Source: Syntrophorhabdaceae bacterium (GTDB lineage: Bacteria; Desulfobacterota; Syntrophorhabdia; Syntrophorhabdales; Syntrophorhabdaceae). Taken from it: a DNA stretch of 64,000 bases. Of the stretch, positions 1 through 64,000 are shown in pieces. The stretch lies in assembly GCA_963665295.1 (NCBI GenBank), contig OY762209.1, forward strand, positions 832,001-896,000, written 5' to 3'. The first letter of the stretch is position 1. Every line of letters begins with the position of its first letter. The notes below the pieces were generated by a model. It worked only from the letters and a program-made list of their open reading frames with translations, made no database searches and was not told the origin of the DNA. Position numbers and translations under genes: made by a program.

Positions 1-242
1 TGCACCAGCTCATCCTTCCAGGCGAAACCCACCTCAAAATGCGCTGAAGCATTCTGCTCCGTACAAAGAGCAATGAGCCGTTCCGCTGCTTCAACGACGG
101 CCGCGCCGGTTTGATCTATCAGCTTACCCGGAAAGGCCCTGGTAGTCAGATAAGAGCGCGTTGTGTCTTCTATCGTCCGAACCCAGGGAAACTCAGGTCT
201 CACACTGATTACAATATCAAACTCACGGCCCGTATTGTTCAT
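1..242 (-). CDS. Partial CDS running off the left edge; N-terminus loosely resembles an anti-sigma/HATPase-like ATP-binding domain
   Basis: Manual translation from ATG at 242 gives MNNTGREFDIVISVRPEFPWVRTIEDTTRSYLTTRAFPGKLIDQTGAAVVEAAERLIALC..., open to the edge. The family call is weak. Confidence 0.4.
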   Translation of the reverse strand, partial: MNNTGREFDIVISVRPEFPWVRTIEDTTRSYLTTRAFPGKLIDQTGAAVVEAAERLIALCTEQNASAHFEVGFAWKDELV

Positions 243-418
243 TGTCAGTTGATCTCATCGCGCAGCAATATGCCCGGAGGAGGCCGGACAGCCTTGTTTT
301 CCGCAAAGGAGGTGTCGAGGATTATCTTTTCTTTTCCCTCAAAAATTGCAGACCGCCGTTTTATCGAGACATTCCATCGCATCAGTGAACCGTTGAAGTG
401 TGGGCACGCAGGCACATG

Positions 419-568
419 CTAAGGGGCAACACGAGATTCCATGTCTTCATCTGTCATACTTATGTCCTGAGGCTTTGCCGGAATTACAAAGCAGAATGTC
501 TTTTCAGTCTGTTCAGCTGCTTTCACCTCCGCACCTTCAAGCACCTAAATTCCTTCAGCTTCCAATAA
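419..568 (-). pseudogene. Decayed second NHLP-leader precursor
   Basis: Translates LLEAEGI*VLEGAEVKAAEQTEKTFCFVIPAKPQDISMTDEDMESRVAP*, colinear with VLEAEGISVPQGVDVKVVEQTDTQIFFVIPRPPDSVSVTDVDTRRPA of 3451..3729. In-frame TAG at 545-547 and 419-421; N-terminal half missing. Confidence 0.8.
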
Positions 569-680
569 ATTACATTTCCGGGATAACGTGTCTCATGTTA
601 TCAAGAGAGACAGGTGTTGTCAATCTGATTCGGAAGCAGGCCGGCAAATACGTCACAGACATATTGACCGCTCTGGAAAC

Positions 681-745
681 GCAGAGTATGCCGGGCGTGC
701 AGCGCACCCGGAGAACCGAATGCCCGGCACAATCACCCTGACCAC
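681..745 (-). pseudogene. Remnant of a second YcaO C-terminus
   Basis: VVRVIVPGIR then, after a frameshift, VRCTPGILC, versus VVKVIVPGLRHFWARYAPGRLY in the intact gene. DNA 723-745 resembles 1060-1083. Confidence 0.65.
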
Positions 746-938
746 CTGAAGAATATAGATTTTTAAAAACTGTATCCTTTGTGTAAAGTTTTCATCAGGA
801 AGCCCCGGATATAAAGCTGCCTGTTTCCGGATGGAGACTATCTAACTCTGCCCTGTGGGCCCAGAGAAGTCAGCGGCAGGGTGCACAAAGGGAAATGAGA
901 GCGATGGCGCTTAAGTCCGGTCCTTAAATGTTCTTTAA

Positions 939-3188
939 TTAAAGAAACATCGGAATAGGATTCAGTTCTTCTTCAACAAGGGGCCTGTCCAGCCGGCCCA
1001 TTGCTGCCGGCACATCGTAAAGCCTGCCGGGCGCGTAGCGTGCCCAGAAATGGCGAAGACCCGGCACAATCACCTTGACTACCGGCATACTTATGTCGGG
1101 ACGGGTTTGGTCAAGGACCAGCACTTCCATGCCTCGTTCCTCTACGCGGCGGCGGCATTCCATAATGTCCCGAAGAAGATCGCCGCTATGGAGCACACGG
1201 TAATCGTTCAGGGTGCGCGGCGGTACTCCTGCATCCGGGACTACATAAGGCCGGTTGGCGCGGGTTGCAGTTGTGAGCCACGACAGCACTTCATCATCCT
1301 CAATAATGAGTTCACCCTGTCGGTCTTTCTCACGGGCAATACCGAGCATCTGGTTCATCTCCGCCAGGGCGCGCTGAAGGGCGATGCGGGTGTCGAGGTG
1401 ACAGCCGAGGCCGAAAAGAATGCGCTCCTCCGGCCCGTCTCTCAATGCTGAGAATGCCGCAAAGGCGGGAATGCCGAGGTCGCTTGTGATGTCGAGGGCC
1501 CACAGATCACGTCCCAATGTCCTGTAATGGACGGCAAGGTCGGTAAACCAGGGTACACTGAAGCCTGATATGTCCACTCCCGGTTTTGGCAGCATATTGT
1601 ACCACCAGAGAGCCGTTGCATCACGCTCTACAAGTTCGAGAAAGCCCTGCAAGACTGCTTCCTCAAGGGTATTACCCGAAGCGTTGCCGTTGGAACATCC
1701 GATGCAGTAACGGGTATCGCAATCCTCCCCAGCCCTGGCCCTGAAGTAGAGGATCTGGGTGGGTAGATATTTGTGGCGTTCTTCCGTGAGCGACCAGACT
1801 GGGGTCCAATCAACACGGACTTCCTCGTCGAAGGGTTCGGGAACACTGTTGAATTTGGATTTGCGGGCGTTCCAGGCTTCTCGTTCGGCATACTGCCGAT
1901 CACTGTAACGCATTACCGTGTTCGGGTGGATTACCGACTCGCCGTATCGAGCCCGCATTTCCTGAAAGCTGCCCGGTATCCGGATCTCCGAGCCGTCCGC
2001 CTCGCCGCAGTAACGTTCCAATGCCTCGCACAGGGCACTGGCCCGTGCCTGGGTTTCAGAGGCTCCCTTGCCTGCACTTGCGTTTCGCAACCCCATTTTC
2101 AGGTCATCCAGTCGATCCAGCCTCATTGCGAAATTGTGTCCGGCCGTGTAAACATGGACAACGCCGTCGGCGCCGAAGGCGCACTCAAGCGCACTGACAA
2201 TTCCTGTAATGGGGCTGACCAGATGTTCGTATTTCTTTAAGGTCGCTTCGGGCGGGACGGTGCGGTGCCCTCCGTCCTCGGCAAATGTCACGCTTGCACT
2301 CTCCAGTCTCACGGGTGAGGCAGCACGAGGAGGCGGATTGCCGCAGATTGGGCAGGAGGGGTTGCGGATGAGATCATGGGTACGCGAAGCCCAGGTGCGT
2401 GTATCAAGGGAAAGTATCCTGCCTTTGAGTCCGTCCGCTGCCCCGGCTATTGCCTTGGCAACTTCGATGGTGGCAAACTCGCAGGCGGCCCGTATACTTC
2501 CGTGTAAATTAGTTAGCGGCAGTTCGGTCTTGATACCCTTGGCTGCAATGAAGCCCTGTATCAGGCGATGGCGTGCCAGTTTGTGCCTCAGACATGCAAG
2601 GCAGCCTGTTTCTCCCGGAACGAAAAGGGGGCCTATCCATATCTCGAAACCGGCAGGACGAAGAAGCAGCAAGCGCCGTCCTGCTGCCCGGGCTTCCAGG
2701 GCAATATTCTGCAGTTCATCGCGCAGATAGTCATCTACCGCCACTATGTCGAAGGTGCTTTCATTCTCATTTCGGGTCACGTGAATTTTTAAATCCGAGA
2801 GGGAATCAAGAAGAGGTTTCGGTTCCAGGCTGCCGACAGTCAGAATCCGCACTTTCGAAGCGCGCAGAGCGGCCTCAGACGAGTCCGGGTCGAGTCCGAG
2901 TCCGTGCCAGAAGCCTGCATGTGCTGCTTCCATCCCAGGCCTGCTTTCGGTAATATATCCCTTTTTTTCCAGGAGTATCAGGGCATAATAAACTTTGGAG
3001 GCATCAATTTCCTCTGACAGGATTTCAGCAATGTCGTCTGCGCTGCGCACCCCGTCGATTAGAGGCACTACACGTTCGAAAAGTACGCTGTGAAGGGCAG
3101 CAGCGTTTTCCTCAGAGAGTACAAGAACACCTTCATCAGGAATTGGCACAGGCTGCAAGTGTGCTTTGAATGCCGGAACTCTGATCAT
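939..3188 (-). CDS. TOMM fused cyclodehydratase (leader-binding/E1-like domain + YcaO)
   Basis: GPLFVPGETGCLACL and PSCPICG zinc motifs, DGGHR, ALCEALERY, SNGNASGNTLEEAVLQGFLELVERDA, and the Pro-rich C-terminus NPIPMFL typical of azoline-forming YcaO. Confidence 0.93.
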   Translation of the reverse strand: MIRVPAFKAHLQPVPIPDEGVLVLSEENAAALHSVLFERVVPLIDGVRSADDIAEILSEEIDASKVYYALILLEKKGYITESRPGMEAAHAGFWHGLGLDPDSSEAALRASKVRILTVGSLEPKPLLDSLSDLKIHVTRNENESTFDIVAVDDYLRDELQNIALEARAAGRRLLLLRPAGFEIWIGPLFVPGETGCLACLRHKLARHRLIQGFIAAKGIKTELPLTNLHGSIRAACEFATIEVAKAIAGAADGLKGRILSLDTRTWASRTHDLIRNPSCPICGNPPPRAASPVRLESASVTFAEDGGHRTVPPEATLKKYEHLVSPITGIVSALECAFGADGVVHVYTAGHNFAMRLDRLDDLKMGLRNASAGKGASETQARASALCEALERYCGEADGSEIRIPGSFQEMRARYGESVIHPNTVMRYSDRQYAEREAWNARKSKFNSVPEPFDEEVRVDWTPVWSLTEERHKYLPTQILYFRARAGEDCDTRYCIGCSNGNASGNTLEEAVLQGFLELVERDATALWWYNMLPKPGVDISGFSVPWFTDLAVHYRTLGRDLWALDITSDLGIPAFAAFSALRDGPEERILFGLGCHLDTRIALQRALAEMNQMLGIAREKDRQGELIIEDDEVLSWLTTATRANRPYVVPDAGVPPRTLNDYRVLHSGDLLRDIMECRRRVEERGMEVLVLDQTRPDISMPVVKVIVPGLRHFWARYAPGRLYDVPAAMGRLDRPLVEEELNPIPMFL

Positions 3189-3450
3189 TGCGATATCTCC
3201 TTTGACTGTGTTTGAATTATACTATTGCAGTGTTTCTTTTTTCAAATCCTCCGCAATCTGCCCGGCCTTTCCTTCAGAATTTATCGCGTCAACATATTCG
3301 GCAGCCGGTTCGGGTGCAAAATTTAAAGCTCTTTGCTGAACCTGCCGCCGGAGATTTTACATTGATGTTTTTTCGATGATAATATATAAAGCTGAGGACA
3401 GGTAAAACAGCTCGATCAGATTGTCACTGAACTAAAAAAGGAGGGTAATA

Positions 3451-3729
3451 ATGGAAGAAGAAAAGAATGAACAGAGCAAAAAAGTGGCGAAGCTGATCGC
3501 CATGGCTTGGAGTGATGAATCCTTCAAGGAGAGGCTCATGGCAGATCCCCGCGCAGTATTGGAGGCTGAGGGAATTAGTGTTCCACAGGGGGTTGATGTC
3601 AAGGTTGTGGAGCAGACAGACACACAGATCTTTTTCGTGATTCCGAGACCACCAGACAGTGTCAGTGTCACGGATGTTGACACTCGACGTCCTGCCTTCC
3701 CTATGTTATCTAGTTATACTTGTCAATAA
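3451..3729 (+). CDS. NHLP (nitrile hydratase leader peptide) family RiPP precursor
   Basis: LIAMAWSDESFKERLMADPRAVLEAEGISVPQGVDVKVVE leader signature; AGGAGG RBS; short C-terminal FPMLSSYTCQ core candidate; divergent from the YcaO gene. Confidence 0.9.
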   Translation: MEEEKNEQSKKVAKLIAMAWSDESFKERLMADPRAVLEAEGISVPQGVDVKVVEQTDTQIFFVIPRPPDSVSVTDVDTRRPAFPMLSSYTCQ

Positions 3730-3823
3730 ATATGCCATTTTTTACTGTGCAACTGTAGAGAAACGACAGAGACGGTCAAGTCCTTTTAGACAATCCCCGA
3801 CAGCGTTTGCGTGGAGGGAAGTG

Positions 3824-3903
3824 GGGTCAAATCTTTATTCTTGACAAAAGGCGTTTCAGCCGGCCAAAAGTCAAGAATAAACATGAGAATAAAGATTTGA
3901 CCC
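3824..3903. mobile_element. Short non-autonomous inverted-repeat element (MITE/REPIN-like)
   Basis: 18-bp perfect inverted ends GGGTCAAATCTTTATTCT (3824-3841) and AGAATAAAGATTTGACCC (3886-3903), plus an internal partial copy at 3870-3881. Confidence 0.65.
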
Positions 3904-4226
3904 TTGGCCCCCGCTCGCCTAGATATTCCCGGTGCCCTTCCCCAAGTCAACTAAGGCTCGTTGGACTATCGAGGAACATTGTTTGGGGGGAACATACGGG
4001 ACGCTCTTGAACTGTTGATTTCTGAGAAGTAAGTGGCGTTGGCGTGGCTTTCTTGCGCAATATCTAAGGCATATTACCGACCACGCGAGAAATTACTACA
4101 TCCAAACGATCGGATAGACCGGGGGACAGGGCTTGTACTCATCCGCTTCCGCTCCTTTCGCCACGGGTGATTGGTGATAGCGGATTATTTGTTATGCCTG
4201 GCGCGTCTCCTAAAATTACTTAGCGC

Positions 4227-4255
4227 TTGCCGTCTAACGCGGGCCGTTATACAAT
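4227..4255 (+). promoter_or_regulatory. Putative higBA promoter with operator palindrome
   Basis: TTGCCG-17 bp-TACAAT, with a TAACG-N5-CGTTA palindrome in the spacer. Confidence 0.55.
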
Positions 4256-4269
4256 GAGGCAATAAGGGG

Positions 4270-4551
4270 ATGATAAAGTCATTTAGAGATAAAAAGACTG
4301 AGAAGGTATATACCCGTGAAGGTTCACACAAGCTGCCCCCGGATATGCAGCAGGTGGCACTCAGGAAGCTCCGGATGATAAACAATGCCAAAAGCATGGA
4401 CGATCTGAGAGTGCCTCCCGCAGATAGGCTTGAAAAGCTGAAGGGCGACCGGGATGGGCAACTCGGTATAAGAATCAACGACCAATGGCGTATCTGCTTT
4501 GTCTGGAAGGACGACGACGCCGGCGAAGTTGAGATAAGGGACTATCATTAG
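4270..4551 (+). CDS. higB: HigB (RelE/ParE superfamily) toxin
   Basis: MIKSFRDK...DLRVPPADRLEKLKGDRDGQLGIRINDQWRICFVW...EIRDYH. Confidence 0.92.
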   Translation: MIKSFRDKKTEKVYTREGSHKLPPDMQQVALRKLRMINNAKSMDDLRVPPADRLEKLKGDRDGQLGIRINDQWRICFVWKDDDAGEVEIRDYH

Positions 4552-4561
4552 GAGGAGTGTC

Positions 4562-4873
4562 ATGAAGAAAGCTCTGCACCCGGTGCATCCCGGAGAGGTC
4601 CTTTTGGAGGAATTCCTAAAGCCTCTCGACATAAGCCAAAACAGGCTCGCCCTCTCCATTGGCGTACCTGCACGCCGGATAAATGAGATAGTGCTCGAAA
4701 AAAGGCGTGTTACCGCCGATACGGCCTTGAGGCTCGCGCGGTTTTTCGGCAACTCCGCCGAATTCTGGCTGGGCCTCCAGGCGCAGTATGACCTCGATCT
4801 CGCCGCAGAGGCCCTGGGTGACCGCCTCACCAAGGAGGTGAGGACCTACGCGGATACCGGGACCGGGACATAG
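4562..4873 (+). CDS. higA: HigA antitoxin (HTH)
   Basis: HPGEVLLEEFLKPLDISQNRLA...RINEIV...TADTALRLARFFG...FWLGLQ; directly downstream of the toxin. Confidence 0.93.
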   Translation: MKKALHPVHPGEVLLEEFLKPLDISQNRLALSIGVPARRINEIVLEKRRVTADTALRLARFFGNSAEFWLGLQAQYDLDLAAEALGDRLTKEVRTYADTGTGT

Positions 4874-5039
4874 GATTCAAATAGGATGATGTAATGTAAA
4901 CAACCTTATCTTACCGCGCTCACGTGTGAGGCGTGCGTCGATTGGACGAGCCGGTGTGCGCGTTATTAAAGGCTTGTGCCGTATCGTTTAATACGCATAT
5001 CCAACACGCAAGAAAGTTTATTAAGAAGGCCGTCTCAAA

Positions 5040-5201
5040 ATCGACAAATAGCCACAGCATTCTGCCGAGCCTTGTGCTTACCTCCTTGAGCCGAGGGAGT
5101 TCCTGGAGATACTTCTCACTTCCGACACGAAGACCGCACAGAGGGCCTGTATCGCAGTTCAAGTTGATGAGTTGATCGGAGGTGGAGGACTAAACTGTTA
5201 C
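5040..5201 (+). pseudogene. Divergent, decayed 3' end of an IS66-family element
   Basis: HSILPSLVLTS matches HSILPSLIITS of the intact transposase; ends in the terminal repeat GAGGACTAAACTGTTAC (5185-5201). Confidence 0.7.
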
Positions 5202-5254
5202 ATCAGGGAGGGGTACGGATGTCAAGGGAATTTGATTATTTCACGGACGTCCCT
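5202..5254 (-). mobile_element. Isolated left end/promoter of the RAYT-like element
   Basis: The reverse complement AGGGACGTCCGTGAAATAATCAAATTCCCTTGACATCCGTACCCCTCCCTGAT matches the left ends at 16938, 28435 and 40955. Confidence 0.85.
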
Positions 5255-5275
5255 AATGTCCCCCCTAATGTCCCC

Positions 5276-5555
5276 CTTCACGTTCCTTCGCTATCCGGGA
5301 GTACCACCTACCAACAACCAGGCAGAACAGTCGATCCGCTTCCTGGTGATCATGAGGAAGCTCATGTTCGGTACGCGGTCGGCAACGGGACTGAAGACCC
5401 ACAGTATCCTGCCGAGTCTCATCATTACTTCCATGAGGCAAGGGAACGATCCACGGAAGTTCCTGGAGACGCTCCTGGTGTCGGATACCGTGACGGCACA
5501 GGCGGCACTGTATCGCAATGGGGCGAGGGCTCCGTGAGGGGGACTAAACTGTTAC
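5276..5555 (+). pseudogene. IS66-family transposase 3' fragment with terminal inverted repeat
   Basis: Near-identical to the reverse complement of 14977-15256 (FTFLRYPGVPPTNNQAEQSIR...); ends GGGGACTAAACTGTTAC. Confidence 0.92.
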
Positions 5556-5759
5556 AGGATAAAAGGAATCAAACCTGCCCCCGCAGGGGGCTATTACAAC
5601 ATTCGGGACTGGTTCATTTCCTCACCATAGAGTCAGGGGCTCGGGAAAACCTCTTAGCGACGGGTAACTGTCCCTACTCCGGAAAAAGGGCGCAATGGTG
5701 TTCATAACCCCTCTGCCTTGAAGAAATGCTCTTGCTCATGTGTCAGCTTCGAAAGCTCT

Positions 5760-5799
5760 TCTGACGGAATTGTATACCATTTCTGATAGTTCCGTCAGA
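5760..5799. promoter_or_regulatory. Putative upstream activator (enhancer) site
   Basis: TCTGACGGAA (5760-5769) and TTCCGTCAGA (5790-5799) form an inverted repeat upstream of the sigma54 promoter. Confidence 0.45.
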
Positions 5800-5850
5800 C
5801 GAACTGCGTTCTCTTATCATAACATAGTGATTTTACACCATTTATCATTC

Positions 5851-5865
5851 AGGCATAATTCTTGC
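5851..5865 (+). promoter_or_regulatory. Sigma54 (-24/-12) promoter
   Basis: AGGCATAATTCTTGC has exact GG-N10-GC spacing; a sigma54 activator gene lies at the end of the same gene run. Confidence 0.7.
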
Positions 5866-6022
5866 CTCTGACAATTGACATGCCGCTGGCACATGACAAT
5901 CGGGAATCTCGAAAATGCGGGTACAGTGGACGGTCGGGAAACGGGCCTTGGGTGGCGGCAAAGGAGCCCGCTTGACGAGGCATTTATGTGCCGCATTCAT
6001 ACGCAACTGACGAGGAAGACAA

Positions 6023-6712
6023 ATGGGTAAGAATGGAAATGCAGGGTTATGTAAGATCGGGGTCTACATCTGTAATTGCGGCGCAAACTTCGGACCGGCC
6101 GCGGACGTGCACGCAATCTCCGAGTTCGCCTTCACCCTTCCCGGAGTGGCGCTGGTAAGGGAACAGCAGTACATATGTGCGGAGGGGGGACAACAGATCA
6201 TCCGCCAGGACATACCAGTCTCTCTTCTCGACCGGTTACTCATTGTAGCCTGCTCTCCGCAGGCCTACCAGGCGGCCATCTTGGACGCTGCCGCGCGGGC
6301 GGGTCTGAACCCGTTCTATGTCGCTATGGTGAATATCTGGGGACTCGAGACTACGACGGTAATCCGCCTGGTAAAGGCCACCGTCGCCCGCCTGGCGAGG
6401 ATGGAAGATCTGCTCCTGCGCAACAAGCCGGTGATGCCGGTCGCAGTGGTGGTTGCCGGTGACCAGGCCGGGATCGAGTCCGCACGAAATATGGCAGATG
6501 ACGGCTATAAGGTTTATCTGGTGGTAACCCGACCGTCGGCGGCCGGGCCTGATACTCAGCCCGGCGGAAAGTGTCCTCTCCCTTTTAATCCGGAGTGTAC
6601 CGAGTGCTGGATAGGTCCGGAAAACGTGATGGACGCCTGCCGGCATCCCAATATTACGCTGCTTACGTGCAGCGAATCAGGTTCACGGGTGGTGTTCATG
6701 GAAAACATGTAA
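6023..6712 (+). CDS. Short HdrA-like protein (N-terminal part of heterodisulfide reductase subunit A)
   Basis: KIGVYICNCG, YIC, DRLLIVACSP, AGLNPFYVAMVNI, RHPNITLLT; FAD-binding GxGxxG is degenerate (VAGDQAG); only 229 aa. Confidence 0.7.
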   Translation: MGKNGNAGLCKIGVYICNCGANFGPAADVHAISEFAFTLPGVALVREQQYICAEGGQQIIRQDIPVSLLDRLLIVACSPQAYQAAILDAAARAGLNPFYVAMVNIWGLETTTVIRLVKATVARLARMEDLLLRNKPVMPVAVVVAGDQAGIESARNMADDGYKVYLVVTRPSAAGPDTQPGGKCPLPFNPECTECWIGPENVMDACRHPNITLLTCSESGSRVVFMENM

Positions 6713-6841
6713 CGGCCGGAGCTTCAGACACCCCGGCCTTTAGATTGATCGCAGGAAAGCATAACGGTGTCCGCTCCGCCGCATCCAAAGCGGCGAAGAA
6801 AGAGCCGTCTCACATCGGATCCCGCAGGAGGTGCTAAGAAC

Positions 6842-7663
6842 ATGCATATCATCGTTTGTATCAAAATGGTTCCGGATACGACACAGGTCAAAATCGACCC
6901 GGTCACAAACACATTGGTGCGGGAGGGCATCCCGTTCATAACGAATCCCTTTGACGCCCCCGCGGTTGAAGAAGCCCTGAAGATAAAGGACCAACACGGG
7001 GCCAAAGTAACTATTCTCTCCATGGGGCCGCCCACCGCCGACGCCGTGATACGTAAGGCAATCGCCATGGGCGCCGACGAAGGCGTTCTCCTGAGCGACA
7101 GGGTATTCGGAGGCGCCGACACGCTCGCCACGAGCAAGGTCCTCGCCCACGCGATAAGTGAACTGTCCAAGGCGGACATGGTTGACATTGTGATGTGCGG
7201 CCGGCAAACCATAGACGGGGATACCGCCCAGGTGGGTCCGGGTATTGCAACCCGGCTCGGCTTTTCACAGATTACGCTGGTCGACAAGGTAATTTCAGTG
7301 GACAGCGAAGGAAAGAAGATAACGGTAAGAAGGAAGACGGACGAGTATCACGAGGTTGTCGAAGCCAAATGGCCCGCCCTGATCACCATAGAAAGGGAGG
7401 CAAATACGCCCCGGTATCCCTCCATTCCCCGTCGCCTGTACGCCGAAGACGTGACTATCCCCGTGTGGAACAACTATTTCTTCAGACTGGATCCCGAGAC
7501 CATCGGCTTGAAGGGCTCTCCGACCTTCGTGAAACGCATCTTTGCCCCGGAGGTAAGAAAAGGCGAGATCTTCACAGGAAACGGGGAAGGCCCTCAGGGG
7601 ATGGCAAACGTGATCCTGGAGAAGCTTGACGAATGGAAGGTGACGAATGTCGACCACAGGTAA
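6842..7663 (+). CDS. etfB: Electron transfer flavoprotein beta subunit
   Basis: MHIIVCIKMVPDT, FGGADTLATS, CGRQTIDGDTAQVGP; start moved to ATG 6842, after AGGAGG. Confidence 0.93.
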   Translation: MHIIVCIKMVPDTTQVKIDPVTNTLVREGIPFITNPFDAPAVEEALKIKDQHGAKVTILSMGPPTADAVIRKAIAMGADEGVLLSDRVFGGADTLATSKVLAHAISELSKADMVDIVMCGRQTIDGDTAQVGPGIATRLGFSQITLVDKVISVDSEGKKITVRRKTDEYHEVVEAKWPALITIEREANTPRYPSIPRRLYAEDVTIPVWNNYFFRLDPETIGLKGSPTFVKRIFAPEVRKGEIFTGNGEGPQGMANVILEKLDEWKVTNVDHR

Positions 7664-8945
7664 GAAGAAAAGGGCGAAGTGGCAGATACGGCTGGCGCCG
7701 GACAAGTGTATTGCCTGCGGGAAATGTGAGCCCATCTGTCCCGCGGATGCGGTGGAGTATGATCTGAAGGGTGTGCCGGTCATCGATGCCGAAAAGTGTA
7801 CCGGCTGCAGAAAGTGCGTAAGGATGTGCCCTGCCGAATGCCTTGAAGCATTGGCGCTTGCCGGGGAGGGTCCTGTGGGCGCTGAAGAAACCGACGCTCC
7901 CGAGGTTGAATCGGCTGCTCCCACAAACGGGTCTTGGAAAGGCGTGTGGGTATTCGTCGAGCTTCAGGACGGGAAAGCGAACCAGGTCTCCTGGGAACTG
8001 CTGGGGGTAGGGAAGACGCTGGCCCGGGATCTCGACGTGGATCTCTCGGCGGTGATTCTCGGCGACAGGGTGGAGCACTTTATCATGGAGGCTTTCGGGT
8101 ATGGGGCCGACAAGGTCTACGTCATTGACGACCCGGTTCTGAAGCTCTACCGGACCAAGCCCTACCTTGACAGTTTGGTATATCTGGCCAACAAGCATCG
8201 CCCGGAGATTGTTCTTATAGGAGCTACGCCGCAGGGGCGGGACCTCGCCGGAGCCATTTCGACCGTGCTCAATACAGGGCTCACCGCCGACTGTACGGGT
8301 CTCGGCATAGACAAAGCCAGAAGGCTCCTGGAGCAGACGCGTCCCGCCTTCGGCGGCAATGTAATGGCCACAATTCTTACCGAGCACGCTCGTCCCCAGA
8401 TGGCGTCGGTCAGGCCCAGGGTCATGCCCGTGCCCCCATTTCTTGAGGGGAGGGCGGGCGAGCTTATCAGGGAGTCGATTATTCTCAACGAGGAAGATAT
8501 TGCAACAAAAATCCTTGAAATGACACGTATAAGGTCTGAAACGGACGTAGACATCCGTGCCACAGATATTATTGTGAGCGGCGGGAAAGGCATGCTGGAG
8601 AAAAAGAACTTCGCCTTGCTCGAGGAACTCGCCGGCGTGCTCGGGGGAGTCGTAGGAGCATCCAGGTGCGCGGTGGACGCGGGATGGATGTCCTACGACA
8701 GACAGGTAGGCCAGACAGGCAAAACGGTGCGTCCGAAACTCTATGTCGCGTGCGGCATCTCGGGAGCCATTCAGCACCTGGTGGGGATGCAGAACGCCGA
8801 ACACATCATCGCGATCAACAAAGACAGGAATGCGCCCATATTTGAAGTCGCTCACGTGGGGATAGTGGGCGACCTGTTTGAGATTATACCGAGCCTCCTT
8901 GACAGCCTGAAAAGAAAAGGCGGAGAGGCCATCCCAAAAACGTGA
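7647..8945 (+). CDS. etfA: Electron transfer flavoprotein alpha subunit with N-terminal 2[4Fe-4S] ferredoxin
   Basis: CIACGKCEPICP and CTGCRKCVRMCP; GLTADCT, RQVGQTGKTVRPKLYVACGISGAIQHLVGM. Confidence 0.93.
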   Translation: MSTTGKKKRAKWQIRLAPDKCIACGKCEPICPADAVEYDLKGVPVIDAEKCTGCRKCVRMCPAECLEALALAGEGPVGAEETDAPEVESAAPTNGSWKGVWVFVELQDGKANQVSWELLGVGKTLARDLDVDLSAVILGDRVEHFIMEAFGYGADKVYVIDDPVLKLYRTKPYLDSLVYLANKHRPEIVLIGATPQGRDLAGAISTVLNTGLTADCTGLGIDKARRLLEQTRPAFGGNVMATILTEHARPQMASVRPRVMPVPPFLEGRAGELIRESIILNEEDIATKILEMTRIRSETDVDIRATDIIVSGGKGMLEKKNFALLEELAGVLGGVVGASRCAVDAGWMSYDRQVGQTGKTVRPKLYVACGISGAIQHLVGMQNAEHIIAINKDRNAPIFEVAHVGIVGDLFEIIPSLLDSLKRKGGEAIPKT

Positions 8946-8958
8946 GAAAGGAGCCTGT

Positions 8959-11025
8959 ATGACAACGCTTGAATCAGTTATTTTTGCGGTGCTGCTGCTG
9001 ATTTGTCTCGTCATATTTCTAAGGAGGCTCTACACGCTTGTGGCGCTGGTCTCTCTCGGGAAGTGGGAAAACAGATTCGATCATTTGTGGCAGAGGCTCA
9101 ACGGAATGGTGAGTTACGGTTTTTTTCAGAAACGTGTCATCAAAAGACCTTTCGGCCTGAACCACTTCTTCCTCTTCTGGGGTTTTGTGGTGTTGTTTCT
9201 TGTGAACGTGGAGTTTGTCGTGGCCGGTATATTTCCGAAGTTTTCTCTCGATTTTATCGGGGAGGGGCCTTACAGGGCGCTCTTTTCCCTTGCGGATATA
9301 ATGTCGGTGGTAGTGTTGGCCGCTGTGGTAATTGCCGTCGCAAGGAGGACATTTTTCAGGCCTCCCTATATAGAGGCAACCCCTGAAGCCTACGTGATTC
9401 TCTCAGCTGTGGGCATGCTGATGATCGCCTTTTTCGGGATGAATGCGGCGGCGGCGGCCATAAGCCCCGGGTCGCGTGCCTACATGCCGGTCTCTTCGGC
9501 CCTGTCGGTCCTTATCCCTGCGAACACCGGCCACGACACCTTAAGCCTTTTATCGAGAGTGTTCTGGTGGGCACATGCCGCCGTGTTTCTCTTCTTTCTG
9601 GACTTCATTCCCTTCAGCAAACATCTCCATATTCTCGCTTCTCTTCCCAACTGTTTCTTCCGGAGCCTCTCGTTTGTCAGTTCCCTGCCCAGGATGGTCT
9701 TCCGGGCAAACTCTGCGTTCGGGGTCTCCAGGATCAACCAATTCTCCTGGAAAGATCTCCTTGATTTCCTGGCGTGCACTGAGTGCGGGAGATGTCAGTC
9801 CGTCTGTCCCGCCGGCGCGGCGGGCAAGACGCTGAACCCCAGGGAAGTAATTCTCCACGGCAAGAAGAATCTCTTTGACAACGGCAGCAGTTTACTGGCG
9901 TCGAGGCCGTCCGACACATTGGGAAGAGTCGGCGAGACCATCGATGTGAACGTGCCTATCATCGGAAGCGGCGAGGCGACCATCCCTCCTGAGGCCTTGT
10001 GGGCGTGCACCACCTGTGGTGCGTGCATGGACGTATGCCCTGTATTCATAGAGCACACGCCGAAACTCTTGTGGATGAGAAGGCATCTTGTGATGGAGAA
10101 GGTTGAGTTCCCGGGCGAGCTTACTTCTTTCTTCGAAAACATGGAACAGAGGTCGAATCCATGGGGCCTTGCGCCGTCTGACAGGGCGAAGTGGACCCAG
10201 AACCTTTCCGTGCCCCACTTTTCCGAAAAAGAAGGGCATGAGTACCTTCTGTATACCGGGTGCCTGGGGGCGTATGATTCCCGGGCAAAGAAGGTGACGG
10301 TGGCTCTCGTGGAGGTTCTTCGGGACGCCGGCATATCCTTCGGCATTCTCGGCTCCGAGGAAATGTGCTGCGGCGACGCCATGAGAAGGCTGGGCAACGA
10401 GTACATCTTCGACAGGATGGCCCGTGCGAACGTGAGCCTGTTCAGAAAAATAGGGGCCCGCAAGGTCATCACGACATGCCCCCACTGTTACAATACCCTT
10501 AAGAACGACTATCGGGAGTATGGGGCCGACTTCGACGTCTTTCACCACAGCGAGATAATAGACAGAGTCTCTAAGAAAGGCATCTTCAAGGCCAATGACA
10601 AGTTCAAAAACGAGCGCATAGTTATCCATGACTCATGCTATCTTGCCCGCTACAACGACAAAGTTGAGGAACCGCGGCGCGTTATCCGGAGTGTGGCCGG
10701 CAAACCACCCATAGAAATGCGGAACAATGGACGGGACGGGTTTTGCTGTGGCGCCGGCGGAGGAAGGATGTGGCTGGAAGAAACCCCGGACGCCAGAGTG
10801 AACAGGGAGCGCACAAGGCAGGCCCTGAAGGAAAAGCCCACGATTGTGGCGGTGTCCTGTCCGTTCTGCATAACCATGTTCGAGGATGGTCTGAAAGAAG
10901 ACGACGCGGCAGGGACAATAAGGGTAATGGATATCGGGGAGCTTTTTCATGAAGGCATGGCGTGTATGACCGCAAAAGAAACAGAAACGGATAGGATGAA
11001 CCGGAAAGGGGTTGTCAATGGGTGA
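8959..11025 (+). CDS. Membrane-bound FeS oxidoreductase (DUF224/CCG; ETF:menaquinone oxidoreductase-like)
   Basis: N-terminal TM helices with SKHLH; CTECGRCQSVCP and CTTCGACMDVCP; CCG domains (EMCCGD, CPHC, HDSCY, FCCGAGGG, SCPFC). Confidence 0.88.
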   Translation: MTTLESVIFAVLLLICLVIFLRRLYTLVALVSLGKWENRFDHLWQRLNGMVSYGFFQKRVIKRPFGLNHFFLFWGFVVLFLVNVEFVVAGIFPKFSLDFIGEGPYRALFSLADIMSVVVLAAVVIAVARRTFFRPPYIEATPEAYVILSAVGMLMIAFFGMNAAAAAISPGSRAYMPVSSALSVLIPANTGHDTLSLLSRVFWWAHAAVFLFFLDFIPFSKHLHILASLPNCFFRSLSFVSSLPRMVFRANSAFGVSRINQFSWKDLLDFLACTECGRCQSVCPAGAAGKTLNPREVILHGKKNLFDNGSSLLASRPSDTLGRVGETIDVNVPIIGSGEATIPPEALWACTTCGACMDVCPVFIEHTPKLLWMRRHLVMEKVEFPGELTSFFENMEQRSNPWGLAPSDRAKWTQNLSVPHFSEKEGHEYLLYTGCLGAYDSRAKKVTVALVEVLRDAGISFGILGSEEMCCGDAMRRLGNEYIFDRMARANVSLFRKIGARKVITTCPHCYNTLKNDYREYGADFDVFHHSEIIDRVSKKGIFKANDKFKNERIVIHDSCYLARYNDKVEEPRRVIRSVAGKPPIEMRNNGRDGFCCGAGGGRMWLEETPDARVNRERTRQALKEKPTIVAVSCPFCITMFEDGLKEDDAAGTIRVMDIGELFHEGMACMTAKETETDRMNRKGVVNG

Positions 11026-11378
11026 AGATGCCCGGTCCGTGATATGGTCTGCGGTGAAGAATTCTGTGATTCGCGGCGTACCGCAGGTGATCGTCTTCCT
11101 CATCGACAGTGTTATTGCGGGAGAAAAAGCGAGCAACCAGATTTGGCAGTCATCCGGGCTCACGGCGCCTGCATTCCGACGGGGAAGCGGGCAGCCTTTC
11201 CTCCCGGCCTTGAATCGGCTGACAACGGGCCTCGGCCTTCCCCCTGGTCCGGGCTAATGTATCTTCTGTGGTGCTTGCACCTCCCGATTGCGACCTCGCG
11301 GACAGGCCGGAAGAGTCAACGCGGGGTGATGAACGGAAAGAGAAGAAGGATGAAGAATACTATCAGGAGGTAACCGAG

Positions 11379-13109
11379 ATGGCAGAGAGTGTAATTATGC
11401 GCCAACAATCACCTAATGAACCATCGGGAAAGGAGAAGGCGGGCGTTACAGAAACACAGCCGGAACCCGACGGCCGCCTCTCCTTAGGCCACGGATCGGA
11501 AATGATGGAACCGATTTACAGTCCGGGGAACGGCGCGACTATTCCCGACGATTTCATGACCCTCGTGAACAGGGACTACGCTTACGAATTCGCCAGCGAC
11601 GCCTACTGCAGCATCCTCGGGAGAGCCCGGCATCACGTAATCAAGAATTCCATGATGAACGTGTGGGGAGAAGAGACATTCACCACGGTCATAAAGAAGT
11701 GCCTGGACAGATGTTTTGCGGGCGAAGAAGTCCACCAGGAAGGCTGGGTCTATCTCCCCGGCCAGGGACTGAGATACTTTCATGCCTCATATTACCCGTA
11801 TTTTGATGACCAGGGCGGCATCACCCATGCGGTGGCGGGTCTGTATGACAACACGGAGCGTAAAGTCGAGGAGGAGACACTCAAGAAGGGCGAGGCACAC
11901 TTCAGGATGATGCTGAAGCAAATGCATTTCGGCGTGTTCTCATTCGATGCCGAAGGGTGGTTCACTTTTGTAAATGACGTGGTCGTCGAAAGGACAGGAT
12001 ATCCTCGGGAATGGTTCGCGGCAAGAAGCCTGGTCGGTTTCGTGCGCCGTGAGGAAAGGGATGAGGTAAGGCGCCATTTTGAGGCCTCACTGCGAGGAGC
12101 GCTGGTGCCGCCATATGAATTTGCCTACTATGACGCTCAGGGGAACCTTGTCTGGGTTGAGGTCAATACTACCCCGATTCGTGAAGCAGGACAGGTGACG
12201 GGAGTCCTCGGCGTGTTACTCGATATTACGAGACGCAAGAAAGCGGATCAGGCCCTGAAAGAGAGCGAAGAGAAGTTCAGAATGCTCTTCGAAGACTCGA
12301 AGGATGCCATATTTATTGCAAACCGAAAAGGCCTGCTCACTGATGTCAACAGGTCATATCTGGAACTCTTCAGATGCAAACGAGAAGAAGCGATCGGGAC
12401 GGATGTCGTCCACGCGTACGTAAACTCCGGTGATAGGGAGGAGTGCGTGAGGGCAATCGAAGAAAAGGGTTTTGTGAAAGATTTTGAGTTGAAGTTGAAG
12501 AAGAGCAACGGATCGGTCATGGACTGCCTCCTCACCGGAACTGCCCAACGCGACGCTTACGGAACCATCGTGAGGTACCAGGGTATCATAAGGGATGTAA
12601 CGGAGCAGAAAAGAATGGAACAGGCGCTGCTGGACAGCGAACAGAAACTGACGAACATAGTCTGCGGATCGCCGATCCCCCAGTTCGTGATCGACAAGAA
12701 CCACACAGTGACGCATTGGAACAAAGCACTCGAACTGCTGAGCGGGATCAAGGCGGCGGAAGTGGTGGGGACAAAGCGGCACTGGAAGGCGTTCTACCGG
12801 TGCGAAAGGCCCTGCATTGCCGATCTGCTCGTAGATACAGCCCTGGAGGAGGCGCCCAGGTGGTACGAGAATGGGGACCGCAATTCCGAAACAATGGATG
12901 ACGCATACAGAGCCATAGAATTTTTCCGGGAAATTGGAGACAAAGGAAAATGGCTGTATTTCACGGCCGCGGCGCTCAGGGACTCCAAGGGAAAAGTGGT
13001 GGGAGCGCTGGAGACCCTGGAAGATATCACCGACCACAAGCTTGCGGAGGAAGCGGTCAGGAAGGCCGCTGACAATGCAACGGTAATGCTTTCAGTAATT
13101 GATAGATAG
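11379..13109 (+). CDS. Multi-PAS sensor protein without an output domain
   Basis: Four PAS/PAC units ending DNTERK, DITRRK, DVTEQK and DITDHK; start at ATG 11379, after AGGAGG. Confidence 0.8.
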   Translation: MAESVIMRQQSPNEPSGKEKAGVTETQPEPDGRLSLGHGSEMMEPIYSPGNGATIPDDFMTLVNRDYAYEFASDAYCSILGRARHHVIKNSMMNVWGEETFTTVIKKCLDRCFAGEEVHQEGWVYLPGQGLRYFHASYYPYFDDQGGITHAVAGLYDNTERKVEEETLKKGEAHFRMMLKQMHFGVFSFDAEGWFTFVNDVVVERTGYPREWFAARSLVGFVRREERDEVRRHFEASLRGALVPPYEFAYYDAQGNLVWVEVNTTPIREAGQVTGVLGVLLDITRRKKADQALKESEEKFRMLFEDSKDAIFIANRKGLLTDVNRSYLELFRCKREEAIGTDVVHAYVNSGDREECVRAIEEKGFVKDFELKLKKSNGSVMDCLLTGTAQRDAYGTIVRYQGIIRDVTEQKRMEQALLDSEQKLTNIVCGSPIPQFVIDKNHTVTHWNKALELLSGIKAAEVVGTKRHWKAFYRCERPCIADLLVDTALEEAPRWYENGDRNSETMDDAYRAIEFFREIGDKGKWLYFTAAALRDSKGKVVGALETLEDITDHKLAEEAVRKAADNATVMLSVIDR

Positions 13110-13221
13110 AAGGCTGAGCAGAGCGTGCATGATGGGACCTGAGGATCATATTTTTCTTGCAAAAAGAAATAGAAAGTGTCAATGTCACATTAGGGACAGT
13201 CTGTACGTCCGGAGGTAATCC

Positions 13222-14811
13222 ATGGACTCACCTGCGAGTCATGAAGCTGCTTTGGGCAACTTTCAAAATCACGACATCAGCCTGAGCCAGTTCTTTACCG
13301 AGCTTACCCTGAACATTTGCGGGAGCCTCGATATAGAGAAAGCCCTGTGGAAATCCCTCGTATATATCCGCAACGTCATGCCGGCCGATGAGATCGTGCT
13401 TACCTCCTATGACGCGGAACTGGGGGCTCTGGAACTCGTTGCGACCGCAACGGTAGACGGCGGGATCAGTCATTCCGAGAAGATTCATCTGTCGCAAAAG
13501 CAGAGAGAAGAGATCGAGCGGCCGGAGCGCCTGCCGCGGGTCAGAATCGCAGACTCTCTTCATGACAGTTTCTTCCGGCCCGTGGCGAATCGCCTCAATT
13601 GGGAACCCTCAGATATCATGATCGGCAGGCTCATACTGGAGGGCAAGTACATAGGCGCTCTCACCGTTCGGGCCGCAGGGCGGGGGAGATACAGCGAATG
13701 GCACAAAGCCCTCTGGAAGATGCTCAACGAACCTGCTGCGATTGCGCTGGCCAACAGCAAGAGATACAGGGAGTTGGAGAAGCTGAAAGACCGACTTGTC
13801 GACGACAAACGGTATCTTCAAAACGAACTCCGGCGGACGTCCGGGGTGCAGGTGGTAGGAGCTTCATTCGGTCTCAGAAGTGTTATGGAGCAGGTCCGTA
13901 AAGTCGCCACCTTACCCAGCGCGGTTCTGCTGCATGGAGAGACGGGGACGGGCAAAGAGGTAATCGCCAACATGATCCATAGCCTTTCGCAGCGCGCCGA
14001 TGGACCTTTTGTGAAAATAAATTGCGGCGCTATTCCCGAAAGTCTTATGGACAGCGAGCTTTTCGGTCACGAAAAGGGCGCGTTTACGGGAGCACTGACC
14101 CAGAAGCCGGGACGCTTCGAGAGGGCCAACGGGGGCACGATCTTCCTGGATGAAGTAAGCGAGCTGACACTTCAGGCTCAGGTAAGATTGCTTCGCGTAA
14201 TACAGGAAAAGGAGATAGAGCGCATCGGCGGCACGTCCCCCATCAAGACCGATGCGCGGATAATCTCCGCCACAAACCGCGATCTGGAGAAGCTTACCGT
14301 AAGTGGAGAGTTCAGAAAAGATCTTTACTTCCGGCTGAAAGTATTCCCTATTTTTATTCCGCCGCTCAGAGACCGCAAGAATGATATACCTGAGCTGGCA
14401 AAACATTTTGTTTTAAAAAAATCCCAGGAAATGGCCCTTCCCAAAACGCCAATTCTGAGTCCCGGTGCCATCGATACCCTCATGTCCTACGACTGGCCCG
14501 GAAACGTAAGAGAGCTTGAAAACGCGGTGGAGCGGGCCATAATCCTCTCCGGCGGCCTTCCGCTCCAATTCGATGCCATTCTCGGATCTGCCCCGCCGCG
14601 GGCTTATCTTGAGGAACAGGACGGGCCGCTGGCCTTCAAAGACGTGGAGAGGAGCCTTTTCCGTCGCGCCCTCGAAGCGGCACGGGGCAAAATAGAGGGT
14701 CCGGGCGGGGCGGCGGAACTCGTCGGGCTTCCGCCGTGGACTCTGAGGCGGAAGCTCAGGAGGCTGGGCATGGATTTCGGGAGAAAGAAAGGCCCCTTCG
14801 GCCACTGCTGA
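13222..14811 (+). CDS. Sigma54-dependent transcriptional activator (GAF-AAA+-HTH)
   Basis: GETGTGKE, ELFGHEKGAFTGA, FLDEV, FRKDLYFRL, WPGNVRELEN. Confidence 0.95.
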   Translation: MDSPASHEAALGNFQNHDISLSQFFTELTLNICGSLDIEKALWKSLVYIRNVMPADEIVLTSYDAELGALELVATATVDGGISHSEKIHLSQKQREEIERPERLPRVRIADSLHDSFFRPVANRLNWEPSDIMIGRLILEGKYIGALTVRAAGRGRYSEWHKALWKMLNEPAAIALANSKRYRELEKLKDRLVDDKRYLQNELRRTSGVQVVGASFGLRSVMEQVRKVATLPSAVLLHGETGTGKEVIANMIHSLSQRADGPFVKINCGAIPESLMDSELFGHEKGAFTGALTQKPGRFERANGGTIFLDEVSELTLQAQVRLLRVIQEKEIERIGGTSPIKTDARIISATNRDLEKLTVSGEFRKDLYFRLKVFPIFIPPLRDRKNDIPELAKHFVLKKSQEMALPKTPILSPGAIDTLMSYDWPGNVRELENAVERAIILSGGLPLQFDAILGSAPPRAYLEEQDGPLAFKDVERSLFRRALEAARGKIEGPGGAAELVGLPPWTLRRKLRRLGMDFGRKKGPFGHC

Positions 14812-14994
14812 CAAAGAAAAGCAAACTGTCTGGTTCGACCCGAAATAGCCCAAATGTAGACTGTATTGGTGGGGTGGAATCAATTGGGCTGCCTGAGCAA
14901 GCAATCGAGTATTACAACAAGGCCTAGCCCGACTTCGCGGATTCACCCCCTAAAACGACCATTTTCACTTTTTCTGGTAACAGTTTAGTCCCCC

Positions 14995-16515
14995 TCACGG
15001 AGCCCTCGCCCCATTGCGATACAGCGCCGCCTGTGCCGTCATGGTATCCGACACCAGAAGCGTCTCCAGGAACTTCCGTGGATCGTTCCCTTGCCTCATG
15101 GAAGTAATGATGAGACTCGGCAGGATACTGTGGGTCTTCAGTCCCGTTGCCGACCGCGTACCGAACATGAGCTTCCTCATGATCACCAGGAAGCGGATCG
15201 ACTGTTCTGCCTGGTTGTTGGTAGGTGGTACTCCCGGATAGCGAAGGAACGTGAAGAGAAACTTCCGGTCTTTGCCGGTAAGGAAGGTACGGAGCACTTC
15301 CGCCGGCTTATACTTGAGGGGCTTTGCACATATCTTCCCGAGGGTTGCTCTCAATTGCTTCTCGATGCGGGGAGCATCTCCCCACTCTCTCTTTCCCTTA
15401 AGAAGATCCCCGCCCGCGGCGCAGGCATCCGAGAAGAGCCTCCCGACCGCATCACAGAACGCCTCCGCTTTTGTATCTCTTGTCTCCATGAGGACGAGAT
15501 CCCGGGTCAATTCTCCGGCCCTGGTGATAAGGTGGGCAAGGCATGTCTGCCTTTCTCTCGCATGAACTCCGTTATACGCGGCATAGCGGTCGGTGATGAG
15601 CACCCCGTCGAAGTTGTCCCCGAGAAGATGTTGAGCCACTTCTGTCGAGCGGTGCCGGTCGATATGGAAGAGGGCAAGATCGGCGTTTCCCGCATACCAC
15701 GCGTAATGACCGGTCCCGTCGTTCCTCCATGATGTCTCATCGGCATGAACTATTTCCGAGGCGCGTATCTTCTCCCGGAGGTCTTCATAAAGAGGTGTCC
15801 CCCTTTTCGCCGCAGCCCTGTCAAACCCCACTGCCGACGCAGGGACAAAGGGTATACCAAAGACCTCCCTCATAACTTCCTCTACCTTTCGATAGCTCAT
15901 ACCTATCCTGTACCGCAAGTATAAGGCAACGGATTTCGTAACCGGTCCGATAGGAGCATTCGGAAGTTCGTCGGGAGCCGCCTTCACCACAGAACGCCCG
16001 CAACGGCTACAGTATGCTTCCTTATGCACATACCGTCTCACCACCGTGCGGGGTCTTATGACAATGTCTTCCTGCACATGCTCACGGATCCCTTCCCCGG
16101 GGACAAGAGGGCCTGACCCGCAATGGGGGCATCGATCGGGAGCGGGCACGTGAACCGTCGCATCCACGCGGGCAGGCTCGGGCCTGAACCACCCGGGGTG
16201 TCCGACCGGAGCGCCGCGCTTCCTCCCTGCCAAAGAGACCGCATGCTCCGGTTTTTTGTTCGCCTTGAACTGTCTTCGATGCAATGCGGTATTCTTCGCC
16301 TTCAGTTCCTCGTTCTCCTTCTCTAAAAGACGGATACGCTTCATGGTGTCATCCAGCCTGTCCCGGAACACATCGATAATCCGAAGATGCTCTTCGTACA
16401 CCTCATGGGCCCGCTCATATTCTCCAAAGACCCATAGGGTGGAGAGAAAGTTAAGATGGGGGCAATTGTCCTTATAAAGACAATCGTAGCCGTATGGAGG
16501 ATAGACCCTCTTCAC
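14995..16515 (-). CDS. tnpC: IS66-family transposase
   Basis: Coiled coil, KRGAPVGHPG, CPHCG...CSRCG, HADETSW, TDRYAAY, CLAHL, PPTNNQAEQSIR. Confidence 0.92.
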   Translation of the reverse strand: MKRVYPPYGYDCLYKDNCPHLNFLSTLWVFGEYERAHEVYEEHLRIIDVFRDRLDDTMKRIRLLEKENEELKAKNTALHRRQFKANKKPEHAVSLAGRKRGAPVGHPGWFRPEPARVDATVHVPAPDRCPHCGSGPLVPGEGIREHVQEDIVIRPRTVVRRYVHKEAYCSRCGRSVVKAAPDELPNAPIGPVTKSVALYLRYRIGMSYRKVEEVMREVFGIPFVPASAVGFDRAAAKRGTPLYEDLREKIRASEIVHADETSWRNDGTGHYAWYAGNADLALFHIDRHRSTEVAQHLLGDNFDGVLITDRYAAYNGVHARERQTCLAHLITRAGELTRDLVLMETRDTKAEAFCDAVGRLFSDACAAGGDLLKGKREWGDAPRIEKQLRATLGKICAKPLKYKPAEVLRTFLTGKDRKFLFTFLRYPGVPPTNNQAEQSIRFLVIMRKLMFGTRSATGLKTHSILPSLIITSMRQGNDPRKFLETLLVSDTMTAQAALYRNGARAP

Positions 16516-16790
16516 TCGCTCTCCTGTTTCAGTATCTCCCAGTTGATCTTAGAAAGCTTCTGTATGAGAAGCCACATCATCTTGTACCGCTTCGTCATCT
16601 CCTTCGCCTTCTCGGCAATCTGTTTTCTCACATACACGGTTACGGTCTTCCCCTTCACTTTTGTGGTAAGGGAGTGGCCCGTCATGGAAGGGGACTTGGC
16701 CACCGTCCCGATAAGGAAGAAATCCAGCTGTGCGACAATGTCCTCCTTAAGTCTCTCCCGCTGCCTTTTAAGAAGATCGATTTGTTCCAT
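16512..16790 (-). CDS. Small IS66 accessory protein (DUF6788-like)
   Basis: Lies inside the IS termini, overlaps the transposase start by 4 nt; TTKVKGKTVTVYV motif. Confidence 0.7.
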   Translation of the reverse strand: MEQIDLLKRQRERLKEDIVAQLDFFLIGTVAKSPSMTGHSLTTKVKGKTVTVYVRKQIAEKAKEMTKRYKMMWLLIQKLSKINWEILKQESE

Positions 16791-16937
16791 TGAACCCTCC
16801 GACTGAGTAGTAGTACTCCTATTATAATACCATCATGGAACAAGGGAATCAAAGGTGTTGTGCAAATTAGACATAATATTTTGCTGGAAAAAGTTCCGAG
16901 AGGACTAAACTGTTACCAAAGAACCTGGGGGACCATG

Positions 16938-17950
16938 AGGGACGCTCATTAATTAATCAATTCCATTGACATCCGTACCCCTCCCTGATACCATATCTTC
17001 ATGCCGAGAAAAGCTCGCATTGATGTTCCTGGGGCGGTGCATCATCTTATGGTGCGGAGTATCGCCCGAAGCGTCCTCTTCCGTGACGACACAGACAGAA
17101 ATAGATTCATTGACCGCGCTGCAACGGTCTTCACGGAAGGCAAAGCGGGCTGCTACGCCTTCGCCCTTCTTTCAAACCATGTGCATCTCCTTGTCAGGAC
17201 CGGCATTGTTCCTCTATCGACCCTCATGACACGGATCCTGACGGGTTACGCAGTCTCTTTCAACAAACGGCATAAGAGGTACGGCCACCTTTTTCAGAAC
17301 CGCTACAAATCGATCCTCTGCGAGGAAGATCCCTATTTCAACGAGTTGGTCCGTTACATCCATCTGAAGCCGCTCCGGGCGCGCCTTATTCCCGACCTCA
17401 ATACCCTCGACTCCTATCCCTACTCAGGCCATGCAACGCTCATGGGGCGATACGAAAGATCATGGCTCGATACGGACTATGTCCTTTCCCGGTTCGGCTC
17501 GAAAACCCTCTACAGAGCATTTGTGGAGGCAGGCATAAAAGAGGGAAGGCGACATGATCTCACCAGGGCGAATATCAAGGGCGATGAGCGCATCCTGGGG
17601 AGCACGCGTTTTGTCCTTGAAGTAATGAAGTCCGCGGGGGAGGCATGGGAACACACCCAGCGCCTCAAAGTAGAGGGCGTTGATTTCGAGGCTGTCTTAT
17701 CTCACGTGGAGAAGCAGTTCGGTCTTGACCCCGGGGAGCTTCTTCGTCCAGGCAAGTATCCTCGTCGCGTCGCCGCCCGCAGCGTCCTCTGCTATTTTCT
17801 CGTAAGAGAGCTTCACATGACCGCAACAGCAGTGGCCGGGAGGCTGGGTCTAGGTCAGCCCGCAGTAAGCATTGCAGTCGCAAGAGGCGAAGCCCTGGTG
17901 CGAGAGAAAGGCTATAGCATGGCTGATTTGATGGGTTAATGGAGGTCTCT
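16938..17950 (+). mobile_element. RAYT-like Y1 transposase element, copy 1
   Basis: Imperfect inverted ends AGGGACGCTCATTAA and TTAATGGAGGTCTCT; near-identical to 28435-29459. Confidence 0.8.
17001..17939 (+). CDS. REP-associated-type tyrosine (Y1/HUH) transposase
   Basis: MPRKARID, HHLMVR, NHVHLL (HUH), GHLFQNRYKS, VRYIH, C-terminal HTH; 4 aa shorter than copy 2. Confidence 0.88.
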   Translation: MPRKARIDVPGAVHHLMVRSIARSVLFRDDTDRNRFIDRAATVFTEGKAGCYAFALLSNHVHLLVRTGIVPLSTLMTRILTGYAVSFNKRHKRYGHLFQNRYKSILCEEDPYFNELVRYIHLKPLRARLIPDLNTLDSYPYSGHATLMGRYERSWLDTDYVLSRFGSKTLYRAFVEAGIKEGRRHDLTRANIKGDERILGSTRFVLEVMKSAGEAWEHTQRLKVEGVDFEAVLSHVEKQFGLDPGELLRPGKYPRRVAARSVLCYFLVRELHMTATAVAGRLGLGQPAVSIAVARGEALVREKGYSMADLMG

Positions 17951-17981
17951 GTGTCCCCCCCCTTTTGAAGTTAAATTCGCC

Positions 17982-18149
17982 GTCCTTACGCGAATCCCCG
18001 TCTCCAAAAGCACATGGTGGGCCGGAATCCGTGAAGGCCGATTTCCCAAACCGGTCAAATTGAGTACCCGGGCGACGGCATGGCTGGAGGCAGATATTGA
18101 TGCGTTGTGTGAAGCCCTGTGCGCTGAAAGCGGGAACCAAAGAAATTGA
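17982..18149 (+). pseudogene. AlpA-family regulator/excisionase, 5'-truncated
   Basis: Manual translation VLTRIPVSKSTWWAGIREGRFPKPVKLSTRATAWLEADIDALCE...; no in-frame start downstream of the element junction. Confidence 0.8.
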
Positions 18150-18234
18150 CACCACATTGCCATGTGGTATACTTCTCGTTAAGAGATAAGCCATGGAGAA
18201 AAGGCCACCCTCTAAGCCGCAAGGAAGGTGAATT

Positions 18235-18483
18235 ATGTCAACCGCGCAAAGACGTTCAAGTGACCCGATCAAGATCAAGCAGTTTGTTACCAATCCAAAG
18301 GGCCACAGGATCGCCGTCACCATCGATATAAAGGAATATGAGAGATTGGAGAAAATATTGAAGCTCATTCCTTCCTCTGAGGCATGGCTTTATGAGAACT
18401 CCGAGGCCCTGGAAAGCGTCGGGAAAGGGTTGCAGGACGCGGCGCAGGGAAAGGTTTCCAAGCTCAACCTGAAAGACCTGTAG
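18235..18483 (+). CDS. Putative antitoxin
   Basis: IPSSEAWLYENSEALESVGKGLQDAAQGKV; upstream of a RelE-like gene. Confidence 0.65.
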   Translation: MSTAQRRSSDPIKIKQFVTNPKGHRIAVTIDIKEYERLEKILKLIPSSEAWLYENSEALESVGKGLQDAAQGKVSKLNLKDL

Positions 18484-18490
18484 GCCCCTC

Positions 18491-18784
18491 TTGTTCGAAA
18501 TCTACCTTACCGACCACGCAAGGGAACAACTCAACACGCTTAAGGCCGACAAGGGCCTCCTCAAAAGGCATAAGGCAGTCGTGAAGACTATCCGCCTTCT
18601 CGCCGACAACCCCCGTCACCCGGGGCTGTCAACCCATGAATTTACGACTCTCAAAGGCCCCAAGGGTGAGAAGATTTTCGAAGCCTATGCAGAACAAAGG
18701 ACACCGGCTGCCTACCGTATTTTCTGGTACTACGGTCCCGGCGAAGGCCGGATCACCGTCGTTGCCGTTACTCCACACCCGTAG
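18491..18784 (+). CDS. RelE/ParE-like toxin
   Basis: LLADNPRHPGLSTHEF...FEAYAEQRTPAAYRIFWYYGP...ITVVAVTPHP. Confidence 0.7.
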   Translation: MFEIYLTDHAREQLNTLKADKGLLKRHKAVVKTIRLLADNPRHPGLSTHEFTTLKGPKGEKIFEAYAEQRTPAAYRIFWYYGPGEGRITVVAVTPHP

Positions 18785-18870
18785 GCCGGGAAGCACCACT
18801 TGTATGCTCCTTGCTCTGCCGAACGGGTCCGATGTCCTGGACAATCCGTCCGCCAAGACTTATCCCAGGT

Positions 18871-19131
18871 CTATTTTTCGTAAAACAGGTTGCGAAACGC
18901 ACAACATTCTGCTAAATAGGCCAGCCTGAAGGTATCCGTGATGATGTCGGCTCTACTAATATTTGAATCAATTTCGGAGTCCCACTTTTGGCCAGGGACG
19001 ATCTTTCTGTCATGCCACGTTTCGACAAGGTCTTGGCGCTTCAAGATGGCCAAGTGTGTCTCAAGTTCATCCTTATAGATTTCGTCTTTATGAGAGTAGC
19101 TATAGAAAACTCGAAGCTTGGTTATCGTCAT
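18871..19131 (-). pseudogene. Truncated TIR-domain protein
   Basis: RVFYSYSHKDE...ETWHDRKIVPGQKWDSEIDSNISRADII; TIR similarity stops abruptly near 18940. Confidence 0.8.
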
Positions 19132-19465
19132 AGGCCTTGTTGGGAACGTCCCTCGTTGTCTTGACTCGCCGCATGGGTTTACCAACTCGCCAGCGTCAGG
19201 ATATCATATTCTATCGATTACCATTTGAAGAACTGGATGTCCAGAAGAATTAGTAGAAGGTCGCGCTCGGGAGCCGATCGGAGTCGGCTGGGTCGGCTTC
19301 TGCGTGTTATGATGGAATCTGAGTGACTTGTTTGTTTTTGGGGGTAGTAACATGCTTGGCACGTATGATAATGATACATGTCTAACATCAATATGTTACG
19401 CCACTAATGCGATAGACGCCGCCGAAATGGATTGGGCCCTTCCGGGCCTATGATTTGAGGGCTTC

Positions 19466-19588
19466 AAGCAAGAATAAGAAAGGACATAGGGGGTCGCCCT
19501 TGACGCAGGGCGGACACCCGACGGCCACTTGCAATGATTTTGGCTCTTTCACGGCTTATGTGCCCTATGTCCTTTCTTATTCTTGCTT
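19466..19588. repeat. 26-bp perfect inverted repeat with 71-bp spacer
   Basis: AAGCAAGAATAAGAAAGGACATAGGG (19466-19491) and its reverse complement (19563-19588). Confidence 0.9.
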
Positions 19589-20212
19589 TTCCGCGAAATA
19601 AATGGTCCCTATGCCATAGCGTGTTTCTACGGCACGAAAGCCATTTTTCTGAAACATCTCATAAATTGTTTCCGGGGCGAGAAATTCGTAGCTGAAACCT
19701 TCTTCGAGAATGATTTTATTACCTTCAACCCGTGGCGAAAAACCGTTTTGACGATAGAAAGTATTCAATTCATCGGCGGCGTCTTGACGATAGACGCTGA
19801 TCAGAAAACGCCTGGTCGAACGGGCAATCGTCTCAAATACGCGTTTATGCCCATTGATAATGGGTAAAATACAATAGCAAATGGTGCAGTCGAAATGATC
19901 GGCGGGAAAGGCCAATTCTCGAATATCCGCATGGATAAGCGTGACTTTGTGGGCAACTTTCCGAGCCGCAATCTCAATCATTTCTTGCGTATAATCTACT
20001 CCAACTGCCCGAATAGACGGATATTGGTCAAGAATATACATCAAATGTTGACCCGTACCGCAGCCGATATCCAGAACAGATTGTTTTCCATTCAACACAT
20101 CAAGAGCATGTTTCGCTTCTGCATCACGAAATATCTGTAAATTAGGCGTATAGAGCGTCGCATCATAGTTGTGTGCGGACTGTGAGTAAAATTGCTGTAA
20201 TTCATCTTTCAT
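19577..20212 (-). CDS. Class I SAM-dependent methyltransferase
   Basis: VLDIGCGTG, GVDYTQEMI, HADIRELAF; probable start at ATG 20212, after AAGGAG. Confidence 0.85.
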   Translation of the reverse strand: MKDELQQFYSQSAHNYDATLYTPNLQIFRDAEAKHALDVLNGKQSVLDIGCGTGQHLMYILDQYPSIRAVGVDYTQEMIEIAARKVAHKVTLIHADIRELAFPADHFDCTICYCILPIINGHKRVFETIARSTRRFLISVYRQDAADELNTFYRQNGFSPRVEGNKIILEEGFSYEFLAPETIYEMFQKNGFRAVETRYGIGTIYFAEKQE

Positions 20213-20681
20213 ATATTCTTCTCCTTCACTGAATACACCTCGTTCGGTTTGTACGACGGCTGACTCAAGTATACAGAAAACCGTCTCCATAATCATGAGG
20301 AAAATTGCAGCGCAAATTCAGAAATTTCCGACCCGAAATACAGAGATAATTCTGTATAGCTGAAACACGTTTCACAGGTCCTTTCATTTTTCCGCGATAA
20401 TTCAATTTATCGATGAAGTGAAGGTGTTCACCGCCCCCCGGACAGGCCGGAGGAGCTTTCCGCGTTTCCGGGGCACAATCGGCAGAGTCGGCGATTATGA
20501 TTGACATACAACCGAATTTGCCCTAACGTATTTCCGCGGTATGTGAGTCTTTAGTGTTCACCAAGCGTGAGGTGTCTATGGGCGATCCCCAGCGTCTCGA
20601 AGGCGCTCTTTCGATTCTTCGTCAAGGCAATTACGGTCGGTTTTTGGCTGTTGTAAAGTACGATAGTGTGGTGCAGGATCC

Positions 20682-21629
20682 ATGAACCCATTTCAGATAA
20701 AAAGAGCAGAATCAGACACGGGGCTGCAAAAGCCGCCCGACGATGAGAGCCGCCTCTATCGCATGATGCTGTGGGCTTACATAACGGTGCTGCCCGCAGC
20801 AGCCTTGTTCTTCATTACGGCGGCCATCTCGAATTCCATTGCCCTCTTCGTGTATCTCGCGTGGTATTCCATCAGCTTCGCAGTGCAGACATTCTCCCTC
20901 TATGCCGTTCGGCAGACGATCAGGGCCAACTCCAACCGTTTTCCCTATGGCACCGGCAAACTCGAAAACTTCTCGGCCTTTCTTGACGGCGCGTTATACG
21001 TGCCCATCGGGCTATACCTGGCCTATGACGCCTCAAATCGCCTCTTCACGCCTCTGCCCGTCGGTTACGCCCTGGGCATGATCCCCGTTATTATCACGGG
21101 AGTGCGTATGGCGGTCTTCTACCTCGTGTGCCGCCGAATGATCGGTGCGGTTGCTGCGCCTTCGCCTATCCTGCAGGCGTATACCGTCGCCTTCAGGGTA
21201 GCCCTGCTCAGCAATCTGGGCGTACTTTGTGCGTTTATGACGGCCTACACCCTGATTCATTTCGGATTACCTGCGATCGGCAATCGCGTGGATCCGGCGA
21301 CGGGACTGGTACTGGCTGCGTATATGGTGTTTTCCGGCAGCCGGCTGGTGTGGCGCAACTTCCGATCCTTGATGGACCTGCCGCTGAAAGAGGATGAGCA
21401 GTTGCGCGTGATGAGGGTTCTTGCCGCACACTATGACGACTACGAGGGCGTTGGGACCATTTACACGCGGACCAGCGGCAAGGAGAATTTCGTGGAGTTG
21501 GAACTCTTCTTCCCTGCCTATACAACGCTCGGAGATATTCAGGCGCTGGAAAAGACCATGAAGCAAACGCTGGAACGGGAACTGCCGGGGCTCACGTTCA
21601 GGATCATCCCCGTCACGCTTCCCCGATAG
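20682..21629 (+). CDS. Cation diffusion facilitator family transporter
   Basis: RFPYGTGKLEN, TM helices, LMDLPL, C-terminal dimerisation domain (YTRTSG..NFVELEL). Confidence 0.8.
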   Translation: MNPFQIKRAESDTGLQKPPDDESRLYRMMLWAYITVLPAAALFFITAAISNSIALFVYLAWYSISFAVQTFSLYAVRQTIRANSNRFPYGTGKLENFSAFLDGALYVPIGLYLAYDASNRLFTPLPVGYALGMIPVIITGVRMAVFYLVCRRMIGAVAAPSPILQAYTVAFRVALLSNLGVLCAFMTAYTLIHFGLPAIGNRVDPATGLVLAAYMVFSGSRLVWRNFRSLMDLPLKEDEQLRVMRVLAAHYDDYEGVGTIYTRTSGKENFVELELFFPAYTTLGDIQALEKTMKQTLERELPGLTFRIIPVTLPR

Positions 21630-21697
21630 GTTTCAAGATCCGACTCCGTTGCGCCACGGGCCCTGAAAGACGACTCTCTTTCGAGCCGCAGACTCCG

Positions 21698-23203
21698 CTA
21701 AAGCCCGTCAAGGGTGAACCCTTTTTCCCTGAACAACTTCACGCATACCTCCACAACTCCGGGGTCATAAAGGATGCCGCTGTTTTTCTCAATCTCCTCC
21801 AGGGCTACCTGTATGCCCCTGGAGGGTCTGTAGGGACGATGGGAGGCAATCGCTTCCACCACGTCCGCTACGGCAAGGATTTGCGCTTCGAGGAGGATTT
21901 GTGCCCTCTTGAGGTTCTTGGGGTAACCCGACCCGTCCAACCTCTCGTGGTGCTGGAGGACCATCTCGGCTACGGGATAGGGCAATCCGATATCCTTTAA
22001 TATGCCGTACCCGGACTGGGAGTGGACCTTGACGAGGGCAAATTCCGTCTCAGTGAGCGTGGTAGGCTTCACCAGGATCTCTGCGGGGACGGCCATTTTG
22101 CCGATATCGTGAATGGCTCCCGCCATGGAAATACTATCGACCATTTCACAAGAGTAGTTCATTTCCTGAGCGATAGTGCGGGCAATGTACGATACCCTTC
22201 GCTGGTGACCCGCGGTATAGGGGTCCCGCATCTCGACGATCATCGAGATGACCTGAATGGTGCCCGCCAGGCTCTTCCTCAATTCCTCGGCTGTTTGATT
22301 CAGTTTCTCTTCCGCCCTCTTCCGCTCGGTAATATCTTCCGAGATGCCGAGGAGATAGCGGATCCTCCCTTCTCTTTCGACAATAGGAATTTTCCTGGTA
22401 TGCAATATCCTTATGCCCGGCCCCTCCGTCTCGATGCGCTGCTCGGCGATATCGACGGGGCGCCGGGTGTCGAGGACTTCCCGGTCCTTTTCAGTGAAGA
22501 GATCCGCCTGGCCCTCCGGGAAGATGTCATGGGAAGTCTTCCCGATCAAATCGCGCCTGTTCCGCCCGACAAGTTCTTCCCCTGCCCTGTTGAACCTTAC
22601 AAAACGAAGAGTTTCCGCCTCTTTCACAAAGAGCATATTGGGAATATTCTCGATGATGCTGTCGAGAAATTCCTCATCCTTCTTGAGGGCCTCCTCCTTC
22701 ACCTTCAGTTCCTTATTTGCGGCCTCCAGGTCTGCCATCTTTTTCTCAAGTTTGTTGAAAAGCACTTCATTATACTGCCTGGAGAATTCCATTTCGTCTC
22801 CAAGGGGCTTAGCCGATTTGGATTCTCCTTTGTACTCCTCCCCGATCAGTTCTCCCACCATCCCGATGATCGTCTCGGGCTTCGCGGGCTTCACAACGAA
22901 CCTGTCCGCCCCGAGGTCCAAGGCAAGCTTTTCATCTTTCGGGTCGGTATAGGTGGCAGTGTAGAATACGAAGGGTATGTGCATGAGGCGCTCGTGCGTC
23001 TTCCATGTCCGGCAGAGGCTGAAGCCGTCCATGACCGGCATGAGAATATCGCTGATAATCAGATCGGGTGGTGCTTCGAGGGCGGATTCCAGTGCTTCCG
23101 ACCCGTCCCTGGCCGCCGCTACCTCAAACCCGTTTGCCTTCAGCAAGACCTCCAGGAGGTAGAGGTTCTGGAAGTTGTCGTCCACAATAAGGATCTTTGC
23201 CAT
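21698..23203 (-). CDS. Response regulator with REC-PAS-HD-GYP domains
   Basis: KILIVDD, SDILMPVMDG, PAS ending DITERK, RDPYTAGHQRRV, HDIGK, HHERLDGSGYP. Confidence 0.93.
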   Translation of the reverse strand: MAKILIVDDNFQNLYLLEVLLKANGFEVAAARDGSEALESALEAPPDLIISDILMPVMDGFSLCRTWKTHERLMHIPFVFYTATYTDPKDEKLALDLGADRFVVKPAKPETIIGMVGELIGEEYKGESKSAKPLGDEMEFSRQYNEVLFNKLEKKMADLEAANKELKVKEEALKKDEEFLDSIIENIPNMLFVKEAETLRFVRFNRAGEELVGRNRRDLIGKTSHDIFPEGQADLFTEKDREVLDTRRPVDIAEQRIETEGPGIRILHTRKIPIVEREGRIRYLLGISEDITERKRAEEKLNQTAEELRKSLAGTIQVISMIVEMRDPYTAGHQRRVSYIARTIAQEMNYSCEMVDSISMAGAIHDIGKMAVPAEILVKPTTLTETEFALVKVHSQSGYGILKDIGLPYPVAEMVLQHHERLDGSGYPKNLKRAQILLEAQILAVADVVEAIASHRPYRPSRGIQVALEEIEKNSGILYDPGVVEVCVKLFREKGFTLDGL

Positions 23204-23226
23204 GATGGAGCACCTCCATGTCCCTC

Positions 23227-23418
23227 TCAAGCGAGGTGTTGTTCGATTTGTCGAAAAGGGGTACCAGGGTTGACCGGCGTCTCCATGTACCCGTTATACC
23301 CCGCCTCGACCGTTTTCTCCCGGTCTCCCGCCGTGGCGCACGAGGTTACGGCATTAATGGGAACCCCGGCGAGGCCTTCCTTTGCCCTGAGCCGTCTCGC
23401 CACGGCATAACCGTCCGT
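23227..23418 (-). pseudogene. C-terminal half of a single-domain response regulator
   Basis: DGYAVARRLRAKEGLAGVPINAVTSCATAGDREKTVEAGYNGYMETPVNP...; cut at the inverted-repeat element starting 23421. Confidence 0.75.
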
Positions 23419-23420
23419 GA

Positions 23421-23612
23421 GGGGACGGCTTTCAATAATGCAATCGCTTTCACCCTTCTTACTCCTTCTATTCTCCTCTTGAGCCGAAACAATGTCAACT
23501 GATTCCTGATATGAGGACCATCACCGGACCGTACGAACCGGCCCGGGGGAATGTCTATCATCCTCCGTCCTAACTGCCTATCTCGATAATTGAAATATTG
23601 AAAGGTGTCCCC
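23421..23612. mobile_element. Short non-autonomous inverted-repeat element
   Basis: GGGGACGGCTTTCAATA (23421-23437) and TATTGAAAGGTGTCCCC (23596-23612), 15/17 complementary. Confidence 0.65.
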
Positions 23613-23866
23613 TTGGACATTAACGAGCCTCTTGGAGTGTTATTAAATGTTTCCTGCATATCGTTTAATAAGCTCATAGACTATGCAAGAAAGTTTGGTA
23701 AGAAGACTCAACGAGAGTTCCTTCCTTGCCTCGCCGGGGACGGACCGGACGAGGGCTCCGTCCCTTGGGATGCGCTCATTCTAGGGGGTGGGCTCCCGCC
23801 TTTTTTGTGCCTATTCCCGACGTCAAAAGGTGGTGGTTATTCGACTGATGGATGTCCCCTATCCCC

Positions 23867-25387
23867 TTACCGTTTGGCAGCCGGGACAGCTTTCGTTTTG
23901 GGGTCCGCCGGCAGGACGGTAAAGGTCCCGGAGTATGTAGTCGAAGCCACTTTGTTGTTCACTTTCAGCGTGTACTGCCCCGGGGGCATGCGGTTGGGAA
24001 TTATAAAGCCTGCGATGCTTCCGCCGGTCTCGGGGCCCATGTACCAGGCTTCGATCGCGCACTCGCGGTCGCCGAGGTAGATGTCTCCTTCCTTGGCACC
24101 GAAATACAGGCCCGCGACCTTGATCACGTCCCCCGGGGCGCCCTCGAGGGGTTCCACGCCCTGTATCTCCGGCGTCTTTATATTGAAAGGCACATCATAG
24201 GTGGTAAAGGATTTCTCACCCTGACGCTTCACCAACACGGGATGCCAACCGGGAGACACCACCCGGTTGATCTGAAAAACGATGGCGAAGTCCGCCCACA
24301 CGAGGATATTCATTTGATCATTCGGATCGTCCCCCAGTCCCACCGTTCCCTTCTTGTTGCCGAAGCCCGGGCCCACGAGGACTGCGTGTGATCCCATGGT
24401 GCCTTTCAACTCCACAAGAGGCGATACTTGAAGGTACCAGGAATCGGTCTCCAGCTCATGATGTGAATTTTCGCCCACCGCCTTCACCGTGCTGTCGGAT
24501 TTGAGGCCCACGGTGTGGTTATGACCCGCCGCCGCGTCTATGATATCCGTCCAGGAGCCGACGTTCAGTTGACCACAACCATTATTGCCCGTTGCCGTCA
24601 TTGTGCCGTCGGATTTGAGGCCGATAATGTGGAACGCGCCGCCTGCGACCCGGCTGATACCCGTCCAGGAGCCGACGTCAAACGGATTTCCCCTATCATC
24701 AGTGCCCGCCACCACCACCGTGCCGTCGGATTTGAGGCCCACGGTGAAAAACCAGCCTGCTCCCACCTGTATGATGTTCGTCCAGGAGCCGACGTTCAGT
24801 TGACCGTGGGAATTATCGCCCGTTGCCACCACCGTGCCGTCGGATTTGAGGCCCACGGTGTGGCTGCTGTTCGCTGCAATCCGGCTGATGTTCGTCCAGG
24901 AGCCGACGTTCAGTTGACCGCTATAAAGCTCGCCCACCGCCACCACCTTGCCGTCGGATTTGAGGCCCACGGTGTGCTCATAGCCGGCCGCGACCTGTAC
25001 TATATTCGTCCAGGAACCGACGTTCAGTTGACCGCGGGAATTGCCGCCCACCGCCACCACCGTGCCGTCGGATTTGAGGCCCAGGGTGTGGGTGCTGCCG
25101 GCTGCCACCTGTATGATATCCGTCCAGGAACCGACGTTCAGTTGACCCAACCTGTTTGTGCCCGTTGCCACCACCGTGCCGTCGGATTTGAGGCCCACGG
25201 TGTGCCCATTGCCCGCCGCGACCTGGGGCGTTATCGCTCCTGCGTGGGACCATGAGATAAGGAGAAACGCGAGCATCAGGAGGAAAACCTCCGGTCTTGA
25301 GTGCCGGTTCCTTGTTGTCTCTTTCATTCTCATAGGTCTATCCCTCCTCATGAACGTGATAATTCCCGGTTTAAGGGCGGCACGCAC
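23867..25387 (-). CDS. Secreted RCC1/BLIP-II repeat protein with C-terminal IPT/TIG-like domains
   Basis: Signal peptide; about seven 38-aa repeats (HTVGLKSDGTVVAxGxNxxGQLNVGSWT); GPGFGNKKG and GLYFGAKEG. The true start is probably 50-60 nt downstream. Confidence 0.85.
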   Translation of the reverse strand: MRAALKPGIITFMRRDRPMRMKETTRNRHSRPEVFLLMLAFLLISWSHAGAITPQVAAGNGHTVGLKSDGTVVATGTNRLGQLNVGSWTDIIQVAAGSTHTLGLKSDGTVVAVGGNSRGQLNVGSWTNIVQVAAGYEHTVGLKSDGKVVAVGELYSGQLNVGSWTNISRIAANSSHTVGLKSDGTVVATGDNSHGQLNVGSWTNIIQVGAGWFFTVGLKSDGTVVVAGTDDRGNPFDVGSWTGISRVAGGAFHIIGLKSDGTMTATGNNGCGQLNVGSWTDIIDAAAGHNHTVGLKSDSTVKAVGENSHHELETDSWYLQVSPLVELKGTMGSHAVLVGPGFGNKKGTVGLGDDPNDQMNILVWADFAIVFQINRVVSPGWHPVLVKRQGEKSFTTYDVPFNIKTPEIQGVEPLEGAPGDVIKVAGLYFGAKEGDIYLGDRECAIEAWYMGPETGGSIAGFIIPNRMPPGQYTLKVNNKVASTTYSGTFTVLPADPKTKAVPAAKR

Positions 25388-25600
25388 AACCCGTCCCTCC
25401 TCCCGTGGCGGTCACAGCCGTCGGCACACCGACTATTTTCTTCCACGCCATGGGCAATGTCAAGGAAATAGCTCTTTCAGCGGGATGGGGACCGCCATGG
25501 TAAGGCGGCAGAGGCTTGCGTTCGCGCCTCACCCTTTGTGGAGGATGCAATAATGTGATAAATCGGATTTTCGGACAGTCCGTCTTTGAAACGAGTCACG

Positions 25601-26548
25601 TCACCTGACTTCATTGCCGTATGCATGGGCAGGCGTGAAGATGTCCGGGAAATCAGGACGCAGGAAATCACGCACGTGCAGGCACAGGTGACACCCACCG
25701 CAATAATATTTCAAAGGGCTATAACCACGCATCATTGCATAATCGAAAAGGCCGCGGACGCCTTTGACATGAAAGGCCGCAACAAGCTCATTCCCCAAAA
25801 TATTCTCTTCGCAAATGATGTCCTTGAATTCCATGGCATGAAGGTCTCCGGGGTATGCAAACCCCGGACAGATGGAAACCTTGCCCTCGGCGCCGACGGT
25901 ATAGTACGAAGGGGTTACGATATCCTCAGGGCCGGAATCACGCAGGGCTTCATCGGGGGTCATTCGCGGCGCATAGGTTCTCAGGCCGGATATGGCCCGC
26001 CCCATGAAGGAGACTCTGGGCCTGATATCGAGGATCAATCGCGACTGACGGTTCAGCACGCTCAGGAGCCCTTCAGTCCGCCGGTCAACCGGAAAACCCT
26101 TCTGCCTGTCAACGAAGGTGACCGCCACTTTGATTGTCCGTACCCCGGCGTCTTGAAGGGCTCGGAGAGCAGACAATACCGAATCGAAAGGGACAAACTC
26201 CTGATGCAGAGCATCGACACTGATATTGGCGCGCGTAAGGCCGCTTGCAACCATGTCGTGGGCAAATTTCACCGCAAAATCAGGGTTCTTGCCCCACGAA
26301 CCATTTGATGCCAGCCAGCTGTCGATGCCGAAGGCCTTCGCAACCCTCATGCCATGGAGAACGACCTCGGGAGCGAGCGAAGCCTCGCCGCCGGTAAAGA
26401 GAACGCACTCGCTTGGGCGGGCTTGCGCGATAATCCGCTCGACGTCGCCTGCCGTCAAAAGGGCCCCGTCCCTATTTGTGGCGCAATACATGCAGTGCCT
26501 GCAGCAAGAGGTGCACCTGTAGGTGACTTGCAGCAAGAGTCTGTTCAT
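25601..26548 (-). CDS. Radical SAM protein
   Basis: CTSCCRHC (CxxxCxxC), FTGGE, SNGSWG, ISVDALHQEFVP, C-terminal CGGCHLC. Confidence 0.88.
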   Translation of the reverse strand: MNRLLLQVTYRCTSCCRHCMYCATNRDGALLTAGDVERIIAQARPSECVLFTGGEASLAPEVVLHGMRVAKAFGIDSWLASNGSWGKNPDFAVKFAHDMVASGLTRANISVDALHQEFVPFDSVLSALRALQDAGVRTIKVAVTFVDRQKGFPVDRRTEGLLSVLNRQSRLILDIRPRVSFMGRAISGLRTYAPRMTPDEALRDSGPEDIVTPSYYTVGAEGKVSICPGFAYPGDLHAMEFKDIICEENILGNELVAAFHVKGVRGLFDYAMMRGYSPLKYYCGGCHLCLHVRDFLRPDFPDIFTPAHAYGNEVR

Positions 26549-26566
26549 GGATTCCGTCTCCTGTTC

Positions 26567-27138
26567 CTATGGCCGCCCATCGTTCGCATACCCGGCTTTT
26601 GCCGACGCCCTTCCTTCGCGGGACAACCCGTTCCGGTTCATGCAATGCGTTCTGTTCAGATACAGAAGCCGGATAACCTCGGGTCTGCCTACCGCGTCTA
26701 CGAGGGCCCCGGCCTCCTTATAGGCTTGTATATAGGCCTTGTCCACATCCCTGCAATGGGAGAGATCATGCCACATAGCCTCCGAATCGCACCATTCGGT
26801 TATCCCGGCAATGCTCCCGGCAAATTTGGCGTGGAGGGCAGGACTCACCTCACTCATGATCAGCATTCCCAGCCCTTCCTCCAGCCACATCGGCACATCC
26901 TGTCTTTCCTTGCGCTTCATGGCAAAAATGGTGGAGTGTGAGATGTCCGTGACAAAATGATGAGTAATCTCGTGGGCCGACACGGCTGATAAGCGGTCTT
27001 CGTCGGCGTTCCTGCCGCCCGATAGAGGCCAATGCCCTTCAGGGGACCGTACCGGTTCAGCCCATATACGCCCTCAGGTTCTCTACCGGCGAAATCAGCC
27101 GCACCCACGACGTTTCGACCGAATTGCCCGTTGTTCAT
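26567..27138 (-). pseudogene. HExxH metallopeptidase (peptidase MA-like), apparently frameshifted
   Basis: AHEITHH...VPMWLEEG zinc-peptidase signature at the very start of ORF 26567..26983; the upstream part appears to be in another frame (26917..27138). Confidence 0.55.
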
Positions 27139-27244
27139 TATGTTGCTTCATCCACATCGCCGTATCATTTACCGCTGCTTCCGGCATGTTCCCGGTGTCA
27201 TGGGCGATTCGTTCCTTGCCATGCCGTCCCCGTCCTTTTCAAAA

Positions 27245-28312
27245 TCACAGGGGCGGAAGATTCCGTAGAATCCTCTCCGCGTCCTGATCCGTTACTGTTT
27301 TGCCGTACACTTCGGAATAGAACGTCTTCATCTCCTCGATCATATCCCAGTCTTTGAATAAATCGGGATGAAACGTCTTCGCCATATAGATCATGAGAAG
27401 TATGCCTTCGCCGCTTGCGTGGTCCCATGGGTAGATCCCTCTGGGAATGGGATAGACCTTCCCGTTCTTGACGGCCTTCACGGAAGCCCAACCGGGATCT
27501 TTCTTCACGGTGTCAACGGAATCAACATATCCGCTGAGAAAAATGACATCCGGGTCCCACGACAATACCTGCTGCATAGTCGCCTTCGCATGGTTGTCGT
27601 CCAGGGCCTGCGGCAAGTAATTGCCTCCGGAGACTTCGGTATTCCAGTGCATAACGCTGCCCTTCCCCTGACTGTTCAACATGCTGGAGCGCAGGCCGCC
27701 GTAGTACACGGCGGGCCTCTCCTTCTTGTCTATCTTTGATGTTATGGAAAGAATCCGGGCAACCTTCTCATCGAAGTACCTGTTGTATCTGTCCGCTTTC
27801 GCTTTCGCGTCCGACCCCAGAAGGTCACCGAACAGGGTTATCTGTCCTTTGAAGTTCTTCCTGAATTCATCAAGGCTCATGGGTCGCGTGTCGGCCGAGA
27901 AGGCGCATACGGTCTTTAAGCCGGCCGCGCTATAGAGTTCGCCTTTCGTCATCCCGGGTGTATAAAGCACAAGGTCTATTTTCATATCCACCATCTGCTT
28001 CGGGGTAACGCCCTTGTTCGTGTGAGCGTGTTTTATTTCCGGATAGAGCTTGTAGGCCCATGGAGATTGTTCCGCCATCAGGCTTATGAGATTGCCCTTA
28101 CCCAGGGTCATTATCTTTTCCGGAGAAACACAATGCATGCATGCTATTCTCTCGGGGTTGACCGGCACCTCAACTCTCTTGCCGCACATGTCGGTTATGG
28201 CCCTGTAATCTCCGGCATAGAGCGGACTGCCATGCGCACCTGCCCCGATTAACAGGGTCAATGCCGCAATGAGTGCAAAAACGAGCCTTTTTTCATTCAT
28301 CTTCTCCTCCAC
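27245..28312 (-). CDS. ABC transporter substrate-binding protein (class III, iron-siderophore/B12/MolA-like)
   Basis: Signal peptide, ITDMCGKRVEVPVNPERI, QQVLSWDPDVIF, SVKAVKNGKVYPIP. Confidence 0.88.
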   Translation of the reverse strand: MEEKMNEKRLVFALIAALTLLIGAGAHGSPLYAGDYRAITDMCGKRVEVPVNPERIACMHCVSPEKIMTLGKGNLISLMAEQSPWAYKLYPEIKHAHTNKGVTPKQMVDMKIDLVLYTPGMTKGELYSAAGLKTVCAFSADTRPMSLDEFRKNFKGQITLFGDLLGSDAKAKADRYNRYFDEKVARILSITSKIDKKERPAVYYGGLRSSMLNSQGKGSVMHWNTEVSGGNYLPQALDDNHAKATMQQVLSWDPDVIFLSGYVDSVDTVKKDPGWASVKAVKNGKVYPIPRGIYPWDHASGEGILLMIYMAKTFHPDLFKDWDMIEEMKTFYSEVYGKTVTDQDAERILRNLPPL

Positions 28313-28389
28313 GCATCATACATATCAATAGACATCTCCTCCGGGTCCGCCGCTAAAAGGGCAGCATATCGACGGGCCCGCATCGATAT

Positions 28390-28413
28390 GCTTATATATC
28401 ATCGGATATAACG
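28390..28413 (-). promoter_or_regulatory. ModE-box-like site
   Basis: Minus strand CGTTATATCCGATGATATATAAGC contains TATAT-N7-TATAT, about 80 bp upstream of the binding-protein gene. Confidence 0.45.
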
Positions 28414-28434
28414 GTCTGTAAAGAAAAATGCGTT

Positions 28435-29459
28435 AGGGACGCTCATTAATTAATCAATTCCATTGACATCCCTACCCCTCCCTGATACCATATCTTCATG
28501 CCGAGAAAAGCTCGCATTGATGTTGCAGGGGCGGTGCATCATCTTATGGTGCGGGGTATCGCCCGAAGCGTCCTCTTCCGTGACGACACGGACAGGGATA
28601 GATTCATTGACCGCGCTGCAACGGTCTTCACGGAAGGCAAAGCGGGCTGCTACGCCTTCTCCCTTCTTTCGAACCATGTGCATCTCCTTGTCAGGACCGG
28701 CATTGTTCCTCTATCGACCCTCATGACACGGATCCTGACAGGTTACGCAGTCTCTTTCAACAAACGGCATAAGAGGTCCGGCCACCTTTTTCAGAACCGC
28801 TACAAATCGATCCTCTGCGAGGAAGATCCCTATTTCAACGAGTTGGTCCGTTACATCCATGTGAATCCCCTCCGGGCGCGCCTTATTCCCGACCTCAATA
28901 CCCTGGACTCTTATCCCTACTCAGGCCATGCAACGATCATGGGGCGATATGAAAGACCATGGCTCGATACGGACTATGTCCTTTCCCGGTTCGGCTCGAA
29001 GACCCTCTACAGAGCATTTGTGGAGGCAGGCATAAAAGAGGGAAGGCGACATGATCTCACCGGGGGCAACCCTGCGACGAATATCAGGGGCGATGAGCGC
29101 ATCCTGGGGAGCACGCGTTTTGTCCTTGAAGTAATGAAGTCCGCGGGGGAGGCATGGGAACACGCCCATTGCCTCAAGGCAAAGGGCGTTGATTTCGAGG
29201 CTGTCTTATCTCACGTGGAGAAGCAGTTCGGTCTTGACCCCGGGGAGCTTCTTCGTCCCGGCAAGTACCCCCGTCGCGTCGCCGCCCGCAGCGTCCTCTG
29301 CTATTTTCTCGTAAGAGAGCTTCACATGACCGCAACGGCAGTGGCCGGGAGGCTGGGTCTAGGTCAGCCCGCAGTAAGCATTGCAGTCGCAAGAGGCGAA
29401 GCCCTGGTGCGAGAGAAAGGTTATAGCATGGCTGATTTGATGGGTTAATGGACGGCCCT
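28435..29459 (+). mobile_element. RAYT-like Y1 transposase element, copy 2
   Basis: Imperfect inverted ends AGGGACGCTCATTAA and TTAATGGACGGCCCT. Confidence 0.8.
28498..29448 (+). CDS. REP-associated-type tyrosine (Y1/HUH) transposase
   Basis: HHLMVRG, NHVHLL, GHLFQNRYKS, RYIHVNPLRA. Confidence 0.9.
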   Translation: MPRKARIDVAGAVHHLMVRGIARSVLFRDDTDRDRFIDRAATVFTEGKAGCYAFSLLSNHVHLLVRTGIVPLSTLMTRILTGYAVSFNKRHKRSGHLFQNRYKSILCEEDPYFNELVRYIHVNPLRARLIPDLNTLDSYPYSGHATIMGRYERPWLDTDYVLSRFGSKTLYRAFVEAGIKEGRRHDLTGGNPATNIRGDERILGSTRFVLEVMKSAGEAWEHAHCLKAKGVDFEAVLSHVEKQFGLDPGELLRPGKYPRRVAARSVLCYFLVRELHMTATAVAGRLGLGQPAVSIAVARGEALVREKGYSMADLMG

Positions 29460-29483
29460 ATTGTTCCACGTCCCTGTTGCCCC

Positions 29484-29660
29484 AAGAACTTCGTGCCGGC
29501 CCTGATCGAGGAAGGGGATGAGCTATACCCAAACGGAATATTCGTTTTCAACATCACCAAGATGCTCACGTTCATACAAAGCCATCCTGAGAAGTTCATT
29601 CCTGAGAGGGTAGCGATAAGGGATTATACACACGGGCTCCCCTCTATCAAGGAAGCCGAC
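29484..29660 (+). pseudogene. Internal fragment of a hypothetical protein
   Basis: KNFVPALIEEGDELYPNGIFVFNITKML... reads as protein-like, starts right after the element junction, and has no RBS or start of its own. Confidence 0.4.
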
Positions 29661-29847
29661 CCCACGGATACCTCCGGCGTGGCGGGTGCCAAGAGGCAAA
29701 CCTTAATGGAGCGAGAAAGCGCAAGGGTTGATGGTTGATGATTCCCCCAACAATATAAGGGGATACTGCGGTTGATTATCCGTCGGGCCTTATTAAACTC
29801 GCGAACGCTTGCTTTGGTGTGCGTACAGACTATCTGAGCATTTCTGT

Positions 29848-32832
29848 CTAATAGTACTGTCGGATGTATCCGTAGGCTTTGTCGAAAAGCTCCTGATCAG
29901 TATGGAGCTTATACCTAAGGAGGGTTAGCCTCAGCTCTTTTTGCACCAGCCGCTCTCCCTGGCTTGTATGCTGCCAATCGGGGAAGCGAACCTTTTTGAC
30001 TATGTCGTCGATGTCCGCGACGATGCGCTCGACGATAATGTGGGTATTCTTGCCCTTGGCCTCCTGAAAGAGTTCGGTCAAAGCCTCCTTTGCCCGATCC
30101 CGTTCTTCCTCGGGGTCGGTCTCACGCTCAGATTCCAGTACATCCTTGGCGACTTCGAGGATGGCCTTCAGGAATTCAAGGCTCGTGAGGAAACCCTGCT
30201 CATGCCGCTCTTTAATCTTCTCAAGCCTTTCTCCCAGGGCGGTAAATTTGGGGTTGCCAAGGTGCTTGCGCAGGCGCACAATAAGCTGAATCTCTATTTC
30301 ACGGGCCTTCTTTGCGGGTTCGGCGTCCTTCAGTATCTCTTCCAGCACCTGGGCATCCATTACAAGGGTCTCCACATCGTCACGGATGGACTCGACATGG
30401 ACGTTCTCGTTGATCAGCTCCACAGTCTTCGCTCCCAGTGCGTGCCAGAGAAGCTTGCCGTTGCCGCTTGGCGGTTTTACCGATTCATAGACTTGCGTGA
30501 GCCAGCGGTAATCTTTTTCATAGGGGCTCAGCACGGGGTCCGGAGAAAGGGCCTCCCAGATGGTTCCGATCACTATGTACCGGGCGGCGAACTTGTCGCG
30601 CGCCTCGTTGTTAGGCAGGCATTGCTGCGCAGCCATCAGGCCCTCGTAGCCACCCACGCTCCGGTCCACGCCCGGGAAGAAGGCAAGGCATCTCTGCATT
30701 TGCACGGGCAATGCCTTCCGCAACTCATCGATGTTCGACACCACCTGCTGCACGGCTTTCTCGTCGAAGTCGAGCGCCCGCGCCACGTCGTCAAAGATGC
30801 CGATATAGTCCACGATCAGGCCGTGGGTCTTCTCCTGACCGAAGGTCCGGTTGGTCCGGCAGATGGCCTGGAGAAGGTTATGGTCCTTCATGGGTTTGTC
30901 GAGATACATGACCTGCAGGATCGGGGCGTCAAATCCGGTGAGGAGCTTGCTCGTTACGATGACGAACCGGAGCGGGTCGGTAGGGTCGCGGAAGCGGTCG
31001 AGGAGCTTCTCTTCTGCGTCCTTGTCCCGGACGTGCTCCTTCCACCCGGATGGGTCTCCCTGAGCTGCGGTCATGACAATGGCGCTCGCTTCAGGACCGA
31101 CCAGTTCGTCCATCACGGCCTTGTAGAGCACGCAGCACTCCCGGTCGAGTACGACCACCTGAGCCTTGAACCCGCTCGGCTCCACCTTGGTCCGGAAGTG
31201 ATTGACCATGTGGCTCACCACCGCCCGGACTCGCTCGGGGTTCTTGACGAGGACCGCCATCTTTGCCGCCCGTTTGGCGAGGTCGTCCCTGTCCTGCTCG
31301 CTCAGGTTCCCCGTTATCTCCTTATAGGCCTCGTCGATGGCCGTCTTGTCTATCTTCAGCTTCACTTCCGGCGCCTCGAAGTGGAGCGGAAGGGTTGCCT
31401 TGTCACGGATGGAATCCTGGAAGGAGTAGCGGCTCATGTAGCCTTTCTCGTCTTCGTCCGCTCCGAAGGCCCAGTAAGTATTTCGGTCCGCACGGTTGAT
31501 GGGCGTACCGGTGAGGCCAAAGAGAAAGGCATTGGGCAATGCCTCCCGCATCTTGCGGCCGAGATCGCCCTCCTGGGTCCTGTGCGCCTCGTCAACCATT
31601 ACAATGATGTTCGAGCGTTCATTGAGCCTGCCGTCCGCCTCGCCGAACTTGTGAATGGTGGTGATGAGCACCTTCCGCACATCCTGCGCGAGGAGGGTTT
31701 GCAACTCCTGGCGGGTAGCGACACCCACCATGTTGGGCACATCCGAGGCATTGAATGTGGCGGTGATCTGCGTGTCGAGGTCGATGCGGTCCACCACGAT
31801 GATTACCGTAGGGTTTCCGAGCCTCGGGTGCATTCTCAGTTTTTGGGCGGCAAAGACCATGAGCAGAGACTTCCCGCTTCCCTGAAAGTGCCAGATAAGG
31901 CCCTTCTTCGGGTAGCCCTTCACCACCCGTTCAACGATCTGATTTGTGGTGAAATATTGCTGATATCGGCAGATGATCTTGATGCGCCGGTGTTTCTTAT
32001 CCGTCGCAAAGAGGGTGAAGCTTTGAAGGATGTCGAGCACCACCTCGGGTCGGAGCATGCTCTCCACACTGGCCCGGACATGGTGAAGTTGGCCTTCCTC
32101 CCGGTTCTCCTCGTCCCTCCAGGGACCCCACATATCTATGGGCATGCGAATGGAACCGTACCGGAAGAGGCGTCCTTCGGTGGCGAACGAAAAAACGTTC
32201 GGCACGAACATGGCCGGCACTTGTTTTTCATAAATCTCATTTATCTGGAAGGCTCCATCAAACCATGTAACCGCGCTCCGGGTCGGCGTCTTGGCTTCAC
32301 CGATCACAAGGGGCAAACCGTTCACAAGAAATACTATATCGAAGCGCTTCTCTACCGCGCCGACCTGGTAGGTCCACTGGTTACAGACGACCAGGTGGTT
32401 GTTGGCAGGGTCGGAGGTATCGACGAGCCGCACGGTTACATGCTCACCGTCAGGCCCGAAGGGCATGGTCTTTTCACCCCTGAGCCAGGCCATGAAGTTC
32501 TCGTTGGTCCGTACCAGGCCGTCGGCCTGGACCGAAAGGAGGATAGCCCGCAGGTTGTAGATAACTTCATCGGCGCGGTCGGGTTGGGCCGCGATTTCCG
32601 GGTTAAGGTGGATCAAGGCCTCGCGTACCCATTGTTCCACCATGACATCGTTGCTCGCACGGGGAAGTTCGGAAGCAGGCATGTAGTCCCAGTTAGTGGG
32701 CCGGAACCGGCCTCCCAAAGATTCGCCATACCGGGGATGAGTCTCTTTGAGAGCCATCGGCTCGCCGCGCGTGCTCCTGCTGATGGCATCGAGAATCATT
32801 TGTTCGACGGTATTCGATTCGGTGAAGGTCAT
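29848..32832 (-). CDS. hsdR: Type I restriction endonuclease subunit R
   Basis: RFDIVFLVNGLPLVIGEAK, WHFQGSGKS, VDEAHR, LTGTP, LLTGFDAP, QAICRTNR. Confidence 0.96.
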   Translation of the reverse strand: MTFTESNTVEQMILDAISRSTRGEPMALKETHPRYGESLGGRFRPTNWDYMPASELPRASNDVMVEQWVREALIHLNPEIAAQPDRADEVIYNLRAILLSVQADGLVRTNENFMAWLRGEKTMPFGPDGEHVTVRLVDTSDPANNHLVVCNQWTYQVGAVEKRFDIVFLVNGLPLVIGEAKTPTRSAVTWFDGAFQINEIYEKQVPAMFVPNVFSFATEGRLFRYGSIRMPIDMWGPWRDEENREEGQLHHVRASVESMLRPEVVLDILQSFTLFATDKKHRRIKIICRYQQYFTTNQIVERVVKGYPKKGLIWHFQGSGKSLLMVFAAQKLRMHPRLGNPTVIIVVDRIDLDTQITATFNASDVPNMVGVATRQELQTLLAQDVRKVLITTIHKFGEADGRLNERSNIIVMVDEAHRTQEGDLGRKMREALPNAFLFGLTGTPINRADRNTYWAFGADEDEKGYMSRYSFQDSIRDKATLPLHFEAPEVKLKIDKTAIDEAYKEITGNLSEQDRDDLAKRAAKMAVLVKNPERVRAVVSHMVNHFRTKVEPSGFKAQVVVLDRECCVLYKAVMDELVGPEASAIVMTAAQGDPSGWKEHVRDKDAEEKLLDRFRDPTDPLRFVIVTSKLLTGFDAPILQVMYLDKPMKDHNLLQAICRTNRTFGQEKTHGLIVDYIGIFDDVARALDFDEKAVQQVVSNIDELRKALPVQMQRCLAFFPGVDRSVGGYEGLMAAQQCLPNNEARDKFAARYIVIGTIWEALSPDPVLSPYEKDYRWLTQVYESVKPPSGNGKLLWHALGAKTVELINENVHVESIRDDVETLVMDAQVLEEILKDAEPAKKAREIEIQLIVRLRKHLGNPKFTALGERLEKIKERHEQGFLTSLEFLKAILEVAKDVLESERETDPEEERDRAKEALTELFQEAKGKNTHIIVERIVADIDDIVKKVRFPDWQHTSQGERLVQKELRLTLLRYKLHTDQELFDKAYGYIRQYY

Positions 32833-34967
32833 GAATGGAAGCGCTCCTTTACGTAGTCGCTCATTTCACTTAAAGGCATGTCCTGCGATGAATTCCCGCT
32901 CCTGACGTAGAATTTCTCCGTCGGCTGGCCGTTCTTGTCCTTTAATCTCAACACCATAGGGTCATTGGCCTTCGATACATCCACCTGACAGACCTCTTTG
33001 TCTCCGACCTCGTGAAATAGGATGCGAATTTTGGAGGCAACAAAGGCGGTCCCGAAGTGCTGATTCAGCAGGTTACGAACGTGCAATTCAAATTTGTCTC
33101 TATCCGCTCCATCCCCCAAGGAGAGATAGTCGCGCTCAAGGCCAAGAATGTTTCCATCATCATCAACACCAATGAGAAGTGTTCCACCTTGAGAGTTTGC
33201 GAATGCAGCCACGGCTTTCATGATCATGTCTTCGAGTTTCTTGTTGACCTCACGTGCCTCGATGTCCCAACGCATTGTTGATTTGAACTCCAGCTCATCA
33301 CTTTCGCCTTCCGCAATCATGTCTTCCAGCGAGACAGGCTCAATCCCTTCTTCCGTAGCGGTAATACTGCCAAGAAAATCGTTGATATGTTTGGCCAGAA
33401 TTTTGCGGCGCTCTTCGAGAAACTTCTCGTAATTCTCTATCTTCCAGAGACTCTCATCTTCGGGGATACACTGTAATTCCAGAGCCTTTGGAAACTTTTT
33501 CCTTACGGCAGCAAGGTAGGCCTCTGCCGACGTGTCCGATTTTGTGCGATTAGCTGCCTGCGTCAACAACGCCCGGTTGGTCAATTCCTGGGCAAGGGCG
33601 TATTTCACTCGGTTTCCAAACCCATAGCCTGCAACCTTTAGCTTCGAGTATGGGAAGATGTGGTCCAGTTCCAGCTGATATTTACTTCCCATATTCTTCC
33701 TCAGGCTAAGACCTGTCGCAAGGCAAACCGCGCCCCGGCTTTTCAGATACCAGCGCACCATGCTGAAAAGAGGATGCTGAATAGCTCTGCCCACAAATTC
33801 GTAGGGCATGATCTCCAGTCGGCTTTCCTCTTCAATCGCCCGCAGCAACTCGTCAAAAGGCTGCTCCGAGTCGGCTACCACGCGCAAATCCCGATCAAGT
33901 TTCTGCGGGAGCTGGCTGACATATCGCGTCCGCACCTGGGAATAGTAAAACCACTTCATCATCTTCCGGATTTCGGTGTCCGTGAGATGTTTTCCGTTCT
34001 TGTCGAAGCAATAGACAATGATCGGCACCAGGGCATAAGGAGAGCTGACTTCATGGATGTGATCTACATAAGCATTCGCTCGCATAAGGTTGACGACATA
34101 GTCAAGCACTTGTTTGTCCAAGCGATCCCACGCTACGCGGATCTTCTCATTGTTGTCGTATCCGTGCAGCTTCCGCATGTCCGAGCCCATATGATACAGA
34201 CAGCCCAGCAGTACATACACAACGAAATCGAGTTTGAACGCGAACCCTTCTTTTTCCAGGGTTGCCAGCTTCGCTTTGAATGTATCCCTTGCTTGCGGCC
34301 AGTAGCCGGATATTTGCGCAAGAGCTAATTCCGCGTCAGTCAGAGCCACACCGCTGGCATTTACCTTATAGAAAATGTCGATGGCTTCTCGAATTGTAGC
34401 CCTGACTGGGATAGTCTGTTCGGGGAAATCGCGATCCCTTATATGTGTTATGGCGTTAATATTCTCATTAAGACGCTTAAGATCTTCCATATTGATACTC
34501 CTGCCTAGCTCCGTAAATCTGGCCTGTAGATCGAAAGCGCTTACCTTCCCTTGGAATACGTCCGTAATGTTCTGCCAGAAAGGGTTATTCTCCATCCTGC
34601 TCTTCATGTAGTAGGAAAGTTCAAGGGTGTCTATATTTACGTAAAGCCCACGGGTGTCGTTCATTATTTCGGGAGCCGTATAGTACGGCGGAATCTGGCC
34701 CCGGATCAGCATGTAGAGCGTGGTAATGCGCTGCTGCCCGTCCAGCAGAACCCGAACAGCGCCCTGTTTCTCGTCATATTTGTGAGGCCCTTTGAGTTCA
34801 GGCGGACTTGCGGTCTCCCACGTTAACATAGTCCCCGTTGGGTATTCTTTGATCAGCGAATCTATTAATTGTTTTGCATCGTCTTTCTTCCACACGTATT
34901 CTCTCTGAAATGCCGGAACAAAAAGCTGCTTTTCTTCAATCTTGTCAAGAATGGTTGAGATCTTCAT
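32829..34967 (-). CDS. GmrSD-like DUF262/HNH protein fused to a C-terminal Schlafen/AlbA_2 domain
   Basis: VPAFQREYVW, LLDGQQRITTL, ELDHIFP...NRALL...N; then GESDELEFKS...AVAAFANSQGGTLLIGVDDDG. Confidence 0.85.
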   Translation of the reverse strand: MKISTILDKIEEKQLFVPAFQREYVWKKDDAKQLIDSLIKEYPTGTMLTWETASPPELKGPHKYDEKQGAVRVLLDGQQRITTLYMLIRGQIPPYYTAPEIMNDTRGLYVNIDTLELSYYMKSRMENNPFWQNITDVFQGKVSAFDLQARFTELGRSINMEDLKRLNENINAITHIRDRDFPEQTIPVRATIREAIDIFYKVNASGVALTDAELALAQISGYWPQARDTFKAKLATLEKEGFAFKLDFVVYVLLGCLYHMGSDMRKLHGYDNNEKIRVAWDRLDKQVLDYVVNLMRANAYVDHIHEVSSPYALVPIIVYCFDKNGKHLTDTEIRKMMKWFYYSQVRTRYVSQLPQKLDRDLRVVADSEQPFDELLRAIEEESRLEIMPYEFVGRAIQHPLFSMVRWYLKSRGAVCLATGLSLRKNMGSKYQLELDHIFPYSKLKVAGYGFGNRVKYALAQELTNRALLTQAANRTKSDTSAEAYLAAVRKKFPKALELQCIPEDESLWKIENYEKFLEERRKILAKHINDFLGSITATEEGIEPVSLEDMIAEGESDELEFKSTMRWDIEAREVNKKLEDMIMKAVAAFANSQGGTLLIGVDDDGNILGLERDYLSLGDGADRDKFELHVRNLLNQHFGTAFVASKIRILFHEVGDKEVCQVDVSKANDPMVLRLKDKNGQPTEKFYVRSGNSSQDMPLSEMSDYVKERFHS

Positions 34968-36214
34968 GGTCTGCCCTCTATTACATTGTGATTAGTGTCC
35001 GCCATGCACAGTTCGATAAGGGTCTGCCGAAGCCGGAGCACCCTGTCCATGTGACTCTTGATACTTAATTCCACCAAACGAATCTGGTCAAATTCCTCTG
35101 CGATTTTCTTCTGCTCGCGCTTCGGCGGTACCGGCATCAGAAGCCTTCCAAATCTTTCGGCTCCAAGATGAGCAATTGAGGTTGTCTGGCTCGCGATGGC
35201 CGCAAATACTCCTGAATGAAAACAATGCTGAAAAAAGGCCAGAGCATATTCAATCAACACATCTTCGCCTGCGCGGTATCGAACCAGAGTATTTTGAAAA
35301 CAGCAGTCCTCGATTTTCCCATCGTAAACGGCGCATCTACCTACCAGTTCTCGGCTTTGGCCCTCATTAAGAAGGATGTCGCCGGGCTGAAGGCGGTAGA
35401 CTGCAAAGTCATGCTCGTCGAAGTCCATTTGCAGAACATCGTTGTAGTCAATGAAGCCGTGAAAAACGTTTGCCACTCTCAAGTAGGGCTTCATAGAAGT
35501 ACCCTTCTGGTATTTTGGCGCTCGCTGCCTCCCAAGCTGAACCGTCCCCGTTTTGTAAACCGGCACCAAGCTGGTCTGTTCTGCTCCGGCAAAGATGGAG
35601 CGCAGATACGATCCGCGAAATTCTGCCGCTGCCCCAGCCATTGTCACAGAAGAAGATACCCCCTGTTTCGCCGCCCATAGTATTTCCGCAATGCGCTGCT
35701 GCTGATCGAGGGGCGGGAGGGCGAACTCAAAGCTGGCAAGACTGGTCCAGTTGGTGCGAGGCGAGAGCGAGCCCGCGGAAGTTCCCACCGCGTGCTCAAA
35801 GAACCGGTCTGTCATGCAAAGGAAAGGCAGGAGTTCGGGCAGGAGCCGGTCGTTCTTGGGGGCAAGCACATAGATGTCCCCTGATACGACCGCATCAAAC
35901 TCAGCCACAGCCACCTTGCGCTGGTAGGCACGTCTTTTGCCGAAGAGAACCTGCCCAGGTCTGCACTGACGCGTGAAGGTGGTCCCGTCCGCCACATTAC
36001 CCCACGTCCGTATATGCAAGGAACCTGGTTCAAGATGCTCCAGCCCGATGAATCTTTCCACCCCGGCCCCTTGTGGGTCCCTCTCTGATTCGTTCAGGTT
36101 TTCGACCACATCGCCAAACCGGACGCGCTTCCACCCCTTCCTGTCAAAAATAGGCAGCTTTGCCCAGTCAGGATTGGGTCGGAGGCCGTCGAGAGGAGAA
36201 GGCGGAAAGATCAC
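34964..36214 (-). CDS. hsdS: Type I R-M specificity subunit
   Basis: GWKRVRFGDVV, LPPLDQQQRIAEIL, PVPPKREQKKIAE; GTG at 36214 gives a 4-nt overlap with the upstream stop. Confidence 0.9.
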   Translation of the reverse strand: MIFPPSPLDGLRPNPDWAKLPIFDRKGWKRVRFGDVVENLNESERDPQGAGVERFIGLEHLEPGSLHIRTWGNVADGTTFTRQCRPGQVLFGKRRAYQRKVAVAEFDAVVSGDIYVLAPKNDRLLPELLPFLCMTDRFFEHAVGTSAGSLSPRTNWTSLASFEFALPPLDQQQRIAEILWAAKQGVSSSVTMAGAAAEFRGSYLRSIFAGAEQTSLVPVYKTGTVQLGRQRAPKYQKGTSMKPYLRVANVFHGFIDYNDVLQMDFDEHDFAVYRLQPGDILLNEGQSRELVGRCAVYDGKIEDCCFQNTLVRYRAGEDVLIEYALAFFQHCFHSGVFAAIASQTTSIAHLGAERFGRLLMPVPPKREQKKIAEEFDQIRLVELSIKSHMDRVLRLRQTLIELCMADTNHNVIEGRP

Positions 36215-37713
36215 GACTTCCTTCCTGTGAGCCATGCGCGGCCCTTTGCGGTGACGCGGTATTTTTGGAGACGACTGTTCGGTTTGTCGGGGATCGTCAT
36301 CTCGATGAGTCCCGCGTCGAGGGCCGGGACGAGATAGGCCTTGCGGAAATGCTCGTCATCCTTGAGACCCAGGGCTTCCTGAATTTCTTTCCTTGCCATT
36401 TCACCCTTGATGGTCTTTACCACTTTCCCGACTTCCGGGGTGACTTCCGGGGTGACTTCCGGGGTGACTTCCGGGGTGACTTCCGGGGTGACTTCGGGAG
36501 CAGGCCGCCACAGGGTCTGGACGAACTGTCCTCCATCCTGTCGGAACGCAGGCGGTTTCAGGCCTGCTTCCTCGCAGAGGGCTATAATATCAAGGGTACC
36601 CGTACCGGCCTTCTCAATGTAGCGGGTGAGGAAGAGAGGATCGGCCAGCAACGGGTTGTGGGGAATGGAGGCGTGGGGCACGCGAAGCAGGTCGGGGGTC
36701 AGCGTGGGCGGAAGATGCCCCGGATTCCAGACTTCGAGGCGGTCCGAAAAGAGCATGACCTGGACAGAAGCATGGGAGGCATAGTCTCTATGGGCTACGG
36801 CATTGACGATTGCCTCGGCAACAGCGTCGCGGGGCAGTTCGTAGGTCACGGGCGCCGTTGGCCCTTCGGAGCGGGTTCCCACGCTTCGGTTGATCTTGGA
36901 CATCACGAAATCGACGGCCTGGTCCACAAGCTCGAATACCGTGCCCCGGTAAATCTGGTATGAAGGGATGGGCTTACGAACCTCACGGCCGTGGAAATGA
37001 AGGCACTTCACCTCGGATGAGATAAGGAATCGTTGCGGCTCCCTGCCAAAGAGAAGGATTGCCGCATGACTCGGTCGGTCGTGATCAAGGAGGTTCAGGT
37101 GGGCGAGCGCCTTGTGCATTGCCGTGTCAGGACCGAGCGCGTAGCCACGGCTTTGCCGCGCGCGCTCCAGAAAGTCGGCCACCTTCTCTCTGGAAAGATC
37201 TTCAATCGTGGCTCCGGGGCAGTAGGACGCATCGAAAGGTCTCGTATGGACGGTCCCCTTTGCCACGAGGTATTCGACGAGGCTCGCATATACCAGGGCA
37301 GTCAACTCCGCAATGTCCCCAAAGCGCCGTCGGTTAAGCTGGTCGCTCGCCTTGCCGACGAGAGCTTTCATCTTCGGATGTCGATCTTTGTCGTCACTTC
37401 CTTTGACAAATATGAGCCGCTCTTTGCCGCTGGCAGTGGCCCGGTCAAATTCGTGCTCGGTGGGTGACACCCCTGTTTCATCCTCGTGGCCGTACTCCTT
37501 TCCGAAGAGGCCCAGATAGACGGCGGCTCGATCCACTTCACCCAGATAGAGCTCATCGGGCCTCTGGCCGGAGGCCGGCAAGTCCTCAAACAGAAAGACA
37601 TGGAAGAAACGGCGCAGGAGCGGGTCGCCCTCTATGAAATCACGAACCGCGCGCCGTTCGGGGGCGAGTTCTTTTTGTACGGAGCTGACAAATATGCGCC
37701 CTTTCCCGGTCAC
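36211..37713 (-). CDS. DUF4062 domain + HATPase_c_4 (RecG-C-like) + C-terminal HTH protein
   Basis: RIFVSSVQKELAPER, YLGLFGKEYG, SPTEHEF; EAIVNAVAHRDY, RLEVWNPG, IEKAGTG; MTIPDKPNSRLQKY. Confidence 0.8.
   Translation of the reverse strand: MTGKGRIFVSSVQKELAPERRAVRDFIEGDPLLRRFFHVFLFEDLPASGQRPDELYLGEVDRAAVYLGLFGKEYGHEDETGVSPTEHEFDRATASGKERLIFVKGSDDKDRHPKMKALVGKASDQLNRRRFGDIAELTALVYASLVEYLVAKGTVHTRPFDASYCPGATIEDLSREKVADFLERARQSRGYALGPDTAMHKALAHLNLLDHDRPSHAAILLFGREPQRFLISSEVKCLHFHGREVRKPIPSYQIYRGTVFELVDQAVDFVMSKINRSVGTRSEGPTAPVTYELPRDAVAEAIVNAVAHRDYASHASVQVMLFSDRLEVWNPGHLPPTLTPDLLRVPHASIPHNPLLADPLFLTRYIEKAGTGTLDIIALCEEAGLKPPAFRQDGGQFVQTLWRPAPEVTPEVTPEVTPEVTPEVTPEVGKVVKTIKGEMARKEIQEALGLKDDEHFRKAYLVPALDAGLIEMTIPDKPNSRLQKYRVTAKGRAWLTGRKS
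36430..36495. repeat. 12-bp tandem repeat x5.5 encoding (PEVT)n
   Basis: GACTTCCGGGGT repeated perfectly five times, plus a partial copy. Confidence 0.95.
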
Positions 37714-39203
37714 AGGCTCTTTCCCTCCAGGATAGCGCTTAATGATCGTCGCAAATGACGCGAGCTTTCCAGCCAGTCGGCGAGGGCTTTGGTAAGCTGG
37801 TCAGACCCGGGCGTTTTACCTGCCTCCGCTGAAGAAGGTGAGCCCGTCACATAGAGCGGGATGCTGAGATTGTAACTCCTGGCCCGAATTTCCTCCTGTG
37901 CGGCCGCGCAGGTAAAGCCAGGTTCGTCCCTGAACTCACGATAGGCTTCAACGATACGCGCAATATGCTCGTCGGTAAGAAAACTCTGGGCACGCTCTCG
38001 TGTAACCTCGTTCACCGCATTGATGAAGAGAATCCGGCCCCTCCTCGCCGCAGGTTTGGCTGTTCGGCATATGACGACGCAGGCCTCCATGGGTGAGTTG
38101 TAGAAAAGATTCGGTCCAAGGCCGAGGACACACTCAATGAGGTCGGCTTCAATGATCTTGCGACGCATCTCCGCCTCTTCCCGGCGAAACAGTATGCCAT
38201 GGGGGAAAAGAATAGCCGAGCGGCCCGTTTCGGGCTTAAGGCTCATGAGGATATGCTGCCAGAATGCATAGTCGGCCCGTCCCTGGGGCGGGGTGCCGTA
38301 AATGTTGCGACCCCAGGGATCGGATGCGAAGGCTTTCCGGTCCCACTGCTTGATGGAATAAGGAGGATTGGCGAGGCACACGTCAAACTGCCGGAGGCGG
38401 TCGCCCTCAACAAGCTTCGGTTCCGAGAGTGTATCCCCTCGAACGACTTGAAAGTCCTCAATCCCATGAAGAAAACAGTTCATCCGCGCAATAGAGGAGG
38501 TCATGAGGTTCCGCTCCTGACCATAGAGGCGGACGTTGCGCCACTCCAGATTCCGATGCCGCAATTGGGCAATGCAGGAAAGAAGCATGCCCCCGGAGCC
38601 GCACGTAGGGTCATAAATGGACTCGCCCGGCTGTGGTTCGAGCATCTCCGTCATAAGATGGACCACAGTGCGGTTGGTATAGAATTCGGCCGCGGTATGT
38701 CCCGAGTCGTCGGCAAATTTCTTGATAAGGTACTCGTAACCCTGGCCCAGTTCGTCTTCCGGAAGATTGGCAAGACTGAGTTCCAGAGTACTGAAGTGTT
38801 CCACAAGGTCTCTCAGCATGGCATCGGAGAGGCGGTCTTTGTTGGTCCATTGGGCGTCCCCGAAAATGCCGTAGAGCTTTTCGGGATTTGCAGTCTCTAT
38901 GGCCCGCATTGCCGACTGAAGTTTTCGACCCACGTTCTTAGCCGCTTGCCGCACCTGCCGCCAGTGCGCATCGGCAGGTATCTGAAACCGATGATTTTCC
39001 GGGAAGGCGGCAAAGTCCACATCTCCGCCTGATTCGTTGAGCGCCTGCTCCGTCTCCTCGTCGAAGACATCACAGAGCCTCTTAAAGAAGAGCAACGGGA
39101 AGATGAGCTGTTTATAGTCGCCCGCGTCAATGGTCCCCCTGAGGAGCGTAGCTGCTCCCCAGAGATAGGATTCGAGTTGCCGTTGGGTAATGCGGACCCT
39201 CAT
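37710..39203 (-). CDS. hsdM: Type I methyltransferase subunit, NPPY type
   Basis: YDPTCGSGGML, LANPPY, EFYTNRTVV. Confidence 0.95.
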   Translation of the reverse strand: MRVRITQRQLESYLWGAATLLRGTIDAGDYKQLIFPLLFFKRLCDVFDEETEQALNESGGDVDFAAFPENHRFQIPADAHWRQVRQAAKNVGRKLQSAMRAIETANPEKLYGIFGDAQWTNKDRLSDAMLRDLVEHFSTLELSLANLPEDELGQGYEYLIKKFADDSGHTAAEFYTNRTVVHLMTEMLEPQPGESIYDPTCGSGGMLLSCIAQLRHRNLEWRNVRLYGQERNLMTSSIARMNCFLHGIEDFQVVRGDTLSEPKLVEGDRLRQFDVCLANPPYSIKQWDRKAFASDPWGRNIYGTPPQGRADYAFWQHILMSLKPETGRSAILFPHGILFRREEAEMRRKIIEADLIECVLGLGPNLFYNSPMEACVVICRTAKPAARRGRILFINAVNEVTRERAQSFLTDEHIARIVEAYREFRDEPGFTCAAAQEEIRARSYNLSIPLYVTGSPSSAEAGKTPGSDQLTKALADWLESSRHLRRSLSAILEGKSL

Positions 39204-40720
39204 ATGAGCAGGCCCTCCCGCTTCAAGATAGCGGCGAGCTTTTCCTCTGCCGCAAACGCTGCTTCGGCGCTTTCTTTGAGCCGTTTCACGGCCTCATCCA
39301 TCGTCAGCACTTCCTGATCGGCTAAAGGCTCCACATAGCGGGGAATATTGAGATTATGGTCGTTGGCGGCGATCTCGTCGAGGCTCACTACCCGGGCAAT
39401 ACCTTTCACATCCTTGTAATCCCGATACCATTTGTAGATATATTCGACGTGCTCGGGGAGAAGCTCATTTTGGGCCCTCCCGGACTTGAACTCTCGCGAG
39501 GCGTCCAGTATGAGCACCTTCTTCTTCCGTTCTTTGGTCTTGCGCTGCCTGAGGACCAGGACACAGGCGGCCAGGCCGGTGCCATAGAAGAGATTCGGCC
39601 CAAGGCCTATGACGGCTTCCAGGAGGTCCATCTGCAGGATCTTCTGTCGTATGGTCCCCTCCTTTCCCATTCGGAATAGCACCCCGTGGGGCAACACTAC
39701 GGCCATCCTGCCCGTGGCGAGGGCCATGGATTTGATCATGTGTTGCACCCAGGCATAATCTCCCGTCTTTGAGGGCGGCATTCCGGCAAAGTTCCGACCA
39801 TAAGGGTCGTTTGTCCACACCTCTTCGCCCCACTTCTGGAGTGAAAAGGGCGGATTGGCGATGACGCAGTCGAAGGTGGCAAGGTTGTCTCCCGAGAAGA
39901 ATGCGGGTTGGCGCAAGGTATCGCCTCGCACTACCTGGAAATCGCTTGCGCCATGATGAAAGAGATTCATCCGGGCTATGGCGGAGGTAGTGAGATTCTT
40001 TTCCTGGCCGAACAGCTTGCCCCAAAGCGTCCTGTCGTCTCCGTGATTCTCCTTTACGTGATGAACGGCTTCGAGTAACATACCGCCGGTGCCGCAGGCC
40101 GGGTCGTAAATGGACTCTCCTTCCCTGGGATCGAGAATATTAACCATCAGCCTCACCACCGAGCGTGGTGTATAAAACTCACCTGCTTTCTTATTCGTGA
40201 GATCGGCAAACTTCTTGATCAGGTACTCGTAAGATTGGCCCAGGATATCCGCCTGAGCCGACTGGTTGCCAAGCGCAATTCCTGAGAAATGTTCAATGAG
40301 GTTCTTGAGCAGGGCGTCGGGCAGACGGTCTTTATTGGACCATGCGGCGTCGCCGAAAATGCCATAAAGCGTCTCGGGGTTCGCCTTCTCTATGCCGCGC
40401 ATAGCCTTTTGAAGGGCTTGGCCGACATTCGTGCCGACCACCCGGACATCGCTCCAATGACAGTCTTCCGGGATTTGAAACCTGTAGTTCTGAGGGAAGC
40501 GGGCATATTCTTCATCGCCATCCGACTCGGCCAGGGCAGCCACATACTCCTCGTCGTAGACATCAGAAATACGCTTGAAAAAGAGCAGGGGGAAGACATA
40601 GGTCTTGAAGTCGGCGGCATCCACGGGGCCGCGCAGGATGTTCGCAGATTCCCAGAGGTGGGCCTCAAGCAGGCTTAAGGTGGCTCCGTTCGCGCCATTT
40701 TTGTTCATCGAGTTTGCCAT
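39200..40720 (-). CDS. hsdM: Type I methyltransferase subunit, NPPF type
   Basis: GEFYTPRSVV, YDPACGTGGML, IANPPF. Confidence 0.95.
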   Translation of the reverse strand: MANSMNKNGANGATLSLLEAHLWESANILRGPVDAADFKTYVFPLLFFKRISDVYDEEYVAALAESDGDEEYARFPQNYRFQIPEDCHWSDVRVVGTNVGQALQKAMRGIEKANPETLYGIFGDAAWSNKDRLPDALLKNLIEHFSGIALGNQSAQADILGQSYEYLIKKFADLTNKKAGEFYTPRSVVRLMVNILDPREGESIYDPACGTGGMLLEAVHHVKENHGDDRTLWGKLFGQEKNLTTSAIARMNLFHHGASDFQVVRGDTLRQPAFFSGDNLATFDCVIANPPFSLQKWGEEVWTNDPYGRNFAGMPPSKTGDYAWVQHMIKSMALATGRMAVVLPHGVLFRMGKEGTIRQKILQMDLLEAVIGLGPNLFYGTGLAACVLVLRQRKTKERKKKVLILDASREFKSGRAQNELLPEHVEYIYKWYRDYKDVKGIARVVSLDEIAANDHNLNIPRYVEPLADQEVLTMDEAVKRLKESAEAAFAAEEKLAAILKREGLLI

Positions 40721-40954
40721 TGGGAACAGTGTGTTTAGGTTTATTCGCTATAATTCTTAATTTTCCACGCGACATTGTCAAGGTAAATCCGGTCCGGGAT
40801 TGAACGGGAGACGATTGGAATAGCCCTCTCCCCTAATACTAACCACACTGTTGATTGTTGATACTCGGGCAAGTCCGAGATATACTGCCACATCACGTAA
40901 TTGGTCAGCTTCTCAGGCGTGCGGGGTGTATGGGCAAACCTTAATGTAGTCATT

Positions 40955-41156
40955 AGGGACGTCCATTAAATAATCAATTTCCCTTGACATCCGTACCCCT
41001 CCCTGATGCCATATCTTCATGCCGAGAAAAGCTCGCATTGATGCCGCAGGGCCCTTAGAGCCGACCCGCTGTCCCGGGAGATCGAGGGCATACTGCCGGT
41101 TTCCAGGGTGAGGGGTGAAAGAGGTGACTAACGTCACTATGCCGAGGATGTCCCCT
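40955..41156 (+). mobile_element. Internally deleted derivative of the RAYT-like element
   Basis: Left end, promoter and first codons MPRKARIDAAG (ATG 41019), then unrelated sequence ending GGATGTCCCCT. Confidence 0.8.
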
Positions 41157-41187
41157 GAGGGCCCCCAAGCTCCGGGAGTTTCGGCGT

Positions 41188-42189
41188 CTACCGGTTGAGC
41201 ACGTACTTCTCCGCGTTCGTGTGGTCTACGGCGGCGCGCTCGGCGACTGTAAGAGGCAGAGAATCGAGGAAACTTCTCATGTCCGCCATATTCTCGTACG
41301 GATAATCGGAACCGAAGAGTATACTCTCAATGCCCAACACATTCTTGGTACAGAAGAAGGCTTCCTTCGACATGTTTCCACTAGTGGTGACCATCACGTT
41401 CTTGTGGGCAAAATAATAGCTGATTTCGTGGTCGTTCTTCAGGGGACCGTGGGCAAAGGCGCTGAAGCGGTTGTCCATGCGGTCCATCAGGAAGGGAAAA
41501 GTCTCGCCGAGATGACCCACGATGACCTGCAAATCCGGGAATTCGTCAAAGACGCCGCTCACGATCAAAGTCAGGACGGTAGTCAGGGTGTCGACGGTGA
41601 AGCCCAGTCCCGGGCCGGCAAAGGAGATTCCCCACCGCGTGTAACGGGGGTCCTGAGGAATGTTGGGGTGGACGTAAACGGGCATTTTCAACTCCGCCGC
41701 GCAGGCGAGCAAAGGGAGGTATTCAGGATCGCTCACGTACTTGTTGGCTCCGTAATTTGAATGGGTATGCCAAAGGACGAAGTTCAGCTCCTTCTTGCAG
41801 CGAATCAACTCCTTGACGGCGGCGTCGATCATGGTAACCGGGAGGCATGCCGAGCCGAGAAAGGCGTCGGGGAATTTCCTGGTGGCCTCGTAAACCTCAT
41901 CATTACAGCTCCGGGCAAGCATCACGGAGTCTTCACCTTCTACCATCTCAACTGACGGACTGCAACTTAAAACCGCTTGAGAAATACCATGCTCTCGCAG
42001 GATTTCGACCCGCTTTTCGCCCATATCCGTAATGTCATACTGGAGCGTCTTCAACGGCACGCCCATGGCGCCGACGGGGTAAAATACGGTGCTCTCAGGA
42101 TCATAGGTGGGCGCTGACGTCCTGCCGGTGAAATAGTCAAGTGTAGCCTTAGTGTAATAATGATTCTCGAAATCTATTTTTTTCTCCAT
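41188..42189 (-). CDS. Amidohydrolase family 2 protein (ACMSD/aromatic decarboxylase-like)
   Basis: IDFENH, PVYVHP, GVFDEFPDLQVIVGHLGETFPF, ILFGSDYPY. Confidence 0.88.
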   Translation of the reverse strand: MEKKIDFENHYYTKATLDYFTGRTSAPTYDPESTVFYPVGAMGVPLKTLQYDITDMGEKRVEILREHGISQAVLSCSPSVEMVEGEDSVMLARSCNDEVYEATRKFPDAFLGSACLPVTMIDAAVKELIRCKKELNFVLWHTHSNYGANKYVSDPEYLPLLACAAELKMPVYVHPNIPQDPRYTRWGISFAGPGLGFTVDTLTTVLTLIVSGVFDEFPDLQVIVGHLGETFPFLMDRMDNRFSAFAHGPLKNDHEISYYFAHKNVMVTTSGNMSKEAFFCTKNVLGIESILFGSDYPYENMADMRSFLDSLPLTVAERAAVDHTNAEKYVLNR

Positions 42190-42761
42190 ACTGTCCTCCC
42201 TTTATCGGAATTTCCTTTGTGACGCTGTGCAAGGCGGAAAGGACCCGCACAATAAGGGATACGCCACCGTCATTGCCCATCTTCAACGTGTAATGTGCCG
42301 GCAGTTAAGGGTATTGTATACCATTCACCCCGGAAGTCAAAGCGATTTGTTCCAAATAGCCTCACCCGCCTTGCTCGTACCGGCGGACACGAATGTACCC
42401 TTTTGCCGCTTTGCGATCTCACGCGGGTCTTGTCCGGAACAGGCAACGCTCTTCAGTGCTCCCTCTGATAATGACTTGCCGTCCCTCTCCATATGGAGGA
42501 TACGTCCGAACGAGGCGATGCCTATACGATAGGGCTTCCGATAAGAGTTGAAAACGGGAGGCCCACCTTCGCGGGTCAACAGGGCGGATGAAAAGAGGTG
42601 AGAACAACGGCTACACCGCCAAAGCAGGCATGTCCGTGAAAAAACTCCCGGAACTATGATAGATAGACTTTGTGACGGGTATAGCCCGGCCGGGCGACAA
42701 AGAGCAATCTCCGCATAATGTACCTTCTATCGTAAAAAAAGGATCGCGCAAAAGATAATGC

Positions 42762-42790
42762 TTGACAATTGCATCAATATATCTTGATAT
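42762..42790 (+). promoter_or_regulatory. sahR promoter (-35 TTGACA) with SahR-type operator
   Basis: ATCAA-N6-TTGAT palindrome (42773-42788) just before the regulator start. Confidence 0.7.
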
Positions 42791-43720
42791 ATGCATATGA
42801 CTTTTGATGTATGCATCGATATCGCGAAGGCCCTCGCGGATCAGACAAGACTCAGGATCGTTGCTCTTCTTGAGGGAATGGAGCTTTCCGTCAAAGAGAT
42901 CACCGAGGTGATAGGCTCCGGGCAATCGGGGATGTCGAGGCATCTCGGGATACTCGCCGGATGCGGTATCCTCGAGTGCAGGAAGGACGGTCTCTGGTCG
43001 TTCTATGTCACCTCTAAAAACGGTGGAGTGAGGGAGATGGTGCAGCCCTATCTGAAGATCCTTCTTGAATCCGATGAAATGAAGATTGACCGGGCGAAGG
43101 GACACGAGATGATCGCGAGGCGTTCGAAGAAGACCCTCGGGTATTTCAACGCAGTGGCACGTGACTGGAATACCCACCGTTACGATATTCTCGGCGGCTT
43201 TGATCTCGATGGGGAGATACTCAAATATATCGGGAATGATCCTGTCGCCGATATCGGATGCGGAAACGGCACCCTCGCGGAGATGATGCTCAGGAAAGGG
43301 CTGAGTGTCATTGGAGTTGACGCCTCGCCGAAGATGATCGATGCTGCGCGAAGGCGTGCGCAGGGCTCCGCAGTGCCGGGTGATTTCCGCATCGGTGAGT
43401 GCGAACACCTTCCCCTCCGTGACAACGAGGTGTCCACAGTGCTCGCGGTGCTTGTTCTCCATCACCTTTCAGATCCTGAACGCGCCCTTTCCGAATTTGC
43501 CCGTGTGTTGAAAAAAGAGGGCAAAGTGATAATTGCCGACCTCGACGCGCACAAAACTGAAAAGCTCCGCCATGAGCAGCATGACCTGCGGCTGGGGCTT
43601 TCGAAGAAAGAGTTGGCGGCATGGCTTTCTCATACCGGATTTTCATTCTGCGAGGATAAGCAGTTCAAGCTTACAAACGGTCTTACCCTTGTGGTTTCGA
43701 TAGCGACCAAGCAAATATAA
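42791..43720 (+). CDS. sahR: ArsR-HTH + SAM-binding methyltransferase-fold regulator (SahR-like)
   Basis: [35 protein letters not shown]; directly upstream of ahcY. Confidence 0.82.
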
Positions 43721-43733
43721 TTTAAAGGAGAAT

Positions 43734-45161
43734 ATGATGAAAACAAAAGAACTTGATTTTTCACTCCCCTACAAGGTGAAGGACATCGGGCTCGCGGAGC
43801 TCGGGAGAAGACAACTTGTACTGGCTGAAAATGAAATGCCCGGACTCATGGCCGCACGAGAAAAATACGGGAAGGAAAAACCCTTCAAGGGTCTCAAAAT
43901 AGCGGGGTCCCTTCACATGACAATCGAGACTGCGATGCTCATCGAGACCCTCTACGCCCTCGGCGCCGATATCCGCTGGGCGTCCTGCAATATCTTCTCT
44001 ACCCAGGACGAGGCCGCCGCCGCCATAGCCGCCGCGGGCACCGCAAAGGTGTTTGCATGGAAGGGTGAATCACTCGAAGACTACTGGTGGTGCACCGAGC
44101 AGATGCTCACATGGCCTGACGGTTCAGGCCCTGATATGATCGTTGATGACGGCGGAGACGCGACGCTCATGATCCATGAAGGGGTCAAGGTTGAGAAGGA
44201 CCCGACCGTACTCTCCAAAAAATTTGACAACAAGGAATTCCAGATCATTATGGATCGTCTTGCCGATTCGTATGAACTGAATAAAACCAAGTGGACCGAT
44301 ATCGCGAAGAAGGTCAAGGGCGTGTCCGAGGAGACGACCACCGGCGTGCATCGTCTCTATCAGCTGGAGGATCGTGGAGAGCTTCTCTTCCCCGCGGTCA
44401 ACGTAAACGACTCGGTGACGAAATCAAAGTTCGACAACCTCTATGGCTGCCGTGAATCCCTGATTGATGGAATCAAGCGCGCGACGGACATCATGATTGC
44501 GGGCAAGACCTGCGTTGTCGCCGGATACGGTGATGTGGGCAAGGGCTGCGCACAGGCACTCCGCGGTATGGGCGCCACAGTGCTTATCACCGAGATTGAT
44601 CCTATCTGCGCGCTCCAGGCCTCGATGGAAGGATACCGCGTGGTTACCATGGAAGATGCGGCTCCCATCGCCGATATTTTTGTGACTGCAACGGGTTGTG
44701 AGCATGTAATCACCGGTAAGCACATGGAGATGATGAAACATCAGGCGATCATATGCAACATCGGTCACTTCGACAGTGAAATCGAGATGAGCTATCTTGA
44801 AAACGACCCGAATTGCACCCGTGAAAACGTGAAACCTCAGGTCGACAAATGGACCGTCAACTCGGGCCGCACCATTGTGGTGCTTGCCGAAGGGCGTCTC
44901 GTGAACCTTGGCTGCGCCACAGGTCATCCGTCGTTCGTCATGTCGAACTCATTTACGAACCAGACTCTTGCTCAGATGATGCTTTCGAAGGGCGGGCTTG
45001 AAATAAAGGTCTATACTCTTCCGAAATCGCTCGATGAGGAAGTCGCACGACTTCATCTTTCACGGGTCGGCGCCAAACTCACCACTCTTACGAAGAAGCA
45101 GGCCGATTATCTCGGCATTAACGTCGAGGGACCGTACAAGGCCGAAAATTACAGGTACTAA
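43734..45161 (+). CDS. ahcY: Adenosylhomocysteinase
   Basis: [56 protein letters not shown]. Confidence 0.98.
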
Positions 45162-45647
45162 GATGCTATTGATGCATAAATAGCAGGACAAATCAGGACG
45201 GCAACATAAGCCGTGACGCTGCTCCATACTACGACAAGAAGGAAGGAGCAGCGTCACGGCGAAAAAACCAGGAAAAAATCCTTACCCCACGAGAAGATAG
45301 CCGGGAAAACTTCGGGCGGCCGCACGGTTTCAATGCGTGCCTGGAAGGAGGGAAGACGTGGCCCGGACACCATCACATTTGCGGGGGTATTGACGGCAAT
45401 GCGGTCTTTATTGCAAATCCTGGAGGACGGCGTCGGATCGTTGCCGTGGACTTCCCGGCCCGTGGGCGCCTTCCCGGCTTCCCCTCCTATTTGTGTTTCA
45501 CTCCAGGGAGTAAGATGGTAAAATGGAGTGAAAGTGCAGTGCCGCCATGGGTGTGAGGCCGAAATGTCGAAATAGTGAACGGCCCGCTCCAGGGGCGATC
45601 GGTACGGGTAGTCCTTGAATACATCACGCAGGAGGAAGGAAGATTTG

Positions 45648-45923
45648 ATGAAACGGCTTACATTTATTGTTTTCGCTCTCGCGGCCCTTTACGGGTGCGC
45701 CACGGACAAGCCGCAGTCGGCGATAATGAACCAACCCGGCGATTACAAACTGGGGTACAGCGACGGGTGCGCCAGCGGTCACTTTGAGGGGGGTCATCCG
45801 TACGACCAGTTTGTGAAGGACAATTACCGCTACATAAAAGATGCCCTCTATTCGCAGGGGTGGAAGGATGGCTTTGTCACCTGCAAAAATGAGTACATTG
45901 CGAAGGAAAGGGACAACCGCTAG
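45648..45923 (+). CDS. Small lipoprotein
   Basis: MKRLTFIVFALAALYGC lipobox; YKLGYSDGC and YSQGWKDGF motifs. Confidence 0.75.
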   Translation: MKRLTFIVFALAALYGCATDKPQSAIMNQPGDYKLGYSDGCASGHFEGGHPYDQFVKDNYRYIKDALYSQGWKDGFVTCKNEYIAKERDNR

Positions 45924-47002
45924 TGTAGTGTCTCAGTAACGCCTTTACAGCGATTCACTTTTTCAAGTATCTCCTCGGCCTTCCTGGTCCATACGAAGGG
46001 TTTGGGGTCTTCGTTGTTGCAGCGAATATATTCTTCGATGGCGGTCACCAGTTCCTGAACGCTTTTGAAGATGCCGCGACGAATTCTCTTTCGTGTGATC
46101 TCCCCGAACCAGCGCTCCACCAGGTTAAGCCACGACGAGCTTGTGGGTGTAAAGTGGGGAACGAAACGGGGGTGTTTTTCGAGCCATGCTTTCACATTGG
46201 GGTGGGTATGAGTTCCGTAGTTGTCGAGAATCATATGGACATCGAGGCCCTTTGGCACCTGACGGTCTATGGTACGCAGGAACTTAAGAAATTCGGTATT
46301 TCTGTGGCGGGGATAGCAGGAGCCTATGACTTTTCCTTCCAGAACATTGAGGGCGGCAAAAAGACAGGTAGTGCCGTTCCTTTTGTAGTCGTGGGTCATC
46401 GTGCCGCAGCGCCCCTTCTTCATCGGTAATCCCGGCTGGGTCCGGTCCAGGGCCTGCACCTGGCTTTTCTCATCCACACAGAGTACCACCGCTTTGTCGG
46501 GAGGATTGAGATAGACGCCCACCACATCGGTCAGTTTCTCCACGAACTTCTTGTCTCTGGACAGCTTGAAAGTTTCTACCCGATGGGGCTGTAGTCCATG
46601 GGCATCCCAGATGCGCTGCACGGTGGCATGGCTCACGCCCTTCTCCTTTGCCATGGTGCGGGTGGACCACTGAGTAGCATCTTTGGGAGTTGTATGGAGC
46701 GTGGCTTCCACGATGGTGCGCACTATCTCCGGGTTAAGGCGCCTTGAACTCGGCCCATGGGGTGCGTCCTCCGATAAGCCCGAGGGGCCCTGTTCTCTGA
46801 AGCGGCCTACCCACAATATCACCGTAGGGCGGGAGGTATTGAGCCTCTTCGCTATGGCGTTATGGGACATCCCTTCTGCCGCGAGCAGGCAGATGCGGGA
46901 GCGTAGAACCACCCTTTGGGGAGTCTTCTTTGCTTTGACCCATGTTTCCAATGTCTTTCTCTGCTCTTCCGTCATGTCTAGCGTACTGGCTGGATTCCAC
47001 AT
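45920..47002 (-). CDS. IS630-family transposase
   Basis: CVDEKSQVQALDR, HDYKRNGT, ILDNYGTH, SWLNLVERWF. Confidence 0.95.
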   Translation of the reverse strand: MWNPASTLDMTEEQRKTLETWVKAKKTPQRVVLRSRICLLAAEGMSHNAIAKRLNTSRPTVILWVGRFREQGPSGLSEDAPHGPSSRRLNPEIVRTIVEATLHTTPKDATQWSTRTMAKEKGVSHATVQRIWDAHGLQPHRVETFKLSRDKKFVEKLTDVVGVYLNPPDKAVVLCVDEKSQVQALDRTQPGLPMKKGRCGTMTHDYKRNGTTCLFAALNVLEGKVIGSCYPRHRNTEFLKFLRTIDRQVPKGLDVHMILDNYGTHTHPNVKAWLEKHPRFVPHFTPTSSSWLNLVERWFGEITRKRIRRGIFKSVQELVTAIEEYIRCNNEDPKPFVWTRKAEEILEKVNRCKGVTETLH

Positions 47003-47060
47003 GCACTATGATAGCATAGCCAAGGGTAATTGTAAAGCTATTAGTGAGACAGTACACTAG
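45920..47060 (-). mobile_element. IS630-family element at a CTAG site
   Basis: Ends CTAGTGTAGTGTCTCAGTAA and TTAGTGAGACAGTACACTAG, 18/20 inverted. Confidence 0.92.
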
Positions 47061-47201
47061 GACGCGAAAACAGGAGCGCGTCGGGTTTGTCCTCCCCGGC
47101 GAACCCATGGTGCGCGTCGAGGCGGCAGTGTCCGTACCCCTTTCTGAGGGTCTGTGAGCATCGGACCCGCAGCACCCTCGCCTTATATGTAATTCTGCTG
47201 T

Positions 47202-48218
47202 TCAGTTGAACGATCTCAGGTGGGAGCGAAGGGTGCCGCCTTTTCTGTTTATGCCCAGCTTCTTCCTGATATGGTATCTGTGGCGGCTGATTGCGTCGGT
47301 GCATACTTTGAGGAAACCTGCAATCTCTTTTGTCGTTCTGCCCTCCCTGATAAGAAGGATCACCTCCATCTCCCTTGGAGTAAAGTCAAAGGAGGCCAAT
47401 TTTCGCGGAAAGGAAGAGAGCAGGTCCTCCAGGTTGTTCTCCACTATATTTACGAGGAGGGTCTGATTCTCGTTCAGCTTGGTCTCTCTTAACATCCTGA
47501 TATATCTCAGCAACAGTTCCTTCACGTTCGACGATATCTTCTCTTCGAGATCCTTTTTGTCTTCTTCCCGCTGTTTGAGCAACACCCTTAGTGCGGTATT
47601 TGCCTCCTCGACGTCGCGTGACTTGGCCCTGAGGGCTGACTCCATGTATGCCCTCTTTTCTATATCCTTCTGAAGTTCCTCGTTGACCCGGGCCAATTCC
47701 GAGGTACGCTCCTTGACCAATTCTTCGAGGCGATCCTGGTACTTCCGGAGTTCCGCCTCTGCTCTCAGGCGTTCCGTAACATCAACGACGATTCCCACCA
47801 CCACCTGCTGGTCTCCCCAGGTGGTAAAGTAACTGTCATAGTGGTCAAGGTATATATCGCGGCCGTCCTTGGCAAGACCGCGGAAGGTCATTCCTTCATC
47901 TGCGGAACGGCCGGAAAACCTGCTTAACATATGCTCTACCATGCGCGGCAGATCGCTCGGATGGACAAGGTCTCTGGCGCCCTTCCTTCCCGCGATCTCA
48001 TCAACGTCATAACCGTGTATTTCCGCCAACTTCCGGTTTACATAGATCAGCCCCTTCCCCGTGTAGAGAAATACGCCTACCGGCAATCGTTCGGCCAGAG
48101 CATGAAACATCCGGGCATTCGCTGGCAGGTTTATCTCCGGCGGCGCAGATCGGGAGGCCACATCAAGGAGACTTGAATAGTTATCTTCTTTTTCGGATCT
48201 CCTGTTTCCTTTCTTCAT
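47202..48218 (-). CDS. PAS + LuxR-HTH transcriptional regulator
   Basis: PAS ending DVTER, coiled coil, FTPREMEVILLIREGRTTKEIA...HRYHIRKKLG. Confidence 0.88.
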   Translation of the reverse strand: MKKGNRRSEKEDNYSSLLDVASRSAPPEINLPANARMFHALAERLPVGVFLYTGKGLIYVNRKLAEIHGYDVDEIAGRKGARDLVHPSDLPRMVEHMLSRFSGRSADEGMTFRGLAKDGRDIYLDHYDSYFTTWGDQQVVVGIVVDVTERLRAEAELRKYQDRLEELVKERTSELARVNEELQKDIEKRAYMESALRAKSRDVEEANTALRVLLKQREEDKKDLEEKISSNVKELLLRYIRMLRETKLNENQTLLVNIVENNLEDLLSSFPRKLASFDFTPREMEVILLIREGRTTKEIAGFLKVCTDAISRHRYHIRKKLGINRKGGTLRSHLRSFN

Positions 48219-48670
48219 TGGATCGCCCCTTCGTCCTTGTCATGAAAGCTGTTCCACAGGGCTATGGGGCGTGGTCGCTTTGTCTCCCCCATTCCCACGA
48301 AGGTTCTCATGATTCCGGTCGTTATGACCAAATTGACACCCTTGCCTTCATTACCGGTTATACCCTGGTTGGCCAGGGTTCCCCTTGTGGGAACGCGCCG
48401 TTCCTCGTCCATAATCCGTCTTTCTCCGGCACAGGTGCCTACCTCATTTTCCTTCCGGCTTTAGAGAATGTCAAGAGCAATGTCATAAGGAAGATACTAC
48501 ATCATGGGAGAAAAGGACCGGGGAGGCTCCAGGACGTTTTCCACTTTACAATATCAAGATGGGTTTGTCTGCCTCCATTCGTCCATGGAGACACCGTGAA
48601 GGCTTTACGGAAAAAAAGAGGGCCGTAACCTGTCGAGTCACGCCCCCTTTTAAACAATGTCAGAAATACA

Positions 48671-49732
48671 TCAGTAGCTATATGCGGTGGGCACCTTTTG
48701 CGCCTTTTCCTGCCCCTTCCAGAATTCGATGCGGTCCTTTATAAATTTGACCCAGCCGTCGACCTCTGCAGGCTTGTAGCCTTTGGCAGAAAGGTCCTTC
48801 TTGTAATCCGCGATAACCGGCTCCACGGCTTTCACCATTTTCGCCTGCTCTGCGTCCGAAACAACAAGCACCTGACCGCCGAGTTTTGTGAAATAATCCC
48901 TGCCTTCGATGTCGATCCTGTTCCATTCAACCGCCCATCTCTCCAGAAATTCCTTGGAGAAGTCGGTGAAGGTCTTCTTCACGTCGGGAGGCAGGCTGTC
49001 CCATCTGCGTTTATTCATGACCACGTAAAAGTTGAAGACGCTCCCGACCTTCCAGGTTGCGGAGGCATATTTCTCCACTTCGCCCAGTTTGAAGCCTTTG
49101 AGCGTCTCAAGAGGGGTGTAGGTGCCGTCGATGACCGCTCTTCTCAGGGCTTCATAGAGATCGACCGTCTCGATGGGCATGGGTACCGCGCCTAAGGCCT
49201 TCACGATGTCGCCGATCCTGCCCGTACCCCTGATCTTCATGCCCTTGAACTCTTCGAGGGTCTTTACCGGTTTCTTCAGCGTCTGGATCACGTTCGGCGG
49301 GCTCGTGGAGAACATAAGGGGATGGAACTGGTCCCACTCTTTCGGTTTGTACTTGTCATAGAAATCCATGCTCACGTGGCTCGCGATCCAACTACTCGGG
49401 AACCCCAGGGGCAACTCCATGATCTCCGTGACCGGGAAGCGTCCGCGCGAATACGACAGATGCGAGAGGCCTATATCTGCGATCCCGCTTTGGACGCCCG
49501 CGGCCATCTTCGGCGCTGTGAGCAGCGTCCCGCCTGTATACTGGGTCACTTCCACCTTGCCTGCGAGCTTCTTGTTGATCTCTTCGCAGTACTTGCCCAT
49601 CATGACCGAGTTCATGTGGGTGGGCGGAAAATAGTTTGCAAACTTGAGCTTGATGACCTCTGCGCCGGCCATGGATGAAACAGAGACCAGAAACAATACA
49701 AACAACGACGCAACTACCAATTTCCTGATCAT
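48671..49732 (-). CDS. dctP: TRAP transporter substrate-binding protein
   Basis: Signal peptide, GRFPVTEIMELP, FKGMKIR, ALGAVP, YEALRRAVIDG, VVMNKRRWDSLP. Confidence 0.9.
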   Translation of the reverse strand: MIRKLVVASLFVLFLVSVSSMAGAEVIKLKFANYFPPTHMNSVMMGKYCEEINKKLAGKVEVTQYTGGTLLTAPKMAAGVQSGIADIGLSHLSYSRGRFPVTEIMELPLGFPSSWIASHVSMDFYDKYKPKEWDQFHPLMFSTSPPNVIQTLKKPVKTLEEFKGMKIRGTGRIGDIVKALGAVPMPIETVDLYEALRRAVIDGTYTPLETLKGFKLGEVEKYASATWKVGSVFNFYVVMNKRRWDSLPPDVKKTFTDFSKEFLERWAVEWNRIDIEGRDYFTKLGGQVLVVSDAEQAKMVKAVEPVIADYKKDLSAKGYKPAEVDGWVKFIKDRIEFWKGQEKAQKVPTAYSY

Positions 49733-50155
49733 TTTACTACCCCCTTATTTCTGTTTTGTGAATCAGACTGCCTGCGGCAATACCTTCCATTGTTTATGCT
49801 TTCCTGTATTTCTCCAGCCTCACCTCCTTACCGAATCCCCGCTTAAGACTCTCACTTATAGAACACCGAAGGCAACCAGAGAGCGAGTTGGGGAAACGCG
49901 AAGAGCAGGCCCCACATAATATTTTCAGGCACCTCCGGCGCGGTTGATATCCGGATTATGACTGATCTCGTTGAATTATTCCGTTGCAGGTGAAAGGGAA
50001 TATGCTTTAACTTTGTCCGATCGTAACTTTACAAGCTTGTCGGGTTCCTTCACGTGCCGGCCGTTTCAGCGCAGGGCGCAGGGCGGAGAAGGGTTGAAAG
50101 TCCGGAAGTCCCTTTCTCCCCATGTCTCTCCGCCGTACGCTCCACCCTTGTTTTC

Positions 50156-51361
50156 CTAGCCTACCTTGAGAATGAGGGCGGCCGCCGTATCACCGGCGGA
50201 GCAACCCGTCACGAGCCCGTAGCCTCCTCCCAGGAGGACCAGCTCTTCGATAAGCTCACATACCGCCCTGCCTATGGTCGGTCCCTGGGGATGACCATAG
50301 ATGAGGGAGCTTCCGTTGTTGTTCATCTTCATGACGTCACAATTGAACTTCTTGGCAAAGGCGAGGTCATTTATCGCGAAGGGGTTGTGGGTCTTCACGG
50401 CCTTCACGTCGGAGAGCGTGATCCCTGCGTTGGCAAGGGCCATCTCAGACGCCGGGATAGGCGCGGCAGGCATGTATTTCGGTTTGACCCGTGCAAAACC
50501 GTAGGAGACAATCTGTATCTCCGTCTTGGGGTCGGTGCTCAACTCCTTCGCCTTGTCTCTCGTGGTGACGATGATCCCGCAGTTACCATCGGCGGGAAAG
50601 GTCTGGGCGCCGAAACTGAGTACTCCTCCGGGATATTGCGGTTTCAGTTTCGCCAGACCTTCCGCCGTGGTGGGGGTCCATCCTTCGTCTTCTTCGAACA
50701 GTTTTTTCTTCTTCTTGGTTACCGTGACCTCGGGGGCGAACATATAGCGCTTCTGGAACGCCCGGTCGTCGGCCCGGCCTTCCTGGAACTGCTCATAGCG
50801 CCTGAGCACCACTGCGTCGCACTCTTCCTTCGTTATGCCGAAGTCCTTGGCCACATTCTCCGCGGTTTCAGCCATGTATGCGCGGTGTCTCGGGGTACCG
50901 CTGAAATTATCCATGTTCCAGTCTTCCCTGTCGGGTTGACCTCCCGGCCCCAGGGGGTCCGGCCATATGGTGTGGGGACCATTGGAACAACGGTCCGTCA
51001 TGAGCGCGTAGCCTATCTCATAGACACCAAGCTCCATATCTTTTGCCAGGAGATTGAGACACGTGGTCGACGTGGCGCAGGCCTGGTTTACAAACAGTGC
51101 GGGGACAAATTTCTTGTCGTCCGTCAAAATGGCAGCGGCGTAGTTGTGGGACACGAACCAGTGGTTCTGGGCGACCGTGGAACCGAAATACATATAGTCG
51201 ATTATCGTAGGGTCTATGTTTCTCTTCTCGAGGAACCACCTTCTCGCAGTGGCGGGGGCCAATTCAACGGCATTGTCATTCTGCATGCTTCCCTGCCATC
51301 GGGCAAAGGGAGTTGAGTAGTATCCCCCGTAGGGTATGTACGCTTTGGTGTAAGGTTTCAT
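50156..51361 (-). CDS. Thiolase family protein
   Basis: NQACATS, QTFPADG, KTHNPFA, GSSLIYGHPQG, GCSAGD; start at ATG 51361, after GAGGAGG. Confidence 0.9.
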   Translation of the reverse strand: MKPYTKAYIPYGGYYSTPFARWQGSMQNDNAVELAPATARRWFLEKRNIDPTIIDYMYFGSTVAQNHWFVSHNYAAAILTDDKKFVPALFVNQACATSTTCLNLLAKDMELGVYEIGYALMTDRCSNGPHTIWPDPLGPGGQPDREDWNMDNFSGTPRHRAYMAETAENVAKDFGITKEECDAVVLRRYEQFQEGRADDRAFQKRYMFAPEVTVTKKKKKLFEEDEGWTPTTAEGLAKLKPQYPGGVLSFGAQTFPADGNCGIIVTTRDKAKELSTDPKTEIQIVSYGFARVKPKYMPAAPIPASEMALANAGITLSDVKAVKTHNPFAINDLAFAKKFNCDVMKMNNNGSSLIYGHPQGPTIGRAVCELIEELVLLGGGYGLVTGCSAGDTAAALILKVG

Positions 51362-51377
51362 AATTATTCCTCCTCGG

Positions 51378-52142
51378 TTAGAATACAAACAGATCGAGTC
51401 CGCCCATCATGTTGACGACGGCGCCGGTCATGTATGCCGCTTTATCGGATACGACGAAGGCGATGGCCTCGCCTATCTCGGCAGGCTCGGCGGGTCTGCG
51501 AAGGGCGATCCTCTTCTCGAATTTCTGACGGGTCTCTTCAGGGATGGGCTCATAGTAGGCCTCCGTATTGGCCGTGCCTATCAAGACCACGTTGGCGGTG
51601 ATGCCGTGCCGTGCGCCTTCGAGGGCCGCCGACTTTGCCATGCCTATGAGGCCCGCCTTGGCCGCGCCGTAGCTCGACTGGCCGGAACCACCCATGACGC
51701 CCGCTACCGAGGACATGTTGACGATGCGTCCCCACTTCTTTGCCGTCATATCGGCCCATGCCTCCTTGATGCAGTAGAAGGCGGAGTTGAGACAGAGCTT
51801 CACCTCGTTGTCCCAGTCTTCCACGTTGGTCTTCGCAATGGTCACCATGCGGCGCATCTGGGCTGCGTTGTTGACAAGGATGTCTACGGGACCCATCTCC
51901 GCCTTGATGGCGGCGAAACCCTTCTGCACGTCCCCATAGTCTCTTCCGTTCATCCTCACTGCCATGGACCTGCGGCCCATGGCGCGGATCTCAGCCGCTA
52001 CCTTCTCCACGCCGTCCATGTTGTTGAAGCCTGTTACCACCACATCCGCCCCATCTCTGGCGATGGCCAGGGCTGCGGCCCTCCCGATGCCGTGGGGCAT
52101 TGACGCGCCTGTTACGAGTGCAAGCCTACCTTCTGATCCCAT
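51378..52142 (-). CDS. SDR family oxidoreductase (3-oxoacyl reductase-like)
   Basis: TGASMPHGIG, LVNNAA, SYGAAKAG (YxxxK). Confidence 0.92.
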   Translation of the reverse strand: MGSEGRLALVTGASMPHGIGRAAALAIARDGADVVVTGFNNMDGVEKVAAEIRAMGRRSMAVRMNGRDYGDVQKGFAAIKAEMGPVDILVNNAAQMRRMVTIAKTNVEDWDNEVKLCLNSAFYCIKEAWADMTAKKWGRIVNMSSVAGVMGGSGQSSYGAAKAGLIGMAKSAALEGARHGITANVVLIGTANTEAYYEPIPEETRQKFEKRIALRRPAEPAEIGEAIAFVVSDKAAYMTGAVVNMMGGLDLFVF

Positions 52143-52167
52143 AATGAACCTCCCTTATTTTATTGGA

Positions 52168-52972
52168 CTAAAACTCCTTATTATCTGTGTAACCCAACTC
52201 CCCTGAAATGGCATGGGCCGTTGCGGTCGCCTCCCGGACCAGGCTCCTCACGCCTTTCCCGTCTACCGATGACGAGATGAAACTGACGCCGAGTGCCGCA
52301 ATTACCTTGCCGGAAACATTACGAATGGGGGCAGCCACCCCGCCGACACCGTCTATTGCCGTCTCCCGGTCCACTGCGTATCCCTGCTTCCGTATCTCAC
52401 CGAGCCACGCCACGAACCCCTTTTTGCTGGTGAAGGATTTCTTTGCGGTACCCACGAAGGGGCGTTTCCGAAGAAGCCTTCCGATCTCGCTGTCGGGCTG
52501 GTATGCCATGATGGCGGGTCCCACCATTCCCCAGTAAGGCGGGCGGCGGCGGCCGATGTCCGAGGTGAACCGCACCGGGTTCCTCGAACACTCCCTCTTG
52601 TCGATATAGACCAGATCATCGTTATCGAGCACCCCGAGAAGCACGGTTGTGCCGACCCTGGTCTGCAGCTCGGAAAGATGACGGGACGCGATCCCTCCGA
52701 GAGAGAAAAAGCTGTGGACGATGCTGCCGAGCTGGAACAACCGGATGCCGAGGGAATATTGTTTTGTCTCCCTGTCCTGCCTCAGAAAACCGTATTTTTC
52801 CAGGGTGGAACAAAGCCTGAGCACAGTCGCCCGGGGCAGGTTCAGCGTCCCGGAAAGCTGCGCCGGCGTCAAGCCCGTCTTATCTGCTTCGAACACGTTC
52901 AGGATGTTGAGCGCCCTTTCGAGGGACTGATTGTGATACGCCTCTTCCTTGTCCCCGATCATGGGCGCCATC
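52168..52972 (-). CDS. IclR family transcriptional regulator
   Basis: QSLERALNIL, LPRATVLRL, YSLG, GVAAPIRN; exact start uncertain. Confidence 0.9.
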
Positions 52973-53158
52973 CTATGAAACCGCATCCATTGATACGCAC
53001 AGGCACAACAGGTAATCTCCTTTCCCCCGGCGGGAATTCCGCCGGACTCATGGGCGCGAAGCAGGTGACGCATAGGGATATGCAATTCCACTAAAAAACG
53101 GCCACTATCGACGGGTTCGGTTTCATTCCCCTATGCGTCCCACACTCCGCGCTTCACA

Positions 53159-53341
53159 CTACCCCAATATCTCCTTCGCGTCACTTATGTTCAGCTCCAG
53201 CATCTTCGTGCTTGAGAGGAGTCTTACCACATTCCTCTTCACCGCTTCGATGCCCTCACCCAGTCGATCGATCTCCTCCGCGGTTGCGCGGAGCAGTTTT
53301 ATCTTGTCATCCATGGCCTTAAGGTCGTATCCGGTACTCAT
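53159..53341 (-). CDS. Small coiled-coil hypothetical protein (60 aa)
   Basis: AGGAG RBS, 8 nt after the ligase stop; ...AVKRNVVRLLSSTKMLELNISD. Confidence 0.7.
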   Translation of the reverse strand: MSTGYDLKAMDDKIKLLRATAEEIDRLGEGIEAVKRNVVRLLSSTKMLELNISDAKEILG

Positions 53342-53349
53342 GGCTCCTC

Positions 53350-54690
53350 CTAATGTTTTCTCAGGTCTTTGAATCTCTTCGCCTTCACCTCGTACCGGGG
53401 AAGGCTGCCGAAGGGGTGGACCTCCATCTTGTAGCCCAGGTTGGTCTTTACCCTGAGCTGGTCTTTGAGGCGAAGGAGGATGCCGTCCTTGTCCCCCTGA
53501 CACTCCGGCTTGATCTCTATCTTGAGAAGGATGTCGTCGATATCTCCCCTTTTGCTTACCACTACTTCGTACTCGTCGGAAAGCTCATTGAAGCTCCGTA
53601 CCACCTCTTCTATGGCGGTAGGCGCGAGGAGCACACCCTTCACCTTGGTGATGTCGTCGGCCCTGCCCACGACGCCGCCGTCGATGATGCGGAAGGTCCT
53701 GCCGCAATCGCAGGAATAGTCTGCCCAGCGGATCACGTCCTTCGAGTCGAACCTGATGCACGGCTTCGCGATCCTGTCGAAGGCGGTGATGACCATCTTG
53801 CCGTTCCGGTTCGGCTCCTCGATGATCTCGCCCGTGTCCACGTCCTCGATCTCCACGAGGAAGAAGCCCTCGTTCACATGAAGGCCCCTCTGGGCGGTGC
53901 AACTGTAGCTCCATGCGCCTATCTCCGTGGCGCCTATGTGGTCGTACACCTTTGCACCCCAGGCCTCTTCGATCCTCTGCTTCGTGGTGGGTATGCTCGC
54001 GCCCGGTTCTCCCGCACAGGTAATCCTCTTGATGCCGATGGACCTGGGGTCGATCCCGATCTTTCTCGCCGTGTCGGCCATGCCGAGGACGTAGGTGGGG
54101 GTCGCGCCGAAGGCGGTACACTTAAGCTCCTGCATCTTCATGATCCGCGCCTCCGTATCGAGGACGCCTCCCGGCACCACCTCGCAGCCCAGTTTCTCCG
54201 CCGCATAGTGGGCGGCCCAGAAGGCCACGAATATATTGTACCCGAAGGGGATGAACATCCTGTCCGTATCCCGGTAGCCCTGGGCGTAGAGAATATATGC
54301 CCAGCTCTCCGCCCACCAGTCCCAGTCCTGCCATGTATCGGCCTGGTAGACAGGGGTGCCTGTGGTACCGCTGGTCTGGCGGAATTCGGTTACATCCTTG
54401 AGGGGTACGGCGAGGATGTCGCCATAGGGGAAGGGCTCCCTCGTCTGCACGTCCCGGAGCATGCCCTTATCCGTCTTCGGGACCTTCCTGATGTCCTCAT
54501 AGGTCCTGATGTCTCCCGGTTCAATACCTGCGTCCTTGTAGAGCTTCCGGTAGAAGGGTGAATTGGTGTAGGCCCACTCCATTATCCTCCTGAACTTCTT
54601 CACCTGAAGCTCGCGGAGCTTTTCCCGGGGCAGTGTTTCAAGCAGCGGATTCCAATAGATACTGTTGTCTGGCATTCTCGTACCCTCCAT
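53350..54690 (-). CDS. Phenylacetate-CoA ligase family protein
   Basis: QTSGTTGTP, CAGEPG, DHIGATE, GRADDITKVKGV, KAKRFKDLR; substrate not determinable. Confidence 0.9.
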   Translation of the reverse strand: MEGTRMPDNSIYWNPLLETLPREKLRELQVKKFRRIMEWAYTNSPFYRKLYKDAGIEPGDIRTYEDIRKVPKTDKGMLRDVQTREPFPYGDILAVPLKDVTEFRQTSGTTGTPVYQADTWQDWDWWAESWAYILYAQGYRDTDRMFIPFGYNIFVAFWAAHYAAEKLGCEVVPGGVLDTEARIMKMQELKCTAFGATPTYVLGMADTARKIGIDPRSIGIKRITCAGEPGASIPTTKQRIEEAWGAKVYDHIGATEIGAWSYSCTAQRGLHVNEGFFLVEIEDVDTGEIIEEPNRNGKMVITAFDRIAKPCIRFDSKDVIRWADYSCDCGRTFRIIDGGVVGRADDITKVKGVLLAPTAIEEVVRSFNELSDEYEVVVSKRGDIDDILLKIEIKPECQGDKDGILLRLKDQLRVKTNLGYKMEVHPFGSLPRYEVKAKRFKDLRKH

Positions 54691-55396
54691 AGTGTTAAAC
54701 AGTCAGACTTCCTATTTGCCTGCGGCGATGGTCCCGGCTCGCGCCCGGCATTCACCCCGCAAGCTCTCACATCGGCGTCCCATGTTATTCCCGGACCCAT
54801 GAAGACTGCCGAAGTCCATCTAGTGCAATGGGTGTTCATAAAGTGATCATTTCACTGGTATTCTATCCCTATCCGAAAGGAAAATGAATATGGTAATAGT
54901 GGGATTATAATGCTACCAAAATACTCATAGTTCGACGGGAAGCAAGATTGGATATGGTGTGGGGCGATGCCGTGGAATATTCGACGACCATGAGAGGATT
55001 AAGATAGAAATACACGGTGAAGCTCAGAACCGCGTCATCCCATGTCGAATGAAGTATGCGATGTCAGCAGCTTACCCTGACTCCCACAATCGGCCCGCGA
55101 AAGATGGCGTCCCACTCCCGGGCACCTCCACCCTATCGTGTCACTTCTATCTGCCTTTATCGGCACCGCAGATCTTTCTCAGACCCACCCCGTCTTCGGG
55201 GTTGCCGCGAAGAACGGGACGATATCGAGGGAAGCGACTTTCGGTGCCGTCCCTTCCTATTTATGTTTCACTTCAGGGGCCGAGATGATAGAATGACTCA
55301 CCACACAACAGGCCTGAACCACGGTGAACGTGGGCGGAGCCCAATACGGTCCTTGCTGATTACAAAACCGCAGGGGCTGAGAAATAGGGTGAACAT

Positions 55397-55789
55397 ATGA
55401 AGGTATTCGAGGCGATGCGGGGAAATGTGAAATTGTTTGCTGTCCTGGCGGGATTGTTTCTGATGGCGGCCATGATCACCATGTGCACGGACACGCCTTC
55501 TCAAAAGGGCAACGATTTTCCCGTGGGTGAACGGGGCATGCTCAATTCCGGGGGAGAACTGACGCCCGTAGCCGTTGACGAAGAAGCCTTCGTGGAATGG
55601 ACAAAGGCAATGGCGGCCAAAGACGCCGAGGCCAAAACTCGGCTTATAGGCTCGGGCAGGATATTGGCAGCCGAAATAGGGACAACGGTGAGCATAACAG
55701 GCATGGCGCCGTCCGGCAGAAAGGTCGAAATACTGAATGGTTCGCTCCGCGGCCGGACAGTATGGGTGGCTCCGGAGTACATCAGGTAA
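55397..55789 (+). CDS. Hypothetical exported protein
   Basis: Hydrophobic N-terminus followed by an SH3-like tail (KVEILNG..RGRTVWV). Confidence 0.6.
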   Translation: MKVFEAMRGNVKLFAVLAGLFLMAAMITMCTDTPSQKGNDFPVGERGMLNSGGELTPVAVDEEAFVEWTKAMAAKDAEAKTRLIGSGRILAAEIGTTVSITGMAPSGRKVEILNGSLRGRTVWVAPEYIR

Positions 55790-55923
55790 TACGGAGGGGC
55801 GCCCTGCCATCCGGATCCGGTAGGCGTTGCGCCTTTCAGGTGTTTAAACCGGAAGGGGATCACCATTCTTCGTGACCCTTTCCGGTTTATTTCTGTATAT
55901 TCCCCACTTTACTGTTCCCGCCT

Positions 55924-57339
55924 CTAATCCAGGGGGACATTGTTCAATATGCCCGGCGGCACCTCTTTTCCGTAGGGCTGGACGTATTTCTGATCTATTG
56001 CCTCCGTGAGAAGTTTCTTGAAAGTGGACCACTTGACGTCCAGATTCGTGGAGGAGATGCTTGCCCCGGGTATGGCGAGCTGCATCGTCGCGGGCGGCTC
56101 CGTGAGGCTCAGCGATGTCAGGCTGCGCAACTGTTCGAGGGTTTGGGAGGTGTAAAAGACGCGAACAAAATTGCCCATTGATCTGGAATGCCGCAATTCG
56201 AAGACCATCATGCCGCCCGGGGAACAATAGTCCTGTTGGTAGCCGGGCAAAGTCCAGTGGACGCCGAGGAGTCCCGCCATTCCTGCTACGTAGTAATCGG
56301 AGCTGATGACTGCGACGATCCGTGATTTGGAGGTCCCGAATGCTCCCCGGGAATTGCTGCCTGATACGACCTGATTCATGGAGCGAAGGATATGGTTGGC
56401 GGCGTTCGAGCTCTGCACCTGATCAATATAGGGCAGACGCATCTGGATACCTATTTCCAGGACGGTGAGGCGGGTCTCCTGTGAAAGGGTATCCGGCGTG
56501 AGCCGGCCCCAGGCCACGTCGGAGGGGTCGAAGCCGTCGGCGTATTGCATCATAAAAGAGTCGGTGGCCGTTGTCGTGAAGGACAGTCCGCCGAGGTAGA
56601 AGGCTCCTCCTGTTCCCTTTATGGGGTCGTTGACGGTGAGGGCAAACGCTATGGTAGTCGGGTCATAGGAGCCTTGCGGCCCCGGGGGCGCGGGAGGGAG
56701 AGGGGGCAGTGTTCCAGGGGGGTTGATCGGCTGTGTCCCCGGCGGGTAGAGGACACTGCTCACGAGGGCAAGCTCGCCGCGGTACGCGGACGTCAACGCC
56801 GCTGCGTTTTGGAAGAAGCCAAGAATTTCGGCCTGGGCGCGATCAGGGTCGGCTGTCGCCACCTTTGTCTTGATGGGATCAAATACGGGGTCAGGTGTCC
56901 CGAGGGTGTATGAATGGACAGGCACCGTCGCACCGGGGATCAGTCCGGCCCCGAAAAAGGAAGCGGTAACGTTGGAGCGCTGGATGGAATTGGCGCGGAA
57001 ATACAATTTGGGCAGGTCCGTTGAAGTATTGCCCGTGAGAAGTCCTTCATGGGTGAGATAGGCGTTGAAGTAGGCGCCCATGAGACGCGCCGCCTCCTGT
57101 CCGTTGGGGGTCAGGTAGCCCACCGGGACCCCTGTGAAGGGCGGGTAAGGGTCCACCGAAAACTGGTCCAGGGTGGCCTGGGTGTTTGTGCCCGACCGTA
57201 TGCTGTGGCGGCCGAAGATGAGGATCTGTTTGAGTGTACTGTCATCATCGGGCCTGATTGTCTGCGCCAGGACCGGGACGACGATGGTGAGGGCAAGGAG
57301 CAGCCCTATGAGAACAACCTTGAATTTCAACAACTTCAC
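55924..57339 (-). CDS. Secreted histidine acid phosphatase (AppA/Agp/phytase-like)
   Basis: GTG at 57339 after AAGGAGG; signal peptide; GRHSIR, GYLTPNG, QRSNVTA, PGGMMVFEL. Confidence 0.85.
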   Translation of the reverse strand: MKLLKFKVVLIGLLLALTIVVPVLAQTIRPDDDSTLKQILIFGRHSIRSGTNTQATLDQFSVDPYPPFTGVPVGYLTPNGQEAARLMGAYFNAYLTHEGLLTGNTSTDLPKLYFRANSIQRSNVTASFFGAGLIPGATVPVHSYTLGTPDPVFDPIKTKVATADPDRAQAEILGFFQNAAALTSAYRGELALVSSVLYPPGTQPINPPGTLPPLPPAPPGPQGSYDPTTIAFALTVNDPIKGTGGAFYLGGLSFTTTATDSFMMQYADGFDPSDVAWGRLTPDTLSQETRLTVLEIGIQMRLPYIDQVQSSNAANHILRSMNQVVSGSNSRGAFGTSKSRIVAVISSDYYVAGMAGLLGVHWTLPGYQQDYCSPGGMMVFELRHSRSMGNFVRVFYTSQTLEQLRSLTSLSLTEPPATMQLAIPGASISSTNLDVKWSTFKKLLTEAIDQKYVQPYGKEVPPGILNNVPLD

Positions 57340-57687
57340 AATGCACCTCCTTGAGCGATAGACAGCACGAAACCTTACATCCATACTTATCGCCCATTCG
57401 GCGTTGAGCATAAGCGCACCGACCAGGGCGTCAGCCAAAAGGACTGAGTATTTCCGGTTTGACGCAAACAGGCCTTCCTTGGCAAAGTGACGGGCAGTCT
57501 TTTCCTTATTATGATTCCATTGCCCCGAGGAAAGGATCCGGGCCGGAATGGCCGTGCCCGCGTTGTGGGGAGCGGGATGGGGGGCATGGCATGTTTTTTG
57601 ATTGACAAAGGCACACATAATATTATATTACGATAATACATTATTGTTAACTAATAACTAGTTGCTGAAACTAAAACGGGGGAATAG

Positions 57688-58239
57688 TTGAGCATGGATG
57701 GGAAGACAATCCGCGCGACCAGGCTGGTCGGGCTTGGGCGAGTCCTCAAGGTTTTCATATGGCTCGCGGGAAGCGTGAGCGCCTGTGTGGCAGTGTTGAG
57801 GTGGTTCGTGTGTGACGTGAGAGCCTTTCTGCCTCCCACTCTGGCAGCCTTCATGCCGTCCGGTTCGCTCGATATGGCACGGCGGTCGGCCGGTTTCTGC
57901 GCGGAGCTAATGCCGCTTGCCGCGGCGATCTACATTCTTGTCATGCTCTATAGGATAGCTTCGGCGTGCATCGGGGGTACTCCCTTCGGACCGAAGGTGG
58001 GCCTTGTGTGCAGCAGGCTCGGTTGCGGCCTGATCCTCCTCGGCGCTGCAAACGGGCTCTATACCGCGCTGGTCTCGGTTATTTTGACGTATACTCCCGG
58101 CGCCAAAAACCTCAGGATCTCTTTCGGGTTGAGCACGGCGGATCTCTACTTGATGGTGGTAGGGGTCGCGGTCATGATGCTGGGGTACGTGATGGACGAG
58201 GCGTATCGGATCTACCAGGAAAACTCGTTAATCATTTAG
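57688..58239 (+). CDS. DUF2975-like membrane protein
   Basis: TM helices; C-terminal VMDEAYRIYQENSLII; upstream of a YozG-like HTH gene. Confidence 0.8.
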   Translation: MSMDGKTIRATRLVGLGRVLKVFIWLAGSVSACVAVLRWFVCDVRAFLPPTLAAFMPSGSLDMARRSAGFCAELMPLAAAIYILVMLYRIASACIGGTPFGPKVGLVCSRLGCGLILLGAANGLYTALVSVILTYTPGAKNLRISFGLSTADLYLMVVGVAVMMLGYVMDEAYRIYQENSLII

Positions 58240-58246
58240 GGACACT

Positions 58247-58489
58247 ATGCCTATCATCGTCCGGCTTGACCTTATGCTTGCGAAGCGGAAAGTGAGATCC
58301 AAGCAGCTTGCCGAGCATATCGGGATTACCGAGGCCAATCTGTCGCTTTTAAAAAGCGGCAAAGTAAAGGGCATTCGTTTCTCCACGCTGGAAGCCATCT
58401 GTGATTTTCTCCGGTGCCAGCCCGGGGACCTCTTGGAGTATGAGCCTTCGGACGAGGAAGGACCCGGGAAATCATTGAGATCATCATAA
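58247..58489 (+). CDS. XRE/YozG-like HTH regulator
   Basis: IGITEANLSLLKSGKVKGIRFSTLEAIC..CQPGDLLEY. Confidence 0.92.
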   Translation: MPIIVRLDLMLAKRKVRSKQLAEHIGITEANLSLLKSGKVKGIRFSTLEAICDFLRCQPGDLLEYEPSDEEGPGKSLRSS

Positions 58490-58507
58490 TGAAAAGGAGG
58501 AAGTTCT

Positions 58508-58876
58508 ATGAAGGCGATCTTTGCATCTTTACTGGCCGCGGCTGCCCTTGTGCTGAGCGCGTGCGCCACCACCACTCCCATCAACAACCTGGTGCTGCCG
58601 CCCGTAAGTACCATAGAAGGAGCCGTAACCGAGATCGATGAGAACGGCTTTGTTCTCGCCGATGATTCCGGCTCGATCTACGTCCTGGCCAGACTGCCGA
58701 AGAAGGAGAAGATGAATCTCTCCCTTCGCGAGAAAATAAGGGTATACGGCAATCTACAGGGTGGCGAGCAGAGAATATTCGACGGGTACGTGATCAGGAA
58801 AGCCACAGGAGAGCAGATCATCATAAACAACCCGACTCCTCACATGGGCATCATCATCCAGGGCCGGTTCAACTAG
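58508..58876 (+). CDS. Lipoprotein with probable OB fold
   Basis: LVLSAC lipobox; FVLADDSGSIYV. Confidence 0.7.
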   Translation: MKAIFASLLAAAALVLSACATTTPINNLVLPPVSTIEGAVTEIDENGFVLADDSGSIYVLARLPKKEKMNLSLREKIRVYGNLQGGEQRIFDGYVIRKATGEQIIINNPTPHMGIIIQGRFN

Positions 58877-58965
58877 AAGGAAAGCCTGGGAGAGGGAGCT
58901 ATCGAATTATTGGACGTTCCCCTCGTCCCTAAATTCAGGGGAGATGGCAAGGTTGAATTGGACTT

Positions 58966-59037
58966 GGAGACGTAGTTGACGAGCGTGACAAACTCGGTTG
59001 AATCTACGAGTAACTCACGATGGTCAACTACGTCCCC
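58966..59037. mobile_element. Short non-autonomous inverted-repeat element
   Basis: GGAGACGTAGTTGAC (58966-58980) and GTCAACTACGTCCCC (59023-59037), 14/15 complementary. Confidence 0.65.
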
Positions 59038-59051
59038 TATTTACTCCCTGG

Positions 59052-59600
59052 CTACCCAAATTTTAACCGGTAAAGGTCAACAGCAAATCGAAAAATAAAA
59101 CCTGCGGCTGTAAGAGACAATGCAAGGCCGACAAAGCCGACGGCGGCCAAGATATTACTCGTGGCTTTTCGATAGAAAAATGGTGTTTTTATTGCAAAAG
59201 AGAAGAAAACGATAAAGGCAATCACTATCCACAGAACCAAATCCAACCAGTCGAGAAGCAATACCGTGCGGGCAAGAAAATAGTTAAGAGATTCATTTAT
59301 AACCAAGAAGAACAGTTTTAGTCCCCACAGAAGTCCTATGACCAGGAACATCGGGCTTGCCCCCCATCCCTTTGTTTTAACCATATGAACTGTAGACAAA
59401 ATATGGGTCAAAACAATTGGGATGAGAGCCATGAGTGTCAAGAGGGCCCGAATCTCTGCCCGCGTTTTCATGGTGGCAGCAAAGACAAACATTGTGACCG
59501 CAAAACACCACGCATATGCCATATATAGACGTAACAGCTCTTCAACTTTCATCGCAAATAGCCCCATGTTCTGCACCAGCCCCGCCCTCCCCCACATCAC
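59052..59600 (-). CDS. Hypothetical membrane protein
   Basis: About five hydrophobic segments in an AT-richer stretch. Confidence 0.6.
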   Translation of the reverse strand: MMWGRAGLVQNMGLFAMKVEELLRLYMAYAWCFAVTMFVFAATMKTRAEIRALLTLMALIPIVLTHILSTVHMVKTKGWGASPMFLVIGLLWGLKLFFLVINESLNYFLARTVLLLDWLDLVLWIVIAFIVFFSFAIKTPFFYRKATSNILAAVGFVGLALSLTAAGFIFRFAVDLYRLKFG

Positions 59601-59603
59601 TTT

Positions 59604-60149
59604 TCATTGTGAAAGTTCAAATTTAAAAAACACATATTTCCCTTGCTCCTTCTTGAACGAGAACTCGCCTCCCCCACCTCCCGGTCGGTTGTTGTACGCA
59701 GGAACGAACCTGACCACAGTAAGAGTTCCCTCTTCAGTGAGATCAACATGTGTTTTGTTTACGTCTATGTAGTAGAGCTGCGCAATTTCTCTGGTTAGCT
59801 CAATCAGCTTCTTCTTGTCACCTTCAGGGACCGATCTCCAAACAACGTGTCGAAGCTTGATGTCTGAGTAAACATACCCTTTGGGTTCCTTCCGAAAGAA
59901 GACGCTGCCGCTGCCGCCCCGTTGGGAAGGGACCTTTGGCATGAACCTGACTTCGACGTAACCGTCTCCAGTAGTGAAAACAACATAGGATTGACCCACA
60001 TTTATGTAATTGCTCTCCGCAATCTCGCCGGCCGCCTGGATTAGCCTCTCTCTATTCTTAAGAAGATCGCCTTCGGCGCCATATGCATTACCTACTATCC
60101 CGCCACAACAAAATGCTAGGCAGAGAAGCAATGATACCGCTGTATTCAT
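59604..60149 (-). CDS. Hypothetical exported protein with an internal duplication
   Basis: Signal peptide; two similar halves (LI...EIA..YI.V...VRF.P...GG.G...F.KE...YV). Confidence 0.7.
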   Translation of the reverse strand: MNTAVSLLLCLAFCCGGIVGNAYGAEGDLLKNRERLIQAAGEIAESNYINVGQSYVVFTTGDGYVEVRFMPKVPSQRGGSGSVFFRKEPKGYVYSDIKLRHVVWRSVPEGDKKKLIELTREIAQLYYIDVNKTHVDLTEEGTLTVVRFVPAYNNRPGGGGGEFSFKKEQGKYVFFKFELSQ

Positions 60150-60577
60150 TCGGTCCTCGCTATTATGGTGTTATTCATTAGTCTTTATCAGGGCTATACC
60201 CAATTATAGTTTTTGGTGAAACCGTTTTTTGACGGGGCTCGGAACTTAGGGGAACTATTCTTAACCGCCAGCGAAAACGGTTTTACCGATTCGTGGTATC
60301 GGTTTTACCGGCTCACTAATGCTACTCTGGGTGTTGGCATAGGCCCCGACAACATATATTACAATCGTAGTTGCCAAAAGAATCAACACTTTGACAACGA
60401 GCTGCCATGGGCTATTGGCTCTCATTCTTCCATACACCTGAACCTCCTCAGTCACCCAGAACGTGTGCAAAAAGAAGGGCACAGGGCCCAGAGACGCGAC
60501 AGATGCAATGGCGCATGTTGCTGAAGCACTGACCGACTTGTGAAATATGAACCTTACTGCAGACATAAGTATCGTAG

Positions 60578-61803
60578 CTAGTGTCACGTCACTCATCTAA
60601 TGTCGGATAAAGTCGCCTAAGTTTCACCCGCGCATCCTTAGTAGTAAATTGCCAGTTCACCTTTGCGTTGAGATTGTCGCGATGGGCCTGCCAGGCAGAC
60701 ACGGCGGAGTGGACCTCGGCGAGAGTGTCGATCCGGCGACTCAGGCATTGATGAATGAGCACGTTAAGCTCAATCTCCGCCATATTGAGCCAGCTTCCAT
60801 GTTTGGGAGTATAGACGAATTCAAAGCGGTCCCAGATGCGTTTGGCCTCTTCGGGAGAAAAGGCTTCATAAAGAGAGCCGGGTTTATGGGTGTTCAGGTT
60901 ATCCATGACAAGGGTGATCCTTTTGGCCTTTCCATACCGTCCTGAAAGTTCCCGGATGAACTCCGCCCAGTCGCGCTTCGTTCTCCTTTCCGATACCTTG
61001 GTCAGGCGCGTGCCCGCCAATGGTTCGTTGGCCATAAATACGGTACAGACGCCACATCGCTCGTATTCGTAGTCGTGACGCTCGAGCCGTCCCGGAGCGC
61101 GGGGAATCGGGGTACGCGTTTCTTTGATCAGTTGTCTTGGGGTTTCATCCATACAGACCACCGGGAATCTTTTATCATACGGGCGTTTATATACATCGAG
61201 TACGTTCTCCATGGCGGCGACGAAATCAGCATTGCCCTCCGGTGGAATGACCCATCCTTGCTGCTTCCAGGGTTTTGTTTCGTTTTTTTAAAACCCGACG
61301 CACGGTTTCATAGGAGATATTCTCGATATAATTGAGCGCTACGGCCCGGTTCGCGAGCATACGCAAGGTCCACCTCGCAAAACCTTCTGGTGGTTCGCTA
61401 CAGCTCAAGGCAATGAGGTGGGCCTCGAAATCGCCATCCGCCTTCTTCTCGTAGACTCGCTCTGCTTTGTGTCCGGTAAGGGCAGTCTCAAGTCCTTCTT
61501 CCACGAATCGCTTTTTTACTCTATCTATCTTACGCATGCTGATTCGCAACACTGCCGATATATCCTCGTTCTTCATCGGGTGGTCCTGGAACCGGCCCTG
61601 ATCGCAATTGAGAAGAACCAGCGCATTGAGCACCTTTTGGGCTTTATGATTTCCTTTTTGCACCACGCCTTCAAGTTCCTTTCGCTCTTCTTTTTCGAGC
61701 ACCACCCTATATTTTATCATTCGGACCTCCCCATGGTGAAATTTAACCCTTGAGGAGATTCTATATCATACTATACGACATTACAAGTGTGATGTGACAC
61801 TAG
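60578..61803 (-). mobile_element. IS630-family element at a CTAG site
   Basis: Ends CTAGTGTCACGTCAC and GTGATGTGACACTAG, 14/15 inverted. Confidence 0.92.
60589..61720 (-). CDS. IS630 transposase in two ORFs joined by a probable -1 programmed frameshift
   Basis: HTH ORF 61226..61720 and DDE ORF (CMDE, VMDNLNTH, SWLNMAEIE); A7 run on the minus strand at 61283-61289. Confidence 0.88.
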
Positions 61804-61822
61804 TATGCCGCCTGCAATGCCA

Positions 61823-62212
61823 CTATTTTTGGGCAGTCGCTTTTCTTTCATCGAAGACTTCTTTTGCAATGAGAAGGGCGTTCATGGAGAGAACCATGCC
61901 GGCGCTTGGAATGATCTGCAGCAGTACTTCAATAATTTCCTTTTCTGAGCAGCCTACATTCAGTGCTGAGTTGATGTGAACTTTCACCTGAAGTGGTGCG
62001 GTACCCATGGTTGCCATGCTGGCCAGTGCAATCATTTCTTTTGTCTTCAGGTCTAATCCTGAGCGACTATAGATATCTCCAAAAACAAATTCCACCAGAT
62101 ATTGAGCAAAATCGGGGGATATTTCTTTCATCGTTTCAATTACTCTTGTTCCTATTTCACCTTCCATCTCTGTAATTTTTGCTAATCCTCTCCGGTATCT
62201 CTCAGAATCCAT
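61823..62212 (-). CDS. Carboxymuconolactone decarboxylase family protein
   Basis: FVFGDIYSRSGLDLKTKEMI, VHINSALNVGCSEKEIIE. Confidence 0.88.
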   Translation of the reverse strand: MDSERYRRGLAKITEMEGEIGTRVIETMKEISPDFAQYLVEFVFGDIYSRSGLDLKTKEMIALASMATMGTAPLQVKVHINSALNVGCSEKEIIEVLLQIIPSAGMVLSMNALLIAKEVFDERKATAQK

Positions 62213-62329
62213 TCCATGACCTCCAATATTCTTTTGGTGATCTGCTTCATGTCTACGTCACTATTACCATTTCTGTTCCAGCCGTACAAGAAAAAAGGCA
62301 GAATTGAGGACATGTTCGGGAAGGACAGC

Positions 62330-62652
62330 CCCCTCTGAAACCCTGCGGGCCTTCCTTATGGGTAAGTACTTGTTCACTTTTCTTCGCCATCCCGGCGTCC
62401 CTCCGACCAACAACCAAGCAGAGCAGTCAATCCGCTTCCTGGTGATCATGAGGAAGCTCATGTTCGGTACGCGGTCGGCAACGGGGCTGAAGACCCACAG
62501 TATCCTGCCGAGTCTCATCATTACTTCCATGAGGCAAGGGAACGATCCACGGAAGTTCCTGGAGACGCTCCTGGTGTCGGATACCGTGACGGCACAGGCG
62601 GCACTGTATCGCAAATGGGGCGAGGGCTCCGTGAGGGGGACTAAACTGTTAC
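62330..62652 (+). pseudogene. IS66-family transposase 3' fragment with terminal inverted repeat
   Basis: FTFLRHPGVPPTNNQAEQSIR...; ends GGGGACTAAACTGTTAC at 62652; 1-nt insertion near 62615. Confidence 0.9.
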
Positions 62653-62806
62653 TTTACGGTCGTCCCCCAATGGCCCCCAATAACATGCTGGATCCATATT
62701 CGACATAATCCTTTCCTTTCTATTATTGTTTTTGCTTAGCTCGGCGAAGAGGCCATATGCTATACTACACGCGTGTGTTACAATAAAATCTCAGATCTGG
62801 TGAGAT

Positions 62807-64000
62807 ATGAAAGAGCCGAACCCTAAATCCCGCACGACCGATCGAACGGTCGTAAGGCGAAGACTAATTAGGATAGTAATCTCTTTGGCAAGAGACTGGT
62901 TTGACGCAAAAGCCCATTCGATAGATCACGCTGCCATTATAAAGAACCTTTCCGATACCGAACTCTCTGCGGGGTATCTCCTGGTTCTCACCATTGCGAA
63001 TCTGATTGCGTTATGCGGTCTACTAACCGATAGTTCTGCGGTGATTATAGGTGCCATGCTGATATCGCCACTCATGGGTCCCATCTTGAGTTTCGGTTTT
63101 GCCTTCACGACAGGAGACAAGATAATATGGCGGAAATCGACCATCAAGCTGATTGTCAGTGTAGCGGTGACAATAGCGGTTGCCGCCATTGCCGCCTATA
63201 TTTCCCCTCTTCAGGAGTCCACAAGCCAGATCGTGGCGCGAATAAGACCCAACCCTTACGACCTGGCAATCGCTTTTCTCTCTGGATTAGTGGGTGCGGC
63301 AGCGATCTGTACGAGAAAGAACTATCTTACTATTGTCCCCGGAGTCGCTATCGCCACCGCAGTAATTCCTCCATTGAGCGTTACGGGTTATGGTTTGGCA
63401 ATACTCGATATCCGTGTAGCTGGGGGCGCATTCCTTCTGTTTTTCACGAACTTCGTTTCACTTGTTATCTCCACGTGTATAGTCTTCTATTTTTACGGTT
63501 TCAGACCGAAAATCATGACAGCGGATGAAAGCACAATGATGAGGCGAAGGATGATCTTTCTGGCCTCCACGCTTTTTCTCATATCGATTCCTCTTATCTA
63601 TACTCTGAAAGTGACAGTTTCAGACCTCGCGCTACGACGGGAGATTAGGAGCGTTCTCAGTGCGGGCCTTGGTGATCGGGAAAATATCAAGATAGTTTCT
63701 CTCAAGTATTCGACAAGAGAAAAACATAAGATTAGGATCGATGCGGTGGCATATACAACATCCTACATCAAGGACTCGGAATTGGAGAAGATCAAGAATA
63801 GCCTGACGAACAGCCTGAAACGCGACGTCAGCCTCCATCTGGATCAGATACGGGTGCAACGTGAAGCCCTCAAGAAGGAATCTCAAATATCGGTGCCGAG
63901 CGCCCCCATGCCCCCGCCCCCGACACGCACGGAGATTATTACCGACTCAAGAGAGAAGGTCCTGACCTCTGTGAGCGAGTCCATGGATAGGATGAGATAC
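62807..64000 (+). CDS. DUF389 (TIGR00341-like) membrane protein, partial at the right edge
   Basis: Manual translation from ATG 62807 gives SAVIIGAMLISPLMGPI, RIRPNPYDLAIA, VPGVAIATAVIPPL. Confidence 0.88.
   Translation, partial: MKEPNPKSRTTDRTVVRRRLIRIVISLARDWFDAKAHSIDHAAIIKNLSDTELSAGYLLVLTIANLIALCGLLTDSSAVIIGAMLISPLMGPILSFGFAFTTGDKIIWRKSTIKLIVSVAVTIAVAAIAAYISPLQESTSQIVARIRPNPYDLAIAFLSGLVGAAAICTRKNYLTIVPGVAIATAVIPPLSVTGYGLAILDIRVAGGAFLLFFTNFVSLVISTCIVFYFYGFRPKIMTADESTMMRRRMIFLASTLFLISIPLIYTLKVTVSDLALRREIRSVLSAGLGDRENIKIVSLKYSTREKHKIRIDAVAYTTSYIKDSELEKIKNSLTNSLKRDVSLHLDQIRVQREALKKESQISVPSAPMPPPPTRTEIITDSREKVLTSVSESMDRMRY

Follow-up and report, generated by a model that had tools for sequence, protein, structure and literature searches.

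The bipartite GTCCC-N3-9-CCCC motif that recurs in the window, a 64,000 nt stretch of DNA from a Syntrophorhabdaceae bacterium (GCA_963665295.1, OY762209.1:832001-896000), is identified from its sequence context as the outer tip of the terminal inverted repeats (TIRs) of TIRtrons, with the core GGG[AT]C. This tip is probably the site at which the Y1/HUH transposase of the TIRtron nicks and rejoins DNA, with a second element, DUF6788+IS66, placed about 22 nt outside the same repeats and with its left end towards them. The elements themselves are not new, being the TIRtrons published in 2013 (PMC3733652).

All ten motif sites that were listed initially lie at their reported positions, but only six contain the literal motif (5249, 16943 on the minus strand, 23854, 29470, 41150, and 62662); site 3899 requires GACCC, and 17945, 58916, and 59032 depart from it. 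The window has 13 literal matches, whereas 64 kb of the genome holds 5.9 on average (bins 0–14) and Markov nulls give 3.1–9.4 per 64 kb. Genome-wide, the expected enrichment is not seen, there being 513 matches versus 475–710 for nine control 5-mers with a CCCC tail, and as a genome-wide signal the literal motif was dropped. Five of the 13 window matches (29255, 32113, 50108, 52518, and 56333) are chance occurrences, scoring -7.1 to 2.5 against a TIR profile that was trained on other genomes and used to score window and genome sites. Nor is the motif a fixed signal, because its outer G/C run varies across TIR families and, where scars are readable, often represents a shortened copy of the core. 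The sites at 3903, 5253, 16939, 41154, 59036, 62666, and 23422 have profile scores of 11–21, and 41 sites in this genome reach at least 17. The identification of the listed sites as ends of Y1-transposase elements is borne out, as they coincide with profile-supported inverted repeats of Y1 genes and miniature elements (MITEs). They are not hairpin REP/RAYT ends, since the flanks are inverted repeats without a GTAG foot.

Two TIRtrons are present on the plus strand. Copy 1 (16939..17962) has its left TIR core at 16939, a Y1 gene at 17001–17939, and a right TIR with its core at 17949 and an outer C-run to 17962. Copy 2 (28436..29483), which is 95.6% identical to it over 1018 nt, has a left core at 28436, a Y1 gene at 28498–29448, a right core at 29458, and an outer scar to 29483. 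The right TIRs of these two genes, both degenerate, account for the listed sites 17945 and 29454. The Y1 domain (PF01797, E 1.9e-9) of the 28498–29448 protein carries HUH residues H60/H62 and Y119; H62 and Y119 are invariant, and H60 nearly so, in an alignment of 44 sequences. A C-terminal Bac_DnaA_C domain (PF08299, E<=0.01) is found in 31 of the 44 aligned TIRYT proteins, and the window protein misses this threshold yet aligns across the region. Both window genes have a TIR at each end, as do most relatives. The TIR cores, GGGACG or GGGTCA, fit the published GGGGWSAS consensus, with GGGACG departing from the printed form after the C.

The window elements are accordingly assigned, by domain, helix-turn-helix (HTH) extension, and TIRs, to the TIRtrons, or TnpA-Y1 subclass 2.1.2 (Quentin et al. 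2018, PMC6006769), which equals RAYT group 1 (Bertels et al. 2017, PMC5581495) and TIRYT (Di Nocera et al. 2013, PMC3733652). They share with the published TIRtrons the Y1/HUH gene, the C-terminal DnaA-like HTH, and TIRs with a GGGG[AT][CG]A[CG]-like motif. Of the RAYT groups, group 1 duplicates at the highest rate (PMC5581495), and TIRs have been published as singles, dimers, and clusters (PMC3733652). TIRtrons are thus known yet little-studied elements. Neighbouring classes fit less well. The protein scores 57.8 against the REPtron/RAYT model NF047646 (cut-off 80), and the GTAG-tagged hairpin REPs in high copy number of REPtrons are missing. A protein of 316 aa between TIRs differs, in protein length and TIRs, from IS200/IS605, which have a short TnpA, subterminal hairpins, and no TIRs, and a PF01797 Y1 protein with inverted repeats as ends differs from IS91/ISCR, which have a Y2-type or ISCR transposase and distinct ori and ter ends. 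IS91 is known for one-ended transposition, and the TIRtron may work like IS91/ISCR without belonging there. A reading as CGTC-tagged REPs was given up: the tag is missing from GGGTCA-type TIRs, and TIRs are kept separate in the 2013 paper. Viral contigs gave one short Y1 match.

MITE-like and solo-end derivatives of TIRtrons are spread through the window. The MITE-like element at 3824..3912 has two GGGTCAAATCTT-type TIRs (cores 3824 plus and 3903 minus, profile 15.9 and 12.9) with an outer C-run to 3912, and the same type of TIR flanks Y1 genes in loci L016, L017, and L019. A TIR of another family (GGGACGCTCTTGAA) lies at 3998..4030 on the plus strand (profile 11.2) and resembles one at the Y1 gene of locus L011; a literal motif match within it, at 4002 on the minus strand, was absent from the initial list. 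The solo family-A TIRtron left end at 5202..5276 (minus strand, core 5253, profile 21.4) has its outer tip in two tandem copies. Another MITE-like element occupies 23422..23611 (cores 23422 plus and 23611 minus, profile 15.4 and 21.2), followed by a weak solo TIR-like end at 23835..23866 (minus, core 23858, profile 6.8) adjoining the stop codon of an RCC1-repeat gene. The chimeric MITE at 40956..41166 joins a family-A left end and the first ~50 nt of a Y1 gene to an unrelated middle and a second TIR-like end (core 41154 minus; profile 23.3 and 11.2). A degenerate solo end at 58896..58930 (minus, core 58920, profile 4.4) resembles an end at position 4985594 of the same genome, and the short MITE at 58966..59048 has GGGACGTAGTTGAC-type TIRs (cores 58967 plus and 59036 minus, profile 16.6). 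A family-B TIR remnant with outer tip lies at 62653..62678 (minus, core 62666, profile 12.8). The abutment of stop codons at 23867 and 59052 is present in the sequence.

Each TIR end has a family-specific tip 6–14 nt outside the core, and the short duplicated scars that had been predicted are found there. In other genomes, 17 of 76 ends have an exact tandem duplication directly beside the core, compared with 15 of 2000 purine-rich controls, 2 of 380 shifted positions, and 16 of 3000 random GGG[AT]C sites; in the window's own genome only 5 of 57 ends have one. The outer match is 7–14 nt, with 0–29 nt of the TIR inside the copy; the outer breakpoint is fixed and the inner one variable. Genome G296 has nested partial copies of 76–1008 nt that start at the TIR, with a tip 6–7 nt outside the core; when its flanks were compared as possible halves of one gene, no Pfam family was common among 24 flank frames. 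No earlier description of TIR tip duplications was found in the open literature, and the available text of the TIRtron papers describes no tip outside the core, tip-anchored tandem duplication, adjacent gene truncation, mechanism, or TIR-targeting insertion sequence (IS).

Genes were also predicted to be cut at these ends. This holds at three of the places named, and the gene fragment at 29484, beside copy 2, has no family match in Pfam. In an IS66 right-end fragment (5277..5555, plus), the break in the transposase, at codon ~420, coincides exactly with the TIR tip, and intact copies continue differently beyond this junction at 5276. The AlpA gene at 17963..18149 (plus) has lost its start at the outer C-run, covering Pfam positions 10–48 of 51, and a paralogue has the missing start. 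The REC-domain gene at 23227..23421 (minus) is cut at the TIR core, leaving its C-terminal half (Pfam 56–104 of 111). Cut paralogues were flagged at 8 of 55 TIR ends (6 hold on inspection) versus 5 of 220 control positions, a comparison in which the ends were hand-picked, only 17 of the 55 had paralogue matches, and the controls had no hand inspection. The junctions are about 0 nt from the core at REC and 10–13 nt at four others, and the position of a single nick is therefore not fixed.

The tip duplications and cut genes are likely the transposase's own work, and would fit a nick-extend-rejoin HUH mechanism. Such a scheme was proposed for E. coli TnpA-REP and BIME amplification (Ton-Hoang et al. 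2012, PMC3333891). In that scheme, the 3'-OH left by a nick serves as a primer for the host polymerase, and a tandem unit is added when a second 3'-OH attacks the 5'-phosphotyrosine; neighbouring DNA can be captured. The ends here differ in being inverted repeats without GTAG hairpins and in having scars at both ends; REPtrons are also said not to move as a unit, whereas whole elements here are near-identical at several loci. From the core, tip, tandem copies, and cut genes, and from the offset, orientation, and 8 bp duplication of the IS66, all visible in the DNA, the following steps are inferred. The C-terminal HTH of TIRYT would bind the double-stranded TIR, and the catalytic tyrosine would nick at the tip and hold the 5' end, which would be joined to whichever 3'-OH attacks. 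Extension of the nascent strand from the nick would generate tip-anchored duplications of a few nt to ~1 kb. An attacking 3'-OH further out would delete adjacent DNA and truncate the neighbouring gene, and one elsewhere would give complete or one-ended transposition. The IS66 transpososome would dock on the TIR and cut just outside the tip, and therefore the landing site would survive and repeated insertion could build head-to-tail arrays.

The strongest competing explanation, although rather unlikely, accepts the TIRs and the IS66 homing and attributes the scars and cut genes to host processes, such as replication slippage or microhomology repair, or to IS66-driven adjacent deletions at these hot spots instead of Y1 strand transfer. 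The junctions do carry 1–4 nt of G/C microhomology, and the 5276 junction is 22 nt from the core, which is the IS66 offset. IS66 loci do rearrange, given that matching duplications on both outer sides are kept at only 2 of 7 loci in this genome. However, the duplications peak at the TIR boundary of Y1-gene ends where no neighbouring IS66 end was seen, the cut genes adjoin TIR tips and not IS66 ends, and slippage does not predict a fixed outer with a variable inner breakpoint reaching ~1 kb, as in G296.

Quite improbable is a system resembling an integron, in which the Y1 transposase would cut out gene cargo, shuffle it, and insert it between bipartite end sites, a strong form of the first explanation of the mosaic. 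Many solo ends, chimeric MITEs with unrelated middles, and accessory genes between ends in this window would suit it, and TnpA-REP units could sequester flanking genes (PMC3333891). No defined cargo cassette was found, however, and blast comparisons gave no gene bounded by two tips at two places. Flanking genes are often cut rather than intact, and the outer G-run is not conserved across families. Contigs from 5 public runs show IS66 array spacers, MITE joints, and joints of the 5276 type, one side of which extends to only 30 nt, and among the contigs examined there was no empty site, circle, or excision joint.

Part of the mosaic, which had been ascribed to the Y1 system alone, comes from a second element, an IS66 clade inserting 22 nt from TIRs. 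The complete IS66 at 14977..16916 (minus, 1940 bp) contains only DUF6788 (16512–16790) and TnpC (14995–16515), without the classical TnpA/TnpB accessory genes. Its left inverted repeat (IR) at 16916 faces the TIR of copy 1 across the 22 nt interval 16917..16938 (plus), which contains the 16927–16943 motif. Fragments of IS66 right ends adjoin other TIRs: the IR of a variant (5052..5201, plus) adjoins the inner side of the TIRtron left end, and that of 62331..62652 (plus) the inner part of the family-B TIR. The window TnpC scores 235.6 against NF033517 (cut-off 180), and the clade's transposases have PF03050 in 42 of 42 and zf-IS66 in 25 of 42. This two-gene IS66 presumably belongs to the single-TnpC type (ISBst12 group), with which it shares DDE_Tnp_IS66 with a zinc finger, IRs starting with GTAA, and an 8 bp target duplication. 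It differs in having DUF6788 as its sole other gene, an N-terminal Cys-containing segment conserved in the clade, and a habit of homing to TIRs and piling up in tandem.

The DUF6788+IS66 clade homes, as its flanking sequences indicate, to TIRtron TIRs, left end first, in many microbes. The left end is exactly 22 nt from the TIR core at 7 of 7 loci in this genome. Among 114 loci in other genomes, a core lies at 21–23 nt in 59 of 75 left-end flanks (16 fall outside this range) versus 5 of 81 right-end flanks; these loci are kin, and p-values overstate. At least one TIR match occurs in all 16 genomes with a usable left flank. Held-out clade loci have a TIR target in 5 of 5 cases and outgroup IS66 in 0 of 9, with 0 of 132 at the ends of 8 other IS families in this genome. 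The tandem IS66 arrays are explained by repeated insertion at one site, and the TIR-nearest spacer repeats the TIR-side flank in 4 of 4. Plasmids gave only distant haloarchaeal IS66, for which no IR pair was found by script.

No description of IS66 target choice was found in the open literature. The nearest likeness is to the p-MULT promoter-targeting transposons TnGBS, ISLre2, and ISKra4 (Guerillot et al. 2014, PMC3942029), in which a DDE transposase inserts in one orientation at a fixed 15–17 bp from a DNA box that is left intact. Those are of another transposase family (IS66 is absent from the main text of that paper), and the box here is the TIR of another mobile element, 22 nt away. Landing at a Y1-associated repeat is shared with the REP-targeting ISs IS1397, ISKpn1, IS621, ISPsy8, ISPpu9/10, and ISRm22 (Tobes and Pareja 2006, PMC1525189). 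These belong to the IS3, IS110, IS4, IS256, and IS5 families (IS66 occurs 0 times in the main text there), and those that insert precisely do so within the palindrome, while IS66 inserts beside a non-palindromic TIR.

That TIR ends were instead carried or inserted beside IS66 left ends and copied along, with no targeting, is very improbable. Six of the 7 targets in this genome are one TIR family with similar outer tips, but the 8 nt flanks differ at all 7 loci, and the 59 targets elsewhere have 38 different 12 nt TIR starts. This explanation is largely refuted by the intact target duplications, kept at 19 of 57 two-ended loci (18 of 8 bp, one of 7 bp), a sign that the IS66 came in last. That the motif and its junctions arose by chance in G+C-rich mosaic DNA has a negligible probability and is refuted for the TIR sites: the literal motif is unenriched genome-wide and 5 of its 13 window matches are random, but Y1 genes and MITEs have their inverted repeats at the listed sites, and both the duplication and the IS66 counts depart widely from those of the controls.

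How the IS66 recognises the TIR is finely balanced, with a slight lean towards docking on a TIRYT-occupied TIR over direct reading of the DNA. Among the 41 top-scoring sites, 18 are TIRs from families that retain an intact Y1 gene, and IS66 is at 7 of these; of the 23 others, about 11 of which are expected by chance, it is at 0. Family B has IS66 at 6 of its 7 sites and family A at 1 of 11, both families having intact Y1 genes. TIRYT co-occurs with the clade in 9 of 10 genomes, which discriminates little because 28 of 41 relatives have a Y1 match. The archaeal MAG G292, whose completeness is not given, has a hit and showed no TIRYT match. The 30 nt profile alone ranks the 7 targets within the top 5–40 of 11 million positions, and therefore direct read-out could be enough. 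Reading of the TIR as a copy of the element's own IR was rejected, the orientation being opposite and distant clade members without GGAC in the IR keeping the target. DUF6788 as a TIR-specific targeting domain is likewise unsupported, as elsewhere it precedes varied transposase- or recombinase-like ORFs (29 loci in 19 of 201 genomes; family assignment was by eye, from the translations). Upstream of these loci the TIR profile gave 3 matches, none tied to an element end at the 22 nt offset. The predicted fold of DUF6788 is a helix-hairpin-helix with only generic helical matches (top Z 9.9). The TnpC model best matches ISCth4 and other DDE enzymes at low TM-scores, with no targeting domain identified. 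A three-chain model of DUF6788, TnpC, and TIRYT gave no answer (score 0.00) and bears neither way.

The scars give a candidate nick position and reaction scheme for the TIRtron transposase, and IS66 homing to TIRs explains tandem IS arrays. A two-gene DDE element that inserts with one particular end facing a 30 bp site, at a set offset and leaving the site intact, is a new example of safe-haven targeting, and DUF6788+IS66 is a candidate compact site-specific integration tool. A broader joint reading is tentative and somewhat doubtful: TIRtrons would be active two-ended rolling-circle elements in which an HTH-guided HUH enzyme nicks beyond a double-stranded repeat, at a set distance from it, and thereby causes adjoining DNA to be duplicated, deleted, and moved. 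The IS66 clade would dock on the TIR-bound HUH protein, and sister IS66 clades, found at a fixed distance from -35 boxes, would share this docking logic with a swapped targeting part. If this is true, the IS66 clade would be a widespread transposon-hunting transposon, and the IS66 group a small, re-targetable, fixed-offset integrase.

The Y1 transposase genes of the window (PF01797) lie at 17001–17939 and 28498–29448. The two copies are 95.6% identical over 1018 nt and both are flanked by inverted repeats with a GGGAC core. They are TIRtrons, in which the Y1 gene encoding the TIRYT protein lies between terminal inverted repeats (TIRs); this is the TIRtron/TIRYT class of PMC3733652, TnpA-Y1 subclass 2.1.2 of PMC6006769, and RAYT group 1 of PMC5581495. 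The elements are therefore already known and are not of the REP-hairpin type. Y1 matches are present in 28 of 41 genomes, counting this Syntrophorhabdaceae genome, and most of these relatives are flanked by TIRs whose core is GGGAC or GGGTC. The HUH motif and tyrosine are conserved among the aligned Y1 proteins, and Bac_DnaA_C is carried by 31 of 44 members. A second TIRtron family of the Syntrophorhabdaceae genome is represented by two intact copies that agree at 1027 of 1060 aligned columns; the genome also has internal-deletion derivatives of about 160 bp and many solo ends. Tandem units of 138 bp and 57 bp with TIRs are found at genome positions 192708–192998 and 187643–187759, for whose families no Y1 gene was found in this genome.

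The motif of the original prediction, GTCCC-N3-9-CCCC, was said to occur at ten sites. All ten stretches are present in the window sequence, six as literal matches and four that deviate. The window contains 13 literal matches, where the average over the genome is 5.9 per 64 kb. When scored with a profile trained on TIR sites next to IS66 in other genomes, five of these score as chance and the other eight are located at element ends. Genome-wide enrichment did not hold up, with 513 matches inside the range for nine control 5-mers (475–710); because the counts resemble these controls, the motif as written carries no genome-wide signal. Its outer G-run is a truncated core from a tandem copy in comparison loci L184, L192, L198, and L200, and is not conserved across TIR families. 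Overall, the observation is confirmed in part and its interpretation supported in part.

The more surprising result, beyond the TIRtrons themselves, is a clade of IS66 that homes to their TIRs. The window IS66 is 1940 bp and carries DUF6788 and TnpC, the latter scoring over the NF033517 cut-off. There are 13 full copies at seven loci in the genome, and at all seven a distance of exactly 22 nt separates the outermost IS66 left end from a TIR core. In four IS66 arrays the spacer closest to the TIR repeats the 7–8 nt adjoining the TIR, which fits the prediction of repeated insertion at one site; the array spacers are also present in public contigs. Triple arrays at 819804–825640 and 1356390–1362224 of the genome each have one spacer matching another locus's duplication, pointing to recombination between arrays or IS dimer movement. 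IS66 ends at window positions 5201 and 62652 and genome positions 1119916 and 2659510 adjoin a TIR on its inside or are fused with a tip, the outer end of the TIR region, i.e. are off-register insertions or later deletions. Among eight other multi-copy families, with IS66 rows and two overlapping sub-families dropped, none of 132 ends has a site of score 12 or higher within 40 nt. One IS end in the genome sits 3 nt from a lower-scoring TIR.

The comparison set comprised 114 IS66 loci from other genomes and metagenomes, of which 75 gave usable distinct left flanks (12 were too short, 26 had no left end found, and 1 was a duplicate). In 59 of these 75 left flanks GGG[AT]C is present at 21–23 nt, and in 42 of the 59 the distance is exactly 22; among right flanks it is 5 of 81. 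As the loci are kin, these counts overstate independence. A 7–8 bp duplication is kept at 19 of the 57 loci with both ends, and among the 37 hits having at least 400 nt of flank, 17 loci include a Y1 gene. Each of the 16 genomes whose left flanks were usable shows at least one hit; by their record titles these include deltaproteobacteria, Nitrospirota, Verrucomicrobiae, Chlamydiales, Bacteroidales, and Bathyarchaeia. The offset was repeated in five of five in-clade loci collected later and in none of nine distant IS66.

With a profile built from 58 targets outside the Syntrophorhabdaceae genome, the seven targets inside it rank in the top 5–40 of 11 million positions, so that direct DNA read-out could suffice for target choice. 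Of the 41 sites scoring at least 17, about 11 being expected by chance, IS66 is present at 7 of the 18 that belong to the two families having intact Y1 genes and at none of the other 23, with the second family favoured (6 of 7) over that of the window (1 of 11). TIRYT is found in nine of ten genomes carrying the IS66 clade, and was not found in one archaeal MAG that carries it. DUF6788 also accompanies varied transposase-like genes. The N-terminal segment of TnpC, in which C12, C18, and W28 are invariant, is a candidate for the targeting part.

A promoter-adjacent sister clade is formed by L037, L039, L043, and L337, IS66 elements of ~2340 bp that share ~28% identity with the window TnpC and have a DruA-family accessory gene (DruA/PF14236-like in L039). 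Counting the elements for which both ends or the left one could be seen, all four have a –35 box, TTGACA, at exactly 19 nt from an end, the left in three and the right in L037. In the shorter relative L338 the sequence is TTGACC and the distance 20 nt.

In searches of the open literature on TIRYT/TIRtron, DUF6788, and IS66 target choice, neither the homing of IS66 to TIRs nor TIRtron scars anchored at the tips turned up; ISfinder, supplements, figures, and subscription journals may also bear on novelty. DUF6788 has no occurrences in the papers found on these subjects. The nearest cases to the homing are the promoter-targeting p-MULT elements (PMC3942029) and the REP-targeting ISs (PMC1525189); IS66 is absent from both main texts.

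The window has several other features. A YcaO cyclodehydratase and a nitrile-hydratase-like leader peptide gene (3451–3729) at 939–3729 are probably a RiPP locus. A type I restriction-modification cluster with two HsdM genes (29848–40720) also includes a GmrSD_N+AlbA_2 protein and a DUF4062/Fic-C protein, the latter with a 12 bp tandem repeat at 36418–36510. Near TIR ends are a HigBA-like toxin-antitoxin pair and a RelB-like antitoxin gene (4270–4873 and 18235–18929), and a TIR_2 domain fragment is at 18871–19185. Two DDE_3 elements, of the IS630 type, are at 45920–47002 and 60578–61803; in the second the transposase gene is split and the inverted repeats measure 32 bp.

The short duplicated end scars that had been predicted are present at TIR tips. 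Exact tandem duplications adjoin the core at 17 of 76 TIR ends next to Y1 genes in other genomes, leaving out ends whose flank was shorter than 70 nt, ends with N, and three weak right ends. The controls gave 2 of 380 outward-shifted positions, 16 of 3000 random GGG[AT]C sites, and 15 of 2000 purine-rich sites, and the signal is maximal at the TIR boundary. In the Syntrophorhabdaceae genome 5 of 57 hand-picked ends have such duplications. The duplicated unit consists of 7–14 nt of outer sequence and 0–29 nt of TIR. In the multi-unit cases (L184, L192, L198, and L200) the outer breakpoint is constant and the inner breakpoint variable.

Genes were also predicted to be cut at the motif sites. This stands for IS66 at 5276, where the window departs from intact copies, for AlpA after 17962, which lacks its start, and for the REC gene at 23421, which lacks its first half. 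The fragment at 29484 matches no family. A genome-wide screen flagged a cut paralogous gene at 8 of 55 TIR ends and at 5 of 220 intergenic control positions, with any paralogue match at 17 of 55 and 55 of 220. Hand inspection, which covered the TIR-end flags and left the control count as raw flags, upheld six of the eight; the others are an intact IS end and a gene end. The junctions are 10–13 nt outside the core in four cases and at about 0 at REC, and that at 5276 lies at the far end of a doubled tip. The missing halves of the cut window genes are absent from the far side of the elements concerned. Pieces of one small gene, with a longer paralogue at genome positions 814117–814350, are found at 4946–5028 and 23625–23715 of the window, the latter adjoining the outer end of a MITE.

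Shuffling of cargo between ends had been proposed as well; blast comparisons found no cassette-like cargo, and no empty site was found, public contigs included. The main rival to Y1 strand transfer is that host repair or IS66 deletions produce the scars and cut genes. Under Y1 strand transfer, the probable mechanism, nicking at the tip would free a 3'-OH on the flanking side, with the enzyme sitting on the tip's 5' end. If the nascent 3'-OH attacks after extension, the outcome would be a duplication whose outer end is fixed; if the attacking 3'-OH lies further out, the adjacent DNA would be deleted; and if it comes from elsewhere, transposition would follow, complete or one-ended. A nick-extend-rejoin scheme of this kind has been proposed for BIME amplification by E. 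coli TnpA-REP (PMC3333891), and is carried over here to inverted repeats.

One TIRtron family, in genome G296, is very active. Near-identical 1031 bp copies are found on five contigs, and the TIR search gave 38 matches where the reversed control gave 0. Partial copies, nested and 76, 125, 128, 147, 819, and 1008 nt long, each start at a TIR. The tip is 6–7 nt beyond the core, and 10 of 10 right ends have G at –6; no target duplication was seen by eye at these copies. On contigs C6, C14, and C15 (L269, L276, L279, and L281–L293) full and partial copies are nested head-to-tail. This family is a good source for biochemistry, and the tip-anchored scars give the TIRtron, a known element, a testable mechanism.

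Follow-up and report, generated by a model that had tools for sequence, protein, structure and literature searches.

A single open reading frame that encodes both a GmrSD-type core and a Schlafen domain, and that lies between the specificity and restriction genes of a type I restriction-modification (R-M) operon, raises the question of whether its product is a dedicated guard of that operon or a self-contained defence protein carried within it. In the window (the whole 64,000-nucleotide stretch of Syntrophorhabdaceae DNA analysed here) the gene occupies positions 32829–34967 of the minus strand and encodes, from an ATG start, a 712-amino-acid BrxU/HEC-05-like GmrSD–Schlafen fusion, joined by a 4-nt overlap (ATGA in both cases) to hsdS (34964–36235) and to hsdR (29848–32832), just as the initial annotation had it. 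Single contigs from runs X2 and X3 span 29685–36458 with 0 differences, one of these runs possibly being the source sample.

Following the operon in its direction of transcription, with all genes on the minus strand, we see hsdM1 (39200–40720), carrying the NPPF motif of a predicted m6A subunit, then hsdM2 (37710–39203), with the NPPY motif of a predicted m4C subunit, then a second embedded cargo gene (36211–37713; DUF4062–HATPase_c_4–Fic-like_C) that contains a 12-bp × 5.5 tandem repeat, (PEVT)n, and then hsdS, the fusion gene and hsdR. These assignments come from Pfam, joined for hsdS and hsdR by PADLOC and NCBIfam. The order M1 (NPPF), M2 (NPPY), S, R is the one by which m6A/m4C systems are defined in the accessible text of Morgan et al. 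2016 (PMC5100572), the source also of the motif meanings; the host operon is a two-methyltransferase type I system, its m6A/m4C methylation being predicted from the genes. The same text describes interspersed extra ORFs as common in such systems. Neither the two methyltransferase genes nor the DUF4062 gene featured in the initial annotation. A sigma70-like match (10 of 12; 40753–40781, minus strand), 33 nt upstream of hsdM1, is a candidate promoter for the overlapping six-gene operon, on consensus match only; the scan returned 10 sites against 6.5 ± 2.5 by chance, and the promoter and terminator scan as a whole lies near chance level.

The fusion protein begins with a DUF262/GmrSD_N domain of ParB/Srx-fold NTPase type (PF03235, Pfam E 8e-31, with alignment to 7p9k; residues 3–218, 34314–34961, minus strand), in which the translation reads F20-Q21-R22, D76-G-Q-Q-R80 and F199xxxN203, S37 being the aligned counterpart of BrxU S42. 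Further along is a DUF1524-type HNH nuclease region (residues 396–537; 33357–33782, minus strand) with D435-H-I-F-P439, N464 and N473; since the Pfam HNH_4 match is weak (E 0.006, below cut-off), we base this assignment on the HEC-05 profile and the structural match to BrxU. Pfam GmrSD_C gave no match on the protein and weak matches on its relatives, and no NCBIfam model matched it. The C-terminus is a Schlafen/AlbA_2 domain (residues 546–712; 32832–33332, minus strand; SLFN_AlbA_2, PF04326, at 555–697, Pfam E 2.5e-19) in which the catalytic Ex4ExK reads E555-S-D-E-L-E560-F-K562 (33282–33305, minus strand). Translation, Pfam, PADLOC and the structural model all bear out the earlier claim that DUF262 motifs, an HNH-like DHIFP motif and a C-terminal Schlafen domain share one ORF. 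Of the checks proposed with that claim, the PADLOC search places HEC-05 over residues 2–533 (E 9e-50) and structure prediction matches residues 1–538 to BrxU (Foldseek E 1e-11, 16–17% identity). The VIA comparison with BrxU gives Z 16.6–17.3 at an rmsd of 15–16 Å, a value that is high because domain placement differs; for the modelled Schlafen domain against SAMD9 domains, Z is 12.0–12.1 and rmsd 3.6–4.0 Å over 156–159 aligned residues. Read from its sequence, the fusion gene is an intact defence gene, with predicted GmrSD-type DNase and Schlafen RNase sites.

The subfamily has a wide distribution and is well conserved, its best 119 homologues being 76–84% identical and the named ones coming from an archaeon and several bacterial groups. 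No relative was found in viral contigs, and phage records yielded 7 partial matches, 20–26% identical to the core, none extending to the Schlafen part. The DUF262 motifs (QR, DGQQR, FxxxN) with S37, and the HNH residues D435, H436, N464 and N473, are invariant in 64/64 dereplicated full-length members, a count biased toward conservation by leaving out 18 of 90 copies that are truncated, split or interrupted. Loss of the Schlafen catalytic residues, named at the outset as grounds for abandoning a back-up effector, was not what we found: E555 and E560 are present in 64/64 of these members and K562 in 63/64. With dN/dS at 0.03–0.05 across all domains and 0.054 for Schlafen (12 pairs, not independent), the three residues are, on these estimates, kept under purifying selection. 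Such conservation counts against a rival account, in which the protein would be an ordinary BrxU-like modification-dependent (type IV) DNase and the Schlafen domain, instead of being a tRNase, an accessory that binds nucleic acid or cuts DNA. That account would nonetheless sit well with the invariant HNH site of the fusion gene’s clade, with Schlafen being the least conserved domain of the family (mean identity 60% against 68–75% elsewhere), and with a tail-less close relative, P0123 (539 aa, 55% identity), whose existence means that the core can stand alone.

What happens at the C-terminus across more distant relatives makes the accessory role unlikely. We surveyed 105 relatives of at least 500 aa, taken from the best 150 cluster representatives, and on their shared core found Schlafen tails in 38, no tail in 43, a DLAWP-motif tail in 18, an RxxxxH HEPN-like tail in 5 and another tail in 1. 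What the present analysis adds is that this GmrSD core can acquire a tail, shed it or exchange it for another. The Schlafen tail thus alternates with HEPN-like tails at the same position and, in several lineages, outlasts the HNH site; moreover, the bacterial Schlafens characterised to date are tRNA cutters. A degenerate HNH site occurs in 13/38 Schlafen-tailed and 3/43 tail-less relatives (Fisher p 0.004, in a test that counts related proteins as independent and with some tail-less representatives perhaps being fragments); on the tree this decay divides into no fewer than 5 separate events. Among the 13, DGQQR is kept in 11 and Ex4ExK in 11, so that the NTPase core is retained where the RNase alone remains; this suggests that the GmrSD part can serve as a sensor switching on an RNase.

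Pressed further, the same pattern would make Schlafen the main effector and HNH secondary, with DUF262 sensing a phage protein, DNA ends or nucleotide levels rather than base modification. Schlafen-tailed relatives tolerate the loss of HNH in roughly one case out of three, and the host genome encodes two PF00145 C5-methyltransferase genes (Pfam search), in one of which the PCQ and ENV motifs are intact. The genome of T7 is unmodified DNA, and T7, T5, T4, T2, T3 and T6 are a mix of modified and unmodified genomes. According to the available part of PMC13056530, the remote relative EcoSlfn7 blocks these six phages, T7 most strongly. EcoSlfn7 belongs, however, to another DUF262 lineage (PADLOC best NsnA / PD-T4-2, not HEC-05), and in the clade of the fusion gene both nuclease sites are kept, the HNH residues without exception; we therefore hold this shift of role to be rather doubtful for the protein described here.

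Does the position between hsdS and hsdR carry meaning of its own? The initial annotation likened it to the slot of PrrC, a guard of type I R-M, and named R-M inhibition as one possible trigger. In its full form such a guard would be bound to the type I R-M complex, its Schlafen RNase being freed when a phage inhibitor of the Ocr, Stp or ArdA type blocks that complex. Besides the slot itself and its ATGA coupling to both neighbours, a type I gene lies nearby in 40/89 family loci (directly flanked by hsdS and hsdR in 5/89), the three-member clade of the fusion gene (99% SH-aLRT) falls wholly inside two-methyltransferase type I operons, and T7, the phage against which the distant EcoSlfn7 acts most strongly, is an Ocr phage in the sources as far as available. 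Across the family, however, the gene may lie within a type I operon, ahead of one, behind one or apart from any: among the 28 loci flanked by 2.5 kb or more on each side, 9 are inside such an operon, 5 are beside one and 14 show no type I gene. The type I label requires 19 changes on the gene tree (at least 12 of them forced) against 22.7 when shuffled. The type I subfamilies that adjoin the gene are unrelated (HsdR 24–36% versus 72–85% identical), which argues against a co-evolved interface, and of the ten genomes that carry an orthologous hsdR, only one has the fusion gene in this slot, the other nine being without it. PrrC itself, in the accessible literature, is described as lying within type I systems almost without exception. 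On the well-flanked loci, the scattered label and the orthologous operons we reject an obligate, PrrC-like link, and regard a guard as highly improbable; from its distribution the fusion gene looks like movable cargo rather than a dedicated guard of the operon. There is no tRNA gene within the window, hence no tRNA-anchored island. A contig joint skipping 29449–40951 was not taken as an empty site, its short side being 26 letters with multi-copy sequence at both ends, and none of the contig joints listed removes the fusion gene alone.

The explanation we prefer, at about even chances, is that of a self-contained, single-gene, two-effector anti-phage cargo protein, here placed between hsdS and hsdR in a type I operon of the m6A/m4C kind. 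The BrxU-like DUF262 domain would bind and hydrolyse NTP and shift its oligomeric state on foreign DNA, by analogy with BrxU most likely DNA with modified cytosine; the HNH site, which is intact, would then degrade that DNA. The same switch would release or cluster the Schlafen domain, whose cleavage of tRNA would halt translation as an abortive second layer; the Ex4ExK motif is intact and conserved, and for substrate and coupling we draw on RorSlfn5, for which tRNA cleavage has been demonstrated, and on the tail swaps. Through its embedding the gene would be co-expressed with the operon, and the two defences would complement each other, the type I enzyme acting on unmodified and the fusion protein on modified DNA; the fusion protein would not be dedicated to guarding the R-M complex. 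This single-gene cargo explanation is favoured by the catalytic sites in the 64 members, the low dN/dS, the BrxU/HEC-05 match, the tail swaps, the protection given by EcoSlfn7 and the occurrence of the family with and without type I operons. Against it stand the activity of EcoSlfn7, strongest on the unmodified T7, and the failure of EluSlfn7 to protect; the host C5-methyltransferases, if expressed, would also conflict with promiscuous 5mC cutting of the BrxU kind, and with identity to BrxU so low modified cytosine need not be the trigger. Of the back-up effector first proposed, then, the intact and conserved GmrSD-type DNase and Schlafen RNase sites stand, and the special PrrC-like tie to type I does not.

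More tentatively, and at less than even chances, a BrxU-type NTP-driven dimer/monomer switch may gate HNH DNase and Schlafen tRNase within one polypeptide with three live sites: a type IV enzyme that would escalate from clearing modified DNA to abortive tRNA cleavage, with repeated HNH decay as conversion to a pure RNase sensor and HNH-less forms as a functional end state. Were this coupling true, a Schlafen tRNase would be switched on by a sensor of DNA modification and not by a phage protein, which bears on the question, raised in Nat Microbiol 2026, of whether Schlafen fusions share one activation mechanism. Since its three catalytic motifs can be separated, and HNH-dead, tail-less and HEPN-tailed variants occur naturally, the subfamily offers a convenient test set.

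The initial annotation implied more novelty than there is: neither the architecture nor the position is new. DUF262–Schlafen fusions have been described as class pSlfn7 by Perez Taboada et al. (Nat Microbiol 2026, PMC13056530). Our protein shares with that class an N-terminal DUF262 and, at the C-terminus, a Schlafen domain bearing Ex4(E/D)xK, and the catalogue of the class, in its accessible part, holds a full-length relative (WP_014554916.1, 35.6% identical). In the same portion of that paper both tested members, EcoSlfn7 and EluSlfn7, are of the ~590-aa type, the former protecting E. coli when expressed outside any native operon and the latter giving no protection, and the ~710-aa HNH-bearing type is neither set apart nor assayed. 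We rejected EcoSlfn7 (WP_028985442.1; 589 aa, from a P2-like prophage) as a close orthologue: it shares just two short local matches with the 712-aa fusion protein, has no Pfam HNH/GmrSD_C match, and differs in PADLOC assignment as noted above. A literature search to which most subscription journals were closed found no paper characterising an HNH-retaining GmrSD–Schlafen protein.

For residues 1–537 the top profile, sequence and fold match is BrxU / PADLOC HEC-05 (PDB 7P9K, 7P9M; PMC8565348), with which QR, DGQQR, FxxxN and DHIxP...N...N are all shared. BrxU, in the sections available, needs S42, Q101, R102, D474 and H475, each of which has its counterpart here, and tolerates R38A; its nucleotide-binding motif is RLFDS where ours is QLIDS, the essential serine being kept (S37, 64/64), and with 587 aa it has no Schlafen tail. 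The hsdS–hsdR slot has precedents in RloF (PMC4619093), a DUF262 gene at exactly this position, and, within type I operons, in the two-protein TgvAB (PMC11411939) and embedded HEC-05/06 (bioRxiv 2024.01.29.577857); a Schlafen domain is not among the features described in the accessible parts of these reports. Closest in logic are the ParB(DUF262)–HNH–HEPN fusions such as VNG7073, known from prediction only (Anantharaman et al. 2013, PMC3710099), which append an RNase to a GmrSD-type DNase but use HEPN instead of Schlafen, and which the HEPN-like tails on our own core recall. The ABC-ATPase-based anticodon nuclease PrrC, familiar for its HEPN part, its slot in a type I operon and its mechanism of activation, is likewise a tRNase-type effector, as the Schlafen domain is predicted to be; the fusion protein gave no match to the PADLOC PrrC profile, and differs in being built from DUF262, HNH and Schlafen and in residing often outside type I operons.

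The initial annotation placed a GmrSD-Schlafen fusion between hsdS and hsdR, with 4-nt overlaps to both; an arrangement borne out by the ORF itself, Pfam, PADLOC, fold comparison and sequencing-run contigs. The ORF (32829–34967, minus strand; 712 aa) shares an ATGA overlap with hsdS at one end and with hsdR at the other, and its translation carries GmrSD_N at residues 3–218 (Pfam, E 8e-31), a weak, below cut-off match to HNH_4, and SLFN_AlbA_2 at residues 555–697 (E 2.5e-19). The top PADLOC profile is HEC-05 (residues 2–533, E 9e-50)—that is, BrxU (Payne 2024, bioRxiv 2024.01.29.577857)—and among PDB sequences 7p9k ranks first (E 1.6e-11), with mammalian Schlafens next, aligned to residues 555–659. 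In an AlphaFold2 model (mean pLDDT 76, pTM 0.53), residues 1–538 match BrxU (Foldseek E 1e-11; VIA, model against BrxU, Z 16.6–17.3, rmsd 15–16 Å), with residues 543–712 matching both DIP2311 (VIA Z 13.5, rmsd 3.4 Å, 141 aligned) and SAMD9 domains (VIA Z 12.0–12.1, rmsd 3.6–4.0 Å). Contigs of two public runs, one of which may be the source sample, span 29685–36458 with no differences. The fusion gene is the single match to PF04326 in the host genome.

The operon comprises six overlapping genes, in the order hsdM1, hsdM2, a DUF4062/HATPase_c_4/Fic-like_C gene, hsdS, the fusion gene and hsdR. The translated methyltransferase genes (37710–40720, minus strand) read HsdM1 with NPPF then HsdM2 with NPPY, the defining order of m6A/m4C type I systems, among whose genes extra ORFs are noted as common (PMC5100572). 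From these motifs we predict the host operon to be a non-canonical m6A/m4C type I system. The GC content of the fusion gene (0.49, against 0.54–0.59 in the other five) is in line with cargo status. A second embedded gene, between hsdM2 and hsdS (36211–37713, minus strand), encodes DUF4062 - HATPase_c_4 - Fic-like_C by Pfam; as the same slot of an orthologous operon (L135:5525–6922) holds SLFN_AlbA_2 - HATPase_c_4 - Fic-like_C, Schlafen and DUF4062 appear interchangeable as its N-terminal effector. Within this gene the run contigs break at a perfect, in-frame 12-bp tandem repeat (36430–36495, 5.5 copies, (PEVT)n). A 73-nt direct repeat flanks the operon (28458–28530 and 40979–41051, 93% identical), its copies being the start of a Y1/IS200-like transposase gene (28498–29448) and a remnant across the operon; another Y1 transposase lies at 17001–17939, and an RCC1-repeat protein (23867–25387, minus strand) has a 114-bp internal repeat of 6.6 copies.

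Of 7998 candidates scored in a word-based search with the fusion protein, 2490 matched. The top 120 matches all have PF03235 and PF04326, the 119 non-self ones being 76–84% identical to it. Our 89 loci of relatives comprise 8 of 19 from genome contigs (at least 54% identity), one plasmid and 80 metagenome loci, the best of 359. With the window gene these give 90 copies, of which 72 are intact and full length, and 64 remain after 95% dereplication; the 18 excluded from the conservation count are truncated, split, interrupted (in L056, by a transposase) or run off a contig end. DUF262 residues F20/Q21/R22, S37, DGQQR and F199/N203, HNH residues D435/H436/N464/N473 and Schlafen E555 and E560 are present in 64/64, and Schlafen K562 in 63/64. 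Median dN/dS, over 12 non-independent pairs, is 0.032 for DUF262, 0.027 for the linker, 0.037 for HNH and 0.054 for Schlafen. The family thus has its domains and sites intact and under selection, and each of the three sites is preserved across the alignment. Short proteins (268–311 aa) of the same phylum (loci L024, L025, L027, L028, L029, L031, L033) also carry a Schlafen domain closely related to that of the fusion, 37–42% identical to residues 546–709; Pfam scans of three of them gave nothing significant for the N-terminal part.

Labelled by hand from BLAST, Pfam and custom HMMs, the 89 loci place the gene between hsdM/S and hsdR in 12 (five without an intervening gene), after hsdS on a contig that ends before any hsdR appears in 12, before hsdR in 2 and after it in 9; it flanks or faces a type I operon in 5, lies by other R-M or BREX-type genes in 13, and has no R-M-type neighbours shown in 36, many with short flanks. 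Where at least 2.5 kb is available on both sides (28 loci), type I operons enclose the gene in 9 and adjoin it in 5, other systems lie next to it in 5, and 9 have neither. The gene is mobile. On a tree of 74 rows (64 family members and an outgroup of 10), 19 changes of the type I label are needed, at least 12 of them forced, against 22.7 in shuffles (27/500 as low). Seen from the operon, a sample of 400 other genomes of the phylum has 10 with an orthologous hsdR. Of these ten regions, five have hsdR directly adjoining hsdS (or what appears to be an M2-S fusion), three hold different cargo (Fic, ABC/SMC-type ATPase, DUF559), one has neither hsdS nor hsdM in the fetched stretch, and one, from the same genus, has the fusion gene. 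Gene and operon are thus often found together, yet each also occurs without the other; PrrC, by contrast, is described as almost exclusively embedded in type I systems (Payne 2024, bioRxiv 2024.01.29.577857). The proposal of the initial annotation, a PrrC-like guard of type I R-M, therefore falls away as very unlikely. In the published table of pSlfn7 (64 of 109 main-sheet rows; groups set by length only, homology checked for one row), type I neighbours accompany 6/11 genes of ~705–715 aa and 0/44 of ~580–625 aa. The hsdS–hsdR slot of relatives also holds, beside the fusion gene, a PADLOC PDC-S06 ATPase protein (L037:7298–9859), a SIR2 and HerA pair (L074:10855–14351) or an Mrr_cat protein (L001:9040–9966), and two orthologous two-MTase operons (L074:4042–5769, L129:8032–10263) carry a different DUF262 gene between hsdM1 and hsdM2.

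Core residues 1–537 gave 5941 matches among all 50%-identity representatives. Of the best 150 (68 scanned with Pfam), 105 are at least 500 aa long; their tails, assigned by Pfam, motif and BLAST clustering, are Schlafen in 38, DLAWP-motif in 18, HEPN-like in 5 (RxxxxH in 5/5, sub-cut-off HEPN_Swt1 in two) and other in 1, with none in 43. Tails are swapped, tailed and tail-less forms being interspersed on the core tree. That the protein is simply a type IV DNase whose tail is an accessory, a reading the tail-less forms might invite, seems unlikely beside the fate of the HNH site. Scored by D/H-H plus N473, this is degenerate in 13/38 Schlafen-tailed, 2/5 HEPN-like, 4/18 DLAWP and 3/43 tail-less proteins of the same best-150 set (Schlafen-tailed versus tail-less, Fisher p 0.004, overstated because related proteins are not independent); the decay takes 6 changes on the core tree, at least 5 forced, and the losses hold on local realignment. 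The 13 degenerate Schlafen-tailed proteins keep DGQQR in 11 (one altered, one not covered) and Ex4ExK in 11. With an RNase attached, the DNase would appear dispensable but the NTPase core retained, which is what a core acting as sensor and switch of the tail would predict; in the clade of the window gene both predicted nucleases are kept. The DLAWP tail (~115 aa after the GmrSD core, conserved DLAWP(D/E)G motif, no Pfam match), which may resemble a Vsr-like nuclease fold, occurs in 17 clustered representatives, in some of which a RAMA, Mrr_N or DUF5655 domain comes after it (P0163, P0172, P0173, P0179, P0180, P0182, P0183, P0190, P0193, P0195, P0198, P0207, P0209, P0214, P0217, P0256, P0263).

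Our best reading, to which we give an even chance, is an autonomous two-effector protein; the dual DNase/RNase of the initial annotation, shorn of its guard function, stands as a good hypothesis, both sites being intact. In BrxU, NTP binding is coupled to dimer dissociation and hydrolysis is needed before 5mC, 5hmC or glucosyl-5hmC DNA is cut (PMC8565348), whilst RorSlfn5 cuts tRNA after its own trigger (PMC13056530). By analogy, a BrxU-like NTP switch would license the HNH DNase, and the same switch may activate the Schlafen domain for tRNA cleavage; it is from these two proteins and the tail-swap pattern that we infer trigger, substrates and coupling. Against this reading stand an identity to BrxU of 16–17% and two genes for C5-cytosine MTases at other sites in the host genome, one with intact motifs (contig G000:C1, 3708333–3709430 and 2525728–2527062). 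Both lie among small unannotated ORFs of prophage-like appearance. T7 DNA is unmodified. EcoSlfn7, a tested pSlfn7 protein, gives its strongest protection against T7 (538-fold; PMC13056530), a further point against the two-effector reading; a sensor-RNase triggered by something besides base modification would accommodate it, and is to our mind improbable for a clade that keeps its HNH residues.

The GmrSD-Schlafen gene is a real, intact, well-conserved defence gene, whose class and kind of position are already published. Of the 109 members of pSlfn7 (DUF262-Slfn), two were tested: EcoSlfn7 protected against T2–T7 and EluSlfn7 did not (Perez Taboada et al. 2026, PMC13056530). Listed there, WP_014554916.1 is 35.6% identical to our protein over its whole length, placing the subfamily inside that class. 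For position, there is RloF, a GmrSD-like gene between hsdS and hsdR (Machnicka 2015, PMC4619093), with further GmrSD-like genes in type I operons (Payne 2024, bioRxiv 2024.01.29.577857; the TgvAB paper, PMC11411939); a 2013 paper lists DUF262-HNH-HEPN fusions (PMC3710099). PMC12839542, PMC6765204, PMC13552941 and PMC11980606 contribute nothing specific to the protein, and the literature accessible to the search yielded no characterised HNH-retaining GmrSD-Schlafen protein, a point on which the remaining pSlfn7 table rows and preprint supplements may bear. Its moderate interest comes from the HNH-decay pattern and from a subtype with three predicted catalytic sites; EcoSlfn7, at 589 aa, with no HNH match and residing in a P2-like prophage, is a remote relative of the 712-aa protein.
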